Below, one piece after another: positions 1-64,000 of a stretch of DNA of 64,000 nucleotides. The position numbers and the translations under genes are program-made. Positions within the stretch are counted from its first letter, which is position 1. Each line of letters begins with the position of its first letter. The DNA lies in NCBI GenBank assembly GCA_965204745.1, contig OZ242010.1, positions 1,824,001 to 1,888,000 of the forward strand, read 5' to 3'. The stretch is from Candidatus Latescibacterota bacterium (GTDB lineage Bacteria; Latescibacterota; UBA2968). Below the pieces are notes generated by a model. The model was not told the origin of the DNA, did not search any database, and saw nothing but the letters and a program-made list of their open reading frames with translations.

Positions 1-473
1 AACCCGTGGGCGAACCCGAAGGCGAGCGCGTCACCAACATCGGCTGGCATCAAGACCGCTACTATTGGCGCGCGTGGGAAGCGGGCAGCGAACTTTTCAC
101 CGCGTGGGTGGCCCTCAGCGACATTACCCTCGATTCCGGGCCGATGCGCTTTGTGCCCGGGTCGCACCGCTGGGGGCTTTTGGACATTGCCATGGGCTTT
201 CAACAGCAAGACCTCGACACTTTGCGCGGGGGCATCGCCATTCCCGAACGCGAAACCTGGCGCGAAGTTCCGATGCTGATGCCGCGCGGCGCGTTGAGCC
301 TGCACGACTGCTTCACCCTGCACGGCAGCGGCCCCAACCGTTCCAATGGCCCCCGCCGCAGCTTTGCGATCCACATGCGGACCGAAAACTCGCGCCCAGT
401 CAATGACCTGCGGCAGGGCCTGACCCGACACATTGACGATCCGTCCAAATGCCCGGTGATTTACCGGGCGTGA
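1..473 (+). CDS. Phytanoyl-CoA dioxygenase (PhyH) family Fe(II)/2OG oxygenase, 5' truncated by the window edge
   Basis: WHQD motif, AWVAL..G.MRFVPGSH, distal LHGS..N and R of the 2OG site. Confidence 0.88.
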   Translation, partial: PVGEPEGERVTNIGWHQDRYYWRAWEAGSELFTAWVALSDITLDSGPMRFVPGSHRWGLLDIAMGFQQQDLDTLRGGIAIPERETWREVPMLMPRGALSLHDCFTLHGSGPNRSNGPRRSFAIHMRTENSRPVNDLRQGLTRHIDDPSKCPVIYRA

Positions 474-503
474 AACCAAAAAAAGAAACAAAAGAAATGA
501 CAC

Positions 504-719
504 ATGACGGGCAGACAATTCATCAACCGGGTACATGAGATAGGCCGAGAACGCAACGTCCCTGTTCGCGTTGATTCCAAGCGAGGTAAGGGCAGTCACG
601 TCACGCTGTATTACGGCACGCGCAAGACCATTGTAAAAGACCGCCGCAAGGAACTGGCGTCCGGCCTTCTGTCTGCCATGATTCGTCAATTGGGCCTCGG
701 CCGGAGCGATTTGCAGTAA
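504..719 (+). CDS. hicA: HicA-family mRNA interferase toxin
   Basis: 71 aa basic protein, GKGSH motif, C-terminal I.RQLGL, directly upstream of a HicB-like gene. Confidence 0.85.
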   Translation: MTGRQFINRVHEIGRERNVPVRVDSKRGKGSHVTLYYGTRKTIVKDRRKELASGLLSAMIRQLGLGRSDLQ

Positions 720-746
720 AGCCACAAAAAACATGAGGGGAGTGTC

Positions 747-1043
747 ATGACGCTCGTATATCCCGCACATTTTCAGATAGATTGCACAGGCGAAATCATT
801 GTTTCGTTCCGCGATTTGCCAGAATGCCTCACCTCTGGTGCCGATGAGGCCGAGGCCCTCGCCGAAGCTCAGGACGCGCTTGGAGAAGCCATTGCCGGGC
901 GCATTGACGATGGGGAGGAAATTCCGACGCCAAGCCCTCCGCACGCGGGTGAGCATGCTGTCCCTGTGCCTTTCGAAATGAAGACATCTCTTGAAAATCA
1001 CATGACGCGACAAAACGCAACCTTCGATACGGCCTTTCGATAG
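747..1043 (+). CDS. hicB: HicB-family antitoxin (no obvious C-terminal DNA-binding domain)
   Basis: YPA...V.F.DLPEC.T.G...EEA...A.DAL...I...GEEIP.P pattern. Confidence 0.85.
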   Translation: MTLVYPAHFQIDCTGEIIVSFRDLPECLTSGADEAEALAEAQDALGEAIAGRIDDGEEIPTPSPPHAGEHAVPVPFEMKTSLENHMTRQNATFDTAFR

Positions 1044-1059
1044 AAGCAAAGGAGCGCGC

Positions 1060-2619
1060 ATGAGCAATTTTTATCTCGGGCTTGACGCGAGCACGCAGAG
1101 CTTGAGTGCTGTTCTTATCGACCTCGACGCGCACGCGGTCGTGTATGACGCGTCGCTGAATTACGACGAAATGCTACCGCAGTACGAGACGCGGAATGGG
1201 GTGTTGGACGATCCCGATCCCAAAATCGTCCACGCGCCGCCTCTGATGTGGGCCGAGGCCCTCGACGCGCTGTTCGACAAGATGAAAAGCGACCGCGTCA
1301 GCCTGGGCCGCATTCGGGCCATCTCGGGTTCGGGGCAACAACACGGTTCTGTCTATCTCAACGCCGGCATTGTGAACGCCTTGGCCAATCTCGATCCCGC
1401 AAAGTCGCTCGTTCAAAATTTGCGCGGTGTATTCTCCCGCAGCACATCGCCCATCTGGATGGATTCCTCAACGCGCGCCGAATGCGATGAGATTTGCGAT
1501 GCTTTGGGCGGGCTTCAGGCGACCACGCGGGCCACCGGCTCGACGACTTTTGAACGCTTTACAGGGCCGCAGATTCGCAAGTTTTACAAAACCCAACCCG
1601 ATGCTTATGCCAATACCGCCCACATCATGCTCGTCAGTTCCTTCATGGCCTCGTTGATCGCGGGCCGCGTTGCCCCCATCGATCACGGCGATGGCGCGGG
1701 CATGAACCTGATGGACATTCAGAAGCGGACATGGCATCCTCCCGCGCTCGACGCCACCGCGCCCGGCCTGCCTGACCGTTTGCCCCCGCTTGTCGCATCC
1801 CGCGCCATAATCGGGCCGGTCAGCCGGTATTTTGTCGAGAAATACGGCCTCAATCCCCAGGCGCAGGCGCTCGTTTGGTCGGGCGACAATCCCAACAGCG
1901 TCATTGGCCTCGGCCTTATTCGCGAGGGCATGGTCGCCATTTCACTCGGCACCAGCGACACCTATTTTGGCACGATGAAAAATTGCCAGACCGATCCGCG
2001 CGGCGAGGGGCACGTTTTTGTTTCGCCCACGGGCGACTATATGACCCTGTTGTGTTTCAAAAATGGCTCGCTCGCCCGGGAGGGGATTCGCAAAGCGCAT
2101 GCCTTGGACTGGAGCGGGTTTTCTCGCGCGCTTCAATCCACGCCGCCCGGCAATGGTGGCAAAATCATGCTACCCTATTTTGAACCCGAAATTGTGCCGA
2201 ACGTGCTCGCCCCTCGCGTTCACCGCTTTGACCTCGACGAACGCGACGCGGCGGGCAATTGCCGTGCGGTTGTCGAAGCGCAGATGATGTCCATGCGGTT
2301 GCACGCCGAATGGATGGGCGTGCGCCCTTCGGGCATTTACGCGACCGGCGGCGCGTCTGTCAATCCCGAAATCCTCCAGATCATGGCGGATGTGCAAAAT
2401 TGCCCGGTGTACCCGTTTGACGTCACCAACAGCGCGGCCCTGGGCGCGGCTTTGCGCGCGGCTCACGCCCACCGCAATGCTCACACCCCTTGGGAAGACC
2501 TCATCGCAGGCATCGCCGAACCCCTAGCCGCGTCTGCGGTCTCGCCCGCCAACCCCGCAGTGTACGACACACTGATCAAAAAATACGCCGAATGCGAACA
2601 AAGCGCGCTCGGCGTCTAA
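1060..2619 (+). CDS. xylB: Xylulokinase, FGGY family (eukaryote-like subfamily)
   Basis: LGLDASTQS, SGSGQQHGSVY, SPIWMDSST, ERFTGPQIRK, GDNP, SLGTSDT, TGGAS motifs; GGAG RBS. Confidence 0.88.
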   Translation: MSNFYLGLDASTQSLSAVLIDLDAHAVVYDASLNYDEMLPQYETRNGVLDDPDPKIVHAPPLMWAEALDALFDKMKSDRVSLGRIRAISGSGQQHGSVYLNAGIVNALANLDPAKSLVQNLRGVFSRSTSPIWMDSSTRAECDEICDALGGLQATTRATGSTTFERFTGPQIRKFYKTQPDAYANTAHIMLVSSFMASLIAGRVAPIDHGDGAGMNLMDIQKRTWHPPALDATAPGLPDRLPPLVASRAIIGPVSRYFVEKYGLNPQAQALVWSGDNPNSVIGLGLIREGMVAISLGTSDTYFGTMKNCQTDPRGEGHVFVSPTGDYMTLLCFKNGSLAREGIRKAHALDWSGFSRALQSTPPGNGGKIMLPYFEPEIVPNVLAPRVHRFDLDERDAAGNCRAVVEAQMMSMRLHAEWMGVRPSGIYATGGASVNPEILQIMADVQNCPVYPFDVTNSAALGAALRAAHAHRNAHTPWEDLIAGIAEPLAASAVSPANPAVYDTLIKKYAECEQSALGV

Positions 2620-2636
2620 ACCAAAAGGGGATGGGG

Positions 2637-2746
2637 ATGTTCAATTTTCGATCTGAATTTGAGAGCATGTTTAGCGCGCACAACATTTCGTACGATGTCA
2701 AAGGGATCATAACGGCGGATAGAAAAAATTACGCGCTCGGCACGGC
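2637..2746 (+). pseudogene. N-terminal stump of an EcoRV-like type II restriction endonuclease
   Basis: MFNFRSEFESMFSAHNISYDVKGIITADRKNYALGT resembles the EcoRV N-terminus as recalled (MSLRSDLINALYDENQKYDVCGIISAEGKIYPLGS); abuts an M.EcoRV-like gene. Confidence 0.7.
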
Positions 2747-3607
2747 TTCCAAGACACAATCGGGTGACATCACCAGGGCTTCTTCCATTGCATTGCGGAG
2801 CGATTCGGTGGCGCCTACGTGATAGAAATGCGTTTTTGTCGCCGTGGGATAGTCGGAGAAATGTTTGGTCAGGTGTTCATTCGTGCGGTATTTGTTTTGC
2901 TTCCAAGTCGAGTACGCAAACCGCGCCTTTAGCTTTTTGACCGCTCGCGCCAACCCGTCGGCATCGCGGTCATCCCACTGATTGTAATAATCCGTATGCC
3001 TGTCGTTGTACGGCGGGTCGAGATAGACGAAATCCGAATCTTCAACTTGGCGGAGGGTATCGCGCCAATCCCAAACCGCGAAGTGCCAATCCCTGCCCTT
3101 GATCCGCTCGCCCGCCCAAGCGACTTGATTGCATATCTTGGTGATATAGGCTTGGGCAAATCTTTCGGGCTTCCTGCAAAACGGGACATTGAACTTGCCC
3201 TGTGCGTTGAACCGCATCATGCCATTAAAACACGCCCTGTTCAAAAAAAGAAAATCAAAGGGCGAGTGATGGGCATTAAACCGCTCGCGCAATTCGTAAT
3301 AATGCGCTTGGCCTCTTTCTTTGAGCGAATGGCCTTCTCGCTCCAAAAAGCAACGCAGATCGTAGGGGTTCATCTCGCCCGTTTGTATTGCGCGGTAGAA
3401 GCGGATGATGTGTTCATTCGCATCCGCGAGGAGTGCTCTTTCTGGGTTGACATTCAGAACCACAACGCCCGATCCCAAAAAGGGTTCAACCCATCGCCCG
3501 CGTCCATCCCATTTCACCTGGTTCAAAATGAATGACACCAACTTTGTTTTGATGCCCTGAATTTTGAGGGGTGGCACTTTCACAGGATTCGCGTGCTCAT
3601 TCATCAT
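2729..3607 (-). CDS. Dam-family (D12) N6-adenine methyltransferase, M.EcoRV-like (predicted GATATC)
   Basis: VPPLKIQGIKTKLV, WVEPFLGSG, FLFLNRACFNG, FNVPFC, RFAQAYITKI, DPPY, HFYHVGA. Confidence 0.9.
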   Translation of the reverse strand: MMNEHANPVKVPPLKIQGIKTKLVSFILNQVKWDGRGRWVEPFLGSGVVVLNVNPERALLADANEHIIRFYRAIQTGEMNPYDLRCFLEREGHSLKERGQAHYYELRERFNAHHSPFDFLFLNRACFNGMMRFNAQGKFNVPFCRKPERFAQAYITKICNQVAWAGERIKGRDWHFAVWDWRDTLRQVEDSDFVYLDPPYNDRHTDYYNQWDDRDADGLARAVKKLKARFAYSTWKQNKYRTNEHLTKHFSDYPTATKTHFYHVGATESLRNAMEEALVMSPDCVLEAVPSA

Positions 3608-3776
3608 TCATCACTCCTGCCTTGTATTCGACGACGGATTCCCGCACGACCAGCCAATCTCTGCCGAATTTCGATGCCTCAATTTTTCCCTGACGGATCA
3701 GCAGGCGCGTGTGCTGAATGGTGTAGCCGAGATTTTCAGCCGCTTCTCGAGTGGTCATAAGTTCTTGCGTATTCAC
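3597..3776 (-). CDS. Excisionase-type HTH DNA-binding protein, 59 aa (absent from the ORF track)
   Basis: Hand translation from GTG: MNTQELMTTREAAENLGYTIQHTRLLIRQGKIEASKFGRDWLVVRESVVEYKAGVMNDE; GGAG RBS; overlaps the methylase start. Confidence 0.85.
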   Translation of the reverse strand: MNTQELMTTREAAENLGYTIQHTRLLIRQGKIEASKFGRDWLVVRESVVEYKAGVMNDE

Positions 3777-3807
3777 AACATATCTCCCACAGAGTTTGAG
3801 ACGGCTT

Positions 3808-4056
3808 CTAATTTGGAAGGTTCAGCAAAATGGTGATGGTAGCACCGAAAATGGCGAGAAGGATCGTGAACTGAAGGCCGATAACCCACTTAAAAATGCT
3901 GATCATACGATTTTCAAGGCTGGTTGTGCGATTTTCAAGGCTGGTCAAACGGTTGTCTATGCTCGCCAAGCGGTGGTTGATCTGCTCGATGATAGCCTCA
4001 ACGCGGGTCAAACGGATGTCGTGCTCGGTCACTCGGCTTTCAAGGGTGGGAATCAT
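3808..4056 (-). CDS. Small coiled-coil protein with C-terminal TM helix (XhlA/DUF1640-like)
   Basis: Heptads RLASIDN/RLTSLEN/RTTSLEN then hydrophobic tail; AAGGAG RBS. Confidence 0.75.
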   Translation of the reverse strand: MIPTLESRVTEHDIRLTRVEAIIEQINHRLASIDNRLTSLENRTTSLENRMISIFKWVIGLQFTILLAIFGATITILLNLPN

Positions 4057-4215
4057 GTGCTTTCTCCTTTGCGATTCGATGATCGCACCTCACTGACGCA
4101 ACTCGGTGTTCGTCATACGCGCTCGTCACCCCGACCTGAAAACGGGGCTTTACGGGTTGTTCTGGTAATTGGGAATGTGCGCGATGGCATTATTGCCCGT
4201 TTATATTCCCAAAGG

Positions 4216-4243
4216 AATATAGCCACATATTTGGGGATGTCAA
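4216..4243 (-). promoter_or_regulatory. Sigma70 promoter for the coiled-coil/HTH/methylase operon
   Basis: TTGACA-16 bp-TATATT on the minus strand, overlapped by an imperfect inverted repeat. Confidence 0.6.
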
Positions 4244-4260
4244 GGATTATTCCATTCCCA

Positions 4261-5583
4261 TCAATACTCCGCGAGGCGTAGGGTGCCTGCGTTTGTTTCG
4301 TCGATGGAAGCGCGGTACGCGTGGGGGCGGCGTTGCATCCAGTTGATGCTGCGGTAGCAACCGCGGTTTTGCGGGCGGAACCCATCCACGAGATCGACTT
4401 CAGCGGCGATAAAGGGTTGGTTGCCATCGTTCCACGCCAGCACATGCCCTGTGCGGTCGATGATGCAACTGCCCTCTGCGCGGTTGACAGCCACCACCAT
4501 GCACAACTGATTGTCCAGCGCGCGCGTTTGCATGATGCCGCGAAAGCGTTGGGCGTCCCACGTATGATCTTCCGGATGCCAAGCGCGGTGATCGCCCATG
4601 ATGGGCAACAGCAAAAAGTCCGCGCCATTGAGGCCGATCATCCGCGAGGATTCGGCGGCCGAGGAATCCATACAAACATTGCACCCGATCCGACCGATTG
4701 ACGTATCGAACACCGGAAACGCATCGCCCGGCAAAATGCCCGAATCCATTTCCTTGCCCACGGCGAGATGCACCTTGCGGTACTTGCCAGCGATGCGACC
4801 ATCGGGTGCGAACAACGCGGCGGTGTTGTGTACTGCATCGCCATCGCGCTCGAGCACGCCCAAGAGCAGGTGGACGCCATAATCGCGTGCAATGTCGGAA
4901 AACGGCTCGGTCTCAACACTCGGCACGGGCACGGCCAAGTCCAAAGGGCTGCCCTGAACCCCGTATTGCAATGCGATCTCGGGCAACGCGATCAGGTCGG
5001 GATTTTCGCGTTCACAGGCCGCGCGGCACAACGGCGCGTACAGATCGACATTGTCTTGAATGGACGCAAACCGCCGGTTGCGATCCTCGCGCCGGCCGGT
5101 TGCGACGCAGATTTTCACCGGCGCGGAAGATTCGGCCTGCCCATGCACGCTCACGTCGGGCAACTGCCACTCGGACGCGCCCTTGATGGACCATCGGAAC
5201 GTATAGCGCACGGTCAGGTGGTCGGCCCCTTTGGGCGCGGTGAGGCGGCGCGAGAATTGCACGGTGTTGCCGTTCCATTCGGGCAGGAGATAATCCCACG
5301 CCACGATGTCATTTCGCCGCCCATAGTCCCAAGGCATGGAGCCCCAATACGCCTCGCAACGCAACACATCGCGTGCGTGGTCCACATCTTGAAATTGGGC
5401 GTGGGCGACGATTTCATGCATTTTGCCGGCCTGAACGCCCGAGTACACGACCTGCCACCCGCCGATGCAGGTGCGCGTGCCATTCGCGGCAATCGCCAGC
5501 GCGTCATCGCCGCGTTCTGTCAATGGCGCGGCGGTTGGATGCGGCGCCCAGGGTTCGATGGATTTGAGTTGCAAATCGGACAT
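4261..5583 (-). CDS. Carbon-nitrogen hydrolase (nitrilase superfamily) with ~150 aa N-terminal extension
   Basis: E-K-C triad: LIALPE, GKYRKVHL, IGCNVCMD; GGAGG RBS. Confidence 0.85.
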   Translation of the reverse strand: MSDLQLKSIEPWAPHPTAAPLTERGDDALAIAANGTRTCIGGWQVVYSGVQAGKMHEIVAHAQFQDVDHARDVLRCEAYWGSMPWDYGRRNDIVAWDYLLPEWNGNTVQFSRRLTAPKGADHLTVRYTFRWSIKGASEWQLPDVSVHGQAESSAPVKICVATGRREDRNRRFASIQDNVDLYAPLCRAACERENPDLIALPEIALQYGVQGSPLDLAVPVPSVETEPFSDIARDYGVHLLLGVLERDGDAVHNTAALFAPDGRIAGKYRKVHLAVGKEMDSGILPGDAFPVFDTSIGRIGCNVCMDSSAAESSRMIGLNGADFLLLPIMGDHRAWHPEDHTWDAQRFRGIMQTRALDNQLCMVVAVNRAEGSCIIDRTGHVLAWNDGNQPFIAAEVDLVDGFRPQNRGCYRSINWMQRRPHAYRASIDETNAGTLRLAEY

Positions 5584-5633
5584 GGTGTGCCTCCTTGTGT
5601 CTTTTTGGATTTTCCCGTCGTTGTCATAAGTGC

Positions 5634-5662
5634 AATATAGCGTATTGACCCCGACTTTTCAA
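5634..5662 (-). promoter_or_regulatory. Putative sigma70 promoter of the C-N hydrolase
   Basis: TTGAAA-17 bp-TATATT on the minus strand. Confidence 0.45.
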
Positions 5663-5753
5663 CGAGGAGTTTCTCTAGTGCATCCATCAATTTTCGCTTT
5701 TCCCCACCGCAAAGATCAATTAAATTTCCGTATAATACCAATTTGATTTCTAT

Positions 5754-6140
5754 GCCGTGTTGACATTTTATTTTTTTACGTTACGCATAGATTAGCAAAT
5801 GTGTTGCTTGCTCATTTAAGGCATTTGGTCATGCCCCCTCGTTGGTTGCCTCCGATGCCTTCGGCGACCTACTTTTTTTCAACAGCAAAAAAAGTAGGCA
5901 AAAAATGCCGCTCTCAAACGCCGAGGGGCTTGCACAGCGCAAAGCGCTTTTGTAACAGAACGATATGCGCCAGCCTGCAAAGTGGGTTGCAATATGGACA
6001 TTGGTTGCGAGACGGCCTTGCGCGCTGTGCGTGATGGCTTGATCGGAGGGGTTTTGCGAGAGCACTTGTTGGGATGCCTTCTTTGAACTGCGGAACGTCA
6101 GGGCTTGATTTTCTCGATAAACCGCTCAAGCCGTTTCAAG
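5754..6140. mobile_element. IS5 (IS427-group) remnant containing a ~325 bp MITE-like element (copy 1, ~5778-6101)
   Basis: Degenerate IS5 end GCCGTGTTGACATTTT; insert highly similar to 42449-42779 and ending TGCGGAACGTCAG; then a minus-strand transposase scrap RLERFIEKIKP. Confidence 0.7.
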
Positions 6141-6181
6141 TTGGTATCAGGCACACAGCGGTCAGCTATCGGAGGGTTGAA

Positions 6182-6733
6182 ATGAGAATATCCGTTTTTT
6201 TGAGTTGCCCCAAGCCGCATTTGAGCAGGCAACAGAAATTCGTCGACAGATTGGAAGAGTACCTGCGGATGCGCGGCTTAGAACCGAGAACACTCGGCGT
6301 CACTGATTACGACATGGACGCCCCGCTCAAAGCGATACGCAGGCTCATGCTCGAATCCAACGGCCTCATCACCATTGCCCTAAAACGTGCGTTAATCCGC
6401 GACGCCACAGTTCGCCCCGATACGGACATGTCGGAGGCAAAAGAGAGCAAAATTCAGAACATGTGGCTGACGAGTCCATATTGTCAGATCGAACCTGCAA
6501 TGGCGTATCAACTCGGCCTGCCCATCCTCATCCTGCGCGAGCGAGGGGTGATTCAAGAGGGCCTGCTTGAAAAAGGAGTCGTGGGCACGTATATGCCCGA
6601 ATTTTCATTGGAAGACGAAAACTTCGACTATCTCCAATCCCCAGAATGGAACGACCTCGTCGGCCAATGGGAAGGGCTCGTCAGGGCCGTAGTCGAAATG
6701 AAGGGCAACCCTCCCAGACTCTACGGTCACTGA
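6182..6733 (+). CDS. Stand-alone TIR-like / nucleoside deoxyribosyltransferase-like protein
   Basis: VFLS start, TSPYCQIEPAMAYQLGLPILIL with conserved Glu; GGAGG RBS. Confidence 0.65.
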   Translation: MRISVFLSCPKPHLSRQQKFVDRLEEYLRMRGLEPRTLGVTDYDMDAPLKAIRRLMLESNGLITIALKRALIRDATVRPDTDMSEAKESKIQNMWLTSPYCQIEPAMAYQLGLPILILRERGVIQEGLLEKGVVGTYMPEFSLEDENFDYLQSPEWNDLVGQWEGLVRAVVEMKGNPPRLYGH

Positions 6734-6786
6734 GTCAGCGGTCGGGCCGCCGGGTTTTCATCCATTTTCACCCATGGTTGATTTTT

Positions 6787-7599
6787 ATGACTATCGACAT
6801 CCAATCCTGCCTCCGCCGTCCTAAAATCGACATGCACTGCCATGTCTGGCTCATGGACGGATGGGAACGATCCGCGGACCACCTCGTCGATTCCGGCGCG
6901 ATGCTCGGCATCACCGAATACTGGTGTTCCTCCATCATCTCGCAAGGCATCCTCGCGCCTATCGAAGAAGTGCGCCTCCACAACGACACCACCTTGGGCG
7001 CGATGGCACGCCACCCGCAACGCATTCGCGGCTGGTGCTTTCTCATCCCCGGCCACTTTCAAGACGCCATCGACGAAGCCGAACGCTGCCTCGACGCGGG
7101 CATGATCGGCATCAAGCTCTACAACCAGTACCGCATCAACGACCCGGCCGTTCACCCCATCTTGGCATTGGCGAGCGAACGCCGCGTGCCCATTTTGCAA
7201 CACGCCGGATACCCGGTTGCCGAACACCGCGCGAGCCAGCCCCTCATCTCGCACGGCATTCACTTCACCGAAGCCAGCGAAAAATACCCGGACGCCATGC
7301 TCATCCACGCCCACATCGGCGGCGGCGGCGACTGGGAACACACGGTGCGCGAAATGCGCGACGCGTCTCCCAATGTCTATATCGACGTCTCGGGCAGCAA
7401 CTTGGACGATGGGCAAGTCGAATACGCGGTTACAGAACTCGGCATCGGGCGCGTGCTCTTTGGCACAGATGGCACGATGGCCGGCTCTGTGGGCAAAGTT
7501 CTGGACGCGGACCTCACAGACGACCAACGCGACCAAATTTTTTTCCACAACGCGGAACGCATCCTCGCACAACAAGGCGCGTCCCCGCTTCATCCCTAA
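6787..7599 (+). CDS. Amidohydrolase family protein (Amidohydro_2)
   Basis: IDMHCH, GIKL, ILQH, AHIGGG, VLFGTD. Confidence 0.88.
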   Translation: MTIDIQSCLRRPKIDMHCHVWLMDGWERSADHLVDSGAMLGITEYWCSSIISQGILAPIEEVRLHNDTTLGAMARHPQRIRGWCFLIPGHFQDAIDEAERCLDAGMIGIKLYNQYRINDPAVHPILALASERRVPILQHAGYPVAEHRASQPLISHGIHFTEASEKYPDAMLIHAHIGGGGDWEHTVREMRDASPNVYIDVSGSNLDDGQVEYAVTELGIGRVLFGTDGTMAGSVGKVLDADLTDDQRDQIFFHNAERILAQQGASPLHP

Positions 7600-7751
7600 T
7601 CGGGCCCCTCCTGCGAGGACAGAGAATCGGTGTGACGCGCCCAACGCTCGTTCGCGGTCATGTGGTACTGACGCGGTTTCCATCACAGGGGTTGTCCCTA
7701 CGATGGCATTATCGGACAAATGCACTCGCACGCTAACAAAAGGATACGACC

Positions 7752-8777
7752 ATGAGTTTTACGCGCATTCAGCCCATTCCCAGTGCGGAGGAAATCGAGG
7801 CGCGGTTGCCCCTGCCCGATGATTTGAAGGCCATCAAAGCGAGGCGAGACGCGGAGATTCGGGCGATTTTTGAGCGCGAGAGCGATAAGTTCTTGCTGAT
7901 CATCGGCCCGTGCTCCGCGCACAATGTCGATGCGGTGTGCGAATACGTCAACCGCTTGGCGAGGCTTCAAGATCAGGTGCGGGACAAATTGGTGCTCGTA
8001 CCGAGGATTTACACCAACAAGCCGCGGACGACCGGCGAGGGGTACAAGGGCATGGCGCATCAGCCGGATCCCAAGGGCACGCCCGATATGGTCATCGGGA
8101 TCAAGACCATTCGGCAAATGCAGATTCGCGCATTCCGCGAGTCGCACCTCACCGCTGCCGATGAGATGCTCTATCCCTCCAATCTGCCCTACTTGGAGGA
8201 TTTGCTGAGTTATATTGCGGTGGGCGCGCGCTCCGTTGAAAATCAGAATCACCGCTTGACCATCAGCGGCGTGGATGTGCCCGCGGGCATGAAGAATCCC
8301 ACTGGCGGGGATTTGGACGTGATGTTCAACGCCATTTACGCGGCGCAGATCCCGCATGTGTTTTTCTACAACGGCTGGGAAGTCCGCACCTCGGGCAATC
8401 CGCTGACGCACGCGGTTCTGCGCGGGATGGCGTATCAGGGACGCAGCATCCCCAATTATCACTACGAGGATTTGATCCACATCGCCGAGCAATATCACAC
8501 GCGCAAGTTGGGCAATCCAACGTTGATCGTGGATACCAACCACAACAATTCCAACAAAGTATTCTCGGAACAGCCGCGCATTGGCCTCGAGGTGATGCGT
8601 AGCCGGCAACATTCTCCGCTCCTTTGCAACATAGTGCGCGGGTTGATGGTCGAAAGCTATTTGCAAGAAGGATCGCAAAAAGCAGGCGAAGGCATCTTCG
8701 GCAAGTCGATCACGGATCCGTGCTTGGGCTGGGAAGATACAGAGGTCTTTGTGAAGGAATTGGCAGAGGTGGTGTAA
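7752..8777 (+). CDS. aroG: 3-deoxy-7-phosphoheptulonate (DAHP) synthase, class I (isoenzyme not resolvable)
   Basis: IIGPCS, KPRTTG.GYKG, AVGARS, GMKNPT, VLRG, D.NH.NS, G.M.ES, SITDPCLGW. Confidence 0.93.
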   Translation: MSFTRIQPIPSAEEIEARLPLPDDLKAIKARRDAEIRAIFERESDKFLLIIGPCSAHNVDAVCEYVNRLARLQDQVRDKLVLVPRIYTNKPRTTGEGYKGMAHQPDPKGTPDMVIGIKTIRQMQIRAFRESHLTAADEMLYPSNLPYLEDLLSYIAVGARSVENQNHRLTISGVDVPAGMKNPTGGDLDVMFNAIYAAQIPHVFFYNGWEVRTSGNPLTHAVLRGMAYQGRSIPNYHYEDLIHIAEQYHTRKLGNPTLIVDTNHNNSNKVFSEQPRIGLEVMRSRQHSPLLCNIVRGLMVESYLQEGSQKAGEGIFGKSITDPCLGWEDTEVFVKELAEVV

Positions 8778-8864
8778 TATCCATCTGATTGTCCGTATCC
8801 CGCGTCCCATCAGGGCTGAATGAGGAATTGGGAATGCCCTTACCCCACCGATTCACATTTTGAT

Positions 8865-8892
8865 TTGACAATTTTTCGCGGTTTCGTAGTAT
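8865..8892 (+). promoter_or_regulatory. Putative sigma70 promoter
   Basis: TTGACA-16 bp-TAGTAT. Confidence 0.5.
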
Positions 8893-8999
8893 GTCTAACA
8901 ATGTCGCCCATCTCAAATTCATCTGCAAAGGAGCGTATTTCATGTCGCGTTTAGACCTTTTTGGCAGAGGGTTTTATGTCTATAAAAAACAACAACTTA

Positions 9000-9018
9000 C
9001 CCCCCCCCCCCCCCCCCC
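9000..9018. repeat. Poly-C tract (19 C), possible phase-variation switch
   Basis: Counted directly; lies 15 bp before a secreted-protein ORF. Confidence 0.85.
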
Positions 9019-9033
9019 GAAAAATGCGATGCC

Positions 9034-9903
9034 ATGCGGCATAGGACGAGGAAAAAGATGGCCTCGGTTATCGCGCTGACAATCGCGTTGATCGCGCTCG
9101 GAACAGTTCCGATGCTGGCTCAAACGCCGACGGTGACGATCAGCCCTAGGGGCAATTACAGCAGCACTTGCTCCGGGGCGGACGCCATCGCGGGTGATCG
9201 CGACTGCGATTGGCCCGGCTTGCAGGTCGATGAGGGTGACCGCGTGGAGTTCGTCATTCGGTTGCACGATGTTGCCGCCAGGGCTTCGCGGGCGATCCGC
9301 GTGTCTTATTCCGCTTCTGGAAGTGCGTATAATGTGGATGACTTGCGCGGCGGGTTGTTGGGAAGTACGCTCAGTCGGGACGATATTCCCAGTTCGGCTG
9401 AACGCACTATCTTGGAACGGTATCCCTACAACGCGCTGTCATTCAGGATCGCGCGAGATGCCGATGCCGGCGACGAGGCCATCACCATGACATTGATCGG
9501 CGTTTCCACGGCGTCTGGGGTCAACGCCTACACCATCGGCACGCCCTCAGCCGCGACGGTCGTCATTCGCGGCTCTGCGTCGAGTGCGAACAGCGCGCCC
9601 TCCTTCGGCGACCATGCGGTGACGGACAAGACCTTCACCGGCCTCAACGTTGCGATTCCGGCATTCCAACTACCCGCGGCAACAGGCGGGAATGGCGCGC
9701 TTGCGTACACGGCTTTGGACTTGCCCGCGGGCCTGACGCTCGACGACACGGGCAACGGGGCTTGCTCGGCCCCGCGCACGATCTGCGGCGCGCCCATTGC
9801 CGGCGAAACCGTCCGCGTGACCATCACCGCAACGGACGAGGATGCGGACAGGAGAAGTAGCGACGAGGCCACCCTGTCCTTCAGCATCACCACCGGCGGT
9901 TAA
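9034..9903 (+). CDS. Secreted protein with Calx-beta-like and putative Ig (He_PIG-like) domains
   Basis: Signal peptide; V.EGD.V.F.I.L and Y.IG.PS.ATV.I; LPAATGGNGAL.Y....LPAGLT. Confidence 0.7.
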   Translation: MRHRTRKKMASVIALTIALIALGTVPMLAQTPTVTISPRGNYSSTCSGADAIAGDRDCDWPGLQVDEGDRVEFVIRLHDVAARASRAIRVSYSASGSAYNVDDLRGGLLGSTLSRDDIPSSAERTILERYPYNALSFRIARDADAGDEAITMTLIGVSTASGVNAYTIGTPSAATVVIRGSASSANSAPSFGDHAVTDKTFTGLNVAIPAFQLPAATGGNGALAYTALDLPAGLTLDDTGNGACSAPRTICGAPIAGETVRVTITATDEDADRRSSDEATLSFSITTGG

Positions 9904-9967
9904 AAACATCGCCGCGGATCATCCCGGCCTGGTCGATCCCTGGACAGAAAACAATGAGGAGCGAACA

Positions 9968-11287
9968 ATGGCAGATTCCCCGAATCTCCTCGTCATTCAC
10001 ACCGACGAGCAAAGTTGCTGGACCTTGAGTGCTTATGGCGGCACACTCATCCACACGCCCCATATTGATTCGCTGGCAGACGAGGGCGCGATTTTGACGA
10101 ATTTTATGGTCAATGTTGCGGTGTGTACGCCGTCGCGAGGCGTGTTCCTCACCGGGCGGTACGAGCATGTTCACGGCGCGTATCGCAACAATATCCCGCT
10201 CAACCGCGATGAGATTACATTTGCACAGGCGTTGAAAGATCGCGGCTACGAAACCGGCTATGCGGGCAAATGGCATTTAGATGGCACGCCGCGGCCCGGG
10301 TGGGTCCACCCCGAGCGCACGATGGGGTTTGACGACGCGGAGTACATGTTCAACCGCGGGCACTGGAAGAAAATCGAAGACGCGACGATGGGCGATATGC
10401 AGCCCACGGCGTTCAATTACAAGACGATGGGCGATGAGAAGACGTATCCCACGGATTGGTTGACCGAAAAGACGTGTGCGTTTTTGACTCGGGACCGGGA
10501 GCGTCCGTTTTGTTTTATGCTGAGCATTCCGGACCCGCACCCGCCGTTCACCGTGCGCCCGCCCTACGATACCATGTACGACCCCGGACAGATGCCGTTG
10601 CCCGAGACGCGCCATGAGGAAAATCGGCCGAGTTGGGTATCCTCAAGGCAAGCACCCAATGACGATGTCCTACGCAAGCACACGGCCAATTATTGCGGCA
10701 TGGTCAAGCTCATCGACGATTGCGTGGGCAAAATGCTCGACGCGTTGCGCGAAAAGGGGATTTTGGACAATACCATTGTGGTCTTCACGTCGGATCACGG
10801 CGAATATCTGGGCGAGCACGGGTTGATGGGCAAGAATCAACTGTATGAAACCGCGTATCGCGTGCCCATGTTGATCCGCTGGCCCGAGAAAATCGCGCCC
10901 GGAACGCGGGTTGATCAGTTGGTGGGATCGGTCGATTTTATGCCGACCATTTTGACCTTGATGGGATTTGAACCCCGTGGTCGAGAGCACGGCCGCGACG
11001 CGTCCGGCCTGTTGCGCGGCGACGCGGTGGAATGGGACGATGTGTGTTATATCCACCACGACGCGAATCGCGCTGGCGTGTTCACGCCCAATTACGAACT
11101 GGCTTATGTGAAGGGCCACGAGGCCATTCTCTTCGACCGCGAGAACGACCTCCTTCAGGTGAACAATCTGTTTGACGCCCCCGAACACAGCGAGATGATC
11201 GCGGCCCTGACAGCGGCCCTCGCGGCGCATCACGCATCGGTCAATTCCCCGGCAACAGCGTGGTTGCGGGAGAAAGCAACCACATAA
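9968..11287 (+). CDS. Sulfatase (Cys/formylglycine type)
   Basis: PNLLVIHTDE, CTPSR, GYAGKWH, DPHPP, VFTSDHG. Confidence 0.92.
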   Translation: MADSPNLLVIHTDEQSCWTLSAYGGTLIHTPHIDSLADEGAILTNFMVNVAVCTPSRGVFLTGRYEHVHGAYRNNIPLNRDEITFAQALKDRGYETGYAGKWHLDGTPRPGWVHPERTMGFDDAEYMFNRGHWKKIEDATMGDMQPTAFNYKTMGDEKTYPTDWLTEKTCAFLTRDRERPFCFMLSIPDPHPPFTVRPPYDTMYDPGQMPLPETRHEENRPSWVSSRQAPNDDVLRKHTANYCGMVKLIDDCVGKMLDALREKGILDNTIVVFTSDHGEYLGEHGLMGKNQLYETAYRVPMLIRWPEKIAPGTRVDQLVGSVDFMPTILTLMGFEPRGREHGRDASGLLRGDAVEWDDVCYIHHDANRAGVFTPNYELAYVKGHEAILFDRENDLLQVNNLFDAPEHSEMIAALTAALAAHHASVNSPATAWLREKATT

Positions 11288-11322
11288 GAACGGGGATGAA
11301 AGGCAAGCGCGTAGCAGACCTC

Positions 11323-11411
11323 TTCTCTCTTGTATCTGTGGGCGAATCGCCCCTACACACACCGCTCGTCCTTTGAACTAGCTGTTGTCAGTTGTACCCC
11401 GCTCGTGGCTA
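11323..11411 (-). repeat. Composite ~90 bp repeat (38-bp hairpin unit + GTAG-REP-like hairpin + AGATACAAG end)
   Basis: Reverse copy of the unit seen at 28289, 52400 and 59160. Confidence 0.7.
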
Positions 11412-12189
11412 GGTTGTGTTGACATTTGCGAGCCATGCAACGGAATGGGGGCTTATCGAGAAGATCAAGCCCTATCGCAGGATATGCTCTCGATTTGAGA
11501 AACTCGGACAATCGCTCCTTATCGGGACCTACCCCCCTAGCCCCCCTTCCTGCGAGGAAGGGGGGAACGGTGAGCGGTTTTGCGAGGGGATTGATGAGGG
11601 ATATTTAATCGCTTTATGCCCTCGGTCAATCCATCAGAGCAACCAGAGTGAGAAGCCATCAAAGGAGCTTTACTCCCCCTTTCCTGCGAGGAAGGGGGGA
11701 ACGGTGAGCGGTTTTGCGAGGGGATTGATGAGGGATTTTTAGTCGCTTTATGCCCTCGGTCAATCCATCAGAGCAACCAGAGTGAGAAGTCATCAAAGGA
11801 GCTTTACTCCCCCTTTCCTGCGAGGAAGGGGGGAACGGTGAGCGGTTTTGCGAGGGGATTGATGAGGGATTTTTAGTCGCTTTATGCCCTCGGTCAATGC
11901 CATCAGAGCAACCAGAGCTAGAAGTCATCAAAAGAGCTTTACTCCCCTTTTCCTGCGAGGAAGGGGGGAACGGTGAGCGGTTTTGCGAGGGGATTGATGA
12001 GGGATTTTTAATCGCTTTATGCCCTCGGTCAATCCATCAGAGCAACCAGAGCGATAAGCCATCAAAGGAGCTTTACTCCCCCTTTCCTCGTAGGAAAGGG
12101 GGCCGGGGGGATAGGTCCCCTCGCGCAACGCCATCAGAGCAATTTGCTACTCTGTGCGGAACGTCCAAAAATAAAATGTCAACACGACC
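11412..12189 (+). mobile_element. Hollow IS5 (IS427-group) element carrying a repeat array
   Basis: TIRs GGTTGTGTTGACATTT / AAATGTCAACACGACC, TA on both flanks, transposase scrap LIEKIKPYRRICSRFEKL. Confidence 0.8.
11524..12119. repeat. Tandem array of 4 x ~134 bp units with 5 hairpins and its own terminal inverted repeats
   Basis: Hairpin CCCCYTTCCT-NNN-AGGAAGGGGG with centres near 11551, 11685, 11819, 11954, 12088; ends GGGACCTACCCCCC / GGGGGGATAGGTCCC. Confidence 0.92.
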
Positions 12190-12223
12190 TAAATTCCCCT
12201 CTTACGCCTTTCCCGGAGGATAT

Positions 12224-12703
12224 ATGGCATTTGACGCACGGCTACAGCGCGATATTATGGGGCGGTTTGCAACCGGGGTCACGGTTGTGACCACGCGATA
12301 CCAAAACGGGGATATAACGGGTATGACCGCCAATGCGGTGATGTCGTTGTCCTTGGAGCCACCGCTCGTTGTGGTGTCAGTGGATAAATCGGCGACCATG
12401 CACAGCGCGCTGTCGGACGGTCAGTGTTATGCCATCAATATCCTGACGCGCGAGCAAGAGCATTTGTCCAACCGATTTGCCGCGCCAGGGCCAAAGGATT
12501 TTTCCGACCTCAAATTGCGCGAACGCAAAACGGGCGCGCCGATTTTGGATGGCACGCTCGGGTATCTCGATTGCAAATTGGTGCATGTCCTGCCGGCTGG
12601 AGATCACGATATGTTCGTCGGCGAGATTGTGGATGGCGAGGTGGGATCGGGCGCGCCGTTGTTGTTTTACAGAGGGCAGTATCGGGGGATTGCTGAGGAG
12701 TAG
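12224..12703 (+). CDS. Flavin reductase family protein (DIM6/NTAB)
   Basis: MGRFATGVTVVTT, SLSLEPPL, AGDH, PLLFYRG; GGAGG RBS. Confidence 0.92.
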   Translation: MAFDARLQRDIMGRFATGVTVVTTRYQNGDITGMTANAVMSLSLEPPLVVVSVDKSATMHSALSDGQCYAINILTREQEHLSNRFAAPGPKDFSDLKLRERKTGAPILDGTLGYLDCKLVHVLPAGDHDMFVGEIVDGEVGSGAPLLFYRGQYRGIAEE

Positions 12704-12821
12704 GCGAAAAAAATAAAACGAGCGGTAATGAGACGTAGGGGCGCGGCCCCTGTGCCCGGCCGTAGATGCGAGAAATAGTGAACCGCTATCGCAGTTGTAC
12801 CCCGTTCCGCCTATTCGCCCC

Positions 12822-14501
12822 TCATACATCGACATACACTTCCAAAAATCGCTTTTCCCCTTCTGTGCTGCCGATGAGGATGATTTCCGAAGCTCTTGGC
12901 AATGGTTTATTGGGGGCGGGAGGCGTGCCATTGACCGCGATGACCGTGCAACCCGTGTTTTTGCGGATGGATGAATTGGCGATGGTTTTGCCGACGAGGG
13001 ACCGGGGAATTTTCATTCTGAACACGCTGAGGCCCTCGGGCAAGGTCAGGGTGTCGCTGCGTTCTAAGAGGTTGAAAATCGCGTCCGCGCCCATCGACGC
13101 ATACGACATGACGAAATCCGCGCCCGCGCGATGCAGGGTCGCGATGTTTTTTTCTTGCGAGACGCGGCTGATGATCTGAATTTCCGGATTGAGTCGGCGG
13201 CAATACACCGTGAGATACACATTGATATCGTCGTCATGCGTGGTGATGATGACGGTCAGCGCGTTCATAATATCGGCTTGTTTTAAGACCTCAAAATCCG
13301 CGGCATTGCCCACGATGCAGTTGTCCAACCCTCGAACTTGTTCCGGATCTTTTTCCACGATGCGGTAGTCGAGGCCGAGTTCGGTGAGGGTGCGTGCGGC
13401 TTCTTTGCCGACCCCGCCGCCGCCGATGATGACGACCGGCGCGGTCGAGGTTTTGTAGATGCAGAACAATTCGTTGAACCGATCTAATTGATGCTGTGAG
13501 CCTGTGAGCACGAGGACGGTGTGCGGGCCGATGGGCGTGTCCGGCAGTGCGGATTGAAAAATGCCGCGTTCCCAAACCCCGATAGCCGTGAGGCCCAGGT
13601 TTTTTCGCAAGCCGATTTCCTCGAGCGTTTTGCCCACGAGGGGCGTGTGGGTTACGGTGGTTTCGGCGATGATCAGTTCTTCGTACTGGCCGATCACATG
13701 CGCGGCAGCGTCTCCGCTTTGGGTGCGCCGAGCCAAAGACGCGCCGAGCATTTTTTCGAGTTGTAGCACATGCGTGCAACCCGCCAATTTGAGAATATCG
13801 ACGGAACGCGGGTCGTCTGCGCGGGCGATGATCGGCACAGTGGGATTGAGTTCGCGCACGGTAAAGGCGACGTGCGTGTTGATCGGGTCCGTATCTGTTG
13901 CGGCGACGAGCGCGGCTTGTTCGATCTGCAATTTCTCGTAGGTTTCCGGATTGTCGAAATCCCCCACGACGACCTCGATGCCTTGGTCGTGGAGTTGCAG
14001 GGCATCCGCCACGTCTGGCATGAGGAGATAATAAGTGTAGTGGTAGCGATCCAACTTGTTGATGAGGCTTTGCACAAGGGGGTCGTAGTGGGTCAACAAG
14101 ACATGCCCCCGGGTATTTGCGGGCAACTGACGCGGGGCGCGGTCTTCGGATTGGGCTTGGATCCACGGCGCGTAAAAAAACTGGATAAAGGCAAAGGGCA
14201 GGACGATGAGCAAAAAGACCATGCCAGTGATCAAGACCAGCACAGAGAACAACCGCCCCAAATCGCCCTGAAAGGTGATGTCGCCAAATCCCAGGGTGGA
14301 CATGGTCGTCAGCGTCCAATACAGCCCGGTAATCCAACTCGCCTCTTGACCTTCGCGGAGCATGAGAATGCGGAAAACGACGCTGAAGAGCGCGACGATG
14401 ATCGCCAAGGTCAACAACAACTTGAACAACGTGCGGAGATTCCGCCGATTGGCGCGCTTGTGCATCAACTGGGAAAGTTGTGTGACAACGCCTTTGAACA
14501 T
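12822..14501 (-). CDS. Potassium channel with tandem TrkA-N/TrkA-C (RCK) domains
   Basis: Two TM helices around the TMSTLGFGD filter; GGGGVG Rossmann motif; duplicated RCK. Confidence 0.9.
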   Translation of the reverse strand: MFKGVVTQLSQLMHKRANRRNLRTLFKLLLTLAIIVALFSVVFRILMLREGQEASWITGLYWTLTTMSTLGFGDITFQGDLGRLFSVLVLITGMVFLLIVLPFAFIQFFYAPWIQAQSEDRAPRQLPANTRGHVLLTHYDPLVQSLINKLDRYHYTYYLLMPDVADALQLHDQGIEVVVGDFDNPETYEKLQIEQAALVAATDTDPINTHVAFTVRELNPTVPIIARADDPRSVDILKLAGCTHVLQLEKMLGASLARRTQSGDAAAHVIGQYEELIIAETTVTHTPLVGKTLEEIGLRKNLGLTAIGVWERGIFQSALPDTPIGPHTVLVLTGSQHQLDRFNELFCIYKTSTAPVVIIGGGGVGKEAARTLTELGLDYRIVEKDPEQVRGLDNCIVGNAADFEVLKQADIMNALTVIITTHDDDINVYLTVYCRRLNPEIQIISRVSQEKNIATLHRAGADFVMSYASMGADAIFNLLERSDTLTLPEGLSVFRMKIPRSLVGKTIANSSIRKNTGCTVIAVNGTPPAPNKPLPRASEIILIGSTEGEKRFLEVYVDV

Positions 14502-14603
14502 ATCTGTAAGCCCTCGATGAGTGCGACAAAACAAACGAATCGGCGGACGGGGCATGATCGCGTAGTGATTTTGGGTGGATGGGCTGGGCGGCCTTCTTGC
14601 CTC

Positions 14604-14648
14604 TCCCGTTTCCCGTTTCCCGTTTCCCGTCTCCCGTCTCCCGTCTCA
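14604..14648. repeat. Heptamer microsatellite (CCCGTYT)n
   Basis: About 6 tandem units, intergenic. Confidence 0.9.
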
Positions 14649-14737
14649 CCGAAGGGAGTGAGCGGGGCGGAAAGTATAGCGTACCACCATTGTTGTGTCA
14701 ATTTGGTTATTTGCCGAGTTTAAGCAAGGAGTTCAAA

Positions 14738-16171
14738 ATGTCATCTGATATGCGGTACAATATCCTCCTCATGATTTCGGAAGACAACGGACAGCACTTG
14801 GGCTGTTATGGCGATCCCCATGCACAAACGCCGCATTTGGACGAACTGGCCTCTGAGGGCGTGCGCTTTGAAAATATGTACGCCACGCAAGCCGTGTGTA
14901 GTCCCGGGCGGGCGAGTATTTTGACCGGGTTGTATCCGCACCAGAATGGTCAGTTTGGATTGGCAACCCACAAATACGCGCTGTACGATCGGTTTCCCAA
15001 CCTGCCCGAGTTGTTGAAAAACGCGGGGTATCGTACCGGGCTGATCGGCAAATTGCACATCAACCCGGAAGATGCTTTTCCCTACGATCTGTGGCAAAAT
15101 CCCAAGGCGTGGATCAGTTTTGCCAACCGCGACGTCCACAAAATGGCCGAGGTCGCAGGCGCGTTTATGAACTCGTCGGATGCGCCGTTTTTCTTGCAGA
15201 TGAGTTTTCCAGACGCGCATCTGCCGTTTCACCGCCAACAATTCGGGGTGCCCGCACGGCCGCTAGATGGCAAAGACGTCGCGCCGCTCCCATTTGTCGG
15301 CATTGATACGCCGCGCCTCAGAGCGGAGACGGCGAATTATTACAACTGCATGTCCAGGTTGGATACGGGCGTGGGATTGGTGTTGGACCAGTTGAAAGCG
15401 ATGGGCAAGGCGGAAAATACGCTCGTGATTTTTACCACCGATCACGGCGCGCAGTTTTCACGCGGGAAAACATCGAGCTACGAGGGCGGGCTACGCATTC
15501 CGCTGATCGTGCGCTGTCCCGGCATGGGTGAAGGGCGCGTGCGCGACGAACTGATCTCGCAGGTCGATATTTTGCCGACCGTGGCCGACATCGCGGGGAT
15601 CGCATGTCCTCCCGGCGTGGCAGGGGCGTCGTTTGTGCCCCTTTTGAATGGCGAGGATACGGCATGGCGAACCCATCTGTACGCGGAGTGGGGAAGCGGC
15701 GGCGTGGTTACGTATTTTCCACAGCGTTGCGTGCGCGATGGGCGATTCAAGCTCATCGCCAATTTGCTCCAAGACCGCCCAAGCCCGAGCGCGCTGGGCT
15801 ATTCGGAACCGACGCAAAAGTGGGCATCTGGCGCGACGCGAGAGGAGATCGCGTGCGCGGATGAGCGCGTGCGAGCGGCTTATGACCTTTATGAACGCCC
15901 CCCCGAGTTCGAGCTTTACGACTTGCAGAACGACCCATGGGAATTTGAAAATCTGTCCGGTGATCGGGCATACGAAGCCGTGTTGCAGGGGCAAAAAAAT
16001 CGCCTTGCAAGGTGGCGAGCGGACACCGACGACGCCTTGCGACACCCCGAAAACCTAAACCGCCTCACGCGGAAACACGACGCGATTCGGGAACAGTACT
16101 ACGCAGAAAGCGCGTGGGGCAGTTCTCGAGACTACGAGTGGGATTACACCGAGTATCTCTACGAGCGTTAA
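14738..16171 (+). CDS. Sulfatase (N-sulfoglucosamine sulfohydrolase-like)
   Basis: CSPGR, LTGLYPHQNG, GKLH, FTTDHG, ELYDL..DPWE; AAGGAG RBS. Confidence 0.9.
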   Translation: MSSDMRYNILLMISEDNGQHLGCYGDPHAQTPHLDELASEGVRFENMYATQAVCSPGRASILTGLYPHQNGQFGLATHKYALYDRFPNLPELLKNAGYRTGLIGKLHINPEDAFPYDLWQNPKAWISFANRDVHKMAEVAGAFMNSSDAPFFLQMSFPDAHLPFHRQQFGVPARPLDGKDVAPLPFVGIDTPRLRAETANYYNCMSRLDTGVGLVLDQLKAMGKAENTLVIFTTDHGAQFSRGKTSSYEGGLRIPLIVRCPGMGEGRVRDELISQVDILPTVADIAGIACPPGVAGASFVPLLNGEDTAWRTHLYAEWGSGGVVTYFPQRCVRDGRFKLIANLLQDRPSPSALGYSEPTQKWASGATREEIACADERVRAAYDLYERPPEFELYDLQNDPWEFENLSGDRAYEAVLQGQKNRLARWRADTDDALRHPENLNRLTRKHDAIREQYYAESAWGSSRDYEWDYTEYLYER

Positions 16172-16180
16172 GGAGAAAAC

Positions 16181-17437
16181 ATGGCGCGAACACATGTGGC
16201 ACTTGAAGGGGAAAAGTTTTTGGTGAATGGGCAGTTGACGTATTCGGAGATCGATGGGGCGCGGCCCGACGCGCACGGCTCGCTGATGAATGCGCGGTTT
16301 ATTCAGGGCATTTTTGACGACGCGATGGATCCCGACCGGTTTGCGCGGTGGGGGCGCGGCGAATGGAATGCCATGCAAAATACCGAGCGTCTCGTCGCGG
16401 CATTGCCCGATTGGTATGGCTATGGTTTGCGCGCATTCACGACGGGATTCCAGGGTGGAGGGCCGTGTTTTACGACGCCGAATGATACCATCCAAAACAA
16501 TCCCTTTGGCGAGGATGGCCTGACGTTGGACGCCGATTATGCCGAGCGGATGGACATGTTGATTCAGGGCGCGGACGCAGTGGGGATGGTGGTGATCGCC
16601 AGTTTTTTCTACGGAGCGCAGACGCGCTGGTTGAAGGATGAAAACGCCATCCGCAACGCGGTGACAACGGCTTCGCGCTTTTTGAAAGGGCGTTCTAATG
16701 TGATCATCGAGGTGGCGAATGAAATGAATATCGGCGCGTTTAACAGGCATCTCATTATTCACGAGCCAGCGGGGATGGTGCAGTTGTTGGATTTGGCGCG
16801 CAAAGAGTCGGGCGGCCTGCCCTGTGGATGCAGTGGCGGAGGTGGATACCGCGACCGGGATGTCGCAAGTGCCAGCGATGTGATTCTCATTCACGGCAAT
16901 GGCTGTACGCGACAGCGGTATTACAACATGATTCGAGAGGTGCGCGGGTGGAACTTGAATCGGCCCATTGTTTGCAATGAGGATTCGCAGGCCATCGGGC
17001 AACTCGAGGTGGCGTACAAAACGCAGACGTCGTGGGGGTATTACAACAATATGACCAAGCAGGAGCCGCCCGCGGATTGGGGCATCACGCACGGAGAGGA
17101 TACCTTTTTCGCCCATCGTATGGCAAAGGGCATCGGCATCCGCGTGGATGAGATCGCGCCGGACGACCAATACTACTTGCAGGGCTTAGAACCCGATTGG
17201 GCGTATCGGGGGCAACGCTGGCTGCGCTTGGCGAGCCTGTATCCCGAATCGATCAGCTATGTCGATTTTTATCGCAATGGCGAGTTGTACTATACGGCTT
17301 ATGACGAACCCTTTGCCGTGCATTTTCAAACCAACTGGCGCCAAGGCGGCATCGCGGTTCAAGACGATGATAGCGAGTGGAAAGCCGTTATCCACCGCGG
17401 CGATGGGGAGGTTCTTGAAAAGACCGTTCAAGTATAG
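16181..17437 (+). CDS. Putative glycoside hydrolase, GH-A clan TIM barrel
   Basis: IIEVANE (acid/base) and PIVCNED (nucleophile-like); 9 bp after the sulfatase, AAGGAG RBS. Confidence 0.65.
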   Translation: MARTHVALEGEKFLVNGQLTYSEIDGARPDAHGSLMNARFIQGIFDDAMDPDRFARWGRGEWNAMQNTERLVAALPDWYGYGLRAFTTGFQGGGPCFTTPNDTIQNNPFGEDGLTLDADYAERMDMLIQGADAVGMVVIASFFYGAQTRWLKDENAIRNAVTTASRFLKGRSNVIIEVANEMNIGAFNRHLIIHEPAGMVQLLDLARKESGGLPCGCSGGGGYRDRDVASASDVILIHGNGCTRQRYYNMIREVRGWNLNRPIVCNEDSQAIGQLEVAYKTQTSWGYYNNMTKQEPPADWGITHGEDTFFAHRMAKGIGIRVDEIAPDDQYYLQGLEPDWAYRGQRWLRLASLYPESISYVDFYRNGELYYTAYDEPFAVHFQTNWRQGGIAVQDDDSEWKAVIHRGDGEVLEKTVQV

Positions 17438-17440
17438 ATA

Positions 17441-17600
17441 GCCACAAAAGGCACGAGCGGGGTACAACTGGCGACAGCCAGTTCAAAGGCACAAAAGGGG
17501 TACAACTGGCGATAGCCAGTTCAAAGGCACAAAAGGGGTACAACTGGCGATAGCCAGTTCAAAGGCACAAAAGGGGTACAACTGGCGACAGCCAGTTCAA
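17441..17600 (+). repeat. Tandem array, 4 x 38 bp hairpin unit
   Basis: GGTACAACTGGCGAYAGCCAGTTCAAAGGCACAAAAGG starting at 17461, 17499, 17537, 17575; no spacers. Confidence 0.92.
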
Positions 17601-17606
17601 GGATAC

Positions 17607-17647
17607 AAAAGCCCGTCTCCGCGGAGGTAAGCGGAGACGGGCTTTTT
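17607..17647. terminator. Bidirectional intrinsic terminator
   Basis: AAAA-GCCCGTCTCCGC-loop-GCGGAGACGGGC-TTTTT between convergent genes. Confidence 0.85.
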
Positions 17648-17704
17648 GTTATGACGAACTCGCTGTTGTGGTACAGCAAAAAATGCCCGAACCATTGACG
17701 CGGC

Positions 17705-18904
17705 CTAATTTTTCAAAAATTCATCCAGCGCGTTCACGGCTTCGTCGATGTGTTCTTTTTCGATCACCAGCGGGGGCAAGAAGCGCGCCACATCAGGCCC
17801 GGCGACGCAGATCAAAATGTCGTGCTTTTCTCGAATCGCATTCATCGCATCTGCGGCCGGGATGTCTTTGAGCACCGCGCCGGCGATCAGCCCGCTGCCG
17901 CGAATTTCCGTCACCGCATCCGAATGCTCGTCTTTTAGCGCGTTCAACTTGTCGAATAAGTACGCGCTTTTTTCACAGATGCTGGCGATAAACGCGGGAT
18001 CGGACAGGGTCTTGAACACCTCGATAGCCACGGCGCACGACACTGGATGCGCGCCAAAGGTCGCGGCGTGATCCCCCGGTTCCACGGCATCGGCCACCTC
18101 CTGCGTCACGAGCGTCGCGCCGATAGGCAAGCCGCCAGCCAGGGGTTTGGCAAGGGTCATAATATCCGGCGCGACCCCGTATTGTTCGTAGCAAAACAGA
18201 GAGCCTGTGCGGCCCAAGCCGCACTGGATTTCGTCGAAAATCAACACCATCTGCATCTCATCGCACAGGGCGCGCACGCCTTCCAAGAACGCCGGGTCCG
18301 ATGAATGAATCCCACCTTCTGCTTGCAATGGCTCCAACAACACGGCCACGGTTTGGCTGTCGACCAATTTTTCTACGGACTCCAAATCGTTCAACTCGGC
18401 AAACGCAATGCCCGGCAACATGGGGCCAAATCCCTTGTGATACTTGGGTTGCCCGGTCGCTGAAATCCCGCCGTAAGTTCGCCCGTGAAAGGAATTGTTC
18501 ATCGCAATAATTTTGTTTTTCGGGGCGTCCTCGAAATTTTTGTACCCCCACTTGCGCGCAAATTTCAAGGCGGCCTCGATAGATTCGGTGCCGCTGTTGC
18601 AAAAAAACACGCGGTCCGCAAACGAATGTTCGCACAACAATCGCGCCAACTGCGGCGCCGGGATCGTGTGGTACAAATTGGAGACGTGGATCAATTTGCC
18701 CAACTGCGCGTTGGCCGCCTCTTGGATCAGCGGGTTGTTATAGCCCAAGGCATTGACCGACAGGCCGCTCACAAAATCGAGATAGCGTTTGCCATCCGTA
18801 TCGGTGAGATAGACCCCGTCGCCCTGTTCCAACACAAACTCGGGCCGGCCATAAGTTTGCAAAATGTACTTCTGTTCCAAGTCGATAATTTCTCGCGTGG
18901 TCAT
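17705..18904 (-). CDS. argD: Acetylornithine aminotransferase
   Basis: YLDF, FCNSGTE, SFHGRT, EPLQAEGG, DEIQCGLGRTG, AKPLAGG; arg operon context. Confidence 0.93.
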   Translation of the reverse strand: MTTREIIDLEQKYILQTYGRPEFVLEQGDGVYLTDTDGKRYLDFVSGLSVNALGYNNPLIQEAANAQLGKLIHVSNLYHTIPAPQLARLLCEHSFADRVFFCNSGTESIEAALKFARKWGYKNFEDAPKNKIIAMNNSFHGRTYGGISATGQPKYHKGFGPMLPGIAFAELNDLESVEKLVDSQTVAVLLEPLQAEGGIHSSDPAFLEGVRALCDEMQMVLIFDEIQCGLGRTGSLFCYEQYGVAPDIMTLAKPLAGGLPIGATLVTQEVADAVEPGDHAATFGAHPVSCAVAIEVFKTLSDPAFIASICEKSAYLFDKLNALKDEHSDAVTEIRGSGLIAGAVLKDIPAADAMNAIREKHDILICVAGPDVARFLPPLVIEKEHIDEAVNALDEFLKN

Positions 18905-18920
18905 GATGTGTCCTTTGAAA

Positions 18921-18978
18921 GAGGCAAGAGGTGAGAGGCAAGAGGCAAGAGGCAAGAGGCAAGAGGTAAGAGGTAAGA
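18921..18978. repeat. Heptamer microsatellite (GAGGYRA)n
   Basis: About 8 units between argB and argD. Confidence 0.9.
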
Positions 18979-19033
18979 CGGGGAGAGGGGGTGGGCGGCC
19001 CTCTTCCCTCTTACGTCTCACGTCTCCCCTTTC

Positions 19034-19921
19034 TCACTGTACAATTTGCGTTCCAATGCCTTCGCGTGTAAAAATTTCCAGCAAGAGCGCGTGGGGCACG
19101 CTGCCGTCGATGATGTGCGTTTTGTGAACCCCGCCTTTGACGGAACGCTCACACGCGCGCAACTTGGGGATCATGCCCCCGCGGGCAATGCCCTTGTCGA
19201 TTAGGATTTCCACGTCATTGACGGGCAGGGTTGAGATTTGGGAGTTCGGGTCGTGCGGGTCCCTGCGAATGCCATTGACGTCTGTTAGGAACACCAGCTT
19301 TTCCGCTTGTAATGCGCGGGCGATTTCGCCGGCTGCGGTGTCGGCATTCACGTTGTAACTCGCGCCATCCGGCCCCAATCCAATCGGGGAAATCACGGGG
19401 ATCATCCCCTCTTCGCAGGCGAGGCGGATGGGTTCGGGATCGATGCGGGCCACATCGCCGACATAGCCGATATCGACCTGTTTGGTCTCTCCGTCCTCTT
19501 CGACAGTGGCAAAGTGCCGGGTGACGAACATCACCCCCGCGTCTTTGGCGGACATGCCGCGCGCGCGTCCGTCGAGGATTTCCAGCCCCTCGACAATGCG
19601 CCGATTCACTTCGCCAAACAGGGTATCTTCCACCACCTGCATCGACGCCTTGTCCGTGACGCGCAGGCCATTGACCCATTGCGATTCAATGTTAGACGCT
19701 TCCAACCGCCTGCTGATGTCCTTCCCCCCGCCGTGGATGACCACGGGCCGCATGCCCACGGTTTCCATAAAGACCAAATCGGCCATCACTGTTGGCGAAC
19801 CGCCCTCTTCCGGTTGCGTGCTACCGCCGTATTTGACCACGACAATTTTGTCGCGGAACGAGCGAATATACGGAAATGCCTCGATTAAGATGGCGGCTTT
19901 TTCGATGATGTGGGGATCCAA
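19034..19921 (-). CDS. argB: Acetylglutamate kinase
   Basis: VVKYGG, IHGGG, GLRVTD, NVNAD, LTDV, GGMIPK. Confidence 0.95.
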   Translation of the reverse strand: MDPHIIEKAAILIEAFPYIRSFRDKIVVVKYGGSTQPEEGGSPTVMADLVFMETVGMRPVVIHGGGKDISRRLEASNIESQWVNGLRVTDKASMQVVEDTLFGEVNRRIVEGLEILDGRARGMSAKDAGVMFVTRHFATVEEDGETKQVDIGYVGDVARIDPEPIRLACEEGMIPVISPIGLGPDGASYNVNADTAAGEIARALQAEKLVFLTDVNGIRRDPHDPNSQISTLPVNDVEILIDKGIARGGMIPKLRACERSVKGGVHKTHIIDGSVPHALLLEIFTREGIGTQIVQ

Positions 19922-19932
19922 AAGTGATTCCT

Positions 19933-19979
19933 TCAGTAGTCAGTGGTCAGTGGTCAGTGGTCAGTGGTCAGTGGTCAGT
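19933..19979. repeat. Heptamer microsatellite (TCAGTGG)n
   Basis: About 6 units between argC and argB, capped by GTCAGTCCCC. Confidence 0.9.
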
Positions 19980-20101
19980 CCCCTCCGCTCCCAAGCCCCG
20001 AGCGGTCAGGCGTTCAAGTCTGCGATGTTTTTATCGCACTGACGCACGCGGATGGGCGGGTAGGAGGGGCACGCACGGGGCGGCTGAGGGTTGGGGTTGA
20101 T

Positions 20102-21034
20102 CTAACAAATCCCATAGAGACGCGGGAGGCCCTGCATCAAATTCATGTTTTCCACCGCTTGGGTGGTCGCGCCTTTGCCCAGATTGTCTTCGAGTGCATT
20201 GATATAGGCAAAGCCGTCGTCAACGGCCAATTTGATGATCAATGCGTTTGTGCCCACCACATCTCGCGTGCCCCACCGATGCGCGTCTGAATCTTCGACC
20301 ACGCGCACCAAGTCGTCGGGATCATAAGCCCTTGAAATGGCTTCGCGCAATCGCGTTGCGGCTCCGTCGCTCGGGAGCGATTTCAGGTCGGCGGCGAGTT
20401 CAATGCGGATATTGGCATTGATCCCCGCAAATACGGAGCGCAATACGATGGGCGTGAAATTCACGTCAAAGCCCGAATACAACGCCATTTCCGGGACGTG
20501 TTTGTGTTGCTTGCCGTAGTTATACGCGATTTCATTTGCCACGGACTCGACTTCGGCACGCGCGCCGGAATTGCCCGACGTGGCGACGATGGTCGCCTCG
20601 CCCTGAACCAGTGTTTTGAGGGGATGCAACGCGAGAATGACGCTCGTGGGATAACAGCCGGGATTGCCCACCAAGCGCGCTTGGGCGATCTGTTTTGCGA
20701 ACAGAGCGGGCAGGCCATACACCGCTTCTTTGAGCAATTCGGGGGCCGTATGGGCCATGCCATAGCCGGTTTCAAACGCCGCTTTGGGCAAGCGAAACGC
20801 CCCGCTCATGTCGATGACTTTCACACCTGCGGTCAATGCCTCGGGCGCGAATCGCATTGACTCGGGGTCCTTGGTCGCCAGAAACGCCACGTCGCAATCG
20901 GTCAGATTGCCCGCTCGGCGTTTTGAGTTTTGGCGAAACACTATCGTTGCCCGGTCATGGCGTTGCAAGCCCTTCTCGATCTCTTGCCCCACCATCCCGG
21001 TATCGCCGTAAATGCCGGTTTTAATCACTGTCAT
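20102..21034 (-). CDS. argC: N-acetyl-gamma-glutamyl-phosphate reductase
   Basis: G.TG.VG, IDMSGAFRL, YGLP, NPGCYPT, H.H.PE, DNLGKGA. Confidence 0.93.
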   Translation of the reverse strand: MTVIKTGIYGDTGMVGQEIEKGLQRHDRATIVFRQNSKRRAGNLTDCDVAFLATKDPESMRFAPEALTAGVKVIDMSGAFRLPKAAFETGYGMAHTAPELLKEAVYGLPALFAKQIAQARLVGNPGCYPTSVILALHPLKTLVQGEATIVATSGNSGARAEVESVANEIAYNYGKQHKHVPEMALYSGFDVNFTPIVLRSVFAGINANIRIELAADLKSLPSDGAATRLREAISRAYDPDDLVRVVEDSDAHRWGTRDVVGTNALIIKLAVDDGFAYINALEDNLGKGATTQAVENMNLMQGLPRLYGIC

Positions 21035-21102
21035 TTCCTCGTATGCAAAAACATCGTTTTGTCTTGCGCGTTTTAACCACGTCAATGCGCGGGCGTAATT
21101 GA

Positions 21103-21591
21103 TTAGTTTATCGGTGGCGTTTTCAGGTGTACCTCAATGCGTTTTTCAAGGGCTTGGCATGCTTCGGATGAGCGACAGAGAACAAAAATGGTGTTCTCGC
21201 CAGCGAGGGTTCCGGCAACTTCTGCCCAATCTGCTCGATCAATTGCTTCGCAAACGCCCTGGGCATGGCCGGTAATCGTCTTCAAGACCAGCGTTTGCGC
21301 CACTGCTTCCACGCTGACGACAAAATCTTGCAATTCGCGCCGAAGCAAATTTTCGCCTTGCAATGCCAGTGGCCCTGCGCTAGCAAACGCATCGGGGGCC
21401 TGATAGCGGAAGCCGCCATCGCCATCGGGCACTTTCACCACGCCGAGTTCCTTAATGTCTTTTGACAGGGTCGATTGCGTGGTCGAGATCCCAATGGCTT
21501 TCAACGCTGCGCTGAGTTCTTCTTGTCGCGCAATGGGCTGCTCTGCGATCAACTTGAGAATGTTTTGCTGGCGTTCTTGTTTTGCGTTCAT
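21103..21591 (-). CDS. argR: Arginine repressor
   Basis: RQ..I, QEEL, TQSTLSKDIKELG, GTLAGENTIFV. Confidence 0.95.
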   Translation of the reverse strand: MNAKQERQQNILKLIAEQPIARQEELSAALKAIGISTTQSTLSKDIKELGVVKVPDGDGGFRYQAPDAFASAGPLALQGENLLRRELQDFVVSVEAVAQTLVLKTITGHAQGVCEAIDRADWAEVAGTLAGENTIFVLCRSSEACQALEKRIEVHLKTPPIN

Positions 21592-21597
21592 AGGGAT

Positions 21598-21660
21598 AAG
21601 ATATGGGAGAAGTCGTTTAAGTCAAGAATAAAAATTCAGAAATATGAATTTTTATTCAGT
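21598..21660 (-). promoter_or_regulatory. arg operon promoter with two tandem ARG boxes
   Basis: TTGACT(21625-21620)-16-TATCTT; box cores AGAATAAAAATTCA (21625-21638) and TGAATTTTTATTCA (21645-21658), 20 bp period. Confidence 0.8.
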
Positions 21661-21779
21661 TATCAACCCGTGTGTTCCCTGCCTCTCCACCCAGCCGCCC
21701 AAGTGCGATCCCTTCCCGACACCGCCCCGCCGTGTGCGTGCCCTGCCCCGCTCGCCTGTCGTCAACTTGACGATGGCCC

Positions 21780-21870
21780 TCTTGCGTCTCACGTCTTGCC
21801 TCTCGCCTCTCACCTCTCGCCTCTCACGTCTCACGTCTCGCCTCTTGCGTCTCATGTCTCGCCTCTCATC
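21780..21870. repeat. Degenerate heptamer microsatellite (CSTCTYR)n
   Basis: About 13 mixed units CCTCTCG/CGTCTCA/CCTCTTG. Confidence 0.85.
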
Positions 21871-21873
21871 TCT

Positions 21874-22078
21874 GGCGCATGGTCTCTGTCTGTCTCGAAA
21901 CCACCGGGCTTTATCGCTTGGCGGTGGCCTTGGCCTTACATCGGCATCGCCGCACGCAGGTCATGGTCGTCAATCCCCATGCGATGATCAAGTACGCACA
22001 GCGGCATGACCAAGATTTTGAGGGCGAGAAATTCTATCGGATCACCGCGCAATCCCCTTGACCTTTAAGAGAGTATCT
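21874..22078 (+). mobile_element. Internally deleted IS110 remnant with intact right end
   Basis: In-frame fusion of MVSVCLE..VVNP..KYAQ to RHDQDFEGEKFYRIT, both matching the transposase at 55730-56737; ends TTGACC..AGAGTAT-CT. Confidence 0.9.
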
Positions 22079-22143
22079 CACTTCTTACCTCTTGTATCTT
22101 TCCTCAAATAAGCGGAGCGAATAATGGGGGCTAGAGATAGGTC

Positions 22144-23073
22144 ATGCAATTTTTCCACACGTACATCGACCCCACAGAACTGGCGCGCATTGCGGATTTG
22201 GAACTGTTGGCGCGCACGGTGATCGCCGGGTTGCACGGGGGGGCGCATCGCAGCATGCACTTTGGGGCGTCGGTCGAGTTCGCGCAGTACCGGCCCTATG
22301 TGCAGGGCGATGATCCGCGCTTTGTGGATTGGCGGTTGTACGGGCGTAGCGACCGCTTGCACGTCAAGCAATTTCAGGATGAGCGCGATTTGCGATGCAC
22401 GGTTTTGTTGGATTGTAGCGCGTCTATGGATTACGGGTCCGGGAGCGTGGACAAATTTCGCTACGCACAGATGTTGGCCGCATGCGTGGCAATGCTGGCC
22501 GCAAATCAGGGCGATGTGGTGGGCTTTGCCGCGTACCACCGGGAATTGATAACCCGCGTGCCTGCGCGGCGAAAAGACGGGCAACGCCACCGCATTTTGA
22601 CAGCGATAGCCAATGCGAGACCCGCGGGCGAATCGACGGATACCGCGGGCGCGTTGCGCGCGATGGGCGAGGTGTTGCCCGCACGCGGCATGGTGGTGTT
22701 GATCGGGGATTTGTTGCATCCTGCGGACGAGATGATTTTGCACTTGCGTTCCCTGCGGGCGCAACGTCACGATGTGTTGGTGTTGCAAGTGAGCGATCCG
22801 GCCGAGCAGACATTTCCGTTTGACCGGGCGATCACGCTGGTCGAAGCCGAGGGTGGGCGCGAGCAATACGCGGTGCCCGAGGCCGTGCGCGAAGCCTATT
22901 TGGAAAATCGCGCGCGCCATTTTGCGGGCATCCGAGAAGCGTGTTTGACGTCTGAAATCGACATTGAAGAATTTGTGTGTTCGCAACCATTAGACGAGGC
23001 ATTGCACCGGTTTTTGTATCGGCGCAACCGAGGGCTGATCGCGTCGAGCACGCGGGCGCGAGGAGGGGCATAA
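22144..23073 (+). CDS. DUF58 / vWA domain protein (MoxR-associated)
   Basis: G.SVEFAQYRPY.QGDD.R.VDW, LLDCSASM MIDAS. Confidence 0.9.
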   Translation: MQFFHTYIDPTELARIADLELLARTVIAGLHGGAHRSMHFGASVEFAQYRPYVQGDDPRFVDWRLYGRSDRLHVKQFQDERDLRCTVLLDCSASMDYGSGSVDKFRYAQMLAACVAMLAANQGDVVGFAAYHRELITRVPARRKDGQRHRILTAIANARPAGESTDTAGALRAMGEVLPARGMVVLIGDLLHPADEMILHLRSLRAQRHDVLVLQVSDPAEQTFPFDRAITLVEAEGGREQYAVPEAVREAYLENRARHFAGIREACLTSEIDIEEFVCSQPLDEALHRFLYRRNRGLIASSTRARGGA

Positions 23074-24971
23074 TGGGTTTGTTGGCGCCGCTGTTCGCAT
23101 TGGGCATGGCCCTGATCGGCATTCCGTATTTGGTGCATCGCATCCGGCGGCCCGAGCGCGAGCCCGTGCGGTTTAGCAGCCTGATGTTCGTTCCAGAGGT
23201 CAAACGCGAGGTGATCGAGCGCAGGCGCGTGCAACACATCTCGTTGATGATTTTGCGAATGGCGATGTTGGCGGTGTTGGCGCTGGCGTTTGCCCGCCCC
23301 TTCCGCGAGGTGATCTCGACTGCCGCCGCATCCCTTGGGGGCGCGACCGACCATGTGATCGCGCTGGACGTGTCCATGAGCATGGGCTATGATGGGGTGT
23401 GGGCGCGTGCGAAAATGCAGGCGAATGCCGCGTTGGATGCGGTCGCGCCTGGGGATAGGGTCGGGTTTGTGCAATTTGCAAATCGCGCTTTGGGCACTGT
23501 GCCGATTTCGGGCGAGGTGGCCTTGGTGCGCCGCGCCATTGACGAGGCAGACGCGACGTGGGCACACACGGATTACTCAGCAGCACTTCGCGCAACCGCG
23601 CAGCTGTTTGAAGCCGATACCGCGCAGGTGCGGCGCGTGGTGCATGTGATCAGCGATTTTCAGGCGACGGGCCTGGCAGACGCCGGATGGCGGTTGCCAG
23701 GCGAGATCGAGCTCCAAGCCGTGGATGTGGGGGTCGACCAGGCGTCCAATGCGACCATAGACGCGCTCGCGGTGTTGCCCGCGAAAAACGACGCGCTACA
23801 AGTGCGCGCCCGGGTGCGAAACAACGCCGGACAAAACGCGCTTGTGGTGCAACTCTCGGTCGACCGGGAACTCGCGGAAACGCGAACCGTGGAAGTGCTG
23901 CCGGGCAATGCGACGCAGGTGGGATTTGCCATTCCCGCACAAAGGGAGACGAGTGGGTATGTCGCGCTTGCCAAAGGCGATGGGTTGACCCGCGACGACC
24001 GCCGATTTTTCGCCTGGGCGGCCCAAGCGCAACATTCAATCGAAGTGTGGCAGGCCGCCGAGGCGACGCGCTTTATGCTCAACGCCGCGTTGCCAGAGGG
24101 ATCGGATCTGCCGTGGCGATTGGATTGGGCGAACCGAGGCGCGGGTTCGGTCGTCATCGCCGAAGAGATAGACGCGCAGTTCGCCGCGGAACTCGCGGAT
24201 TACGTGCAACGGGGCGGCGCGCTGTTTTTGCCCTTGGGCGAGTCCGCGGATATCGCTTCGGCAAATGCCGTGCTCGCGCGTGCCGATATTCGGATCGTGG
24301 GATTGCGGCAGGCCGGGTACGCGGAACTCGCGTGGGTCAACTTGGATCACCCCATTTTCCAGTTGTTTCGCGGTGCGCGGTTCAATGATTTTTCATCCGT
24401 GCGCTACGACAATGCCCACCTCGTCGTAGCAGACAGCGCGGCAGTGGTGCTGGCAAAATACGACGATGAGATGCCCGCTATGGTCGAAGGCCGGTTGGGC
24501 GCGGGCCGCATTCTCGTCTGGGCCGGCGGAATGGGGTTGGATCGATCAAATCTCGCGCGCACGCCCCGGTTTGTGCCCCTGTTGTACGAGACATTGCGGT
24601 ATCTGGTGGGCGAGCAAACGGTCAAAACAGCGTATCAGGTGGGGGATGCGGCCCCGGATGCAGCGCGGCAAATCGCAGGGCCAAAAGCATCTGGCGATCC
24701 CGCGCGCTTCCACGCGCCCGGCATCTACGAATGGGATGGGCAAATCGCAGCGGTGAATGTCGCGGACAGGGAGAGCGACCTGACGCGAATCACGCCCGCG
24801 GAATTTGAGATTCGCCTGTGCGACGCGCCCACATTAAACGATGGCGGCCCCGCGGCAACCGCATCGCACAAGTCAACGCCCTACGACTACGGCCGCTATG
24901 CCGTCGCGCTGTTGTTCGCATTGGTCTTGGCGGAACACTTTTTTGCCTCGCGCAAGGGATATTCGACATGA
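23073..24971 (+). CDS. BatA N-terminal + vWA domain membrane protein
   Basis: IPYLVH..R..V.FSSL.F, LA.ARP, LDVSMSM, VISDFQ, C-terminal TM. Confidence 0.85.
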   Translation: MGLLAPLFALGMALIGIPYLVHRIRRPEREPVRFSSLMFVPEVKREVIERRRVQHISLMILRMAMLAVLALAFARPFREVISTAAASLGGATDHVIALDVSMSMGYDGVWARAKMQANAALDAVAPGDRVGFVQFANRALGTVPISGEVALVRRAIDEADATWAHTDYSAALRATAQLFEADTAQVRRVVHVISDFQATGLADAGWRLPGEIELQAVDVGVDQASNATIDALAVLPAKNDALQVRARVRNNAGQNALVVQLSVDRELAETRTVEVLPGNATQVGFAIPAQRETSGYVALAKGDGLTRDDRRFFAWAAQAQHSIEVWQAAEATRFMLNAALPEGSDLPWRLDWANRGAGSVVIAEEIDAQFAAELADYVQRGGALFLPLGESADIASANAVLARADIRIVGLRQAGYAELAWVNLDHPIFQLFRGARFNDFSSVRYDNAHLVVADSAAVVLAKYDDEMPAMVEGRLGAGRILVWAGGMGLDRSNLARTPRFVPLLYETLRYLVGEQTVKTAYQVGDAAPDAARQIAGPKASGDPARFHAPGIYEWDGQIAAVNVADRESDLTRITPAEFEIRLCDAPTLNDGGPAATASHKSTPYDYGRYAVALLFALVLAEHFFASRKGYST

Positions 24972-27900
24972 CGCCTTTTCTGCCCCTCAAATTGGAACAC
25001 GCGATCCGAGACGTGGCCGGGCAATTTGCTCGCCGGCAGCGGTTGCGCGGTCGTTTGATTTTCGGCGTGGTGTTTTTGGGCGCGCTGATCGGCGCGTGCG
25101 CGGCAGTCGTGTTTGTCGAGCGCGTGCCCGCGATTGTGCCGGTGCTGGCGTTTCTCATCTCGGTCACAGGCGCGGCGTATCGGTGGTTGTTCATTCGGCG
25201 GGAGGTCGACCGCGAGCAGATCGCGCTGTTTTTGGACGCGCACCATCCAGAACTCGAAGACCTGATCGTGAGCAGCGTGTCCCTGCATCAGACCGTGCCT
25301 GCGTCCGAGTGGATGACCGAGCAGGTGTTTGAACAAGTGCGCGCCTTGTCCGCCATTGACGCGCCGCCGGTGATCGATGGGCGCGTTTTGAAGCGTGCGC
25401 GCTACGCGGTCGTGGGCGTCTGGGGATTGGGCGCAATCGCGGTGATCGCATCGGTGTGGCTAGCTGACGTGGGCGATATCGCGCGGCGGTTGTTCTCCGT
25501 GCCCGCGGTGCCTTTGCCCTACGCCGTTGAACCGGGGAATGCGCGCGTGCAGCGCGGCACTCATCAGATGGTTTGGGTGCAAACCGAGTTGACGAGCGCG
25601 AGCAAGGCGATCCAGTGGCGTGCGATAGGGGGCGACTGGCAGACCGCGCCGCTGTTGCCCGGGGAGACGGGCGATGTGTTTGCCCACCAGTTGCGCGATT
25701 TGTTCGCGGATACGGAGTATCAGGTGCAAGTTGGGGACTATCGCTCCGATGTGTATCGGCTCTCCGTGTGGACGCGGCCCGAGGTGGTGTCGATTTCGCT
25801 CTTGTATCGCTATCCCGATTATTTGCAGATGGCCGACCGCGAAGTGCTTTTCGGCGGGGATATCGCCGCGGCCGAAGGTAGCGAGGTGGTCGTTTCCGCG
25901 ACGGTGAATAAGGCGTTGGAAGCGGCGGCGTTGATTTTGAGCGATGGCGAGGAGATCGCGTTGCGCGCTGCGGGCGACGCGGTGTGGGAAGGTACGCTGT
26001 CCATTACAAAAAGCGATGCGTACGAAGTGGCGTTGCGAGATGCAGAGGGCGAACAAAACGAGCGGGGCCGCGCGTACAAAATTTCGGCAAAGGCCGATCA
26101 GGCGCCGCGCATCCGCGTCCGTTTTCCAAAGGGGGATGACGAGGCCACGCCGATTGAGGAGGTGGCGTTTGGGTTTTCCGTCAAAGACGATTACGGGATC
26201 GCGGATTACGGGTTGCAATACGAGGTGGCGGGCCGCGCGCCTGTGCGGGTTTCGCTGAAGAAAGAGGCCGCGCGCGTGGAAAGTGCCGAGGGCGAGCATC
26301 CCATCGCATTGGAAGACCTAGGTCTCGCGGCGGGCGATTTTGTGATGTGGCTGGTTTGGGCAGAAGACGGCAAGCCCGGGCGGGCCGCGGTCGAGACCAC
26401 AGGCGATTCCTATTTTTTGGAGATTCGGCCTTTTGAACGCCGGTATCGCCAAGCCATCAGCAACGAGGGCGAGCAGCGCGCACAGGGGCAACAGCGGGGC
26501 GGAGCGAGCGATCAAAAGCAGGTGATCATCGCGATCTATAATTTGCGAAAACGCGCATCGGGCATGGACGAGGCCGAGTTTGACGATCAGAAGCAGGCGA
26601 TTGGCGAAGCGCAACAAACCGTTCGACGAGCGACTCGCAATGCCACAGAGGCGTTGACCGCCGAGTTCGTCGGGGTGCTGACCGCGCTGGCAGACGCGGC
26701 GTTTGCGGATCCGGATGCGGCATTGGCGCGGGCCTTGGGACATGCACAACGCGCTTATCGGCACATCTTGCAGACGCGGCCCAACGAGGCCGAGATCGTG
26801 CAACGGCAAGGACGACAACGCGGTGCAGGCAGAGACGCCCAACAACGCGCCTTGGACGGCTTGGAATTGGCACGCCGCCGGGATTTTCGGGAAGAGGCCT
26901 CCACCCTGCAACAGCAACTCGCCGAGACCGCCGAGGCAAAAAACAAAATTGAGGAATTGACGCGCAGGCAAGCGGCGATCAACGAAGATGTGGCGCAGTT
27001 GATTTCGGAAATGGAAAACTTAGAGCGCGAATCGCGCGAAGAAGCCCAACGCCGCTTAGAGCAGTTGCGCGAGAGCCAGCGGCAAACCATGGACGCACTC
27101 GACGCGGTCGCCGGAGAAATCGCCTCGGGCGATCTGGACGCGCAACAAGCGCGCCGAGCGCGCGAGCAGTTGGAGGGCGCGCGCCGGCAGATGGGTCGCA
27201 GCGCGCAAAACTTGGCGCGCGAGCAGTTGCAACGGGCGCGGGCCGCGGGCAATCGCGCTTTGGATGCTTTGCGCGATGTGCGCGAGCAGTTGGGCAATTT
27301 GTCGCGCAGTGCCGTAGCCGAGCGCGTGAAGATGTTGCAACGAGCAATGGACAGTTTGCGCGCCGAACAGCGCGGCTTGATCGACCGAGCACAACGCGCA
27401 CAGCGCGAGATGCGGTCCTTGGCCGATTCCGAGCGCGAGATGAACGAGATGATCGCGGACAAGCAGGAGGTGGCCGAGCAGTTCCGCGAGATGATGACAG
27501 ACGCGAGCGCGCTGGCGGAAAAATCAGCGGCGAGCCAAGGGCTGATGGCGCAAAAGCTCAATGATTGGTTGCGCGAGACGAGTAGGGCGGGGATTTTCGA
27601 AGAGATGCAAGCGGGCGAACGCCTCGTGTGGTTGGGCGCGTGGGGCGCATCCGCAGACCATGAGCGCGCTGTGGCGGATCGATTGGACCGCGCCGCGGAA
27701 GCCCTCGACGAGGTCGCCCAATTCTCGGTGCGAGACGATTTGGAGGCCCTCGAGCGCGCCAAGGAACGCTTGGAGGCCGCGATGCCCCCGTCGGGCGAGC
27801 GATTCGGTTGGGGGCCGCGCACCCCAGAGGATCGGCGCCGATTTGCCGAGGGCGGGTTCCGCGATTGGATGGATCGCGTGCGCGAGGCCGAGGCCCTGTT

Positions 27901-28174
27901 GCCCGATGATTTGGGCATCCGCCAACGCCTGACCGGCATCCGCGAGGACTTGGCGGGCATTGGCCGGGATTATCACCGCGATGGGGTGTTGCCGCAATAC
28001 GATCTGATTTTTGACCGCGCGATCAAACCCCTGACCCTGTCAGTCGAGGAATTGTCCGATCTGATCCGAGCGCGCAAAGCCGATTTCGCCGCGGGCAAGA
28101 CGGACGAGATTCCCGAACAATACCGCGCTCGGGTCGCCGAGTACTTCAAGGCGTTGACGGAAGGGAAGAGGTAA
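24968..28174 (+). CDS. Large membrane-anchored Ig-like/coiled-coil protein (DUF4175-like)
   Basis: N-terminal TMs, beta-rich region with YP.Y, long Q/E/R/A coiled coil, C-terminal IPEQYR..V.EYF.AL. Confidence 0.75.
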   Translation: MTPFLPLKLEHAIRDVAGQFARRQRLRGRLIFGVVFLGALIGACAAVVFVERVPAIVPVLAFLISVTGAAYRWLFIRREVDREQIALFLDAHHPELEDLIVSSVSLHQTVPASEWMTEQVFEQVRALSAIDAPPVIDGRVLKRARYAVVGVWGLGAIAVIASVWLADVGDIARRLFSVPAVPLPYAVEPGNARVQRGTHQMVWVQTELTSASKAIQWRAIGGDWQTAPLLPGETGDVFAHQLRDLFADTEYQVQVGDYRSDVYRLSVWTRPEVVSISLLYRYPDYLQMADREVLFGGDIAAAEGSEVVVSATVNKALEAAALILSDGEEIALRAAGDAVWEGTLSITKSDAYEVALRDAEGEQNERGRAYKISAKADQAPRIRVRFPKGDDEATPIEEVAFGFSVKDDYGIADYGLQYEVAGRAPVRVSLKKEAARVESAEGEHPIALEDLGLAAGDFVMWLVWAEDGKPGRAAVETTGDSYFLEIRPFERRYRQAISNEGEQRAQGQQRGGASDQKQVIIAIYNLRKRASGMDEAEFDDQKQAIGEAQQTVRRATRNATEALTAEFVGVLTALADAAFADPDAALARALGHAQRAYRHILQTRPNEAEIVQRQGRQRGAGRDAQQRALDGLELARRRDFREEASTLQQQLAETAEAKNKIEELTRRQAAINEDVAQLISEMENLERESREEAQRRLEQLRESQRQTMDALDAVAGEIASGDLDAQQARRAREQLEGARRQMGRSAQNLAREQLQRARAAGNRALDALRDVREQLGNLSRSAVAERVKMLQRAMDSLRAEQRGLIDRAQRAQREMRSLADSEREMNEMIADKQEVAEQFREMMTDASALAEKSAASQGLMAQKLNDWLRETSRAGIFEEMQAGERLVWLGAWGASADHERAVADRLDRAAEALDEVAQFSVRDDLEALERAKERLEAAMPPSGERFGWGPRTPEDRRRFAEGGFRDWMDRVREAEALLPDDLGIRQRLTGIREDLAGIGRDYHRDGVLPQYDLIFDRAIKPLTLSVEELSDLIRARKADFAAGKTDEIPEQYRARVAEYFKALTEGKR

Positions 28175-28276
28175 GTAAGGTGAGAGGTGAGAGGCAAGAG
28201 GTGAGAGGCAAGAGGTGAGAGGCAAGAGGTGAGAGGCAAGAGGTGAGAGGCAAGAGGTGAGAGGCAAGAGGTGAGA
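28166..28276. repeat. Alternating heptamer microsatellite (GAGGTGA-GAGGCAA)n
   Basis: 14-bp higher-order repeat, about 6 copies plus partial units. Confidence 0.92.
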
Positions 28277-28288
28277 CGGAAGTTTAGC

Positions 28289-28365
28289 CACGAGCGGGGT
28301 ACAACTGGCGATAGCCAGTTCAAAGGTGAGCGATATGTGTAGGGGCGATGCCCCCGTGCGTGCCA
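28289..28365 (+). repeat. 38-bp hairpin unit + GTAG-REP-like hairpin; left arm of an inverted pair with 29733-29784
   Basis: CACGAGCGGGGTACAACTGGCGATAGCCAGTTCAAAGG..TGTAGGGGCGATGCCCCCGTGC. Confidence 0.8.
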
Positions 28366-28374
28366 AAAATGCGG

Positions 28375-29154
28375 TCACTCCGGTTCGAGGACGCCGCGAT
28401 CCATTTCGTACCAGAACACGTCGCCGGATTCAATGCTGTCCTGAACCCGGTTGTCTCGATGCACCCCGGATACCGCGGCATAGGCGCGTTTGTCCGTGAA
28501 CCGCGTCAAGAACTCGGCGTTGCGAATGGCCCTGGTCGTATCCCTTCCGTTGACTGTGAATGAAATTTCCACGGCGATGTAGCAGGTTTCGCCCGCTTGG
28601 TCTGTGGCCTCCATAACTAGGTCGGCCCTTCGGAAACTTCTCAGTTCGTTTGTGGGAATGCCAGAGGTATCAGCGGAATCGATCAGATCCCAGAGGTCTT
28701 CACGCAAGAGGGTTTTCGTCCGCCGCATGCCCATCTCTCGGGCGATGAGCGTCGCATCTTCAATAGCGGCATTGCTGGCGAGAATGCCTTTGACCTCTCC
28801 CAGACTGGCCTCGATTCTGTTGAACCGCTTGTCCGTGGCTTCAACATGGTGGTCGAATCGCTGCTCGAGATGGTCAAATCGTTGCTCGAGTTTGTCGAAC
28901 CGCTGCTCAAGATGGTCAAATCGTTGCTCGAGTTTGTCGAACCGCTGCTCGAGATGATCAAATCGCTTATTGGTGGCTTCGACAAATTTGTTCATCTCCG
29001 CGACGAATTTGTTCATCTCGGTGGCGAACTGCGTAAATTTTTCGGGCAATTCGATCAATTCGCTGGACAGTAGCCGAACGCGCAAGGCTTCGGCCCACTC
29101 GGGTTTTTCGTCCAACAACTGTATCAAATCCTCGATGGTGTCAATGGTGTGCAT
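28375..29154 (-). CDS. Coiled-coil repeat protein with C-terminal PD-(D/E)XK-like domain
   Basis: 21-bp repeats encoding RFDHLEQ/RFDKLEQ; ADLVMEA...YIAVEIS...D..RA; GGAGG RBS. Confidence 0.8.
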   Translation of the reverse strand: MHTIDTIEDLIQLLDEKPEWAEALRVRLLSSELIELPEKFTQFATEMNKFVAEMNKFVEATNKRFDHLEQRFDKLEQRFDHLEQRFDKLEQRFDHLEQRFDHHVEATDKRFNRIEASLGEVKGILASNAAIEDATLIAREMGMRRTKTLLREDLWDLIDSADTSGIPTNELRSFRRADLVMEATDQAGETCYIAVEISFTVNGRDTTRAIRNAEFLTRFTDKRAYAAVSGVHRDNRVQDSIESGDVFWYEMDRGVLEPE

Positions 29155-29230
29155 ACCCCCTCCTCGGTTGGCGTGTCATCAATTTCCGTAAAAGTATCCA
29201 ACTCTGCTTCTAAAGTCAACCGCTCCTTCA

Positions 29231-29688
29231 AATCGTAACATCTTGTAACATCTTGTCACAAATCGCACAATTTGAATAGACGCTTCATCGGGTCAGCGTC
29301 CAAGCACATACAACCTCTTGTCCGTCTTACAACACCTCCACATCCGTTTTTTACTTGCTCGGTCAAGCTAGCCGCGCAAGTGATAGTTGGTTGTTACCAT
29401 CATTCCTTTGGATTTTACACTGGCAGGAGATTTTAGGTCTGTCGCTTGGTTATCGCTGTCACAGACGTGCCTTTGCCAGCAACCACATATCCCGCTTCAC
29501 TTGTCAAAGAACAAGAACAACAAAAAATCCGCCGATGGTTGATTCCAAAGCAAGGCTTTGCCACCGGCGGAATGAGACAGATACAAAAATGGCCTTGCTT
29601 TTGGAATCACACCTTAGATGACCGCAAACCGCAAAGGGTTTCACCTTTTTGTGCGATTTGTGATGATTTGTTGCGATTTGTTGCGATT
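29231..29688. other. Non-coding element bounded by inverted 4 x 10 bp arms with interleaved internal stems
   Basis: AATCGYAACA-type units at 29231-29270, inverted at 29649-29688. Confidence 0.6.
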
Positions 29689-29732
29689 TTCGCACACTGT
29701 TAAAAACCCCTTTGCTTCAATTAGTAGCTAGT

Positions 29733-29784
29733 GCCCATACATCTCGCCTTTGAACGGGCTGTCGCCAGTTGTACCTCGCTCGTG
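29733..29784 (-). repeat. 38-bp hairpin unit, right arm of the inverted pair
   Basis: Near reverse complement of 28289-28345. Confidence 0.8.
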
Positions 29785-29861
29785 TTTTTTGAGGCTCATT
29801 CGCTTTTTGTATTTCTTTCGACAGGCACAGGGGCCTAGCCCTACGGTTGATGGAAGCAGGG

Positions 29862-29891
29862 TGGCCTTCTCCCTCCTTGTATCTTGGCAGT
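29862..29891 (+). mobile_element. IS110 left-end scar
   Basis: TGGCCTTCTCCCTC-CT-TGTATCTTGGCAGT versus intact junction TGGCCTTCTCCCCT-CT-TGTATCTTGGAAGT. Confidence 0.65.
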
Positions 29892-29926
29892 CAGCACATA
29901 CATTGCCTTGGGGTGGAAGGGTGGGG

Positions 29927-29965
29927 GCTGACCACTGACCACTGACTACTGACCACTGACCACTG
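29927..29965. repeat. Heptamer microsatellite (CTGACCA)n
   Basis: About 5 units preceded by GGGGGCTGAC. Confidence 0.85.
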
Positions 29966-30007
29966 TCTCTTCCCTCTCCCTTCTTACGTCTTGCTTCCCG
30001 CTTCTCC

Positions 30008-32359
30008 ATGACCGACTGGATATTACAACTCTTGACCGGTGAACGCGCTGCCGAGTACCGAGATGCGTGGTTTGTGTTGGACATTGCATGGCCCGTGGCA
30101 GGGGTGCTGCTCGGCGTTGCGTTTTGCGCGAGTGCGTGGTTTTGGCACAGGCGGTTGCCCGCGTTCCCAAAGGCGTTGATCGGGGTGCGCGTGTTGGCAT
30201 TGGTGCTGGTGCTGTTTTTGGCGATGGGGCCCACGCTCGTGGCGCGGCGGTTGGAGCCGGGGACGCATTTCGTGCCGGTGCTGTTCGACGATTCCCGCAG
30301 CATGAGCGTGTCCGAATACGGCGATCAGACGCGCGCAGAGCGATTCGTGCAGGCGTACCGCGCATCCGGATTTGAGGACGCCTTGGCGCGGACGCATCGG
30401 GTCGTGCGGTTTCGGTTTGGCGAGAACACCGCGCGAGTCAATGGTGTTGCGGACCTCGGCTTTGATCAGGCGCAGTCGGATATCGCGGGCGCAGTGCGTG
30501 CGGTGATCGGACAAATGGCCGGCGCGGAACTGTCGGCGGTGGTGGTGTTCAGCGATGGGGTGCAGCAAAGCGATGCGCCCGTGCAACTGAAGGAGTTGCC
30601 CGGTGACGTGCCCGTGTTTGCCGTGGGAACGGGGCGCGACGACCGTTGGCGCGACTTGGCATTGGTCGATGTGGCTACCGCCCGGGTGCGCGACGACGAA
30701 GTGGCGGTGACAGCGCGGGTGGTCGCCGAGGGCATGACCGGGGAAAATGTGCGCGTTGAAACCCGGGCCGGCGGGCGCGTCGTGGCGTCGGCCTCACTTG
30801 CGATTTCAGGGGAGAAGGAAGAACACTACGTCCGCCTGAAATTTCAGCCGAGGGCCGAGGGCTGGCGGGTCTATCGCGTGCAGACGCGCCTGGCAGATAC
30901 CACGAGCGCGAAAGACCGCATCGCCGCGAATAATGCGCGGGATATTTTGGTGGATCAGCGCGCGCGGGTGTTTCGCATTTTGTACTTTAGCGGGCGGCCA
31001 AATTGGGAGGGCAAGTTTTTGCGCCGCGCATTGGATGGGGATCGGCAGTTGGCCTTGTCGAGCCTGCTCCGCATTTCCGGGCCCGAGCGCAAGTTCGTGT
31101 TTCAGGGGCGCGATGCGACGATGGCGAATCCCCTGTTTGAGGGCTTTGACGATCAGGCGTTGAACGCGCCGCGCTACGACGAGGCCGTGTTCATCCGCAT
31201 CGGCGTGTCCAAATCCGCGTTGGCGAGTGGGTATCCGTCTGATGCCGCCGAGCTTTTTCGCTACGATCTGGTGATTTGGGGGGACATCGAGCGCGATTTC
31301 TTTTCCCTTGCCCAACTCAATTTGACGCGGGAATTTGTGTCCAAACGCGGGGGGAGCTTCTTGATGCTGGGCGGGCCGCGCGCGTACTCTGAAGGCGGGT
31401 GGGCGCGGTCGAGCATCGAGCCGTTGTTGCCTATCGCGCTGGGGCCTGCGGGCGATTACGACGACATCGCCTTTCGCGCAAAGCCGACCATTGACGGCCT
31501 CTTGTCCGGGGTGTGGTCATTGGGCGAAAATGCCGCAGTCAATGCGGAGCGATGGGCGAATTTGGCGTCGCTTTACGGGGTCAATGCGTTTGCGTCTGTG
31601 CGGGCGGGCGCGACTGTGATGGCGACTGTGGAATCCGAATCCGACGGTGTTCATGGGCAACCCCTGTTCGCGTGGCAGCGGTACGGCGAGGGCTTGAGCG
31701 CGGCCTTGGGCACGGGCGAGACGTGGCAATGGCAGATGATGCAAGACGATGAGGACGCGGCACACGAACGCTTTTGGCGGCAACTGGCGCGGCTACTGGT
31801 CATGCGCGTGCCCGAGCCCGTGGCGATGATCCACAGCGGCGAGGATGCGCTGGTGGGCGAGATGCAGGCGTTGAAATTTGCGGTGCGCGATTCCCTGTTT
31901 GAACCCCGCGAGGGCCTGTCTGTGACCGTGCAGGTCGAGGCGGAAAATGGCGGTGTCGTCACCTTGCCGGTTTCCGAGTCTCTCGCCGAGGTGGGGGCTT
32001 ATACCGCTGATTTTGAGCCGGTAGAACCGGGGTTGCACCGCATCACCCTGACCGCACGCGACGCCCAGGGCGAGGATGTGGCGCGGTTGCACGCGGCTGT
32101 GCTGGCACGGGTCGATCAGCGCGAGTTTTTGGATGCGCGTTACAAGCCGGCGTTTTTGCAACGGTTGGCCGCACACACGGGCGGCGAATTTTTCGCGTTG
32201 GATGACCTTGACCAGTTGCCCGAGCAAATTCCGTGGACCGATAACGCGCAGGCGCGGCTGGATCGTTTTCCATTGTGGCACCGCCCGCCATTTTATATCC
32301 TACTCGCGGCATTGCTGTGCGCGGAGTGGTATTTGAGACGAAAGCGGGGCGAACCGTGA
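30008..32359 (+). CDS. vWA + class I glutamine amidotransferase-like membrane protein
   Basis: LFDDSRSM, VFSDG, RPNWEGKFLRR, FV..RGG.FLMLGG, EWYLRRK.G C-terminus. Confidence 0.8.
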   Translation: MTDWILQLLTGERAAEYRDAWFVLDIAWPVAGVLLGVAFCASAWFWHRRLPAFPKALIGVRVLALVLVLFLAMGPTLVARRLEPGTHFVPVLFDDSRSMSVSEYGDQTRAERFVQAYRASGFEDALARTHRVVRFRFGENTARVNGVADLGFDQAQSDIAGAVRAVIGQMAGAELSAVVVFSDGVQQSDAPVQLKELPGDVPVFAVGTGRDDRWRDLALVDVATARVRDDEVAVTARVVAEGMTGENVRVETRAGGRVVASASLAISGEKEEHYVRLKFQPRAEGWRVYRVQTRLADTTSAKDRIAANNARDILVDQRARVFRILYFSGRPNWEGKFLRRALDGDRQLALSSLLRISGPERKFVFQGRDATMANPLFEGFDDQALNAPRYDEAVFIRIGVSKSALASGYPSDAAELFRYDLVIWGDIERDFFSLAQLNLTREFVSKRGGSFLMLGGPRAYSEGGWARSSIEPLLPIALGPAGDYDDIAFRAKPTIDGLLSGVWSLGENAAVNAERWANLASLYGVNAFASVRAGATVMATVESESDGVHGQPLFAWQRYGEGLSAALGTGETWQWQMMQDDEDAAHERFWRQLARLLVMRVPEPVAMIHSGEDALVGEMQALKFAVRDSLFEPREGLSVTVQVEAENGGVVTLPVSESLAEVGAYTADFEPVEPGLHRITLTARDAQGEDVARLHAAVLARVDQREFLDARYKPAFLQRLAAHTGGEFFALDDLDQLPEQIPWTDNAQARLDRFPLWHRPPFYILLAALLCAEWYLRRKRGEP

Positions 32360-33312
32360 AGGCGATGGTATTTATTGCGATTGGCCTGAGTTGCGTCGGA
32401 CAGGCGCGGGCCGCGGCTTTTGACGTGATCATCAGCGGCATCGGTGGCGAAGCGATATACGCAGAGCGGTTCGGCACTTGGGCACAGCGGTTGCGGCAGG
32501 CACTCATCGACCGATGCGACCATCCCAAAGACCATGTGCGATTGCTCAATGAGACGGGCGAGAACGCCGATGGCGTCGCGTCCAAACAGGGCATTGGCAA
32601 GGCCCTGCGCGAGTTGTCCGAGCGCGTCACCCCAAGCGACGACGCATTCGTTTTTCTCATCGGGCACGGCACGTATCGGCGGCGGGTTGCCAAGTTGAAT
32701 CTCCCCGGCCCGGATTTGACCGCCGCAGAACTCGACGGCCTGTTGAAGCTCCTGCCCGCACGGCGCGTCGTCATTGTCAACAGCGCGTCTATGAGCGCGC
32801 CCTTTGTCAACGCGCTCAGCCGCGCCGGGCGGATTGTGTGCGCGAGTACGCGCAGCGCGAATCAGCGCGACGCCACGCGCTTCATGGGCTTTTTCGTGCA
32901 GGCATTGGAAGATGGCAACGCGGATCAAAACCGCGATGACCGCATTTCCATTTTGGAAATTTGCGCCCAAGCCGCGTCCCTGACCGATGCGTGGTTTTTG
33001 GGCGAGGGCCTGATCCCCACCGAGAACGCGATTTTGGACGACAATGGCGATGGCTTGGGCACGCGGCTGTCAGACCTGCGAGTTGACGCGGGCGACGGGG
33101 CCGTGGCTACCCGTTGTTTCCTCCGCGATTTCCGCGTTCCCAAAGGCGCGTCGCCCGAACTCGTCCGAGCTTATGGCGAGGCCATTGACGCGGTGCAAGC
33201 ACTGGTCGCCCAAAAAGCGATGATGGACTCGGTGGCCTATTACCACTTGTTGGAACGCGAGTTGGTGAAGGCGGCGCGGTTGAATCGGGCGATCAAGAGC
33301 AACCACAGATGA
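32356..33312 (+). CDS. Secreted caspase/peptidase C13-fold protein
   Basis: GTG start overlapping the previous stop; signal peptide; FVFLIGHG; VIVNSASMSAPF; ADQNRDDRIS and DDNGDG loops. Confidence 0.65.
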   Translation: MKAMVFIAIGLSCVGQARAAAFDVIISGIGGEAIYAERFGTWAQRLRQALIDRCDHPKDHVRLLNETGENADGVASKQGIGKALRELSERVTPSDDAFVFLIGHGTYRRRVAKLNLPGPDLTAAELDGLLKLLPARRVVIVNSASMSAPFVNALSRAGRIVCASTRSANQRDATRFMGFFVQALEDGNADQNRDDRISILEICAQAASLTDAWFLGEGLIPTENAILDDNGDGLGTRLSDLRVDAGDGAVATRCFLRDFRVPKGASPELVRAYGEAIDAVQALVAQKAMMDSVAYYHLLERELVKAARLNRAIKSNHR

Positions 33313-33398
33313 ACGCGGGCGGTGTACAACTGCGATAGGAGTTCACGAGCGCGCAGAGCGGATTGGGATCGCAGGTAGGGCGCAGTGAGGGGGTGGGG

Positions 33399-33445
33399 TT
33401 AATCCGCGTAATCCCTGAATCCGCGACAATCCGCGATTCAGACAA
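33399..33445. repeat. Short degenerate 9-10 bp repeat run (AATCCGCG-based)
   Basis: TAATCCGCGTAATCCCTGAATCCGCGACAATCCGCGATTC. Confidence 0.6.
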
Positions 33446-33460
33446 ATGGAGGAGGGTGTG

Positions 33461-34198
33461 ATGTTGACGGACGAACAGAGGCATCGGTTTCGCAATGAGG
33501 GGTACCTAATTTTTGAGGGCCTCATTCGCGGAGCGCGGTTGGCGTATTACAAAGGGGTGTTTGACGAATTGGTCGCCCAAGGCCGCGGGCTGACCGAGCA
33601 GATTCCGCATTGGACGCTCGAGTTGGACGAGCGCGGCGTGCCTCGCCCCGGGTTGTTGCACAAAGTTCAGGGCGTTTGCATGGTCGATCCCCGGGTGCTG
33701 GAACTGGCGCGTGAACCTGCGATTTTGGACCGCGTGGAAGCCCTGATCGGCGAGAATATCGACGTGTTTGGCACCAAGTTTTTTCCCAAATTGCCCAATG
33801 GCGGCACATCGACGCACTGGCATCAGGACAATTTCTATTTTGGCACCGAGACCGAGCGCATCATCAGTTGCGGCGTTTATCTGGAAGATTCGGATGTGGA
33901 GAACGGCTGTTTGCGCGTCGTGCCCGGTAGCCATCGCCTGGGCAAAATCGTCGAACACCGCAAGAACCCGGCCCTGCACGGCATGTGGACGGACGTCGAT
34001 GAGTCGCGGGCCGTGGATCTGGTCATTCCGGCCGGGACTGTGGTGCTGTTTTCCGCCAACATCCTCCACGGCGCATACGACAACCACAGCACCCGCACGC
34101 GCTACAGCACGGCTTGGCACTACTTGCCCGAGACGCTCAATCCGAAAAAATTCATAAAGGGCAAATACGAGGACCGACATGTGGCACGCAAACATTGA
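33461..34198 (+). CDS. Phytanoyl-CoA dioxygenase (PhyH) family protein
   Basis: F.NEGY, WHQD, ENGCLRVVPGSH, ILHG..N...R. Confidence 0.92.
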   Translation: MLTDEQRHRFRNEGYLIFEGLIRGARLAYYKGVFDELVAQGRGLTEQIPHWTLELDERGVPRPGLLHKVQGVCMVDPRVLELAREPAILDRVEALIGENIDVFGTKFFPKLPNGGTSTHWHQDNFYFGTETERIISCGVYLEDSDVENGCLRVVPGSHRLGKIVEHRKNPALHGMWTDVDESRAVDLVIPAGTVVLFSANILHGAYDNHSTRTRYSTAWHYLPETLNPKKFIKGKYEDRHVARKH

Positions 34199-34247
34199 CC
34201 CCTCCCCGAGGCGGGGCGGACCGACTACTGACCACTGACCACTGACA

Positions 34248-34518
34248 ATGCGAATTAAGAGTAGAAAGCGAGTAAGAAGCAAGCCGCGGTCAATCGCCCA
34301 AAGACATGAACGAGTAAGCCATCCTCTGATCGTACCCGAGACGCCATCGAGAGGTTTGTCTTTTGTTCAATCCAACTGAACAAGGACGCTATCGGCTGTC
34401 GCATGCTCGAAACCGCCCGAGAAAAGTCTTTTTCGGCTTCGGTCAGGCTTTCTTGCCTCTTCTTTCGCTTCACCGGCGTCTCGAAGATCAGGTTCTGCTG
34501 TTTGCTAAGCGTATCTTT
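34248..34518 (-). mobile_element. IS982-family remnant (3' end with TIR)
   Basis: ATGCGAATTAAGAGT end; KDTLSKQQNL...FLLAFYS near-identical to the full copy; flank TGACA in a heptamer run. Confidence 0.9.
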
Positions 34519-34629
34519 GGTCAGTCCCCGCACCGCCCTCTTTTATTCGCGTAATCCGCGAGCTGTCTTTGAACGGGCTGTCGCCAGTTGTACCCCGCTT
34601 CATCCGCGTTTATCTGTGGTTGGTTTTTC

Positions 34630-35721
34630 ATGATCTCCTATATCATCAGACGCTTTTTGTTGTTTTTTCCCACCCTGTTCGGCGTGATGGTGGTCAATTT
34701 TTTGATCATTCAGGCCGCGCCCGGCGGGCCTGTGGAGCAGGCCATTGCGCGGATTCAAGGCCATGACGTGGATGCGACTGCGCGCGTGGGCGGGGACCGG
34801 GGAGAACTCTCTTTGGCGCAACGCGCGGCCGAGACGAGCACGTACCGGGGGGCGCAAGGGCTCGACCCCAACTTGATCGCGGAATTGGAGCGGATGTACG
34901 GCTTTGACAAACCGCCCCATGAACGCTTCTTTCAGATGGTAACGCGCTATGCGCGCTTTGATTTTGGCGAGAGTTTTTACCGCGATCAAACCGTCGTGGC
35001 TATGGTGCTGGACAAAATGCCCGTGTCGATTTCACTCGGCTTGTGGACGACCTTGCTCGTGTACCTGATTTCGATTCCCATGGGCATCCGCAAGGCCGTG
35101 CGCGATGGGTCCAAATTCGACATCTGGACCTCCGGCGTGATCGTGGTGGGCAATGCGGTGCCGGGGTTTATGTTCGCCATCTTGCTGATCGTGCTCTTTG
35201 CCGGCGGCAGTTATTTCGACTGGTTTCCCCTGCGCGGCCTCACCTCGGCCGAATGGGCGCAGTTCGGCTTGGTTCACAAGGTCGCGGATTATTTTTGGCA
35301 CCTCGCACTGCCTATCGCATCGATGGTGATCGGCGGCTTTGCCGGCCTGACCCTGTTGACGAAAAACTCCTTTTTGGACGAGATCAACAAGCAATACGTC
35401 ACGACCGCGCGGGCAAAGGGCTTGGCAGAACAGCGCGTGTTGTACGGGCACGTTTTTCGCAACGCGATGTTGATCGTCATCGCCGGGTTTCCAAGTGCGT
35501 TTGTCAACATTTTGTTCACCGGGTCCCTGCTGACCGAGATCATCTTTTCGCTGGATGGCTTGGGCCTGTTGGGCTATGAGGCCACGGTCAACCGCGATTA
35601 TCCCGTGATGTTCGCCACCCTCTACTTTTTTACCCTGCTCGGCTTGGCGATGCAACTGGTGAGCGATTTGACCTACACATTGGTAGATCCGAGGATTGAC
35701 TTTGAAAAGCGAGACGCATAG
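34630..35721 (+). CDS. yejB: Peptide ABC transporter permease
   Basis: [38 protein letters not shown]. Confidence 0.9.
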
Positions 35722-36781
35722 CAAAGACCGGTTTTGGGGCGTTGGGATTTCCCGCCTCACGCGCCGTCGGCTGGACAATTTTCGGGCGAATCAGCGCGGG
35801 TACTACAGCATGTGGATTTTCCTCGCCCTGTTTGGCCTGAGTTTGCCCGCGGAATTTATCGCCAATGACAAACCCCTTTTGGTTCGGCACAAAGGGGGGT
35901 TTTATTTTCCGGTCTTGCGGGCCTATCCGGAAACCGTCTTTGGCGGGGATTTTGAAACCGAAGCCGAGTACCGCGATCCGTTTGTCAAAGCCTTGATCGA
36001 AAAAAACGGGTGGATGATCTGGCCGCCCGTGCCCTTTCGATACGACACGATCAACTACGACCTCAAGCATCCGGCACCCGCGCCGCCTTCGGCCCAAAAC
36101 TGGCTGGGCACAGACGATCAGGCCCGCGACGTCGTGGCGCGGCTGATCTACGGCTTTCGCCTGTCGGTCTTGTTCGCGCTCGCGCTGACCGCATTTAGTT
36201 CGGTGGTGGGCATCGCAGCAGGCGCGGTGCAGGGGTATTTCGGCGGGTGGATCGATCTCATCTTCCAGCGGTTCATCGAAATTTGGAGCGGGTTGCCCAC
36301 CCTGTTCATAATCATTATCATCGCCAGCATGATCGCGCCGACTTTCTGGACGCTTTTGATGATTATGTCGCTGTTTTCGTGGATGCGACTCGTGGGCGTG
36401 GTGCGTGCAGAGTTTTTGCGGGCGCGCAATTTTGACTTTGTGCGCGCGGCCCGCGCCTTGGGCGTGGGCGACTTGACAATTATGTGGCGGCACGTCTTGC
36501 CCAATGCCATGGTGGCGACCCTGACCTTTTTGCCCTTTGTGCTCGTGGGGTCCGTCACCGTGCTGACCTCGCTGGACTTTTTGGGCTTTGGCCTGCCCCC
36601 GCCGTCGCCGTCGTTGGGCGAATTGCTCAATCAGGGCAAGCGCAATTTGCAGGCGCCATGGCTGGGCCTGTCCGGGTTTTTTGTGTTGGCGATCATGTTG
36701 TCGCTGCTCGTGTTCATCGGCGAGGCCGTACGCGACGCGTTCGACGTCCGCAAGACCCTGTCGCAACCGGGAGAGGCATGA
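35696..36781 (+). CDS. yejE: Peptide ABC transporter permease (start uncertain)
   Basis: [37 protein letters not shown]. Confidence 0.9.
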
Positions 36782-38400
36782 GTTTGCTCGACGTACAAAA
36801 TTTGGCCGTGCATTTTCGGCTCGAAGACCAGGTGGTTCAAGCCGTGCGCGGGGTGTCGTTTCGCATTGAAAAGGGCGAGACCGTGGCGCTGGTGGGCGAA
36901 TCGGGATCCGGCAAATCCGTATCCGCTCTCTCCGTCCTCCAACTGCTGCCCTATCCGCACGCCTTTCACCCGCACGGCATCGTGCAATTCGATGGCGAGG
37001 ACATGCTCAACGCCTCTCAAGCGCGCTTGCAAGAAGTGCGCGGCGACCGCATCGGGATGATTTTCCAAGAGCCGATGACCTCCCTCAACCCGCTGCACAC
37101 AGTCGAAAAACAAATCCGCGAAACCCTGATGCTGCACCGCAAAATGACGCGGGACCAAGCACGCGAACACACCCTCAATTTGCTGCACAAAGTGCAGATG
37201 CCCGATCCAGAGACGCGCCTCAAATCCTATCCGCACCAACTCTCGGGCGGGCAACGGCAGCGCGTGATGATCGCCATGGCCCTCGCCAATGCCCCGGACC
37301 TGCTCATCGCAGACGAGCCGACAACTGCGCTAGACGTGACCATTCAGGCGCGCATCCTCAACTTGCTACAGGCATTGCAAGACGAACTCGGCATGGCGAT
37401 TCTGCTGATCACGCACGACTTGACTATCGTGCGGCACGTGGCGGATCGGGTCTATGTGATGACGCGGGGCAAAATTGTGGAGGCAGGCGACGCAACGCGC
37501 ATCTTCGCGTACCCGCAACACGAGTACACGCGCGAGCTCTTGAACGCACAGCCAAAGGGCACGGCCCCAACGCGCAATGGCGCGGCACCCGTCGTGGTCG
37601 AGGCCGATGATCTGAAAGTGTGGTTCCCCATTCAGCGCGGGATCTTGCGCCGCACTATCGGGCACGTCAAAGCCGTCAATGGCCTGTCCGTCCGCGTTCG
37701 CGCCGGGCATACCACGGGCGTTGTGGGCGAGTCTGGTTCCGGCAAGACGACCCTGGGATTGGCCCTGTTGCGCTTGTTGGGTAGCAAAGGCCCCATCGCG
37801 TTTCAAGGGCAGGACATTCACACCTCGTCCGGCAAGGCCCTGCGGCCGTTGCGCCGCGAAATGCAAATTGTGTTTCAAGACCCGTTTGGGTCTTTAAGCC
37901 CGCGCCTGTCCGCGTTTCACATCATCGCAGAGGGCTTGCGCGTTCACAACATGGGGGAAAGCCACGAACAACGCCGTGAACGCGTCGCGCAAATTATGGA
38001 CGAGGTGGGCCTTGCACCCGAGATGATGGATCGGTTTCCACACGAGTTTTCGGGCGGGCAACGGCAGCGGATCGCCATTGCGCGTGCAATGGTCTTGCGC
38101 CCCCGGTTTGTGGTGCTAGACGAACCCACGAGCGCGTTGGACATGACCGTGCAAGCGCAGATCATCGCCTTGCTCCGCCGCTTGCAAAACGACCACGATT
38201 TGGCGTATTTGTTCATCAGCCACGACTTGCGGGTCGTCCGCGCCCTCGCCAATGAATTGATCGTCATGAAAGACGGCGTTGTGGTAGAACGCGGCCCGAC
38301 CGAGGCCATCTTCGCAAAGCCACAAACCGCCTATACCCGCGAACTCATCGCCGCTGCATTCGACATCGCAAAAGTGAAAGGCGGGAGAGGGGAGAGGTGA
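36778..38400 (+). CDS. yejF: Peptide ABC transporter fused double ATPase
   Basis: Two GESGSGK Walker A, two SGGQRQR, two DEPT. Confidence 0.9.
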
Positions 38401-38645
38401 AAGGCGGGAGACGAAAGGCGGAAGACGGGAGAAGCAAGACGGGAGAAGGCATCGCCCCTACACACTGCTCGCCTTTGAACTAGCTATCGCCAGTTGTACC
38501 CCGCTCGTGCCTTTTGTGCTTTTTGTGGCTGTCGCCTTTGAACTGGCTGTCGCCTTTGAACTAGCTGTCGCCTTTTGTGCTTTTTGTGGCTGTCGCCTTT
38601 GAACTGGCTGTCGCCTTTTGTGCCTTTTGTGCTTTTTGTGACTAA
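38384..38645. repeat. Repeat cluster: purine heptamers, REP-like hairpin, reversed 38-bp units, TTTTGTGCY nonamers
   Basis: GGGAGA-based heptamers, GCCCCTACA, repeated CCTTTGAACTRGCTRTCG. Confidence 0.8.
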
Positions 38646-38669
38646 TCTTTCATCTTACAGGAGAATCCC

Positions 38670-41600
38670 ATGCCCCGCCGCGATGCGCTATGGATTATTG
38701 GTTTTCTGATCGCAGGTGCGTTCGGTCTCACCTGTTATATCCAGTTCTACGACCGCGCCTTTCCGGTCGCTTCGCTCAATTTTCGCGTGGACCGCGAACA
38801 GGCGTATCGCGCTGCCGAATCGTATTTGCACAACTTGGGGTACGACCTGACGGAATACGAAAGTGCCCAGGTCTTCTCGTCCTCTGGCATGCGGCAGGTC
38901 TTTCTCGAGCGCACCTTGGGGCTTGCAGAGGCCAACCGCCTCGTGCGCGACTGGGTCTCGGTGTGGTATTGGCACATCCGCTATTTCAAACCGCTGCAAA
39001 AAGAAGAACTGCGCGTCCGCATCGATCCCGGCGGCCGCGTCGTGGGGTTCACGCATAGCATCCTCGAATCCGACGCAGGCGCCAGCCTGTCGGAAGAAGA
39101 CGCCCGCGCCATCGCCGAAACCTTCCTCGCCGATACCCAAGGCTTTCAACTTCACGCCTATACCCCCATCGAAACCTCGAGCGAGAAACGCCCCAACCGC
39201 GTCGATCACAGCTTCGCGTACCGCAAAAAGGACTTTGTCATCGGCGACGATGGGCACTATCGCTTGACCGTCACAATCAAAGGCGACAAACCGGGTTACT
39301 TTTCCGAATCCCTCAAAGTGCCCGAAACCTTCTCGCGCAATTACCGGGAAATTCGCTCGCGTGCGGGCCTGCTCATCAACATCGCTTATGTTTTCTATTT
39401 CGCGCTGATCATTGCGGGGTTTGTCGTTCTCATCCACAACTATCGCCAGCGCGCGCTCGTATGGCGCGCGGCCCTCGCGCTGGGCATTCTCGTTTCCGTT
39501 GCCAATTTTCTCGGCTCCATGAACACCTATCCGATCATCCACTTTGGTTACAACACCACGCAGTCCTATCCCTCTTTTTTGATCTCTTTCCTTTTTTCTG
39601 GGCTGATGGGAGCTGTTATTTCTGGGGTGATGATCGCCTTGTGCGGCACGGCCGGGGGAGCTGCCGCGCGCGATGTGCCGGGCTGGACCAATCCCCTCGC
39701 CCGATTGTCGCTGCGAGGCTGGCGATCCGCGGGTTTTGCGCGTGCCACCTTGATCGGTTACGGGCTCGCATTTGCCCACTTGGGCTACGTCACCCTGTTT
39801 TACATTTTGGGCAACGACTATTTGGGCGTTTGGGCACCCGCTGCCATGACGCAATACGACAATGCGTATAGCACCTACCTGCCGTGGATTTATCCCCTGC
39901 TGGCCGGGCTTGTCGCCGCGACTATGGAAGAATTTCTCTTTCGCCTGCTCGCCATTTCCCTGCTCATTCGCTGGTTGAAAAAACCATGGCTGGCCGTTCT
40001 CATCCCCGCTGTGGTGTGGGCGTTTCTCCACGCCAATTATCCGCAGGAGCCCATCTACATTCGCGGCTTGGAACTCACGCTCGTGGGCGTCATTTTCGGG
40101 ATTGTTTTTTTGCGCTATGGAATTTGGGCCACCATCATTTCGCACTATGTGTACAATTGCTTCTACAGCATCTACCCCATGTTGCAATCCGACAGCCTCT
40201 ATTTTCAAGTCTCGGGCATTCTGGCCGTCTCTATCGTCTTCATCCCTGCCATTCCCGCTATTTTCGGCGCGATTACAGGTCGCTATCCAGAACGAGAGGA
40301 ACGGGTAGAAGAACCCGAAGCGGAGCCCGAACCGATCCCGCAGGCCGCAGAACCCGAAATCCCGCGGCCAGAACCCGACCACCCCGTCGACCGCAAAACC
40401 CCTTCGGATTACCTCATTTCCCAAAGGGGGATTCTCGTCTTTGGCATCCTCGGCCTCATCGGTTGGTCGATCTATTTCAGCTTTACCCCGCCAAAATTCG
40501 CCAAGTACACCCGCGAGAACATCGTCACGCGCGATCAGGCCATCCGTGCGGCAGAGGCCATTCGCCTAAAACTCGGCTTTGATCTCGAAGGCTATCGACG
40601 CACCGCCTCGTTTGTCAGCCACCTCAGGTCCGACCATTTTACGCATCTCATTCGCAACGTCGATCTCGCGCGTGCCGACACGCTCGTTGCCGACCACACG
40701 GCCTTGTGGCACTGGCATGTGCGCTGGTTCAAACCCCTGGAAAAAGAAGAACTCACCATCAGCATCGACGGGCGGGGCGCGTTCTCGCACCTCTCGCATG
40801 CCATTCCCGAAAACAGAGAAGGTGCGGAACTCAGCGTCGAAGACGCGCAGAAAATCGCCGAGGCTTTTTTGTCGGAACACCTAAAGCGCACGGTCGCAGA
40901 TACCGCGCTGTACAAACGCCTCGAGGCCCGGTCGCAAAAGCGCGAAAACCGGATGGACCACCGCTTTGTGTGGGAGCGCGCAGATATCAAAGTCGGCGAC
41001 GGGGAATTTCGCATCGTGGCTTCTGTGCAGGGCGATCAGGTCGGCCTGACAATCGCGACCTACAAAGCCCCCGAAGCATTTATGCGCGAATTGCGCGAAG
41101 GCACGGTCAAAGATACCGTCGTCTCGATCATCGGCACTATCGCGGTCATTGCCACCATCATTTTGGCGATTCTCTACTTGTTGCGCGCCTACCGCGAGGA
41201 ACAGACCAACTGGCGGTTGTCCATTCGCGCCGGCATTTTTATCGGGATATGTGGGGCAGTAGATACGCTCAACAAATTGCCCACGCTCTACGCGGGTTAC
41301 AACACCAGCGATGCCCTAAGCACGTTCCTCGGCAGTACCATCATCGGTTGGGTCGTCATGCTGACCGTTCTGCCCGCGATGATGTGTTTGGTTTTCGCGC
41401 TTGGCGACGCGATCTACCGCGGGGAACGCCCCAAAGAAATGCAAATTGCCAACTGGATCGACGTGCTCCGCCTCAAAACGCACAGCGCCGCGCTTTGGTG
41501 GCAGGTCGTCTTTCTGGTTCTCTGCTATTTCGGGATCAGCAGGGGCGCGGGCATTTTCTCCTCTTATATGCACCTCGCCTACCTCGGCGACTATCTCACG

Positions 41601-42062
41601 GCGGGCGGCAACGCGCCCCCGAGCATCAACGCGTACTTTCCCGCTCTCGGCGAATTTATCCAAGAAGCCATGGGGGTGCTCTTTATTTTGGTCTTTTTGG
41701 TCATCTTGCTCGTTTGGTGGCGCGTAATCGGCAACGCGAAGCTGATGATTCTCTGCGCGTTTCTCGTTCTCATTTTTCACTTCGTCGTCTCGCCTGCCCA
41801 AGACTTCTACCACGCGGGCATTCTCTTGGTCACACGTATTCCAATCTGGCTGATCACGGCCTTTCTCATTTTGAAGTACATCCGCTTCAACCTGCTCTTT
41901 TACGCGGTGATGGGGTGGTGCTCCATCGTTTTTGTGGGCATCCGCTACCTCGAATGCGATCCCACCGCCTTTCAGGCCAACGGCGTCCTCATGATCCTGT
42001 TCGGCCTCGCCCCCCTCATCCTCGCCCTCCTCGCATGGCACAAAGAACGCACCACCTCATAA
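38670..42062 (+). CDS. Large internally duplicated membrane protein with a CPBP (CAAX/Abi) intramembrane protease domain
   Basis: EEFLFR, WAFLH, SHYVYN motifs; duplicated WH.R.FKPL.KEEL...ID..G modules. Confidence 0.85.
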   Translation: MPRRDALWIIGFLIAGAFGLTCYIQFYDRAFPVASLNFRVDREQAYRAAESYLHNLGYDLTEYESAQVFSSSGMRQVFLERTLGLAEANRLVRDWVSVWYWHIRYFKPLQKEELRVRIDPGGRVVGFTHSILESDAGASLSEEDARAIAETFLADTQGFQLHAYTPIETSSEKRPNRVDHSFAYRKKDFVIGDDGHYRLTVTIKGDKPGYFSESLKVPETFSRNYREIRSRAGLLINIAYVFYFALIIAGFVVLIHNYRQRALVWRAALALGILVSVANFLGSMNTYPIIHFGYNTTQSYPSFLISFLFSGLMGAVISGVMIALCGTAGGAAARDVPGWTNPLARLSLRGWRSAGFARATLIGYGLAFAHLGYVTLFYILGNDYLGVWAPAAMTQYDNAYSTYLPWIYPLLAGLVAATMEEFLFRLLAISLLIRWLKKPWLAVLIPAVVWAFLHANYPQEPIYIRGLELTLVGVIFGIVFLRYGIWATIISHYVYNCFYSIYPMLQSDSLYFQVSGILAVSIVFIPAIPAIFGAITGRYPEREERVEEPEAEPEPIPQAAEPEIPRPEPDHPVDRKTPSDYLISQRGILVFGILGLIGWSIYFSFTPPKFAKYTRENIVTRDQAIRAAEAIRLKLGFDLEGYRRTASFVSHLRSDHFTHLIRNVDLARADTLVADHTALWHWHVRWFKPLEKEELTISIDGRGAFSHLSHAIPENREGAELSVEDAQKIAEAFLSEHLKRTVADTALYKRLEARSQKRENRMDHRFVWERADIKVGDGEFRIVASVQGDQVGLTIATYKAPEAFMRELREGTVKDTVVSIIGTIAVIATIILAILYLLRAYREEQTNWRLSIRAGIFIGICGAVDTLNKLPTLYAGYNTSDALSTFLGSTIIGWVVMLTVLPAMMCLVFALGDAIYRGERPKEMQIANWIDVLRLKTHSAALWWQVVFLVLCYFGISRGAGIFSSYMHLAYLGDYLTAGGNAPPSINAYFPALGEFIQEAMGVLFILVFLVILLVWWRVIGNAKLMILCAFLVLIFHFVVSPAQDFYHAGILLVTRIPIWLITAFLILKYIRFNLLFYAVMGWCSIVFVGIRYLECDPTAFQANGVLMILFGLAPLILALLAWHKERTTS

Positions 42063-42066
42063 AAAT

Positions 42067-42089
42067 AGCCCCTCCATTGGAGGGGCTTT
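42067..42089. terminator. Intrinsic terminator
   Basis: AGCCCCTCC-ATT-GGAGGGGCT followed by TT, between convergent genes. Confidence 0.7.
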
Positions 42090-42111
42090 GCTTTGCACAC
42101 CGTCGAAAATT

Positions 42112-42357
42112 TCATTCTACTATCGCCTGTACGCGCTTTACCTGACTCAATCTCGCGCCAAAAGCGAGGGCCGCCAAGATATCTTCTTTGTTCAAATCTT
42201 CATAATCGTCCAAAATGTCATCCATCGACATCTCCCCGCTCAACAGTTCCAAAATCATCTCGACCGGATACCGCAACCCCCGTATGCACGGTTTGCCATG
42301 ACAAATTTCAGGGTCTATGGTGATGCGTTCCAGCAATTTTTCTGTGGAATGAGCCAT
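42112..42357 (-). CDS. DUF433 antitoxin-like protein (no partner toxin adjacent)
   Basis: RITIDPEICHGKPCIRGLR.PV, IL.DY.DL..EDI.AAL. Confidence 0.92.
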   Translation of the reverse strand: MAHSTEKLLERITIDPEICHGKPCIRGLRYPVEMILELLSGEMSMDDILDDYEDLNKEDILAALAFGARLSQVKRVQAIVE

Positions 42358-42448
42358 GTATTTATTCTCCTCAACTCTTCGCAGAACCCATCGTTCACAC
42401 CAATGCGCGGAAATTTAGTTGCTTTTAAGCGAACACTTTTCTTTTTTA

Positions 42449-42779
42449 GTGACGTTACGCACAGAGTAGCAAATGTGTTGCTTGCTCATTTAATGCGTTT
42501 GGTCCTACAGCCTCGTTGGTTGCCTCCGATGCCTTCGGCGACCTACTTTTTTTCAACAGCAAAAAAAAGTAGGCAAAAAATGCCGCTCTCAAACGCCGAG
42601 GGGCTTGCACAGCGCAAATCGCTTTTGTAGCAGAACGACATGAGACAGCCTGCAAAGTGGGTTGCAAAATGGATGTGCGTTGCCAGATGGACTTGCGCGC
42701 TGTGCTTGATGGCTTTATCTGATGGGGTTTTGCGATGGTACTTTGTGCGCTGGTTTGTTTGACGTATGCGTAACGTCAG
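42449..42779. mobile_element. MITE-like element, 331 bp (copy 2)
   Basis: TIRs GTGACGTTACGCA / TGCGTAACGTCAG; TTTTTA on both flanks; second copy at ~5778-6101. Confidence 0.85.
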
Positions 42780-42968
42780 TTTTTAATATAGCTTACTTTT
42801 TGCGATCTGAAAATCAAAAAGCTACGGGCGATACGCTACGCCCTTGTTGCCCCCGTCAGTGAGGGGCAGAGGGCTGACCCCTGACCACTTGATTCGGAAT
42901 AGCATAGTTGCCTTCTCCCCTCTTCCATCTCACGTCTTACCGAAGGGCGGTTGGGCGGGGTGGACTGA

Positions 42969-44477
<1,509 letters not shown>

Positions 44478-44494
44478 ATTCGGAGAACGAGAAG

Positions 44495-44845
44495 ATGAAC
44501 GATCCCATAACAGCCCCCGCAAAGAAACCGCGGCCGCTCTGCGATGCGGGGGCAGATGCACGCAGAAAGTTTGAGGCATTGACCAGCCAGTGGAAAGTCG
44601 AGAAGGTGTTTATCTCTTCGGTGCCCGATATGGCAATGCTTTCACCCTATCAGCAAATTATCGGCATGGGTGAACAGGCGATTCCCTTTATCCTCAAAGA
44701 ATTGGAACGGGAACCCGATCATTGGTTTTGGGCTTTGCGTGCGATATTGGGCGACATCGATCCCGTACCTCCTGCGAGCAAGGGAAAAGTCAAAGAAATG
44801 GCAGAGGCATGGATTTTTTGGGGGAAGAAAGAGGGATGGATATAA
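44495..44845 (+). CDS. Small helical hypothetical protein, putative partner of the next gene
   Basis: YQQIIGMG..AIP.IL.EL...PDHWFWAL..I pattern; overlaps the next start. Confidence 0.75.
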   Translation: MNDPITAPAKKPRPLCDAGADARRKFEALTSQWKVEKVFISSVPDMAMLSPYQQIIGMGEQAIPFILKELEREPDHWFWALRAILGDIDPVPPASKGKVKEMAEAWIFWGKKEGWI

Positions 44846-45258
44846 ACATCGCATTTCCCGCGTTATCAAATTACGAAGTGACCAGTCCGCAGGCCGTCAA
44901 TTACAACTGTATTGCATGGGCAGCGGGCAAAGATGATGCATGGTGGTGGCCCCATCCCGATTACTACTGGCCCCAAGATGTGCCCTTAGACGCATCTTTA
45001 GAGGGCTTTGTCGAGCTTTTCCGCACGCTCGGCTATGAGGTGTGCGACAATGATTTTTTGGAATCCGGCTTTACGAAGGTTGCGATCTATGCCCGTGAAA
45101 AAAAATGCACCCATGCTGCTCGACAACTTCCCGATGGCACATGGACGAGTAAATTGGGATCAAATGTGGACATCACTCACGCCACTTTAGCAGAATTATC
45201 AGGCCCGATATACGGCGAGGTTGTGTGTGTTATGAAACGAGAAGCAGTCCATACGTAA
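44836..45258 (+). CDS. Papain-like Cys/His domain protein
   Basis: YNCIAWA ... THAARQ ... WTSKLG ... H; ATG at 44836 with GAGGG RBS. Confidence 0.7.
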   Translation: MDINIAFPALSNYEVTSPQAVNYNCIAWAAGKDDAWWWPHPDYYWPQDVPLDASLEGFVELFRTLGYEVCDNDFLESGFTKVAIYAREKKCTHAARQLPDGTWTSKLGSNVDITHATLAELSGPIYGEVVCVMKREAVHT

Positions 45259-45283
45259 AAATACCAAGACCGTGACCGAATCA

Positions 45284-45319
45284 AAAAGCCCCGTTGGTCC
45301 AATGACCAGCGGGGCTTTT
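45284..45319. terminator. Bidirectional intrinsic terminator
   Basis: AAAAGCCCCGTTGGTC-CAAT-GACCAGCGGGGCTTTT. Confidence 0.85.
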
Positions 45320-45379
45320 GTATGGCAAATATCAAATTGATAGATTCGGGTGCGGGTGAGAACCGCTACATCGCATCCG

Positions 45380-46660
45380 TCAAGTACCCTCCTCGCGCAC
45401 ATCCACTTGGCCGGTGACCACGTCGGCGATCAGGCGCGTGCGGTATTCGCTCAACAAGTTGATCTCCCGCTGGGCACGCGCCATAGCGGCGTCAATGGCG
45501 GCGGTCTGTTTGTCCAAATACGCGGCGATAGCGGCTTGCTCGGCGAGGGGTGGGATGGGTAAAAGCGCGGATTTGATTGCACGCTGAGACAAGCCATAAC
45601 GAGTTACCCCGTTGGCCGCTATATGGAACTGATAAGCAATCGCCGAACTCTGTAAGGCATAAAAAAGATACGCACCATTGAGCACTGTTTTCAACGGACG
45701 GAGCAAGGCCAAATGGTACCCGCAAACCAAGTCTCTTGCCGAATACTCAACGAATGCAGGCACTCCGATGTCGTTCCATACTTCCGAATCTTTGGTAATC
45801 AGAACGTCGCCGACTTCTAACCGGAAGCGATCTATTTCGTCCGCCTTAGCAGTAGCCCGCATAAACGGCATATTCTCGGTAATGCGGTCGTTTTTGTACA
45901 CGTCAACATAATTGCAAAGTCGGACGGGAAGTTCGCCCTCTTTGCTATGTTTATCAACGTTACTCACCTTCATCTTGACAGCGTGTCGTAACCGCCGCAC
46001 CTCCCAATGCGTGGGCACATCGCCGAGCCACTCCACGCCAGAGGGCTTAAGGGGCACATCCGGGTCAAGTCCTTGCGTGACCGTCTCGTGGATAACGGCT
46101 TGCCGATATTCCTTGAGCAACTCGAGGAGTCGCTCCCTGCTACGGAGGTAGCGGCGGATGCGCCCATCGGTGTGATCGAGGTAGCGAACGATAGCGGCTT
46201 GCTCGGCGAGGGGTGGATAACAGCCTATATGCTGATAAGCATCCTCTCGGTTGAGTCCGGGTATCGCCGAATCTTTGGAAACCGCGTCCAATTTTAACCA
46301 ACCAAGCAAGTAGTAGAGCCAACGGATATTCGCGCCGGTGTGCCGCCTATCCACAAAAAACGTCGTGTCGATTGCAAATACCGGCTTCGCTGAATAATGC
46401 ACTTTTCCAAAGGACCCTTTGCGACCAACAATCAAACACTGACCGCTGGTATTGGGACTTGAATGCACGCCCACTTGACCGTTTGAGCCATAGACTGGAA
46501 CGGTGCCGGCGGCGCGGTTTTCAGCGGATAGAGAATTCCCATACGCCAAGCGACAGATATTCTTTAACCGCCGCACCTCCCAATGCGCGGGCACGTCGCC
46601 GAGCCACTCCACGCCCGAGGGCTTGTAATGGGGATAGGGTTTCAGGGCATTAGCGTTCAT
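45380..46660 (-). CDS. hsdS: Type I restriction-modification specificity subunit (orphan in this window)
   Basis: Two KPSGVEWLGDVP.HWEVRRL and two PPLAEQAAI..YLD repeats flanking two TRDs; VTGQ.DV terminus. Confidence 0.93.
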   Translation of the reverse strand: MNANALKPYPHYKPSGVEWLGDVPAHWEVRRLKNICRLAYGNSLSAENRAAGTVPVYGSNGQVGVHSSPNTSGQCLIVGRKGSFGKVHYSAKPVFAIDTTFFVDRRHTGANIRWLYYLLGWLKLDAVSKDSAIPGLNREDAYQHIGCYPPLAEQAAIVRYLDHTDGRIRRYLRSRERLLELLKEYRQAVIHETVTQGLDPDVPLKPSGVEWLGDVPTHWEVRRLRHAVKMKVSNVDKHSKEGELPVRLCNYVDVYKNDRITENMPFMRATAKADEIDRFRLEVGDVLITKDSEVWNDIGVPAFVEYSARDLVCGYHLALLRPLKTVLNGAYLFYALQSSAIAYQFHIAANGVTRYGLSQRAIKSALLPIPPLAEQAAIAAYLDKQTAAIDAAMARAQREINLLSEYRTRLIADVVTGQVDVREEGT

Positions 46661-46711
46661 AGTTAAGTCCAACCGATACTTAATACCAAATTGAATTGAT
46701 GTTAGCCTGAT

Positions 46712-47109
46712 ATGCGAATAAAGCGTTGAATCCATTTATTGGGACCTACCCCCCTGGCCCCCCTTCCTGTGAGGAAGGGGGGAATGGCGAGGGGTTGTGC
46801 GAGGGGTTTTCGCATTCGTTCGCCCTGCGGTATTCGCGGCAATCATGGGAATGGCGAGGGGTTGTGCGAGGGGTTTGGGTTTCCAGGGCGTGATCTATTC
46901 GCTCAAAGCCATCAGAACAGCCAGGGAGACAAACCTTCAAAAAGCCATGCGCTCCCCCTTTCCTTGTAGGAAAGGGGGCCGGGGGGATAGGTCCTACGAG
47001 GAAGGGGAAGAACATCTATCGTTGCGGAGAGGAGCCGGATGACTCGTCCATGTCTTTGGGCGATTGGGCGCGGCTTGCTTCCTACTCGCTTTCTACTCTT
47101 AATTCGCAT
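46712..47109 (+). mobile_element. Hollow IS982 derivative carrying a palindromic repeat; 5-bp TSD CTGAT
   Basis: Left end ATGCGAATAAAGCGTTGAATCCAT, right end ..CTACTCTTAATTCGCAT, CTGAT at 46707-46711 and 47110-47114. Confidence 0.88.
46741..46994. repeat. Palindromic repeat element related to the 134-bp array
   Basis: Same ends GGGACCTACCCCCC / GGGGGGATAGGTCC and CCCCYTTCCT..AGGAAGGGGG hairpins. Confidence 0.88.
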
Positions 47110-47136
47110 CTGATGTGATGCAGTACGTCAGCTAAG

Positions 47137-50100
47137 CTAAGCCATCCCTCGCACTTGTTCCAATTTATCGCACAATCGCTTGGGCGATACTTTTTGGGCC
47201 GTGCCGAGTTCTTGGGCGAAGACCGAGACGCGAAATTCTTCGACCATCCAGCGCAACGCCTCAACCGCCTCGCGCTTTTCGCCCGTCAGTTCCGAAGCCA
47301 GTAATTCCGCCACCGCGTCGCAAAAGGGCTGAACCTGCTCGGCTTTTTGGCGATCCTTTAGCGGATCGATGCGGGCGCGCTCGGCGCGGATCCGAATCGC
47401 CTTCAAGAATCGCCCCAGATTCAGCACTTGTTCATAAGGCGTATGGCGCAAAAAATCCGGGGGCATCAAGCGCGCGAGATCGGCGTCCATCTCGGGATAC
47501 GCGCTCGGCAACAGGCGAATTTCCCGGTGCGTTTCAAACAGGGATTCGAGCGCGTGGATCAGTTGCGGGCCGACGTGTTGCAAGTACAATCGCGCTTGTT
47601 GAATGCGCGCTTCAAAGCGTTGACGAGTGATGGGAAATGCCGGCTCCCGGTTAAATAAATGGGCCATCGCATTTTGGTATGCCCCCTCGCGCATGGCGGC
47701 ACTATTCGCCCCATGTTGCAACGCGCCCAATGACCGCCTCAACGCCCGCATCTCGTTTTGCATGGCGCGCTCGCACAGGCGCGTCCACCCCTCGCGCGTC
47801 TCGCGCTCGGCCTCGTCTGCTCGCTTGAACAAGCGCGCATCCACGCGCTCCCCATCGCGCATCAGCCCCACATAGCCAAATATCGGCACCCCGCCTGCGC
47901 GCATCACCTCTACGCGCTCGGGCAAATCCCCGAGCGTATCTCCGGTCACATCGCGCTGCGCCACGCGCTTTTCCGCCTTTTGCCACGCATCGGATTGCAC
48001 GTCTTCTGCGTGTGCGTCCAATTGCTCGCGCAAGGCGTGCAAATCCCGCGCCGCAACTATCGCTTCGTCATCCTCGCCTTGAACTTCCACGCGCATCTGA
48101 ATGTGGTCGGGCAAGTCGCACACCTTCCAATCGCTTTGCGAAATCTCGACGCCGTAAGCCCGCTGAATATGCGCGGACAGGGAATCCAAAAACGCGCCGT
48201 GTGTGGGTCGTAATGTTGCGGCGATTTCTCGCGCCTTGTCTGGCACCGGCACAAAGCGTTTGCGAACGCGCTTTGGCAACCCGCGCAATAAATGTGTGAT
48301 TTTCTCTTGCAACAGCCCCGGCACCAGCCAGTCTAGCACTTCGGGTTGCAAGAAATGCACCAGTTTGTAGGGCAACTTCAAGGTTATGCCATCGTGGTCG
48401 TGCCCGGGCCGATACGCATAAGAAAGCGGCACGGGTTCGCCATCCACCTCTAAAAACTCGGGAAACGCCTCTGCATCAAAATCCACTTGTTCGCCCGCCA
48501 AATCCTCCTCGCGCATCATCAAAAAATCCGCGCCCCGTTTTGTCAGGAAGCGGTTTAAGTCGTGCGTGGAAGACACGTCTGCCAACCGATCCGCGTAAAA
48601 CCGGTACGCGGCCTCGTCCAAATCGAGAAATTGCACGGCGCGTTGCTGCATCTGCCAGGTTTCCACGCGCGCACGCAACTCCCGGTTGTGGGCCACAAAC
48701 GGATAGGGCAGGGCGACCTCGTCATTGACCAGGGCCTCGCGGATAAAAACCTCGGTCGCGGCTTCTGCATTGACGCGCCCATAGCCCACGCGCTTTTGCC
48801 GAACCTGCAAGCCGTGCAGGGTCAGGGTCTCGGTCGCCAGCACCCTGCCAGAACGCGCGCTGTAAAACGGCTCTTTGTAAGACGCGCGGCACAAATGCGC
48901 CCCTAATTCCACCAGCCATGGCGCCTGCACCCCGGCCACTGTGCGCGCAAACAACCGCGAGGTTTCCACCACCTCTGCGGCGGCGATCCACTCGGGCGTG
49001 GTCTTCCCGCGCTCTGCTTTGCGTTGAAATAACCCGGACCCGGGAAATAACATCACATCTCGACCACGCGCTGCGCGATACAGATTGCCTTCCTTTTTTT
49101 GTGCCACATGGTCCAACGAGCCGCTGATGATGGCGCGGTGGATGGCGTCGTAGCTCGCGGCGTCCCGATTCATGCGGAACCCGCGCATCTCGCGCAAGGT
49201 GTGGCGAATTTGCGTGTAGATATCGCGCCATTCGCGCATGCGGTTGTAGGATAAGAAATGTCGGTTGCAAAATTTTCGCATCTGCCCTTGGGTTCTCAAT
49301 TTTTCAAACGTATCGTGGTACGCGCGCCAGATATTCAGCAGGGTCACAAAATCGGACGCGCTATCGACAAATCGCCGGTGCTCGCGGTCCGCTTCTCGCT
49401 CGTGGCCCAGGGGGCGCACGCGCGGGTCTTGGATGCTGATTGCCGATGCGATGATCAGCACTTCGCGCAGCGCGCCTTCTTTTCGCGCTTGCAAAATCAT
49501 CCGCGAGACTTTGGGCGCGAGGGGCAACCGCGCCATGTCTCGGCCGAGGGGCGTCAGGCGTTTGTCGTCATCTATCGCGCCCAGTGCTTTTAGCAACTGA
49601 AATCCCCCGCGGATCGCCTGCGCGCCGGGGGGATCGATAAAGGGAAAGGTCTCGACATCGCCCAAGCGCAGGGCGATCATCCGCAAAATGACCTCGGCCA
49701 GGTCCGACCGCTGGATCTCGGCTTGCGTGTATTCGGGCCGGGCAAGAAAATCCCGCTCGTCGTACAGGCGAATACACACGCCATTTTGCACGCGCCCGCA
49801 CCGGCCTGCGCGCTGCTGTGCGCTGCTTTGGGCAATCGCCTCCACCGGCAACCGATGCGTCTGATTGCGCGGATTGTACCGGCTGATGCGCGCCAAGCCC
49901 GTGTCGATCACATAGCGGATGCCCGGAATGGTGATCGAGGTTTCCGCGATATTCGTCGCTACCACCACGCGCCGATATCGCTGTTTGTGAAACACCTTTT
50001 GCTGGTCGGCCGAGGTCAACCTGCCGAACAAGGGCAGTATTTCCGTGAAGCGAAATTGCCGTCCTTCCAGACGCCTGCGCGTTTCGTGGATGTCCTTTTC

Positions 50101-51015
50101 CGTGGGCATGAAGACCAGCACGTCGCCCGGCCCGGCCATGACCACCTGCTCCACCGAGTCAACCGCCGCGTCGATGTACGTGTACGCGTCGCTTTGCCCA
50201 TCTCCCAAGGGCGCGTATTGCACGTCCACCGGGTACACGCGCCCGGACACTTCGATGATGGGGGCATTGTCAAATGCCTTGGAAAACGCCTCGGTGTCAA
50301 TCGTGGCCGAGGTGATGATCACGCGCAATTCCGGGCGGTGCTTTCGCAACACGCGCAAGTACCCGAGCAAGAAGTCGATGTTCAAACTGCGCTCGTGCGC
50401 TTCGTCGATGATCGCGGTGTCGTATTCGTACAAATTCGGATCGCCCTGAATCTCGGATAGCAGCATGCCATCCGTCATCATCTTGATCCGAGTTTCGGCC
50501 GTGGTCTCATCCGTGAACCGAATTTTGCAACCGACCTCGGCGCCCCATGCGACATTCAATTCTTCGGCAATGCGCCGGGACACGGATACGGCAGCCACGC
50601 GACGGGGTTGGGTACACGCGATTTTCGCCTCCATCCCGCGCCCGGCTTCCAAACACATCTTGGGCAACTGCGTGGTTTTTCCAGAGCCGGTCTCGCCGGC
50701 CACAATCACGACGGGATGTTCTCGAATCGCCGCGACGATTTCGTCTTTGCGCGCCGTGATCGGCAGGTCTTCGGGATAGGTGATATTCAGTGGATTCTCG
50801 CAACGGGCTTTCCGCAATGCCGCGGATCTTTCGGCCCGCGCTTTGAGTTTGTGCAATGCCGCTGCATCTCGCCGCTTGCGCCGCTGCATCTGCCGCAACT
50901 GTCGCGCTATCGCCACGCGGTCTTGTAACATACACGCGGGCAACAGTGACCACACCACCGATGGCAGGCTCGGCCGCCGCTTGCGCGATTTGGGTTTTCT
51001 TTTTTTTATTTGCAT
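47137..51015 (-). CDS. hrpA: ATP-dependent RNA helicase HrpA
   Basis: GETGSGKTTQLPK, TQPRRVAA, DEAH, SAT, QRAGRCGR; C-terminal EEFRVS.FAQELGT...VS.KRL. Confidence 0.95.
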   Translation of the reverse strand: MQIKKRKPKSRKRRPSLPSVVWSLLPACMLQDRVAIARQLRQMQRRKRRDAAALHKLKARAERSAALRKARCENPLNITYPEDLPITARKDEIVAAIREHPVVIVAGETGSGKTTQLPKMCLEAGRGMEAKIACTQPRRVAAVSVSRRIAEELNVAWGAEVGCKIRFTDETTAETRIKMMTDGMLLSEIQGDPNLYEYDTAIIDEAHERSLNIDFLLGYLRVLRKHRPELRVIITSATIDTEAFSKAFDNAPIIEVSGRVYPVDVQYAPLGDGQSDAYTYIDAAVDSVEQVVMAGPGDVLVFMPTEKDIHETRRRLEGRQFRFTEILPLFGRLTSADQQKVFHKQRYRRVVVATNIAETSITIPGIRYVIDTGLARISRYNPRNQTHRLPVEAIAQSSAQQRAGRCGRVQNGVCIRLYDERDFLARPEYTQAEIQRSDLAEVILRMIALRLGDVETFPFIDPPGAQAIRGGFQLLKALGAIDDDKRLTPLGRDMARLPLAPKVSRMILQARKEGALREVLIIASAISIQDPRVRPLGHEREADREHRRFVDSASDFVTLLNIWRAYHDTFEKLRTQGQMRKFCNRHFLSYNRMREWRDIYTQIRHTLREMRGFRMNRDAASYDAIHRAIISGSLDHVAQKKEGNLYRAARGRDVMLFPGSGLFQRKAERGKTTPEWIAAAEVVETSRLFARTVAGVQAPWLVELGAHLCRASYKEPFYSARSGRVLATETLTLHGLQVRQKRVGYGRVNAEAATEVFIREALVNDEVALPYPFVAHNRELRARVETWQMQQRAVQFLDLDEAAYRFYADRLADVSSTHDLNRFLTKRGADFLMMREEDLAGEQVDFDAEAFPEFLEVDGEPVPLSYAYRPGHDHDGITLKLPYKLVHFLQPEVLDWLVPGLLQEKITHLLRGLPKRVRKRFVPVPDKAREIAATLRPTHGAFLDSLSAHIQRAYGVEISQSDWKVCDLPDHIQMRVEVQGEDDEAIVAARDLHALREQLDAHAEDVQSDAWQKAEKRVAQRDVTGDTLGDLPERVEVMRAGGVPIFGYVGLMRDGERVDARLFKRADEAERETREGWTRLCERAMQNEMRALRRSLGALQHGANSAAMREGAYQNAMAHLFNREPAFPITRQRFEARIQQARLYLQHVGPQLIHALESLFETHREIRLLPSAYPEMDADLARLMPPDFLRHTPYEQVLNLGRFLKAIRIRAERARIDPLKDRQKAEQVQPFCDAVAELLASELTGEKREAVEALRWMVEEFRVSVFAQELGTAQKVSPKRLCDKLEQVRGMA

Positions 51016-51018
51016 TTT

Positions 51019-51225
51019 TTATATCCGGTCTTCCTCACGAGGGATATCCGTTTCAATGCCCTGTATAAATCCGCGCATCTGCCGCATGGGACGCACGGGA
51101 ATCAATTCAATGCGGTTGTTATATGCGATGGCTTGAACTCGTTGCCCAGGTTCAAGGTTCAACTCGTCCCGAATATCTTTTGGGATGACAACCTGAAATT
51201 CTGATGAGATAGTCACGGTTGACAT
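51019..51225 (-). CDS. AbrB/MazE-family antitoxin (no toxin adjacent)
   Basis: TVTISS.FQVVIPK.IR..L.L.PG; GGAGG RBS. Confidence 0.88.
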   Translation of the reverse strand: MSTVTISSEFQVVIPKDIRDELNLEPGQRVQAIAYNNRIELIPVRPMRQMRGFIQGIETDIPREEDRI

Positions 51226-51312
51226 GCAATCCTCCATTGATCATTTTCTCGTATGGCATACCCAATATACCAAAAGCCCTAATTTGTTCAAAACCTATCA
51301 GGAGCGACGAGG

Positions 51313-51555
51313 ATGAACAAAACCACCATTCGCATGAGCGCGTTTACGCAGAATCGCCTCAAAAAAATCGCACGCAGAAAAAGCGTGTCGGTTAGCCATC
51401 TCATCAACGAAATGGCCCTGAGGTATATCGGTGCAGAGGAAGGGGCGCGAATGATGCAGGAACGCGCACAGAATGGCTCCAAAATCAAAGCCAGGGGCGT
51501 GCTCGATGCCGTTCGCCAAGCGAATAAACCGCCCGTTCCCGGAGACGAAAAATAG
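51313..51555 (+). CDS. Ribbon-helix-helix (CopG/HicB-like) protein, antitoxin-like
   Basis: TTIRM......LK..A....VSVS.LINE; C-terminal PVPGDE; GAGG RBS. Confidence 0.7.
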   Translation: MNKTTIRMSAFTQNRLKKIARRKSVSVSHLINEMALRYIGAEEGARMMQERAQNGSKIKARGVLDAVRQANKPPVPGDEK

Positions 51556-51642
51556 CCCGATTTTTTTTACGCCCATTTCTTCCAAAAAAGGCCAGCGCAC
51601 GATGTGTGTCTGGCCTTTTGCATTTCAGATTTGGAAATTGTC

Positions 51643-52380
51643 CTACAAGCCCTCCCAATATTCCCACATATCGTCCGGCGTCTCGAAGCGCATCTCGTTG
51701 TTGTCCTTGCGCCGGAACCGGCTCACAAAGGCCATGCGAATATCGCGACCGCAATTCACGCCCGGGCTGTGCAACATCAGGTGGTGCCAGAACGTCACCG
51801 TGCCCGGCGGGCCCGTAATGTCGATGGGCGTGGGCAGGTCGCAATACGCGCCATGTTCATTGCGAAACGCATTCAGGCCATTCACCAAGCTGTGCGTCTT
51901 GAAATACTCATACGCCCGCTTGTGCGAGCCGGGCCAGACCGTGAACCCACCCGAGCGCGGTTTGATGTGGTTGATGTTCACAGTCACCGCAATCGCAAAG
52001 GTGTCCACCACGCCTTCACATGTATAGCCATCCATGTGCATCTGCGTCGCGGGCGTCCAATTGTCGTGGCCTTCGGGATACACCATCTTGGCAAAGGTGT
52101 AATTCGACACGGCCAACGTGTCTTTGCCCACCAATTCCTCGCACATGTCTTGAATCGGGGTGTCGGTCAAGGTCGCGCGCACAGCGGGATGGTTGCTGCA
52201 TTTCAAGTTGCCCCGAGGCCCGGCATCGATCCAAGTTTGGGGATCATCGCGGTCCGCGTCGATCTCATCCCACACCACATCCACGGCCTTGTCGATCAAG
52301 TGCAAGGGCACCACATCGCGCTTGACGACGTACCCCTGTTCCTTGAAGTGCTGCTTTTCTCGGTCGGTAAAATAAGCCAT
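51643..52380 (-). CDS. Phytanoyl-CoA dioxygenase (PhyH) family protein
   Basis: F.EQGY, HMD, GGFTVWPGSH, LH...N...IR. Confidence 0.88.
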   Translation of the reverse strand: MAYFTDREKQHFKEQGYVVKRDVVPLHLIDKAVDVVWDEIDADRDDPQTWIDAGPRGNLKCSNHPAVRATLTDTPIQDMCEELVGKDTLAVSNYTFAKMVYPEGHDNWTPATQMHMDGYTCEGVVDTFAIAVTVNINHIKPRSGGFTVWPGSHKRAYEYFKTHSLVNGLNAFRNEHGAYCDLPTPIDITGPPGTVTFWHHLMLHSPGVNCGRDIRMAFVSRFRRKDNNEMRFETPDDMWEYWEGL

Positions 52381-52475
52381 CGTTCGCTCCAAAGGTGAAA
52401 GGCGAGCCGTGTGTAGAGGCGATGCCCCCGTGCTCGCCCAAAGATACGAGAGGGAAAGGCAGTTGTCAGTTGTCA

Positions 52476-53459
52476 ATGCGAATTAAGAGTTGAATCCATC
52501 GCGTACTTGTCTTTTCTTGAGGGCTCAGTCATTTCACCCTTAAAGGAAGGAGCACGCGATGGATTGGCAAGATAAACTCATTCACTTGTATGTCTATATT
52601 TGTCAGCAGTATGACCAAAAGCATCTGTGGTTTTATACGGAACGCATGAGCAATAACGATACGCCGACCTTCACAGATGAAGAAGTGCTGACGATCTATT
52701 TGTTTGGGATCATGCAACAGCACACGCAGATCAAGGCGATTTATACCTATACCAAGGATCATCTTTCCGACTGGTTTCCCCATCTGCCCACTTATGCAGG
52801 CTATATCCAGCGGTTGAACCGCTTGTGTGTGGTCTTCGCGCCATTGATTGAACAAATCCAAAAGGACAGTCCCGCAACCGATCTCTCTGAACACACCTAC
52901 TTGGTGGATTCCATGCCGATTGTCATGGCACAATCGGCACGCAGCGGTCAGGCGTGTGTGGCCGAAGAACAACTGGCCAACAAAGGCCGCTGCGCTTCCA
53001 AAAAGATGTGGTATTACGGCACCAAACTGCACATTGTCGCACAAGACCGTGAGAACGGCCTCCCGAAAGCAGAGTACATCGGCTTGACAGGTGCAGCAGA
53101 GCATGACCTGACCGCTTTGCGACAAGTCTTACCCGTTTTGCGTGATGGACACCTCTACGGCGATAAAATCTACGCCGATCAGCCCTTAAAAGACACGCTT
53201 AGCAAACAGCAGAACCTGATCTTCGAGACGCCGGTGAAGCGCAAGAAGGGACAAGAAAGCCTGACCGAAGCCGAAAAAGACTATTCTCGGGCGGTTTCGA
53301 GCATACGACAGCCGATTGAGGCCTTGTTCAGTTGGATTGAACGAAAGACGAACATCTCGATGGCGTCTCGGGTACGATCCTATGAGGGCTTACTCGTTCA
53401 TGTCTTTGGGCGATTGACCGCGGCTTGCTTCTTACTCGCTTTCTACTCTTAATTCGCAT
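52476..53459 (+). mobile_element. IS982-family element, 984 bp, intact; TSD TGTCA
   Basis: TIRs ATGCGAATTAAGAGT / ACTCTTAATTCGCAT; TGTCA on both flanks within (TGTCAGT)n. Confidence 0.93.
52559..53452 (+). CDS. IS982-family DDE transposase
   Basis: FTDEE, VDSMPI, YYG.KLH, HD, GDK.Y, RQPIE..FS. Confidence 0.92.
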   Translation: MDWQDKLIHLYVYICQQYDQKHLWFYTERMSNNDTPTFTDEEVLTIYLFGIMQQHTQIKAIYTYTKDHLSDWFPHLPTYAGYIQRLNRLCVVFAPLIEQIQKDSPATDLSEHTYLVDSMPIVMAQSARSGQACVAEEQLANKGRCASKKMWYYGTKLHIVAQDRENGLPKAEYIGLTGAAEHDLTALRQVLPVLRDGHLYGDKIYADQPLKDTLSKQQNLIFETPVKRKKGQESLTEAEKDYSRAVSSIRQPIEALFSWIERKTNISMASRVRSYEGLLVHVFGRLTAACFLLAFYS

Positions 53460-53522
53460 TGTCAGTTGTCAGTTGTCAGTTGTCAGTTGACTAATTCTAA
53501 CGAACCATAGCGGTGGGGAGCG

Positions 53523-53598
53523 GGCGGGGACTGACCACTGACTACTTGGGCGGTAGGGGCAGGTGGGGGCTGACCACTGACTACTGTCAGTCCCCGCC
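53523..53598. repeat. Small element with 13-bp inverted ends enclosing TGACCAC heptamers
   Basis: GGCGGGGACTGAC ... GTCAGTCCCCGCC. Confidence 0.75.
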
Positions 53599-53965
53599 TA
53601 TGCCAAAATATCGGATATTTTTTTGCAGAAATCAACCATCTCATTAAGTTGCGCGAGCCAAGCCAGCGCGACTTCGGACGGGGAATAGTCCCGTCGCCAT
53701 CAATGGGCGGTTGTTGCCGCTCTCGTGAAATCGCGCCCACAATGCGTTCAAATCTTCGCGGTACCTGTGGACTTTTTGTTCTATGACGGGCGACAAATTG
53801 AGACACGTTGTTGTAGGGCATTGACCGCTTTGGAGGATAATAAACAAATTTTGGCGTGTAATATCAACAGGTTATCGAGAAACTGAGTTGGACGATGCGG
53901 TTGGCAAGTTATTTGCAAGTTGGGGATGCAAAGCGATTGGCAACCATTCACTGGGGAAAGGGGTT

Positions 53966-54811
53966 ATGATGAACGAGTGCCGTGCGGTTTTCGTCCGATT
54001 CCGCTTACTCGCATGCCGGTTGGCGTTTTTGTTTTGCGCGATCCACAGCGCTTATTTGTCCGCGCATGCGGCGTTTGAGTTTCAGCCCGTCGGCGCGCAT
54101 ACCGCAGGCGCGGGCGATGTGGGGGTCGCGCTGGCAACGGGTGCTGCAGGCGCGTTTTGGAATCCCGCGGCAGTGGCATGGGGCAAGCGGTTGAGCGCGT
54201 TCGCCGCGTATGACCGCCCTTATGGCATGGCCGAACTGACGACGCAGGCGTTGAGCGCGGGCATCCGGATCGGGCGTCACGGCTTGGGCATGCGATATAT
54301 GGGCTTTGGATTTTCGTTGTACAAAGAGCGGGTATTTGGCGCGGTTTGCGGATTGCGCGTATCCGGGCAAGCGAGTGTGGGCTTGGGCGTGCGCGTCTTG
54401 CAAATCAGCGCGGCGGGCATGCCCACAACGCAATGGACGGTCTTTGATCTGGGGCTACGCTGGCGGTTGCGCGAAGGCGTGTTTCTCGGCGCAGTGGCGC
54501 GGAATGCAGGCGGCAAGGACGCATCGGTTTTGGGACAAGGAGGGGCCGTTGGTGTTGGCGTTGACGTGATGCCGCAGGTGGTCGTGGTGGCAGATGTGCA
54601 AAAGGAGGCAAATTTTCCCGTGGGCGCGGGCATTGGGATGCTGTACCGCGTTCACCCGCAACTCGTGATCCGCACCGGGATGGGCACTCGCCCCGAGCGA
54701 TTGAGCGCGGGGTTTGGCGTGCGGCAAAACGGCCTTGCCGTGGATTACGCTGCTATGTGGCACACCGTGCTGGGCATAACGCATCGCGCATCCGTGATCG
54801 TGGCGTACTAA
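53966..54811 (+). CDS. PorV/PorQ-like outer-membrane beta-barrel protein
   Basis: Signal peptide, FWNPA motif, amphipathic strands, DYA...H..LG.THR.S C-terminus. Confidence 0.7.
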   Translation: MMNECRAVFVRFRLLACRLAFLFCAIHSAYLSAHAAFEFQPVGAHTAGAGDVGVALATGAAGAFWNPAAVAWGKRLSAFAAYDRPYGMAELTTQALSAGIRIGRHGLGMRYMGFGFSLYKERVFGAVCGLRVSGQASVGLGVRVLQISAAGMPTTQWTVFDLGLRWRLREGVFLGAVARNAGGKDASVLGQGGAVGVGVDVMPQVVVVADVQKEANFPVGAGIGMLYRVHPQLVIRTGMGTRPERLSAGFGVRQNGLAVDYAAMWHTVLGITHRASVIVAY

Positions 54812-54837
54812 CCCACTGATTTTCAAGGGATTCGCGC

Positions 54838-54866
54838 TTGACAGGGTTTGGGCCTTCGGCTATTTT
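54838..54866 (+). promoter_or_regulatory. Sigma70 promoter
   Basis: TTGACA-17 bp-TATTTT upstream of a GGAGG RBS. Confidence 0.6.
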
Positions 54867-54892
54867 GACCGTTCAAAATTTCGGAGGCAGGC

Positions 54893-55633
54893 ATGGATTT
54901 GGTTCGCAAAATTTTGCGCGAAGCCGCCCTGTTTTGCGCGTGTGCCATCTTTGTGGCAGGCGTCGGGTTGATCCTCATGGATCAAATCGTCATGCCGCGC
55001 TACGTGCGCCAAGGCGTGGAAGTAACCGTGCCCGATCTCAAAGGACTGACACCCGAGCAGGCACGGGCGCGGTTGCAGGCAGAGGGCCTGCACATGAAAG
55101 AACGCGAACCGCGATGGGATGCGTCCATGCCCGCGGGGCAAATCGCGTGGCAAAACCCGGCCGCGCTGTCGCACGTCAAGCCCCATCGCACGGTCTATGT
55201 CGCGCCGAGTTTGGGCGAGCGTCTGTACGCCGTGCCGGATCTTCGCAACCGGCCCTTGCGACAGGCGCGGTTGTGGATCGCCCGAGCAGAATTGGCGGTC
55301 GGCGAGGTCATCGAGATGGCCTCGGCAGAGATCGAGGAAGGCAATATCATCGAGCAGACGCCCAAAGCCGGCGAGCAAGTCGTCCACGGGACGCCGGTCG
55401 CGCTCACAGTGAGCACCGGGCCACATCGCGCTTTTGTCGCCATGCCCGTGGTGGAGGAACTCAAATTGGACGACGCGCGGCGTTTGTTGTCCTCCCTCGG
55501 CCTGCGCGCAGACAATATCCGCTACGAATTTAGCACCGCGTACGAACCCGACGTCGTCATTCGCCAAGACCCCGAACCCGACACGCCGATCAAACGCGGG
55601 ACAAGCGTGCAACTTGTCGTGAGTAAGTTGTGA
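54893..55633 (+). CDS. Membrane-anchored triple PASTA domain protein
   Basis: N-terminal TM; three VP.L.G...A...L..G.I..Q.P..G-type repeats. Confidence 0.9.
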   Translation: MDLVRKILREAALFCACAIFVAGVGLILMDQIVMPRYVRQGVEVTVPDLKGLTPEQARARLQAEGLHMKEREPRWDASMPAGQIAWQNPAALSHVKPHRTVYVAPSLGERLYAVPDLRNRPLRQARLWIARAELAVGEVIEMASAEIEEGNIIEQTPKAGEQVVHGTPVALTVSTGPHRAFVAMPVVEELKLDDARRLLSSLGLRADNIRYEFSTAYEPDVVIRQDPEPDTPIKRGTSVQLVVSKL

Positions 55634-55696
55634 AAGGCGTAAAGGCGTAAAGGCGTAAAGGCGTAAAGGCGTAAAGGCGTAAAGGCGTAAAGGCGT
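55633..55696. repeat. Octamer microsatellite (AAAGGCGT)8
   Basis: Eight perfect units counted. Confidence 0.95.
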
Positions 55697-55729
55697 GAGA
55701 GGTAAGAGGCAAGATACTCTCTTAAAAGG

Positions 55730-56737
55730 TCAAGGGGTTTTCGGGGTGATTCGATAGAATTTTTCGCCCTCAAAATCTTGGTCATGGCGCAACATGCCCC
55801 AGATCGAATGGAGCAACTTTCGCATCACCGCAACGATAGCCTGCAAAGGTTTCTTGCCGCGGGCGATGAGTTGGTCATAGAAGGCTTTGACATGGCCTTC
55901 GTGTCTGATGGCCACCCAGGCAGGCATATAGAGGGCATGGCGGAGGTACTTATTCCCGGTTTTCGAGATGCGTCTTTGTGGATTGGCGGTTCCGGATTGT
56001 TTGGGTTTGGGATCCAGGCCTGCATGTGCGACCCACTGGGGCGGTTGCATCTCCTCTGGCAAAAGGGTCAACTCGGCCAAGAGCCGCAAGGCACTCGTTT
56101 GCGCGATGCCAGGCGTCGAGCAGAGGCGTTGGTAGGCACGCTTGAGGGGCTCATCGTGCAAAACGAGATCGAGGGCTTGGCTTTCCAAGTATGCAATCCG
56201 GCGTTTGAAGTGTCGAATATTCACCTGAATATCGCGTGCGATGAGACGTGTGCTGCGGATGTGGTAGCTCTGCGCGTGGTTGCGGCTCTGTTCGCGGATG
56301 ATCTCCTGCTTGAGTTGGTCAATGCGTCTGGTGAGGGCTTGCAGTTGAAGCCGTTGCTCGCTCGGCGCTTGCCAAGGCACAAAAGGCATGCGCTCGGCAT
56401 AGTCGAGGATCAACAACGCATCCTTCGCATCCGTCTTCGCCCGTTGCATGCAGGCTTGGGCGTACTTGCTCATCGCTTTGGGATTGACGACCATGACCTT
56501 TGTGTGGCGATGCCGATGCAAGGCCAAGGCCACCCCCAAACTGTAAAGCCCGGTCGCTTCGAGGCACACAGAGACCATGTGCCCGCCCTTCGTGAGCCAC
56601 TTCAGCAACCGCTTATGCGCTTGGGGATCATTGGCAAAGGTCGCTTGCATGACAGCTTGTCCGGGTCTGGACAGGGCAACGGACAACGTGCGGGCACTGA
56701 CATCAATGCCGGCAAAAGCGGGGTGAGATTTCGACAT
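55730..56737 (-). CDS. IS110 DEDD recombinase/transposase
   Basis: GIDVS, CLEATG, KTD.KDA, QSGT serine, ISKTGN, A..RKL; AGGAGG RBS. Confidence 0.95.
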   Translation of the reverse strand: MSKSHPAFAGIDVSARTLSVALSRPGQAVMQATFANDPQAHKRLLKWLTKGGHMVSVCLEATGLYSLGVALALHRHRHTKVMVVNPKAMSKYAQACMQRAKTDAKDALLILDYAERMPFVPWQAPSEQRLQLQALTRRIDQLKQEIIREQSRNHAQSYHIRSTRLIARDIQVNIRHFKRRIAYLESQALDLVLHDEPLKRAYQRLCSTPGIAQTSALRLLAELTLLPEEMQPPQWVAHAGLDPKPKQSGTANPQRRISKTGNKYLRHALYMPAWVAIRHEGHVKAFYDQLIARGKKPLQAIVAVMRKLLHSIWGMLRHDQDFEGEKFYRITPKTP

Positions 56738-56794
56738 GGGGGCCTCCTGTGATGAGGGGGTTGTAAGGGATCTGGTGCGCGCTCGGGGTCGCGT

Positions 56795-56990
56795 CCCGAC
56801 CATTGACGCCAAGTCTACCGGTCTTGTATATGCAGCCTCAAGGGGCTTAGATACTCTTCGGCATAGACCCGGCGGTCGGGGGGCCTATCTTACCTACAAG
56901 GTCATCGCCTTCAAGAGGGGCCGGCCTTCCCCGAGCCGGGCATCAAGATGGCTTATCTCGATACGAGGGCGCAACTCCTAATTAACCCTT
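56795..56990 (-). ncRNA. IS110 bridge RNA (boundaries approximate)
   Basis: Donor loop guides AGAGTATCT (56857-56849) and ATACAAGA (56829-56822) match the element ends; target loop guides GGCCCCTCT (56922-56914) and AGGTAAGA (56895-56888) match the insertion site; closing stems visible. Confidence 0.85.
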
Positions 56991-57119
56991 ACTTCCAAGA
57001 TACAAGAGGGGAGAAGGCCAGCCGATTACCCCAAAATGCGAGGAGTGGATCGTAGGGACAGGCACAGGGCCTGTCCAAATCCGCGGTTAGCGAAACAAAT
57101 TAACCCTTTCGAGAAAGGA

Positions 57120-59096
57120 ATGACGATGTCGAAGAAAATCATTGCTTATGGCATGGACGGTTTTATCACGCCGATGATGAAGCATTTTGCCGATGAGGGA
57201 TCGTTGCCGACGTTTAAGCGGTTGATTGACGAGGGCGCGGTCAATGAGACGTTTCCGTCCTTTCCGGTGTGGACGCCCACGAATTGGGCCACCCTCTCCA
57301 CGGGCGCGCACACGGGTACGCACAGCGTCACGCGCTGGCGAGTCGAGGTCGCGCCGGGCGAGCGCGTCAATTCGTTTGACGGTCGCGCCAACAATGCCCA
57401 ACGCATCTGGAACGCCCTTGAGCGCGAGGGCCTGAAAGGCGTGGCCCTGCACTATCCGGCAGCGCATCCGTCCGGCGTGGAAACCGGGTATGTGATCGAC
57501 GGGTTCGGGCATCCTGGGCACGCGAGTACGGATTATGAAATCGCCGCGGCGCAGGCTTATACCACGGCGGCGCAGGGCGAGGAGACCGTGCAGATGGACC
57601 ACGACGGCACAGCCGTGCGCCGCAGGCAGCGCAGCATTGCATCCATCCCCGCGCTCGCGCCGGCCAAGGGCTGGACAAATCTTCCGCAAAGCGCGTTGCC
57701 GCCGCTCGCTTCTGCCATCGAGATCCACGCGCGCTTGGGCGGCGACATCAATCGCTTTTACCTGCTCGCATTTGCCCATACAGGCAATGGATACGACGCG
57801 CTACGGGTCTGCCGATCAAGAGATGGCAACGACCACATCGCGGAGGCCAAGACCGGTTCATGGAGCAATTGGGCCATTGAACCGTTCCACATCGCGGGCC
57901 GCACACAGCGCGCCGCAGTGCGTTTCAAACTCCTCGAACTCGAACCCGATGGCACGCACCTCAAGCTGTACCGCTCGCAGATCACGTACGCGGATGGCTT
58001 CACCTATCCAGACGATTTGGCCGCCGAACTCATCCACCGCTTTGGCCCCTATCAAGAACACGCCTCGATGACGCCCTATACCGCGGGCATGACCGATTTT
58101 GACACCGCGCTTGAAGAATGCGCGTATCAAGGCATGTGGTTTGCCGATGTCGCCAATTACATGCTCCAAGAAAAAGATGCCAATTTCTTCATCTGTCACT
58201 GGCATCTCTACGACTACCTCAACCACATCCACCTCGATGGCGTCGATCCGGTGTGCCCTGCATACCGTGCGGACAAGGCGAACGCGGTCATGGACTTGTT
58301 CCGCAAGGCGTACATCGTCGGGGACGAGGTCCTCAAACGCCTGTGGGATGCCGCGGATGAGACCACCTGTGTCGGCGTGCTGTCCGATCACGGCGCGTCG
58401 CCAGATGTGCGGATTGCCAACATCCGAAAATTCCTGCACGACAAGGGATTCACCGTGCTCAAAGCAGATGCCAGCGACGGGGTTGAACGAGACGAAGTCC
58501 TCGAAAGCGAAATCGACTTTGAAAAAACCCGTGCGTACCTCAAAGACGACAAGGGCTTCGATATATGGATCAACGCCGAACCCGGCCCCGAGTTTGACGC
58601 GATTGAACGCGATCTCCTCCTCGCCCTCCGCACTTGGGTCGATGAAGAGGTCGGGCGCAATGTCATCGCCATTGCCCTGCCCAAGCGCGACGCGTACATG
58701 CTCGGGCAATGGGGCGATCAGTGCGGCGATGTGGTTTTCGCATGGGATCACGGCTATGTCAGCGGGTACTACGGCCAATGGAAGGGCATTGTGGGCGGCG
58801 GGTGCGTGGGCGCGCCCGAGGTTTTCGGCGCGCATCACGGGGGCTTTATCCCCACGCGCAGCGAGATTTCTTCGAGTTTTGGATCGTTTCACTTGGCGGG
58901 CCCGGGCATCAAAAAGGGCTACGAACGCCCGACGGACAAACTCGGGTATATCCACGCGGTCGATGTGGTGCCCACGCTTTGCCACCTCTTCGGCATCGCC
59001 CCACCCGACCAAAGCCAAGGCGCGATTGCCTACGATATCCTGCAAGGTCACGAGATGGTGCGGAAAAGAGCCACAAAAGGCACGAGCGGGGTATAA
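57120..59096 (+). CDS. Alkaline phosphatase superfamily / type I phosphodiesterase
   Basis: YGMDG, TPTNWATLSTG, D..NH, LSDHG, GAHH, DVVPT; AAGGA RBS. Confidence 0.85.
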   Translation: MTMSKKIIAYGMDGFITPMMKHFADEGSLPTFKRLIDEGAVNETFPSFPVWTPTNWATLSTGAHTGTHSVTRWRVEVAPGERVNSFDGRANNAQRIWNALEREGLKGVALHYPAAHPSGVETGYVIDGFGHPGHASTDYEIAAAQAYTTAAQGEETVQMDHDGTAVRRRQRSIASIPALAPAKGWTNLPQSALPPLASAIEIHARLGGDINRFYLLAFAHTGNGYDALRVCRSRDGNDHIAEAKTGSWSNWAIEPFHIAGRTQRAAVRFKLLELEPDGTHLKLYRSQITYADGFTYPDDLAAELIHRFGPYQEHASMTPYTAGMTDFDTALEECAYQGMWFADVANYMLQEKDANFFICHWHLYDYLNHIHLDGVDPVCPAYRADKANAVMDLFRKAYIVGDEVLKRLWDAADETTCVGVLSDHGASPDVRIANIRKFLHDKGFTVLKADASDGVERDEVLESEIDFEKTRAYLKDDKGFDIWINAEPGPEFDAIERDLLLALRTWVDEEVGRNVIAIALPKRDAYMLGQWGDQCGDVVFAWDHGYVSGYYGQWKGIVGGGCVGAPEVFGAHHGGFIPTRSEISSSFGSFHLAGPGIKKGYERPTDKLGYIHAVDVVPTLCHLFGIAPPDQSQGAIAYDILQGHEMVRKRATKGTSGV

Positions 59097-59244
59097 GAGA
59101 GCCACAAAAGGCACAAAAGGCACAAAAGGGGTACAACTGGCAACAGCCAGTTCAAAGGCACAAAAGGGGTACAACTGGCGATAGTCCGTTCAAAGGCGGG
59201 CCGTGTGTAGGGGCGATGCCCCCGTGCTCGTCCAAAGATACAAG
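59068..59244 (+). repeat. Nonamers + 38-bp units + GTAG-REP-like hairpin + AGATACAAG
   Basis: Same family as 17441-17600, 28289 and 11323; overlaps the 3' end of the preceding gene. Confidence 0.85.
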
Positions 59245-59266
59245 GTATAAGGGTGGGGGAAGCTCG

Positions 59267-59506
59267 GTGATAGACTTTGAGATTCTTGGAGAAATTACAC
59301 AAATCGAACCCATTGCCAGAGGACCTGGCGTGCGTGACCGAGCGCGATTGCAAAAACAATACGGGCCAGGTAGATGGCGCAAATTGAAGGGCGTGGCGCG
59401 CGTGCGCCTACTTGACAACAGCATCAGGATCGCTGAAATTCATTGGTACGAAGCGCATGGTATTGGAAAAAAAGAATTTAAACTCAAACTCCCCTTTCTC
59501 GGCTGA
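59267..59506 (+). CDS. Small basic protein, putative toxin of an uncharacterised two-gene module
   Basis: GTG start; WRKLKG...AEIHWYEAHGIGKKEFK. Confidence 0.75.
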   Translation: MIDFEILGEITQIEPIARGPGVRDRARLQKQYGPGRWRKLKGVARVRLLDNSIRIAEIHWYEAHGIGKKEFKLKLPFLG

Positions 59507-59508
59507 TT

Positions 59509-59757
59509 ATGACAAAAGAAAATCATTTTCCCCGACACTTTGCCCTCTGTATCGACAATGAGGGATACGAGGCTTCGCTCGAAGTGGGCAAGGTTTATCG
59601 CGTCATTCCCGATGAAGCCGCCGCCGATCATGGCTATATTCGCATCGTTGATGAAAGCGGTGAAGATTACGCTTTTGGCGACCACCGCTTTCATCGCATT
59701 GCCCTGCCCGCTGCCGTTGGTGAAGTGTTGATATCTGCCCAGCGAGTCGTAGATTGA
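59509..59757 (+). CDS. Small acidic protein, putative antitoxin/immunity partner
   Basis: SLE.GKVY.V...IRIVDESGEDY; 2 bp after the previous stop. Confidence 0.75.
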   Translation: MTKENHFPRHFALCIDNEGYEASLEVGKVYRVIPDEAAADHGYIRIVDESGEDYAFGDHRFHRIALPAAVGEVLISAQRVVD

Positions 59758-59770
59758 GGAGGCGAATCAC

Positions 59771-59895
59771 ATGTTCGATATTCACGGCGTTCTGAAGGAC
59801 TTGTCCAAGCATCGCCCGATCTTTTGTTCGGAGGCGGATTTCCAAGACGCTCTCGCATGGCAGATTCAGGAGGCGATGCCGGATTGTGAGATTGG
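59771..59895 (+). pseudogene. N-terminal fragment of a probable PD-(D/E)XK nuclease-like gene
   Basis: GGAGG RBS; RPIF.SEADFQ.ALAW.I, after which the reading looks non-coding. Confidence 0.5.
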
Positions 59896-60016
59896 ATCTC
59901 TCCAAAAAAAGAAATACCGGACCTTTGTATTCCGTCTGAACGCATTGCAAAAGCAAAGGGCTTGCGAGATCGAATCGCAAGCCCTTCTGTCTCAAAATCA
60001 AACCGTCTTTTTGGGA

Positions 60017-60223
60017 TCAAGATGCCCACTTGAGCTTTTTCTTTGACTGGACGCAGTCCAGCAGATACAGGTTGATCAAATTCTGGTATGGAATACCCGT
60101 TTCGTCCGCCAAGTCCTTAAAATACGCGATAACATCCGTCCCCAAGCGCAATGTGACTTGCTTTTTCAAATGCTTTGTATATGGGTTTTTGACGGATTTC
60201 GAGAAGTCGTATTCTTTTTTCAT
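60017..60223 (-). CDS. brnA: BrnA-family antitoxin
   Basis: MKKEYDFS...NPY, VTLRL..DVI.YFK, GIPYQ.LIN.YL. Confidence 0.9.
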   Translation of the reverse strand: MKKEYDFSKSVKNPYTKHLKKQVTLRLGTDVIAYFKDLADETGIPYQNLINLYLLDCVQSKKKLKWAS

Positions 60224-60330
60224 CGCAAATACCTTTCGTATTGTCGTTGTTCGTTGTTGTTGGCCTTTCGCGCAGAAATAATTCTGATCACTGTATCCTC
60301 CTCTCGATGACAGTGGCTGACAACCAAAAT
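60220..60330 (-). pseudogene. brnT: BrnT toxin C-terminal fragment
   Basis: ILVVSHCHRE...IRIISARKA...E..QY; the N-terminal half is missing where the SDR 5' region begins. Confidence 0.85.
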
Positions 60331-60342
60331 TAGGAGAAAACC

Positions 60343-61077
60343 ATGAGATTGCAAAACAAAAACATCGTCGTCACCGGGGGGGCGTCGGGGATTGGGCGGG
60401 CCGCGGCGCGATGCTGTGCGCGGGAAGGCGCGCGCGTGGCGGTTGTGGATTTGGATGGGGAGGGCGTTGAACGCACGGTGCGGGAAATCGAACGGGCAGG
60501 TGGATGTGCAAATGGGTTTCGGGCAGATGTGAAAGACGAGGCGCAGGTGCGCGACTTGTTTGACGATATCGGCGGAGCCTTTGGGCACATCGACGGCTTG
60601 ATCCACGCCGCGGGCATCCTCGAAGGCGCGCTCGTTCCCGTGGATGACTTTGACGAAGTGACGTGGGACAGGGTCATCGACATCAATTTGAAAGGGAGTT
60701 TTCTCGCGGCAAAGTACGCGGTGCCGTGGATGGAAAACGCGGGCAAAGGCGTCATCGCGCTCATCGCGTCTGGCGCGGGGGTCAAAGGCGGGAGTTCATC
60801 TGTGGCGTATGGATCGAGCAAGGGCGGCGTTCACGGCTTGTCCTTGGTGCTGGCAGCGCAACTGGGCAACCGCAAGATCCGCGTTCACGGCGTTTGCCCG
60901 GGCGGGATTGAGACCCCGTTGAAAATGCGCGTCGTCCAAAAACAAGCCGATGCCTCGAGGCGCGATGTGGCGCACTTGGCTGCCGGGCTTGGCGACCCCG
61001 AGGGCGTGGGCAAAATTTTGTCCTTTCTCGTATCTGACGACGCGGATTACGTGCGCGGCACGATTTTCACGCGATAG
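60343..61077 (+). CDS. Short-chain dehydrogenase/reductase
   Basis: TGGASGIG, AAG, INLKG, YGSSK, PG. Confidence 0.93.
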   Translation: MRLQNKNIVVTGGASGIGRAAARCCAREGARVAVVDLDGEGVERTVREIERAGGCANGFRADVKDEAQVRDLFDDIGGAFGHIDGLIHAAGILEGALVPVDDFDEVTWDRVIDINLKGSFLAAKYAVPWMENAGKGVIALIASGAGVKGGSSSVAYGSSKGGVHGLSLVLAAQLGNRKIRVHGVCPGGIETPLKMRVVQKQADASRRDVAHLAAGLGDPEGVGKILSFLVSDDADYVRGTIFTR

Positions 61078-61086
61078 GAGGCGACC

Positions 61087-61956
61087 ATGCGCTTGGGTGT
61101 TGTTGGCCTGTTGCCCCGGGATTTTCGCACTTTAGAACCGGCCCATCTGCAAGCCGTGCAAAACCTCGGCTTCACGGGTTGCGCGTTTCACTTTCCCGGA
61201 GAACTGTGCGGGGAAATCACCACTGTGGACACGGCGCGGTGCCGCGCGCTTTTTGCTGACCACGAGCTCGACCTCGCGCAATTTTCCATCACTTATTCGG
61301 AATGCCTGTTTGACCCGGATGCAGACGTGCGAAATGCCATTGTCGCCAAAATCAAACGGGGCGCGGAAATCGCCGCGGGCCTGTCTGCCCAGACCTACTT
61401 GTTGCGCCCGGGCAGCCGCAATCCCGCGGGCAGTTGGACGCCCCATCGCCACAACCACACGCGAGCGGCCTGGGACTGCCTCATCCAAACCCTGCGCGAC
61501 ATCGCGCCCACGCTCGAACAACGCGGCGTCACAGGGGTCATGGAAACCCACCTCGTCTCCATCCTCAAAAACCCGCACACCTGCCGCGCTATGGTCGAAA
61601 GCGTGGGGTCTGCCAACCTGCGCTTGGTGATGGACTACGTGAATCACTTCGAGACCCTGAGCCAAGTCTATGACAGCGCAGAACGGTTGGATCACATCTT
61701 CGCCGAGATGGGCGCGTACGCGCCGATTATGCACATCAAGGATATCGCTATCGGCAAGGGACTCGTGCTCCACCTCGATGAAACCGTGCCAGGCCATGGC
61801 GAACTCGACCTCGCGCATTGCTTGCGGCACTTCCAACGCCTCTTTCCCGACAACTACGGCCTCATCGAACACCTTCCCCCCGACCGCATTCCCGAAGCCG
61901 CGACCAACACGCACGATATTGCGGAGCGGGCGGGCGTTCCGATAGGCGAAAAGTAG
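61087..61956 (+). CDS. Sugar phosphate isomerase/epimerase (xylose isomerase-like TIM barrel)
   Basis: METH, MD.VN, HIKD, PG.G..D, IEH. Confidence 0.88.
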   Translation: MRLGVVGLLPRDFRTLEPAHLQAVQNLGFTGCAFHFPGELCGEITTVDTARCRALFADHELDLAQFSITYSECLFDPDADVRNAIVAKIKRGAEIAAGLSAQTYLLRPGSRNPAGSWTPHRHNHTRAAWDCLIQTLRDIAPTLEQRGVTGVMETHLVSILKNPHTCRAMVESVGSANLRLVMDYVNHFETLSQVYDSAERLDHIFAEMGAYAPIMHIKDIAIGKGLVLHLDETVPGHGELDLAHCLRHFQRLFPDNYGLIEHLPPDRIPEAATNTHDIAERAGVPIGEK

Positions 61957-61970
61957 CCACCCCCAAATTC

Positions 61971-62035
61971 CAGTTGTCAGTTGTCAGTTGTCAGTTGTCA
62001 GTTGTCAGTTGTCAGTTGTCAGTTGTCAGTTGTCA
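61971..62035. repeat. Heptamer microsatellite (CAGTTGT), about 9 units
   Basis: Perfect tandem units. Confidence 0.95.
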
Positions 62036-63017
62036 ATGCGAATCAAGAGTAGAAAGCGAGTAAGAAGCAAGCCGCGGTCAATCGCCCAAAGACATGAACG
62101 AGTAAGCCCTCATAGGATCGTACCCGAGACGCCATCGAGATGTTCGTCTTTCGTTCAATCCAACTGAACAAGGCCTCTATAGGCTGTCGCATGCTCGAAA
62201 CCGCCCGAGAAAAGTCTTTTTCGGCCTCGGTCAGGCTTTCTTGTCCCTTCTTTCGCTTCACCGGCGTCTCGAAGATCAGGTTCTGCTGCTTGCTAAGCGT
62301 ATCTTTTAAGGGCTGATCGGCGTAGAGTTTATCGCCGTAGAGGTGTCCATCACGCAAAACGGGTAAGACTTGTCGCAAAGCGGTCAGGTCATGCTCTGCT
62401 GCGCCTGTCAAGCCGAAGTACTCTGCTTTGGGCAGGCCATTCGCTCGGTCTTGTGCGACAATGTGCAGTTTAGTGCCGTAATACCACATCTTTTTGGAAG
62501 CGCAGCGGCCTTTGTTGGCCCGTTGTTCTTCAGCCACACATGCCTTTCCGCTACGTGCCGATTGTGCCATGACAATCGGCATGGAATCCACCAAGTAGGT
62601 GTGTTCACAGACATCGGTTGCGGGACTGTCCTTTTGGATCTGTTCAATCAATGGCGCGAAGACCACACACAAGCGGTTCAACCGCTGGATATAGCCTGCA
62701 TAAGTGGGCAGATTGGGAAACCAGTCGAACAGATGATCCTTGGTATAGGTATAAATCGCCTTGATCTGCGTGTGCTGTTGCATGATCCCAAACAAATAGA
62801 TCGTCAGCACTTCTTCATCTGTGAAGGTCGGCGTGTCGTTGTTACTCATGCGTTCCGTATAAAACCACAGATGCTTTTGGTCATACTGCTGACAAATATA
62901 GACATACAAGTGAAAGTTTATCTTGCCAATCCATCGCGTGCTCCTTCCTTTAAGGGTGAAATGACTGAGCCCTCAAGAAAAGACAAGTACGCGATGGATT
63001 CAACTCTTAATTCGCAT
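62036..63017 (-). mobile_element. IS982-family element, 982 bp; TSD TGTCA
   Basis: Same TIRs as 52476-53459 (one substitution), opposite orientation. Confidence 0.93.
62043..62934 (-). pseudogene. IS982 transposase, frameshifted near codon 7
   Basis: AAACTTTCAC versus AAACTCATTCAC in the intact copy: 2-bp deletion after the ATG at 62934. Confidence 0.85.
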
Positions 63018-63290
63018 TGTCAGTTGTCAGTTGTCAGTTGTCAGTTGTCAGTTGTCAGTTGTCAGTTGTCAGTTGTCAGTTGTCAGTTGTCAGTTGTCAG
63101 TTGTCAGTTGTCAGTTGTCAGTTGTCAGTTGTCAGTTGTCAGTTGTCAGTTGTCAGTTGTCAGTTGTCAGTTGTCAGTTGTCAGTTGTCAGTTGTCAGTT
63201 GTCAGTTGTCAGTTGTCAGTTGTCAGTTGTCAGTTGTCAGTTGTCAGTTGTCAGTTGTCAGTTGTCAGTTGTCAGTTGTCAGTTGTCAGT
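63018..63290. repeat. Heptamer microsatellite (TGTCAGT)39
   Basis: 273 bp of perfect units. Confidence 0.95.
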
Positions 63291-64000
63291 GGCGTTGTTG
63301 CATAAATGTTGTCGTGGCGAAGTTCGTCCCTTTCCCGCGAGATTTAAGCCCTTCTTTCTATGGGATAGGACACGGGTTTCGCGATCCTCATCATGCGATT
63401 GAGCACCGCACATCCCAACAGTGCTTCCGTTTCTTGGTTCTTCTGATTTCGTGCGCGCAACTGCCGCCCAATGAGTTGCTTATAGCGGCCTATGTGGGTT
63501 TCAACGACCGAGCGACGATGATAGCCACTGGTGCGTTTCCACTTTCGGCGGCCTTGACGCCGGATGGCTCGGATGATTTCATCGCGGGCGAGGGGGGGCG
63601 CCTTCCTGTTTCCGTGTTGTTCAATTTTCGCGTCATGGCGCGGGGGAATCAGAGGTCGGATGGGGGCTCCTTGTTTGGGGGCGGCGCATGTGTTGAAGAC
63701 CTTGCGTTTGTCATAGCCGCCATCTGCGCCCAGCGTATGGACAGGGGCCGGGACTTGATCGAGCAAGGGGTTGACCTGCGAAGCGTCATCAACGCTTGCC
63801 GAAGTCAGGGTCTGTGCGACAAGCTCCCCGGTGGCCGCATTGACGCCGATGTGCAATTTGCGCCAAGTCCTGCGCTTGCAAAAGCCGTGTTGACGCACCT
63901 TCCATTCCCCTTCGCCATACCCTTTCAGGCCGGTAGAATCCACCACTAAGTGGATCGGCGCGTGACGGGATTGGACAGGTAAATCCACATTCAAATCGCC
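63291..64000 (-). mobile_element. IS5-family (IS903 group) element, runs off the window
   Basis: End GGCGTTGTTGCATAAATG resembles the IS903 TIR GGCTTTGTTGAATAAATC as recalled. Confidence 0.88.
63344..64000 (-). CDS. IS5/IS903-group DDE transposase (5' truncated by the window edge)
   Basis: VDSTGLK.YGEGEW, RRTWRKLH, ADGGYD, GYHRRS.VET. Confidence 0.93.
   Translation of the reverse strand, partial: GDLNVDLPVQSRHAPIHLVVDSTGLKGYGEGEWKVRQHGFCKRRTWRKLHIGVNAATGELVAQTLTSASVDDASQVNPLLDQVPAPVHTLGADGGYDKRKVFNTCAAPKQGAPIRPLIPPRHDAKIEQHGNRKAPPLARDEIIRAIRRQGRRKWKRTSGYHRRSVVETHIGRYKQLIGRQLRARNQKNQETEALLGCAVLNRMMRIAKPVSYPIERRA

Follow-up and report, generated by a model that had tools for sequence, protein, structure and literature searches.

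The window, a 64-kb stretch of the 5.48 Mb genome of an uncultured bacterium, carries insertion sequences (ISs) of the IS110, IS982 and IS5 families together with tandem arrays of short repeats, of which TRF reports at least 12 with a period of 7–8 bp; a preliminary description of this DNA had counted at least ten such arrays, all intergenic. The arrays considered here belong to two classes, A (unit CAGTNGT) and B (unit NNC[CGT]TCT). The relevant features, in window coordinates, are as follows.

14602, 18919, 21778, 28183: examples of CCTCT-class arrays (TRF)
19933, 29928, 34223, 52460, 53459, 61971, 63017: examples of CAGTNGT-class arrays, the last with 39 copies (TRF)
21874..22078, plus strand: internally deleted IS110 fragment, preceded by a class B array (21778-21867), with its true right end kept
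22079..22099, plus strand: two class B units followed by a solo left-junction-like site, CT (22091-22092) and TGTATCT (from 22093)
34248..34518, minus strand: 270-bp IS982 terminal fragment (element positions 714-983), adjoining a CAGTGGT array (34223-34246)
47043..47109, plus strand: solo IS982-type terminal fragment, outside arrays
52476..53459, plus strand: IS982-family element (NCBIfam IS982), 984 bp, terminal inverted repeats ATGCGAATTAAGAG
55633-55696: 8-mer array, the only one in the window (TRF)
55698..55711, minus strand: right target of the IS110 element, two class B units (TGCCTCT TACCTCT), next to the 8-mer array
55712..57004, minus strand: full IS110-family element, 1293 bp, starting TGTATCT and ending GAGTATCT, core CT
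55730..56737, minus strand: IS110 recombinase gene, ATG at 56737 (the longest ORF reaches 56812)
56818..56926, minus strand: guide-bearing core of a putative bridge-RNA-like non-coding RNA, in the IS110 left end
56818-56861: donor loop of this RNA, guides LDG AGAGTATCT and RDG ATACAAGA
56882-56926: target loop of this RNA, guides LTG CCCCTCT and RTG GGTAAGA
57005..57013, minus strand: left target and core of the IS110 element, CTCCCCT-CT, one class B unit
61971..62035, plus strand: class A array of 9.3 CAGTTGT units, flanking the second IS982 copy on its left (TRF)
62036..63017, minus strand: second IS982 copy, duplication TGACA, between 9-unit and 39-unit CAGTTGT arrays
63018..63290, plus strand: class A array, TTGTCAG x39, common to the IS982 end and the IS903-group end (TRF)
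63291..64000, minus strand: IS5-family, IS903-group element of 1176 bp, extending 466 bp beyond the window, 9-bp duplication GTTGTCAGT

Identity of the elements

The genome contains 52 full copies of the IS110 element, that at 55712-57004 included, which share identical ends and lack terminal inverted repeats and target duplication. An IS contig begins at 55712, and unique contigs from two runs end at 57003; no contig spanning an empty site was found. The recombinase of the element matches the Pfam domains DEDD_Tnp_IS110 (PF01548, 87 bits) and Transposase_20 (PF02371, 72 bits) as well as the NCBIfam model NF033542, ‘IS110 family RNA-guided transposase’ (213 bits, cut-off 140), and aligns with the solved recombinases of ISCro4 (E=8e-40) and IS621 (E=5e-36) over the full length of these; the GIDVS, CxEAT, KTDAxDA and SK(T/A)G motifs align with those of ISCro4. 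The fragment at 21874..22078 gives partial BLAST matches corresponding to element positions 423-549 and 1216-1294.

The IS982 element at 52476..53459, whose transposase matches NF033520 (148 bits, cut-off 130) and whose inverted ends are ATGCGAATTAAGAG and CTCTTAATTCGCAT, lies within a CAGTTGT array (52460-52475 and 53459-53489) and is bounded by a 5-bp duplication, TGTCA. The element at 63291 encodes an IS5-type DDE transposase (NF033579, the IS5_2 model, 327 bits, cut-off 140; Pfam DDE_Tnp_1_5 and DDE_Tnp_1), has inverted repeats of ∼17 bp (ends GGCGTTGTTGCATAAAT) and shows a 9-bp duplication, which we take to link it to the IS903 group. Elements of the IS903 group and IS982 have terminal inverted repeats, produce 9-bp and 5-bp duplications, respectively, and are generally loose in their choice of target.

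The IS982-type ends at 34248, 52476 and 62036, the IS903-type end at 63291 and the IS110 junction at 55712 had all been placed exactly by the preliminary description; an IS110 junction given as 22077 is the right end of the fragment at 22078, and that given as 22091 is the CT of the solo left-junction-like site. A solo IS982-type end at 47109 had been overlooked. Neighboring genes give full-length Pfam domain matches, so that no recognizable gene is interrupted in the window, as had been claimed. The three families had been called unrelated, but IS982 and IS5/IS903 are distant homologs: Pfam DDE_Tnp_1 matches are shared by the two, and IS5 NCBIfam models further match the IS982 protein.

Heptamer arrays in the genome

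Genome-wide, TRF yields 333 class A and 440 class B arrays, accounting for 1.8% and 2.8% of non-coding DNA, with 91% and 80% of their bases, respectively, outside called ORFs. Arrays of period 7 with at least four copies number 550, vs. 10 of period 8 and 37 of period 6. The arrays are thus intergenic simple sequence repeats of the heptameric kind, with 7-nt units in tandem and an over-represented period; they are direct repeats, not REP/BIME palindromes, and a search of the whole genome gave no Y1_Tnp match, the mark of a RAYT-type (Y1) transposase. They are modules of composite dispersed repeats, not free-standing microsatellites, and just three of the six IS families use them, which qualifies the proposal of microsatellites as landing pads for ISs.

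Three IS families are enriched at arrays and divide the two classes

A copy was scored as lying at an array if its end was no more than 10 bp from a class A or 16 bp from a class B array; at these distances a random intergenic point lies near an array with p=0.023 (class A) or p=0.038 (class B). IS110 lies at class B arrays in 37 of 52 full copies (2.0 expected, P=8.6e-41), the IS903 group at class A arrays in 12 of 17 (0.39 expected, P=1.3e-16), and IS982 at class A arrays in 8 of 14 independent copies (0.32 expected, P=2.2e-10). Some copies are not independent: two IS982 copies represent one duplication, and five IS903-group copies have mismatched left and right flanks. The genes were called by a crude self-trained ORF scorer, making the intergenic share approximate, an uncertainty covered by a sensitivity bound: P would reach 0.05 only if arrays made up at least 59% (IS110), 48% (IS903 group) or 33% (IS982) of permissible DNA. 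The chance expectation that IS junctions merely follow the arrays' share of intergenic DNA is therefore not borne out.

The division suggested by the preliminary description is complete: 37 IS110 copies lie in class B and none in class A, while 20 copies of the two DDE families lie in class A and none in class B (Fisher P=8e-16). None of the 25 copies of the remaining families lies at an array (IS701, 0/13; a second IS5 group, 0/8; IS605/TnpB, 0/4). Our reading, to which we assign a probability of roughly 0.8, is that two genome-wide heptamer array families serve as preferred insertion sites for three IS families by way of two mechanisms.

A putative bridge RNA matches IS110 to class B arrays

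The IS110 left end contains a sequence predicted to fold into two stem / internal-loop / stem modules, for which no matching Rfam family was found; five aligned RNA sequences keep the scaffold and vary at the guide positions. The target-loop guides correspond to the left target (LT) plus core in the same sense and to the reverse complement of the core plus right target (RT). The donor loop corresponds to the element's own ends, AGAGTATCT being the right end and the reverse complement of ATACAAGA being TCTTGTAT, that is, CT plus the start of the left end. All 52 copies end in CT and 51 are preceded by CT, and the two flanks, when joined, form an uninterrupted, in-phase array. Arrays of TRF length are present at 37 copies, the remainder lying at two- or three-unit sites.

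Among 47 main-type copies, LT7 is CTCCCCT in 33, and over 12 nt the site matches the guides perfectly in 20 copies, with one mismatch in 17, two in 7, three in 2 and four in 1; the commonest right target with one mismatch, TGCCT, would form a G-U wobble. Perfect 12-mer sites are occupied in 20 cases and empty in only 5. Guides and flanks also covary: the main type combines RTG GGTAAGA with right target TACCT, a subtype AGTAAGA with TACTT (4/5 copies), the elements of OY282377.1 GAAAAGA with TTTCT (6/7 loci, none in arrays), and those of OZ251458.1 GGGAGA with right targets starting CCC (16/18 loci; CCCGT in 14), 17 of these 18 loci having a class B context. The guide-target matches, together with this covariation in four lineages, support RNA-guided insertion of IS110, as had been proposed.

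Judging from these matches, the left end would be expressed as a bridge RNA that steers the element to class B arrays, with the left guide CCCCTCT specifying one unit that ends in the CT core, the right guide pairing with CT and with TACCT, the five bases that open the next unit, and recombination occurring after CT without duplication. Since the guides span one unit and the start of the next, the programmable target of ∼14 nt would be two adjacent array units.

DDE elements insert into class A arrays in a fixed register

Exact 5-bp duplications flank 11 of 15 IS982 copies. Those of array-borne copies are TGTCA or TGACA in 7 of 8 cases and occur in both orientations (5 TGACA, 2 TGTCA), and those outside arrays (TGGTG, TGACG, TAACA, TTTCA) resemble the array site. 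Exact TGTCA sites are dense in arrays (804, vs. 1576 in other intergenic DNA), which explains part of the IS982 excess; all 7 TGTCA/TGACA duplications, however, lie in arrays, vs. the arrays' 34% share of such intergenic sites. In the IS903 group, 11 of 17 copies have exact 9-bp duplications, and all 12 array-borne copies lie at GTNGTCAGT or its reverse complement, for which the chance, at one register in seven, is (1/7)^11 = 5e-10; the orientation is reversed wholly in the copy at 3690171 and for single flanks at 4257370 and 4314313. An association with class A arrays is also seen for partial copies, whose termini adjoin one in 15 of 38 cases for IS982 and 6 of 16 for the IS903 group. DDE copies that are 100% identical to one another sit both in arrays and elsewhere.

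In our reading, both transposases take class A arrays at a single constant register, with staggered cuts (5 bp, TGTCA; 9 bp, GTTGTCAGT) that are centered on the same TG-N-CA step, so that each array unit offers one good site. A target preference of the DDE elements is demonstrated by the single register in both orientations, the presence of young copies in arrays, and the avoidance of arrays by the control families. The five IS903-group duplications outside arrays have no common motif, nor do those of a 70%-identical relative in OZ253462.1, from another Latescibacterota genome, none of whose 14 copies lies at an array; the elements therefore prefer the array sequence without strictly requiring it, and their preference could be indirect.

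Alternative explanations

Direct recognition of the array sequence by the DDE transposases would account for the register, but they might instead be drawn by an unusual DNA structure or a repeat-bound host protein, with the register set by local geometry. We consider such indirect attraction improbable, though the most credible of the alternatives. The absence of a shared motif outside arrays is in its favor, as are the centering of the cuts of two distantly related transposases on the same step and the IS982 excess that persists after matching for TGTCA; against it, IS701 and the second IS5 group ignore the arrays wholly, the non-array duplications of IS982 resemble the array site, as a weak direct consensus predicts, and no array-binding protein has been identified.

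Selection had been offered alongside target preference as the cause of the DDE pattern. Array insertions would hit no gene and hence persist, so that survivorship probably adds a weaker effect to the preference. Older IS903-group copies are in arrays more often (9/10) than young ones (3/7), a suggestive difference that is not significant (one-sided Fisher P=0.06), and called ORF sequence flanks some young non-array copies on both sides. It is very unlikely, however, that all three elements insert at random and that only copies in the harmless, largely non-coding arrays were kept. Each class makes up less than 3% of intergenic DNA, where 33–59% of permissible DNA would be needed; 25 copies of three other families persist without any array; three of seven young IS903-group copies are already array-borne; and selection predicts neither a single register nor full class partition nor guide-target complementarity.

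Slightly less credible still is the spread of IS copies through exchange between flanking heptamers (ectopic homologous recombination or gene conversion) rather than through transposition. Such exchange would keep the register automatically, and might leave flanks like those of four IS903-group copies with CAGTAGT units on the left and CAGTTGT units on the right, and of two with inverted flanks; but conversion would not yield both orientations at the same 5-mer and 9-mer, identical young copies have perfect duplications at unrelated non-array sites, and the idea is inapplicable to IS110, whose flanks follow its guides. Least credible is that the ISs make the arrays by amplifying target duplications or junction sequences: the commonest class B unit, CCTCTTG, does equal LT and core followed by the two bases with which the IS110 left end starts, and class B arrays are abundant in only two of the three genomes with this IS110 clade, but only a minority of arrays are in contact with an IS (of the 333 in class A, 53 touch a terminus of IS982 or the IS903 group; of the 440 in class B, 45 touch a full IS110 end), arrays run on in phase across each inserted element, several genomes carry class A arrays, and one genome (G016) has the IS110 clade (7 copies) and no class B arrays.

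Comparison with known systems

Insertion hot spots formed by repeats are known, and so is targeting by a bridge RNA; new in the preferred insertion of the three families is that microsatellites serve as a target partitioned among them. The IS110 element resembles IS621, as portrayed by Durrant et al. (2024, PMC11208160; structures 8wt6, 9t56), in its DEDD and Ser recombinase, CT core and lack of inverted repeats and duplication, in a left-end non-coding RNA with target and donor loops and the same LTG/RTG strand logic, in a donor loop more conserved than the target loop, and in natural targets that are dispersed genomic repeats. Unlike that of IS621, the target predicted here, from sequence, is two consecutive 7-nt array units instead of a REP palindrome, the element has 52 full copies and occupies 20 of 25 perfect sites, and guide sub-lineages follow unit variants.

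Tobes and Pareja (2006, PMC1525189) describe REP elements as hot spots into which several IS families insert; like our arrays, these are extragenic dispersed repeats that serve two or more IS families of a genome as specific or preferred targets, with genes spared. REP hot spots are palindromes that usually occur in genomes with a RAYT gene. The arrays act like a REP hot spot but are not one: they are non-palindromic and fall into two classes, one used strictly by a DEDD element and the other by two DDE elements, and no RAYT gene was found.

Comparable intergenic 7-nt tandem repeats are known from cyanobacteria as STRR heptamers. Over-represented heptameric repeats in Xanthomonas and Nostoc, for which polymerase slippage has been proposed, are likewise lineage-specific and variable in length and form hundreds of intergenic arrays, according to the account of Rehm et al. 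(2015, PMC4692102), in which they are generally not found with ISs; here, 12–16% of arrays touch an IS end, and the unit sequences differ. The strong single-register microsatellite bias also sets these DDE elements apart from known IS903 and IS982 elements, and is seen in this genome only.

If the reading is correct, the idea of REPs as IS hot spots extends to simple sequence repeats, and loosely specific DDE transposases can become almost site-specific in a genome with periodic arrays. The three families would land mostly in arrays between genes and so multiply without breaking them, which would explain how 52 full IS110 copies and ∼1 Mb of repeats coexist with few disrupted genes in 5.5 Mb. 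Because slippage and unit mutation would act on a two-unit target, target sites would keep being created and destroyed; guide variants track unit variants, making guide-target co-evolution observable in related complete genomes and offering new natural guide-target pairs for bridge-recombinase work.

Hairpins resembling the IS110 left end

About 105 short REP-like hairpin elements share their initial 8 nt (TGTATCTT) with the IS110 left end, and in 95 of the 105 the CT core stands before these 8 nt, most commonly as part of the exact left-target unit CCCCTCT, so that each mimics an IS110 left junction (LT-core-RD). We advance only tentatively, as an improbable idea, that the bridge recombinase itself shapes the class B landscape, with one-ended or half-match recombination yielding the hairpins as by-products or carrying them as non-autonomous passengers, and with CCTCTTG seeded from the junction; guides and microsatellite would on this view evolve together and form a safe harbor that renews itself. 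Among 31 related genomes, matches to the hairpin pattern number 72, 109 and 198 in precisely those three that have the IS110 clade, and at most 2 in any other.

Heptamer arrays and insertions in the window

TRF identifies at least twelve arrays of period 7-8 in the window, comprising two sequence classes (class A, CAGTNGT with its rotations; class B, NNC[CGT]TCT, which corresponds to the opposite-strand GAGGYRA of the preliminary description) and one 8-mer array, where the preliminary description had counted at least ten intergenic arrays of 7-8 bp in several classes. All of the IS110, IS982 and IS903-type junctions that it had placed here are confirmed by sequence reading, with IS families assigned by Pfam and NCBIfam scores exceeding curated cut-offs. 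The genes flanking the insertions give complete domain matches, in line with its statement that no recognisable gene is interrupted, and the ORF at 22144-23073 encodes a DUF58 protein, not a transposase. The window stretch is present in public runs labelled sponge metagenome; no RNA run is among those listed.

Insertion sequences and related features in the window
55712-57004: IS110 element (sequence reading)
22078 (end): internally deleted IS110 fragment, followed by two class B units (sequence reading)
22093: solo CT/TGTATCT site beyond the two class B units; the hairpin element there spans 22093-22140
52395-52450, minus strand: hairpin element
34248: IS982 end, 270-bp fragment
52476 and 62036: IS982 ends
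63291: IS903-type end
47043-47109: solo IS982-type terminal fragment, outside arrays

The fragment at 47043-47109 and the IS982 end at 34248 bracket 12.9 kb of ordinary genes, with no matching duplication. Other dispersed or tandem repeats lie at 17447-17611, 38469-38640, 59103-59197 and 11541-12102; among them are a 38-bp unit (AAAGGCACAAAAGGGGTACAACTGGC..), often the downstream neighbour of the hairpin element, and a 134-bp unit in 4.2 copies.

Genome-wide census of the arrays

The genome (G000) is a single contig of 5,482,115 bp with 56.5% G+C, of which the window covers positions 1,824,001-1,888,000. Its IS110 recombinase has its nearest public relatives in complete chromosomes labelled Latescibacterota. 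By self-comparison, ∼1.0 Mb (18%) consists of repeats of at least 300 bp, including multi-copy ORFs without Pfam match (783-830 aa, 13 copies; 203 aa, 35 copies) and multi-copy AAA-ATPase/PDDEXK_9 genes. Tandem arrays with at least four copies number 550 at period 7, 37 at period 6 and 10 at period 8. Once the TRF rows of period 7, 14 and 21 are merged, class A amounts to 333 segments totalling 14.9 kb and class B to 440 totalling 23.6 kb, or 1.8% and 2.8% of the 846 kb of non-coding DNA, as delimited by a crude, self-trained ORF scorer (3,747 genes, 84% coding). About 12% of intergenic intervals contain arrays, which show no bias in orientation relative to genes, or in intergenic type or gene arrangement.

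A conserved C-rich motif, defined by a loose pattern, terminates 168 of the 333 class A arrays, and about one quarter of class A arrays have an oppositely oriented class B array within 80 bp; if this partner is on the C-rich side, linkers of 21-26 bp are the commonest. The shared end motif and the nearby opposed class B arrays indicate that the arrays are modules of composite dispersed repeats. Their distribution is lineage-specific, with 798 matches to the four-unit class A pattern in G000 versus 0-43 in 30 relatives, and 528 matches to the class B pattern in G000, 219 in the compared genome G018, and at most one in each other genome. Few arrays touch an IS end (53/333 in class A, 45/440 in class B), so the elements are not the makers of the arrays.

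Three IS families are enriched in arrays and partitioned by class

BLAST with element cores recovered 52 full IS110 copies, 15 of IS982 and 17 of the IS903 group, along with three control families: IS701 (13 copies), a second IS5 group with DUF4096 (8) and IS605/TnpB (4). As background we used 400,000 random intergenic points, 2.3% of which fall within 10 bp of class A and 3.8% within 16 bp of class B. Set against the arrays' share of intergenic DNA, the comparison suggested in the preliminary description, IS junctions are in excess for all three families.

Full IS copies located in heptamer arrays
IS903 group: 12/17 in class A, P=1.3e-16
IS982: 8/14 independent copies in class A (two copies represent one duplication), P=2.2e-10
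IS110: 37/52 in class B, P=8.6e-41

This enrichment is robust to gene calls: arrays would have to make up 33-59% of all permissible DNA to give P=0.05. Not one copy of IS110, IS982 or the IS903 group crosses to the other class (Fisher 8e-16), as expected from the earlier proposal that the repeat classes are divided among the elements, and the 25 control copies all lie outside class A and B arrays. Among partial copies, termini adjoin class A in 15/38 cases for IS982 and 6/16 for the IS903 group.

Bridge-RNA-guided IS110 elements targeting dispersed repeats are established (PMC11208160), as is the role of REPs as hot spots shared by several IS families (PMC1525189); the arrays of G000 work like REP hot spots, but lack the palindrome, the defining feature of REPs. 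Over-represented intergenic heptamers have been described in Xanthomonas and Nostoc, for which the authors report no general association with mobile elements (PMC4692102). Among the papers listed by our literature search there is no report of IS targeting of microsatellite arrays; natural-target tables in the supplements of bridge-RNA papers may list tandem-repeat targets.

IS110 target sites vary with putative RNA guides

All 52 IS110 copies have a left end TGTAT(C/G)T (GCTATCT in one) immediately past CT, and a right end GTATCT. Reading the GTATCT common to both junctions as a 6-bp crossover would assign 'TTGTATCT' to the target and mean that empty targets do not exist; this was ruled out because the donor-loop guides put the left end at TGTAT, directly past a CT core, and because the revised boundaries give flanks that rebuild an in-phase array. 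Upstream of the ATG, a 267-nt stretch carries the donor-loop sequences AGAGTATCT, equal to the right end, and ATACAAGA, whose reverse complement is CT+TGTAT, the left end, as well as a second module with CCCCTCT and GGTAAGA (reverse complement of CT+TACC). Since the flanks rebuild an uninterrupted array (...CCCCTCT/TACCTCT...), the IS110 target consists of two heptamer units. Among main-type copies (47), the left flank LT7 reads CTCCCCT in 33, and the right flank RT5 reads TACCT in 24 and TGCCT in 17. Their 12-nt sites match the guides perfectly in 20 copies and with one mismatch in 17, and only five perfect 12-mers in G000 are unoccupied.

Flanks change along with guides. The 88% subtype (guide AGTAAGA) has a TACTT flank in 4/5 copies; the IS110 of genome OY282377.1 (guide GAAAAGA) has a TTTCT flank at 6/7 loci, none in arrays; and that of OZ251458.1 (guides TCGCCTCT and GGGAGA; flanks ..CGCCT-CT / CCC..) has CCCGT at 14/18 loci, with 17/18 in class B context. 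Across five aligned left ends the scaffold is conserved and variation is concentrated in both target guides, RNAalifold predicts two stem / internal-loop / stem modules, and the recombinase aligns end to end with the ISCro4 and IS621 proteins of known structure. The guide-target matches, the covarying flanks and the predicted fold point to the RNA guidance previously suggested for IS110. Rfam gave no family at gathering score over the window, and only chance-level hits on its IS110 copy. No empty site was bridged by contigs of four sequencing runs; the joints seen had sides shorter than 30 letters, in repeats, and were excluded. At G000:C1:1121591-1124180 just one unit and the core lie between two tandem IS110 copies, the second of which used the unit pair made beside the first.

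Probable target choice by IS982 and the IS903 group

The 5-bp duplications of IS982 are exact in 11/15 copies, and are TGACA or TGTCA in 7/8 array copies (CAGTA in one), and TGGTG, TGACG, TAACA and TTTCA outside arrays. Those of the IS903 group (9 bp) are exact in 11/17, and all 12 array copies lie at GTNGTCAGT or its reverse complement, a 9-mer with TGTCA, the IS982 duplication, at its centre.

The preference of these DDE elements for class A arrays may be indirect, as IS903-group duplications outside arrays share no motif and a 70% identical relative in genome OZ253462.1 has 0/14 copies in arrays, with element boundaries set from consensus. For IS982, the density of the motif accounts for part of the excess, with 804 TGTCA sites inside arrays and 1,576 in the rest of intergenic DNA; for the IS903 group it does not. 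Some copies have a 100% identical counterpart, and such copies lie inside as well as outside arrays, indicating recent transposition. Older IS903-group copies are found in arrays more often than young ones (9/10 vs 3/7; one-sided P=0.06, two-sided 0.10, not significant), which hints that survivorship adds to the array preference of this group; IS982 copies show no age trend. Spread by ectopic recombination between arrays is argued against by the use of one register of seven in both orientations, which argues for capture of the target by the DDE transposase. Of the two explanations offered earlier for the DDE elements, target preference is favoured and purifying selection is hinted at.

Six IS903-group copies (G000 3785277, 4171808, 4981785, 3624382, 4257370 and 4314313) have mismatched flank arrays, with CAGTAGT or CAGTGGT on the left and CAGTTGT on the right in constant polarity, or else inverted flanks; per-side array homogenisation, insertion at array junctions and inter-copy recombination are possible causes.

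REP-like hairpin elements

G000 contains 105 REP-like hairpins (TGTATCTT-YGGGCGAGCAC...TCGCCC-CTAC) that begin with the same 8 nt as the IS110 left end. CT precedes 95 of them, CCCCTCT being the commonest upstream sequence, and the hairpin start with this upstream sequence reproduces an IS110 left junction over 10-15 nt. Among the 31 genomes, hairpin pattern matches are abundant only in G000 (72), G016 (109) and G018 (198), and only these three carry this IS110 clade (54, 7 and 17 matches to its donor-loop pattern). The co-occurrence may merely reflect close kinship of the three genomes. The link between hairpin and IS110 is real as sequence identity, and rests solely on the 10-nt identity and this co-occurrence. 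A RAYT as generator of the repeats was dropped, as PF01797 has no match in G000 (the same search is positive in 6/14 control genomes). The hairpin was also considered as a mini-IS110: right-end-like GTATCT lies downstream of just 9/105, and in G016, 14/20 have T just ahead of the core, where that genome's left guide predicts C, so guide-directed hairpin insertion is not supported.

IS982-bounded units and nested copies

Repeated units of 6-12.7 kb with inverted IS982-type termini occur at G000:C1:415776-423685 (L150), 1705435-1712544, 2352004-2364672 and 2995045-3000983; 9/11 of such inverted terminus pairs are in a class A unit context. The 7.9-kb unit carries one 2,360-aa ORF (7 copies), whose only Pfam match is a weak GLUG motif. 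TGACA repeats beside such units do not prove that the units transposed, since the register is constant in any case. Besides these, the genome carries 62 solo IS982 end fragments (∼65-100 bp), 16 of which adjoin TRF class A arrays. An IS701-family copy lies within an IS982 left end at both G000:C1:3321882-3323935 and 3871592-3873645, with identical flanks, indicating segmental duplication.

Follow-up and report, generated by a model that had tools for sequence, protein, structure and literature searches.

An IS110-family insertion sequence of the IS621 type with guides that match intergenic heptamer arrays in a Candidatus Latescibacterota genome

Within the wider IS110 family, IS1111-group elements are RNA-guided (seekRNA), carry this RNA downstream of the recombinase gene and have short (subterminal) inverted repeats at their ends. 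ISCro4 is presumably the engineered bridge recombinase of human-genome work. IS621 of Escherichia coli is an IS110-family element that uses a bridge RNA (PMC11208160, PMC11208158). IS621 is stated to target REP elements (PMC11208160) and its donor is printed as ACAGTATCTTGTAT (Methods of PMC13396178), both in agreement with a sequence-only reading of the DNA analysed here. ISPpu10, an IS110 element of Pseudomonas putida, is described as having all its insertions in copies of one conserved intergenic repeat, with a proposed structural check (10.64898/2026.03.19.712850).

The window analysed here is a 64,000-nt stretch of a Candidatus Latescibacterota genome (positions 1,824,001 to 1,888,000 of contig OZ242010.1, assembly GCA_965204745.1), and its positions 55712-57006 hold, on the minus strand, a whole IS110-family element of 1,295 bp including the CT at both junctions (1,293 bp proper). 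Read on the minus strand, the element starts with CT-TGTATCTTGG (from 57006 down) and finishes with AAGAGAGTAT-CT (at 55712); joining these ends over a single CT gives the donor AGAGTAT-CT-TGTAT, as had been proposed from sequence, which is identical to the IS621 donor at 13 of 14 positions. The termini (TGTATC... and ...GAGTAT) form no inverted repeat, and there is no target duplication. The recombinase ORF (335 aa, 55730..56737, minus strand) combines a RuvC-like DEDD domain with a Tnp domain, with matches to PF01548 (DEDD_Tnp_IS110, E = 1.2e-24) and PF02371 (Transposase_20, E = 4.8e-20) that both exceed the cut-offs. The best solved-structure match was ISCro4 (PDB 9t56, E = 7.6e-40, residues 7-326), a comparison by protein alone, and the IS621 chain was matched with E = 5.8e-36 (phmmer). 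Residues D12, E60, D103, D106 and S248-G249 align with D11, E60, D102, D105 and S241-G242 of IS621, the catalytic residues named in PMC11208158, assuming an inferred offset of +2 in the PDB chain numbering. The element is intact: both domains are present, the catalytic residues of IS621 are conserved and each junction has its CT. The domain pair and the catalytic residues are shared with IS621. In contrast to the IS1111 group, in which the guide RNA lies in the right end, only 18 nt follow the stop codon here, and each of the four guides is located upstream of the ORF.

The left end is predicted to encode a bridge RNA of approximately 155 nt, with a structured core (56781..56936, minus strand) that comprises an outer stem, a target-binding loop and a donor-binding loop. 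The RNAalifold consensus of 24 left ends (alignment A1) contains two loops, each closed by a stem and carrying a distal hairpin, which bears out the stem-closed, two-loop left end of the sequence-only reading. Over 36 curated pairs, 97.7% were paired and 8 pairs had changes on both sides, compared to 21-46% in slid controls, and the observed values were reached in none of 500 shuffles. Only the guide segments vary between left ends, the RNA scaffold being conserved and the stem changes compensatory; because the homologue scan described below added almost nothing beyond the relatives G016 and G018, this structural covariation spans about five lineages. Compared to shuffled sequences, the fold of the single sequence was only weakly better (z = -2.26; 7 of 200 did as well); as this fold joins one target guide to the other via the shared core, it was rejected as evidence for the structure. 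An Rfam scan returned eight weak matches (E up to 10), none of them close to the gathering score and none a bridge RNA. The arrangement is the same in IS621: a non-coding RNA in the left end, with the target loop preceding the donor loop and with left and right guides that include the CT core.

In the donor-binding loop, the left guide AGAGUAUCU (56849..56857, minus strand) equals the right-end top strand plus the core in 51 of the 52 full-length copies of the element in this genome, the single deviating copy having AGCGUAUCU, and the right guide AUACAAGA (56822..56829, minus strand) is the reverse complement of the left-end T-CT-TGTAT in all 52. These are the segments originally read as AGAGTATCT (56857-56849) and ATACAAGA (56829-56822), and the joined ends match them perfectly. 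A handshake dinucleotide AU (56888-56887), next to the right target guide, is complementary to donor positions 6-7 (AT of AGAGTAT), as in wild-type IS621, where AU likewise faces the donor AT. Within the target-binding loop are the left guide GGCCCCUCU (56914..56922, minus strand), followed by a U (56913) that matches target position +1, and the right guide AGGUA with the core-binding AG (56888..56895, minus strand), which is complementary to CT-TACCT and forms a G-U wobble on TGCCT. The same two segments had been identified beforehand (GGCCCCTCT at 56922-56914 and AGGTAAGA at 56895-56888), together with their specification of CCCCT-CT-TACCT.

The element is flanked by the left target half CTTCTCCCCT (57007..57016, minus strand) and by a right target half of two heptamer units, TGCCTCT TACCTCT C (55697..55711, minus strand). 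The reconstructed empty site, CTCCCCT-CT-TGCCT, matches 7 of 9 bases of the left guide, and its right side pairs with one G-U wobble, exactly as the sequence-only reading had it. A left guide is indeed present where that reading placed nine bases, but its leading GG has a Watson-Crick pair in none of the 52 copies, and a single G-T wobble is possible in only 3 of them. Of the 45 main-guide copies, 41 pair from position -5 up to the core. On the left, pairing effectively covers -5 to +1, compared to seven left positions in IS621, and it is the repeat rather than the guide that accounts for target positions -8 to -6 being conserved. On the right side, the guide reads five bases past the core, as opposed to two in IS621 (PMC11208160).

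Of the 52 full-length copies, 30 are identical to each other (100%), and the others have identities of 99.07-99.92% (7 copies), 96.1% (8), about 95% (2) and about 89% (5); the CT core is found at both junctions in all of them, and the 335-aa ORF is intact in 51. All 57 DEDD-domain matches in the genome come from this one family. The 30 identical copies span exactly the equivalent of 55712-57006, and outside the array their flanks differ from copy to copy. Among the five copies at about 89%, four have 20-30 nt of flank context in common, so that these may not be independent insertions. A degraded, internally deleted copy (21874..22078, plus strand) was detected by blastn in the window, with HSPs at genome positions 1845874-1845997 (87%) and 1846001-1846078 (91%) and the right flank CACTTCTTACCTCT; it adjoins the heptamer array at 21778-21867.

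The flank consensus of the full-length copies is TCTCCCCT / CT / T[A/G]CCTCT, with the logo T-C-T-C-C-C-C-T / CT / T-R-C-C-T-C-T, outside which a 7-base periodicity is seen. Collection of the copies and tabulation of their flanks, set beforehand as the test by which the heptamer target could be refuted, favours that target: 48 of the 52 copies lie in at least three in-register CCTCTNN units and 42 in at least four. Such arrays make up 0.51% of the genome (686 arrays vs. 52 copies). Three of the four arrays that had been listed for the window are of this kind, namely (GCCTCTT)n at 18919..18978 (TRF period 7, 8.6 copies), a period-7 array at 21778..21867, and an alternating (TGCCTCT CACCTCT)n array at 28183..28276 (TRF period 14, 6.7 copies, 100% matches), the first and the last of which belong to the target class and carry no insertion; the fourth, 55697-55711, amounts to two heptamer units only. 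These units abut an octamer array, (AAAGGCGT)x8 at 55633..55696 (TRF period 8, 8.0 copies, 100% matches), which had not been recorded before. A hairpin in the left flank, GGACAGGC...GCCTGTCCCTACG, was considered as a part of the array and rejected, given that 9 of its 83 copies have at least two heptamer units within 60 nt.

Comparison of the copies to their own guides, scored on the 10 non-core positions, shows no mismatch in 43 of the 52 (23 perfect and 20 with one wobble). Among the copies with the main guides, 38 of 45 are free of mismatches vs. 83 of the 3,756 empty in-register array sites (2.2%). The 12-mer CCCCTCTT[A/G]CCT, for which base composition predicts 1.7 occurrences, has 70 empty occurrences and a further 37 that an inserted copy interrupts, an abundance far above chance. 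In this genome, CCCCT-CT-T[A/G]CCT is almost confined to junctions between a CC-type unit and a TA/TG-type unit next after it in intergenic (CCTCTNN)n arrays. Thus, the proposal that the guides are aimed at heptamer arrays stands, but the target is this particular junction and not a generic (CCTCTTA/CCTCTTG)n array. The proposal that the wobble U of the right guide reads both unit variants likewise stands with a refinement: the U faces A in 20 and G in 17 of the 45 main-guide copies, and the wobble, though tolerated, is disfavoured, with 80% of the perfect 12-mers occupied (20 occupied, 5 empty) compared to 21% of the wobble 12-mers (17 occupied, 65 empty; Fisher p = 1.2e-7). One to three mismatches to their own guides were found in 9 of the 52 copies; four of these are main-type copies at CTTACCT-CT-TACCT, and another is a copy of variant C at a site of the variant D type. 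Such copies would require guides that act in trans, guide variants that have since been lost, or insertion on half a match. A natural target that is a repeated intergenic sequence, with a natural mismatch tolerated, is also described for IS621. However, the IS621 target is the REP palindrome, whereas the target here is a junction within a 7-bp tandem array. The concentration of insertions in an intergenic repeat also recalls ISPpu10, the difference being that ISPpu10 uses one conserved repeat, whereas the present element is aimed at a simple-sequence array composed of numerous unit variants.

The 52 full-length copies carry four guide variants (the main guides in 45, the other variants in 7 altogether), and the flanks change with the guides. 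Variant D (GGUCCCUCU plus C / AGGUGAGA) has three coordinated changes and is located at CTTCCCT-CT-CACCT, which it matches perfectly, and the base after its left target guide has changed from T to C alongside target position +1. Variant B (GGCGCCUCU / AAGUAAGA) is located at CTCGCCT or CTCACCT, followed by CT and TACTT, with 3 of 4 copies free of mismatches, and variant C has a single-wobble match in 1 of 2 copies. The sites of variants B, C and D all fare worse when scored against the main guides. A fifth right guide, ACGGGAGA, is found in fragments only and fits two main-type copies at CCCCT-CT-CCCGT. The coexistence of at least four guide variants in one genome and the copy number of 52 distinguish this element from IS621.

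In the sister species G018, the guides CUCGCCUCU / AGGGAGA match that species' own heptamer variants, with 18 copies at CTC[G/A]CCT-CT-CCCGT-type sites, 17 of them within arrays. In G016, 5 of the 6 copies have the right guide AGAAAAGA and the remaining one has AGGAAAGA, 5 of the 6 are followed by the right flank TTTCT, and the sites lie outside arrays; in G036, the right guide ACGUUAGA goes with the right flank AACGT in 3 of 3 copies. In one of the relatives, the target is a non-array repeat. This covariation of flanks with guides, across four variants within the genome and three relatives, upholds the guide-target pairing originally proposed. A scan of contigs for further homologues identified 26 loci, of which 25 came from G016 and G018 records and one from a Gemmatimonadota contig (48% identity), on which the left end is cut off. 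In a recombinase tree of 27 rows, built without a frameshifted copy (262 aa), the copies from each genome form one clade, and the branching among the three clades is unresolved, so that array targeting may be either ancestral or acquired twice. Separately, a sequence of about 55 bp with a start resembling the left end (CT-TGTATCTTCGG...) recurs in G018 adjoining arrays and may be a miniature derivative; its opposite end does not match the left donor half.

The site of the element differs between populations. A contig of sequencing run X3, which comes from a different study, has the depth of the flanks, links position 57014 to 55689 through 11 other letters and contains no element; this IS-free allele has shorter arrays, lacks seven octamer units and retains heptamer units. 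Run X7 contains 1,258 nt of identical element sequence in a different flanking context. A joint leading from the right end back to the left end was absent from the four runs compared, all of which are contigs and would not reveal rare forms. A -35-like hexamer, TTGACC, overlaps the stop codon in the right end (55728..55733, minus strand), as IS621 also has a -35-like box in its right end, and a -10-like hexamer, TATCTT, lies at the start of the left end (56997..57002, minus strand). Across the joined ends, the two would be spaced by 18 nt, and the hexamer is kept in relatives at 17 nt; by analogy with the IS621 junction promoter, the joined ends of a circle may form the promoter of the RNA. 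In the integrated copy, a promoter and terminator scan found two promoter-like sites (0.7 expected), none of them in the left end, and no terminators.

Under the known bridge-RNA mechanism, RNA transcribed from a circular intermediate would pair through its donor-binding loop with the joined ends AGAGTAT-CT-TGTAT and through its target-binding loop with CCCCT-CT-T[A/G]CCT. The DEDD/Ser recombinase would then exchange strands at the CT core, inserting the element into the array in a single fixed orientation without target duplication, and the guide variants within the genome would give access to other unit junctions. Because the donor ends are common to all copies, the RNA of any copy can probably mobilise any other, that is, act in trans. 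The arrays may serve as neutral, renewable landing sites, and the renewable safe harbour suggested in the sequence-only reading is plausible. Taken together, the anatomy of the element, its complementarity to donor and target, the census of sites, the covariation of guides with targets and the conservation of the RNA structure make it very probable that 55712-57006 is an IS621-type insertion sequence of the IS110 family that is active, or was so recently, and that is directed to these arrays by its RNA.

Insertion without RNA guidance, with the arrays being merely neutral or structurally odd DNA and the complementarity a by-product, has some appeal in that other elements also settle in heptamer arrays of this genome: an unrelated DDE-type (IS5-like) element that has no guide RNA has 12 of its 17 full copies in (CAGTNGT)n, with a 9-bp duplication, and an IS630-like element lies inside (CAGTAGT)n, so that arrays are generally favoured sites. 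Within the arrays, however, 38 of the 45 main-guide copies are found at the 2.2% of in-register sites that match the guides, the occupancy of perfect matches is four times that of wobble matches, guide variants are located at correspondingly different junctions, and the other guides of relatives go with other, even non-array, sites. This covariation of guides and flanks already contradicts unguided insertion, which we regard as extremely improbable. We consider it just as hard to credit that the left end encodes no functional bridge RNA and that the copies are relics of segmental duplication or of homologous recombination among arrays. The extended flanks common to four of the five 89% copies could be expected in that case, but the 30 identical copies with differing flanks beyond the array, the 51 of 52 intact ORFs, the conserved scaffold with variable guides and compensatory stem changes, and the empty allele in another population could not.

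Causality might also be reversed or run both ways, such that the element sits in arrays because the recombinase creates, expands or homogenises them, e.g., by out-of-register or half-match recombination of adjacent units, each with a CT core of its own. Four-unit CCTCTNN patterns number 528 in this genome (G000) and 219 in G018 compared to 0-1 in the other 39 of 41 related genomes, and most copies of the element are likewise in these two genomes (52 and approximately 19). In 400-kb samples, period-7 arrays amount to 102.5 per Mb in G000 and 127.5 in G018 (nearly all of the 51 arrays in the G018 sample being of the CT-rich class) vs. 5 in G001, which lacks the element, and 7.5 in G016, where the element is aimed elsewhere. 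Moreover, a 2026 preprint reports that tandem repeats with units of at least 50 bp accumulate beside IS110 elements and that the boundaries of these repeats correspond to the left donor half (10.64898/2026.08.14.744561). Conversely, the co-occurrence of arrays and element represents one or two independent lineages and hence carries no statistical weight; G000 also has 277 unrelated (CAGTNGT)n arrays, vs. approximately 250 CT-rich ones, at which no IS110 element aims; with 686 arrays and 52 copies, arrays without the element are the majority; the IS-free allele in run X3 retains heptamer units; and known bridge recombination joins donor and target, not target and target. We therefore regard it as very improbable that the element makes the arrays. 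A broader possibility, rather unlikely but the least so of these alternatives, is that element and microsatellite co-evolve: with a CT core in every unit, the recombinase may help to expand, shuffle or homogenise the arrays while guide variants track the unit variants.

The mechanism by which this RNA-guided element would reach its arrays is the known bridge-RNA one. We found no report of a microsatellite target for an IS110 or bridge-RNA system in the literature searched, although Supplementary Data 2 of PMC11208160, a list of natural IS110 target motifs, may include one, nor did we find one in the literature searched on Latescibacter repeats; as far as this literature extends, both the use of a microsatellite as target and the diversification of guides in a single genome are new. 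Bridge recombinases are under development as programmable genome-writing tools, and the natural evolution of their guides is poorly understood. This genome represents a natural specificity experiment, with 52 insertions, at least four guide variants, thousands of near-cognate sites and a measurable G-U wobble penalty, in which the variants of the repeat unit provide a graded landscape of sites and slippage can create or remove sites. At least three unrelated families of insertion sequences are found in the heptamer arrays of the same genome, which makes the idea of a landing zone testable. If co-evolution of the element and the arrays were true, heptamer microsatellites would be a genome-level sink for mobile DNA.

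The element, an IS110-family insertion sequence (55712-57006, minus strand), is intergenic, since the flanking genes are one with a PASTA domain, which ends at 55633, and one of the phosphodiesterase family, whose start is near 57120. Read on the minus strand from 57006 to 55712, its ends are CT-TGTATCTTGG and AAGAGAGTAT-CT. The recombinase ORF (335 aa; 56737-55730, minus strand) contains the domains DEDD_Tnp_IS110 (E = 1.2 × 10−24) and Transposase_20 (E = 4.8 × 10−20) and matches the solved structures of ISCro4 (E = 7.6 × 10−40) and IS621 (E = 5.8 × 10−36), and the alignment pairs the published IS621 catalytic residues with D12, E60, D103, D106 and S248-G249. Judged by its sequence, the element has every feature of an IS621-type IS110 element; its layout differs from that of elements encoding the RNA downstream of the gene.

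Each of the four guide strings given in the sequence-only reading was found on the minus strand, as left and right target guides (56922-56914 and 56895-56888) and left and right donor guides (56857-56849 and 56829-56822), and the donor guides, as claimed there, perfectly match the joined ends, AGAGTAT-CT-TGTAT. This donor differs at 1 of 14 positions from the IS621 donor given in PMC13396178. In the right target guide, the core-binding AG is followed by AU, which complements donor positions 6-7, as in the handshake of IS621. Joining the ends places two putative promoter hexamers, TTGACC of the right end (55733-55728, minus strand) and TATCTT of the left end (57002-56997, minus strand), 18 nt apart, compared with 17 nt between the same hexamers in relatives; this predicted junction promoter would parallel the one described for IS621. 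Across the left ends of copies and relatives, donor guides and scaffold are conserved and both target-guide segments vary. The RNAalifold consensus folds into an outer stem and two loops: the target loop has a GGCC/GGCC closing stem and an AAGG/CCUU hairpin, and the donor loop has a long closing stem and a hairpin of its own. Over 36 curated pairs, 97.7% of cells are paired and 8 pairs show changes on both sides, with only about 5 lineages contributing; these values were attained by 0 of 500 shuffles, and slid partners gave 21-46%.

By blastn, the 5.48-Mb single-contig genome to which the window belongs (G000) has 52 full-length copies of the element, plus about 20 fragments. Relative to the window copy, 30 of the full-length copies are 100% identical, 7 are 99.07-99.92% identical, 8 are at 96.1%, 2 at about 95% and 5 at about 89%, and the ORF is intact in 51 of the 52. 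Four of the five copies at 89% have their flank context in common and may therefore not represent independent events. Two copies (100% and 96%) stand head to tail at G000:C1:1121591-1124182 with TACCT alone between them, so that the left junction of the second copy reads CT-TACCT-CT. The sequencing runs were in every case available as contigs, several labelled sponge metagenome. In run X1, word depth is 103-115 in the flanks and about 2,200-2,700 in individual element contigs, which fits a multi-copy element; in run X7, a 1,258-nt contig is identical to 55712-56969 and has other flanks, the window locus being uncovered.

The flanks of the 52 copies, tabulated as the sequence-only reading had proposed, give a heptamer-type consensus, T-C-T-C-C-C-C-T / CT / T-[A/G]-C-C-T-C-T, in which positions -3 to -1 and +3 relative to the CT core are invariant and a 7-base periodicity extends outward on both sides. 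With an in-register unit defined as NNC[CGT]T[CT]T (two of the counted units coming from the target itself), the reconstructed empty sites contain at least 3 units in 48 of 52 copies, at least 4 in 42 and at least 6 in 25. Scored over the 10 non-core positions, 38 of the 45 copies with the main (A) guides occupy sites without mismatch to those guides, a property of 83 of 3,756 (2.2%) empty in-register CT sites inside arrays. Within arrays, the site is chosen by the guide. Compared with their own guides, 23 copies match perfectly and 20 with one wobble; the others have one mismatch (n = 1), one mismatch plus a wobble (n = 1), two mismatches (n = 4) or three (n = 3). The perfect 12-mer CCCCTCTTACCT carries an insertion at 20 sites and none at 5, versus 17 and 65 for the wobble 12-mer CCCCTCTTGCCT (Fisher p = 1.2 × 10−7). 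The right-guide U therefore reads both A and G, as had been proposed, at 20 + 17 occupied sites, with a perfect match strongly preferred over the wobble, and perfect sites are almost exhausted. The proposed nine-base left guide stood in part: target positions -5 to +1, core included, are paired, but the leading GG has no Watson-Crick pair in any of the 52 copies, one G-T wobble with the target CT being possible in 3.

The 52 copies have four sets of target guides: A (GGCCCCUCU / AGGUAAGA; 45 copies), B (GGCGCCUCU / AAGUAAGA; 4 copies), C (GGUGCCUCU / AAGUAAGA; 2 copies) and D (GGUCCCUCU and an altered next base, C / AGGUGAGA; 1 copy), so that non-A copies number only 7. The D copy, with three coordinated changes, perfectly matches its site, CTTCCCT-CT-CACCT; 3 of the 4 B copies lack mismatches at CTCGCCT or CTCACCT followed by CT and TACTT, and one C copy matches its own site with a single wobble. 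Each of these sites scores worse against the A guides. Misfits are the other C copy, whose site is of the D type, four A copies at CTTACCT-CT-TACCT (two mismatches each) and two A copies at CCCCT-CT-CCCGT (three mismatches each), a site fitted exactly by the right guide ACGGGAGA of two truncated copies. Because all copies have identical donor ends, the simplest reading of the misfits is that the RNA of one copy acted on another. The D copy (G000:C1:1297034) is the only one of the 52 with a donor-guide mismatch, its left donor guide being AGCGUAUCU and its own right end still AGAGTAT. The sequence observation is confirmed, and its interpretation as a bridge RNA directed at heptamer arrays is supported in refined form.

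Among 10 fragments that retain a left end, 4 old ones (88-98%; G000:C1:921770, 1263485, 1433016 and 2089468) lie at ...[C/G][A/T]TTCCCC / CT, 3 of them sharing a repeated context outside arrays. The four fragments have left guides other than the main one, and that of one fragment, GGUUCCCCCUU, matches its flank GTTCCCC-CT at 7 of 7 positions, which suggests an older non-microsatellite target resembling that in the related genome G016.

Close homologues were found in 3 of 40 related genomes. G018 has 18 full copies (76-78% amino-acid identity) with guides CUCGCCUCU / AGGGAGA, left flanks CTCGCCT (5/18) or, with a wobble, C/TTCACCT (7/18), and right flank CCCGT (14/18); 17 of the 18 are in heptamer arrays, whose units are of the (CCTCTCG)n type to the left of the element and (CGTCTCC)n to its right. 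The 6 copies in G016 (80-84%) have the right guide AGAAAAGA (5/6) or AGGAAAGA (1/6) and the right flank TTTCT (5/6); their sites are a non-array repeat, and the left-guide match is poorer. G036 has 3 copies (54%), with right guide ACGUUAGA and right flank AACGT (3/3). Flanks at the G018 loci L046-L060 also contain a sequence of about 55 bp that starts with CT-TGTATCTTCGG, like the left end of the element, ends in GATTGCTT-CT, includes the hairpin GGACAGGC(5 nt)GCCTGTCC and recurs beside heptamer arrays and element copies; it could represent a miniature derivative or a remnant.

With thresholds of at least 4 copies and at least 85% match, G000 has 562 period-7 arrays (102.5 per Mb), a strong excess over periods 5, 6 and 8-11, none of which exceeds 9.5 per Mb; about 250 belong to the targeted CT-rich class (CCTCTNN)n and 277 to (CAGTNGT)n. 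Examples in the window are 53459-53489, 61971-62035, 63017-63290, 19933-19979 and 29928-29965. In 400-kb samples, the density is 127.5 per Mb in G018 (nearly all CT-rich), 7.5 in G016 and 5 in G001, which has no element. Counts of four-unit CCTCTNN patterns are 528 for G000 and 219 for G018, against 0-1 in each of the other 39 genomes. Since CCTCTNN abundance and the element thus co-occur in G000 and G018, there is a small probability that the arrays are shaped by the element. We nevertheless favour arrays that pre-exist and are exploited by the element, because (CAGTNGT)n arrays are equally abundant and targeted by no IS110 element in G000, because 686 arrays by the NNC[CGT]T[CT]T definition (0.51% of the genome) face 52 copies, and because an allele free of the element retains heptamer units. 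A contig of run X3, which comes from another study, has flank depth (11.6) and connects 57014 with 55689 through 11 other letters; a further joint skips 55632-55689, seven octamer units. We interpret these joints as an element-free allele whose heptamer and octamer arrays are shorter.

Other mobile elements also lie in heptamer arrays. An unrelated 1,176-bp IS5-like element (domains DDE_Tnp_1_5 and DDE_Tnp_1; inverted ends GGCGTTGTTGCATAAAT) occupies the (TTGTCAG)n array 63017-63290, running from 63291 to 64000 and past the window end (G000:C1:1887291 onward); 12 of its 17 full copies are in (CAGTNGT)n arrays with the 9-bp duplication GTTGTCAGT, and the other 5 copies, which likewise have 9-bp duplications, are at unrelated sites. 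A single-copy IS630-like element of 1,151 bp (G000:C1:3296974-3298124, locus L163), with HTH domains and DDE_3 split over two frames, is inserted precisely within a (CAGTAGT)n array. G000 has 83 instances of the REP-like hairpin GGACAGGC(5 nt)GCCTGTCC with CTACG after it, one of them at 57051-57076 (minus strand); the hairpin is not tied to heptamer arrays, with units within 60 nt in only 9 of 83 cases. The window further contains a 134-bp unit repeated 4.2 times, a 38-bp unit (AAAGGCACAAAAGGGGTACAACTGGCGACAGCCAGTTC) at two places and related 43-61-bp repeats (11541-12102, 17447-17611, 38469-38640 and 59116-59197).

The bridge-RNA mechanism is already known. Within the library searched, we found no report of a natural target that is a simple-sequence repeat, of several guide variants coexisting on one repeat landscape, or of perfect sites near saturation. 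The target ecology of this element is unusual and informative.
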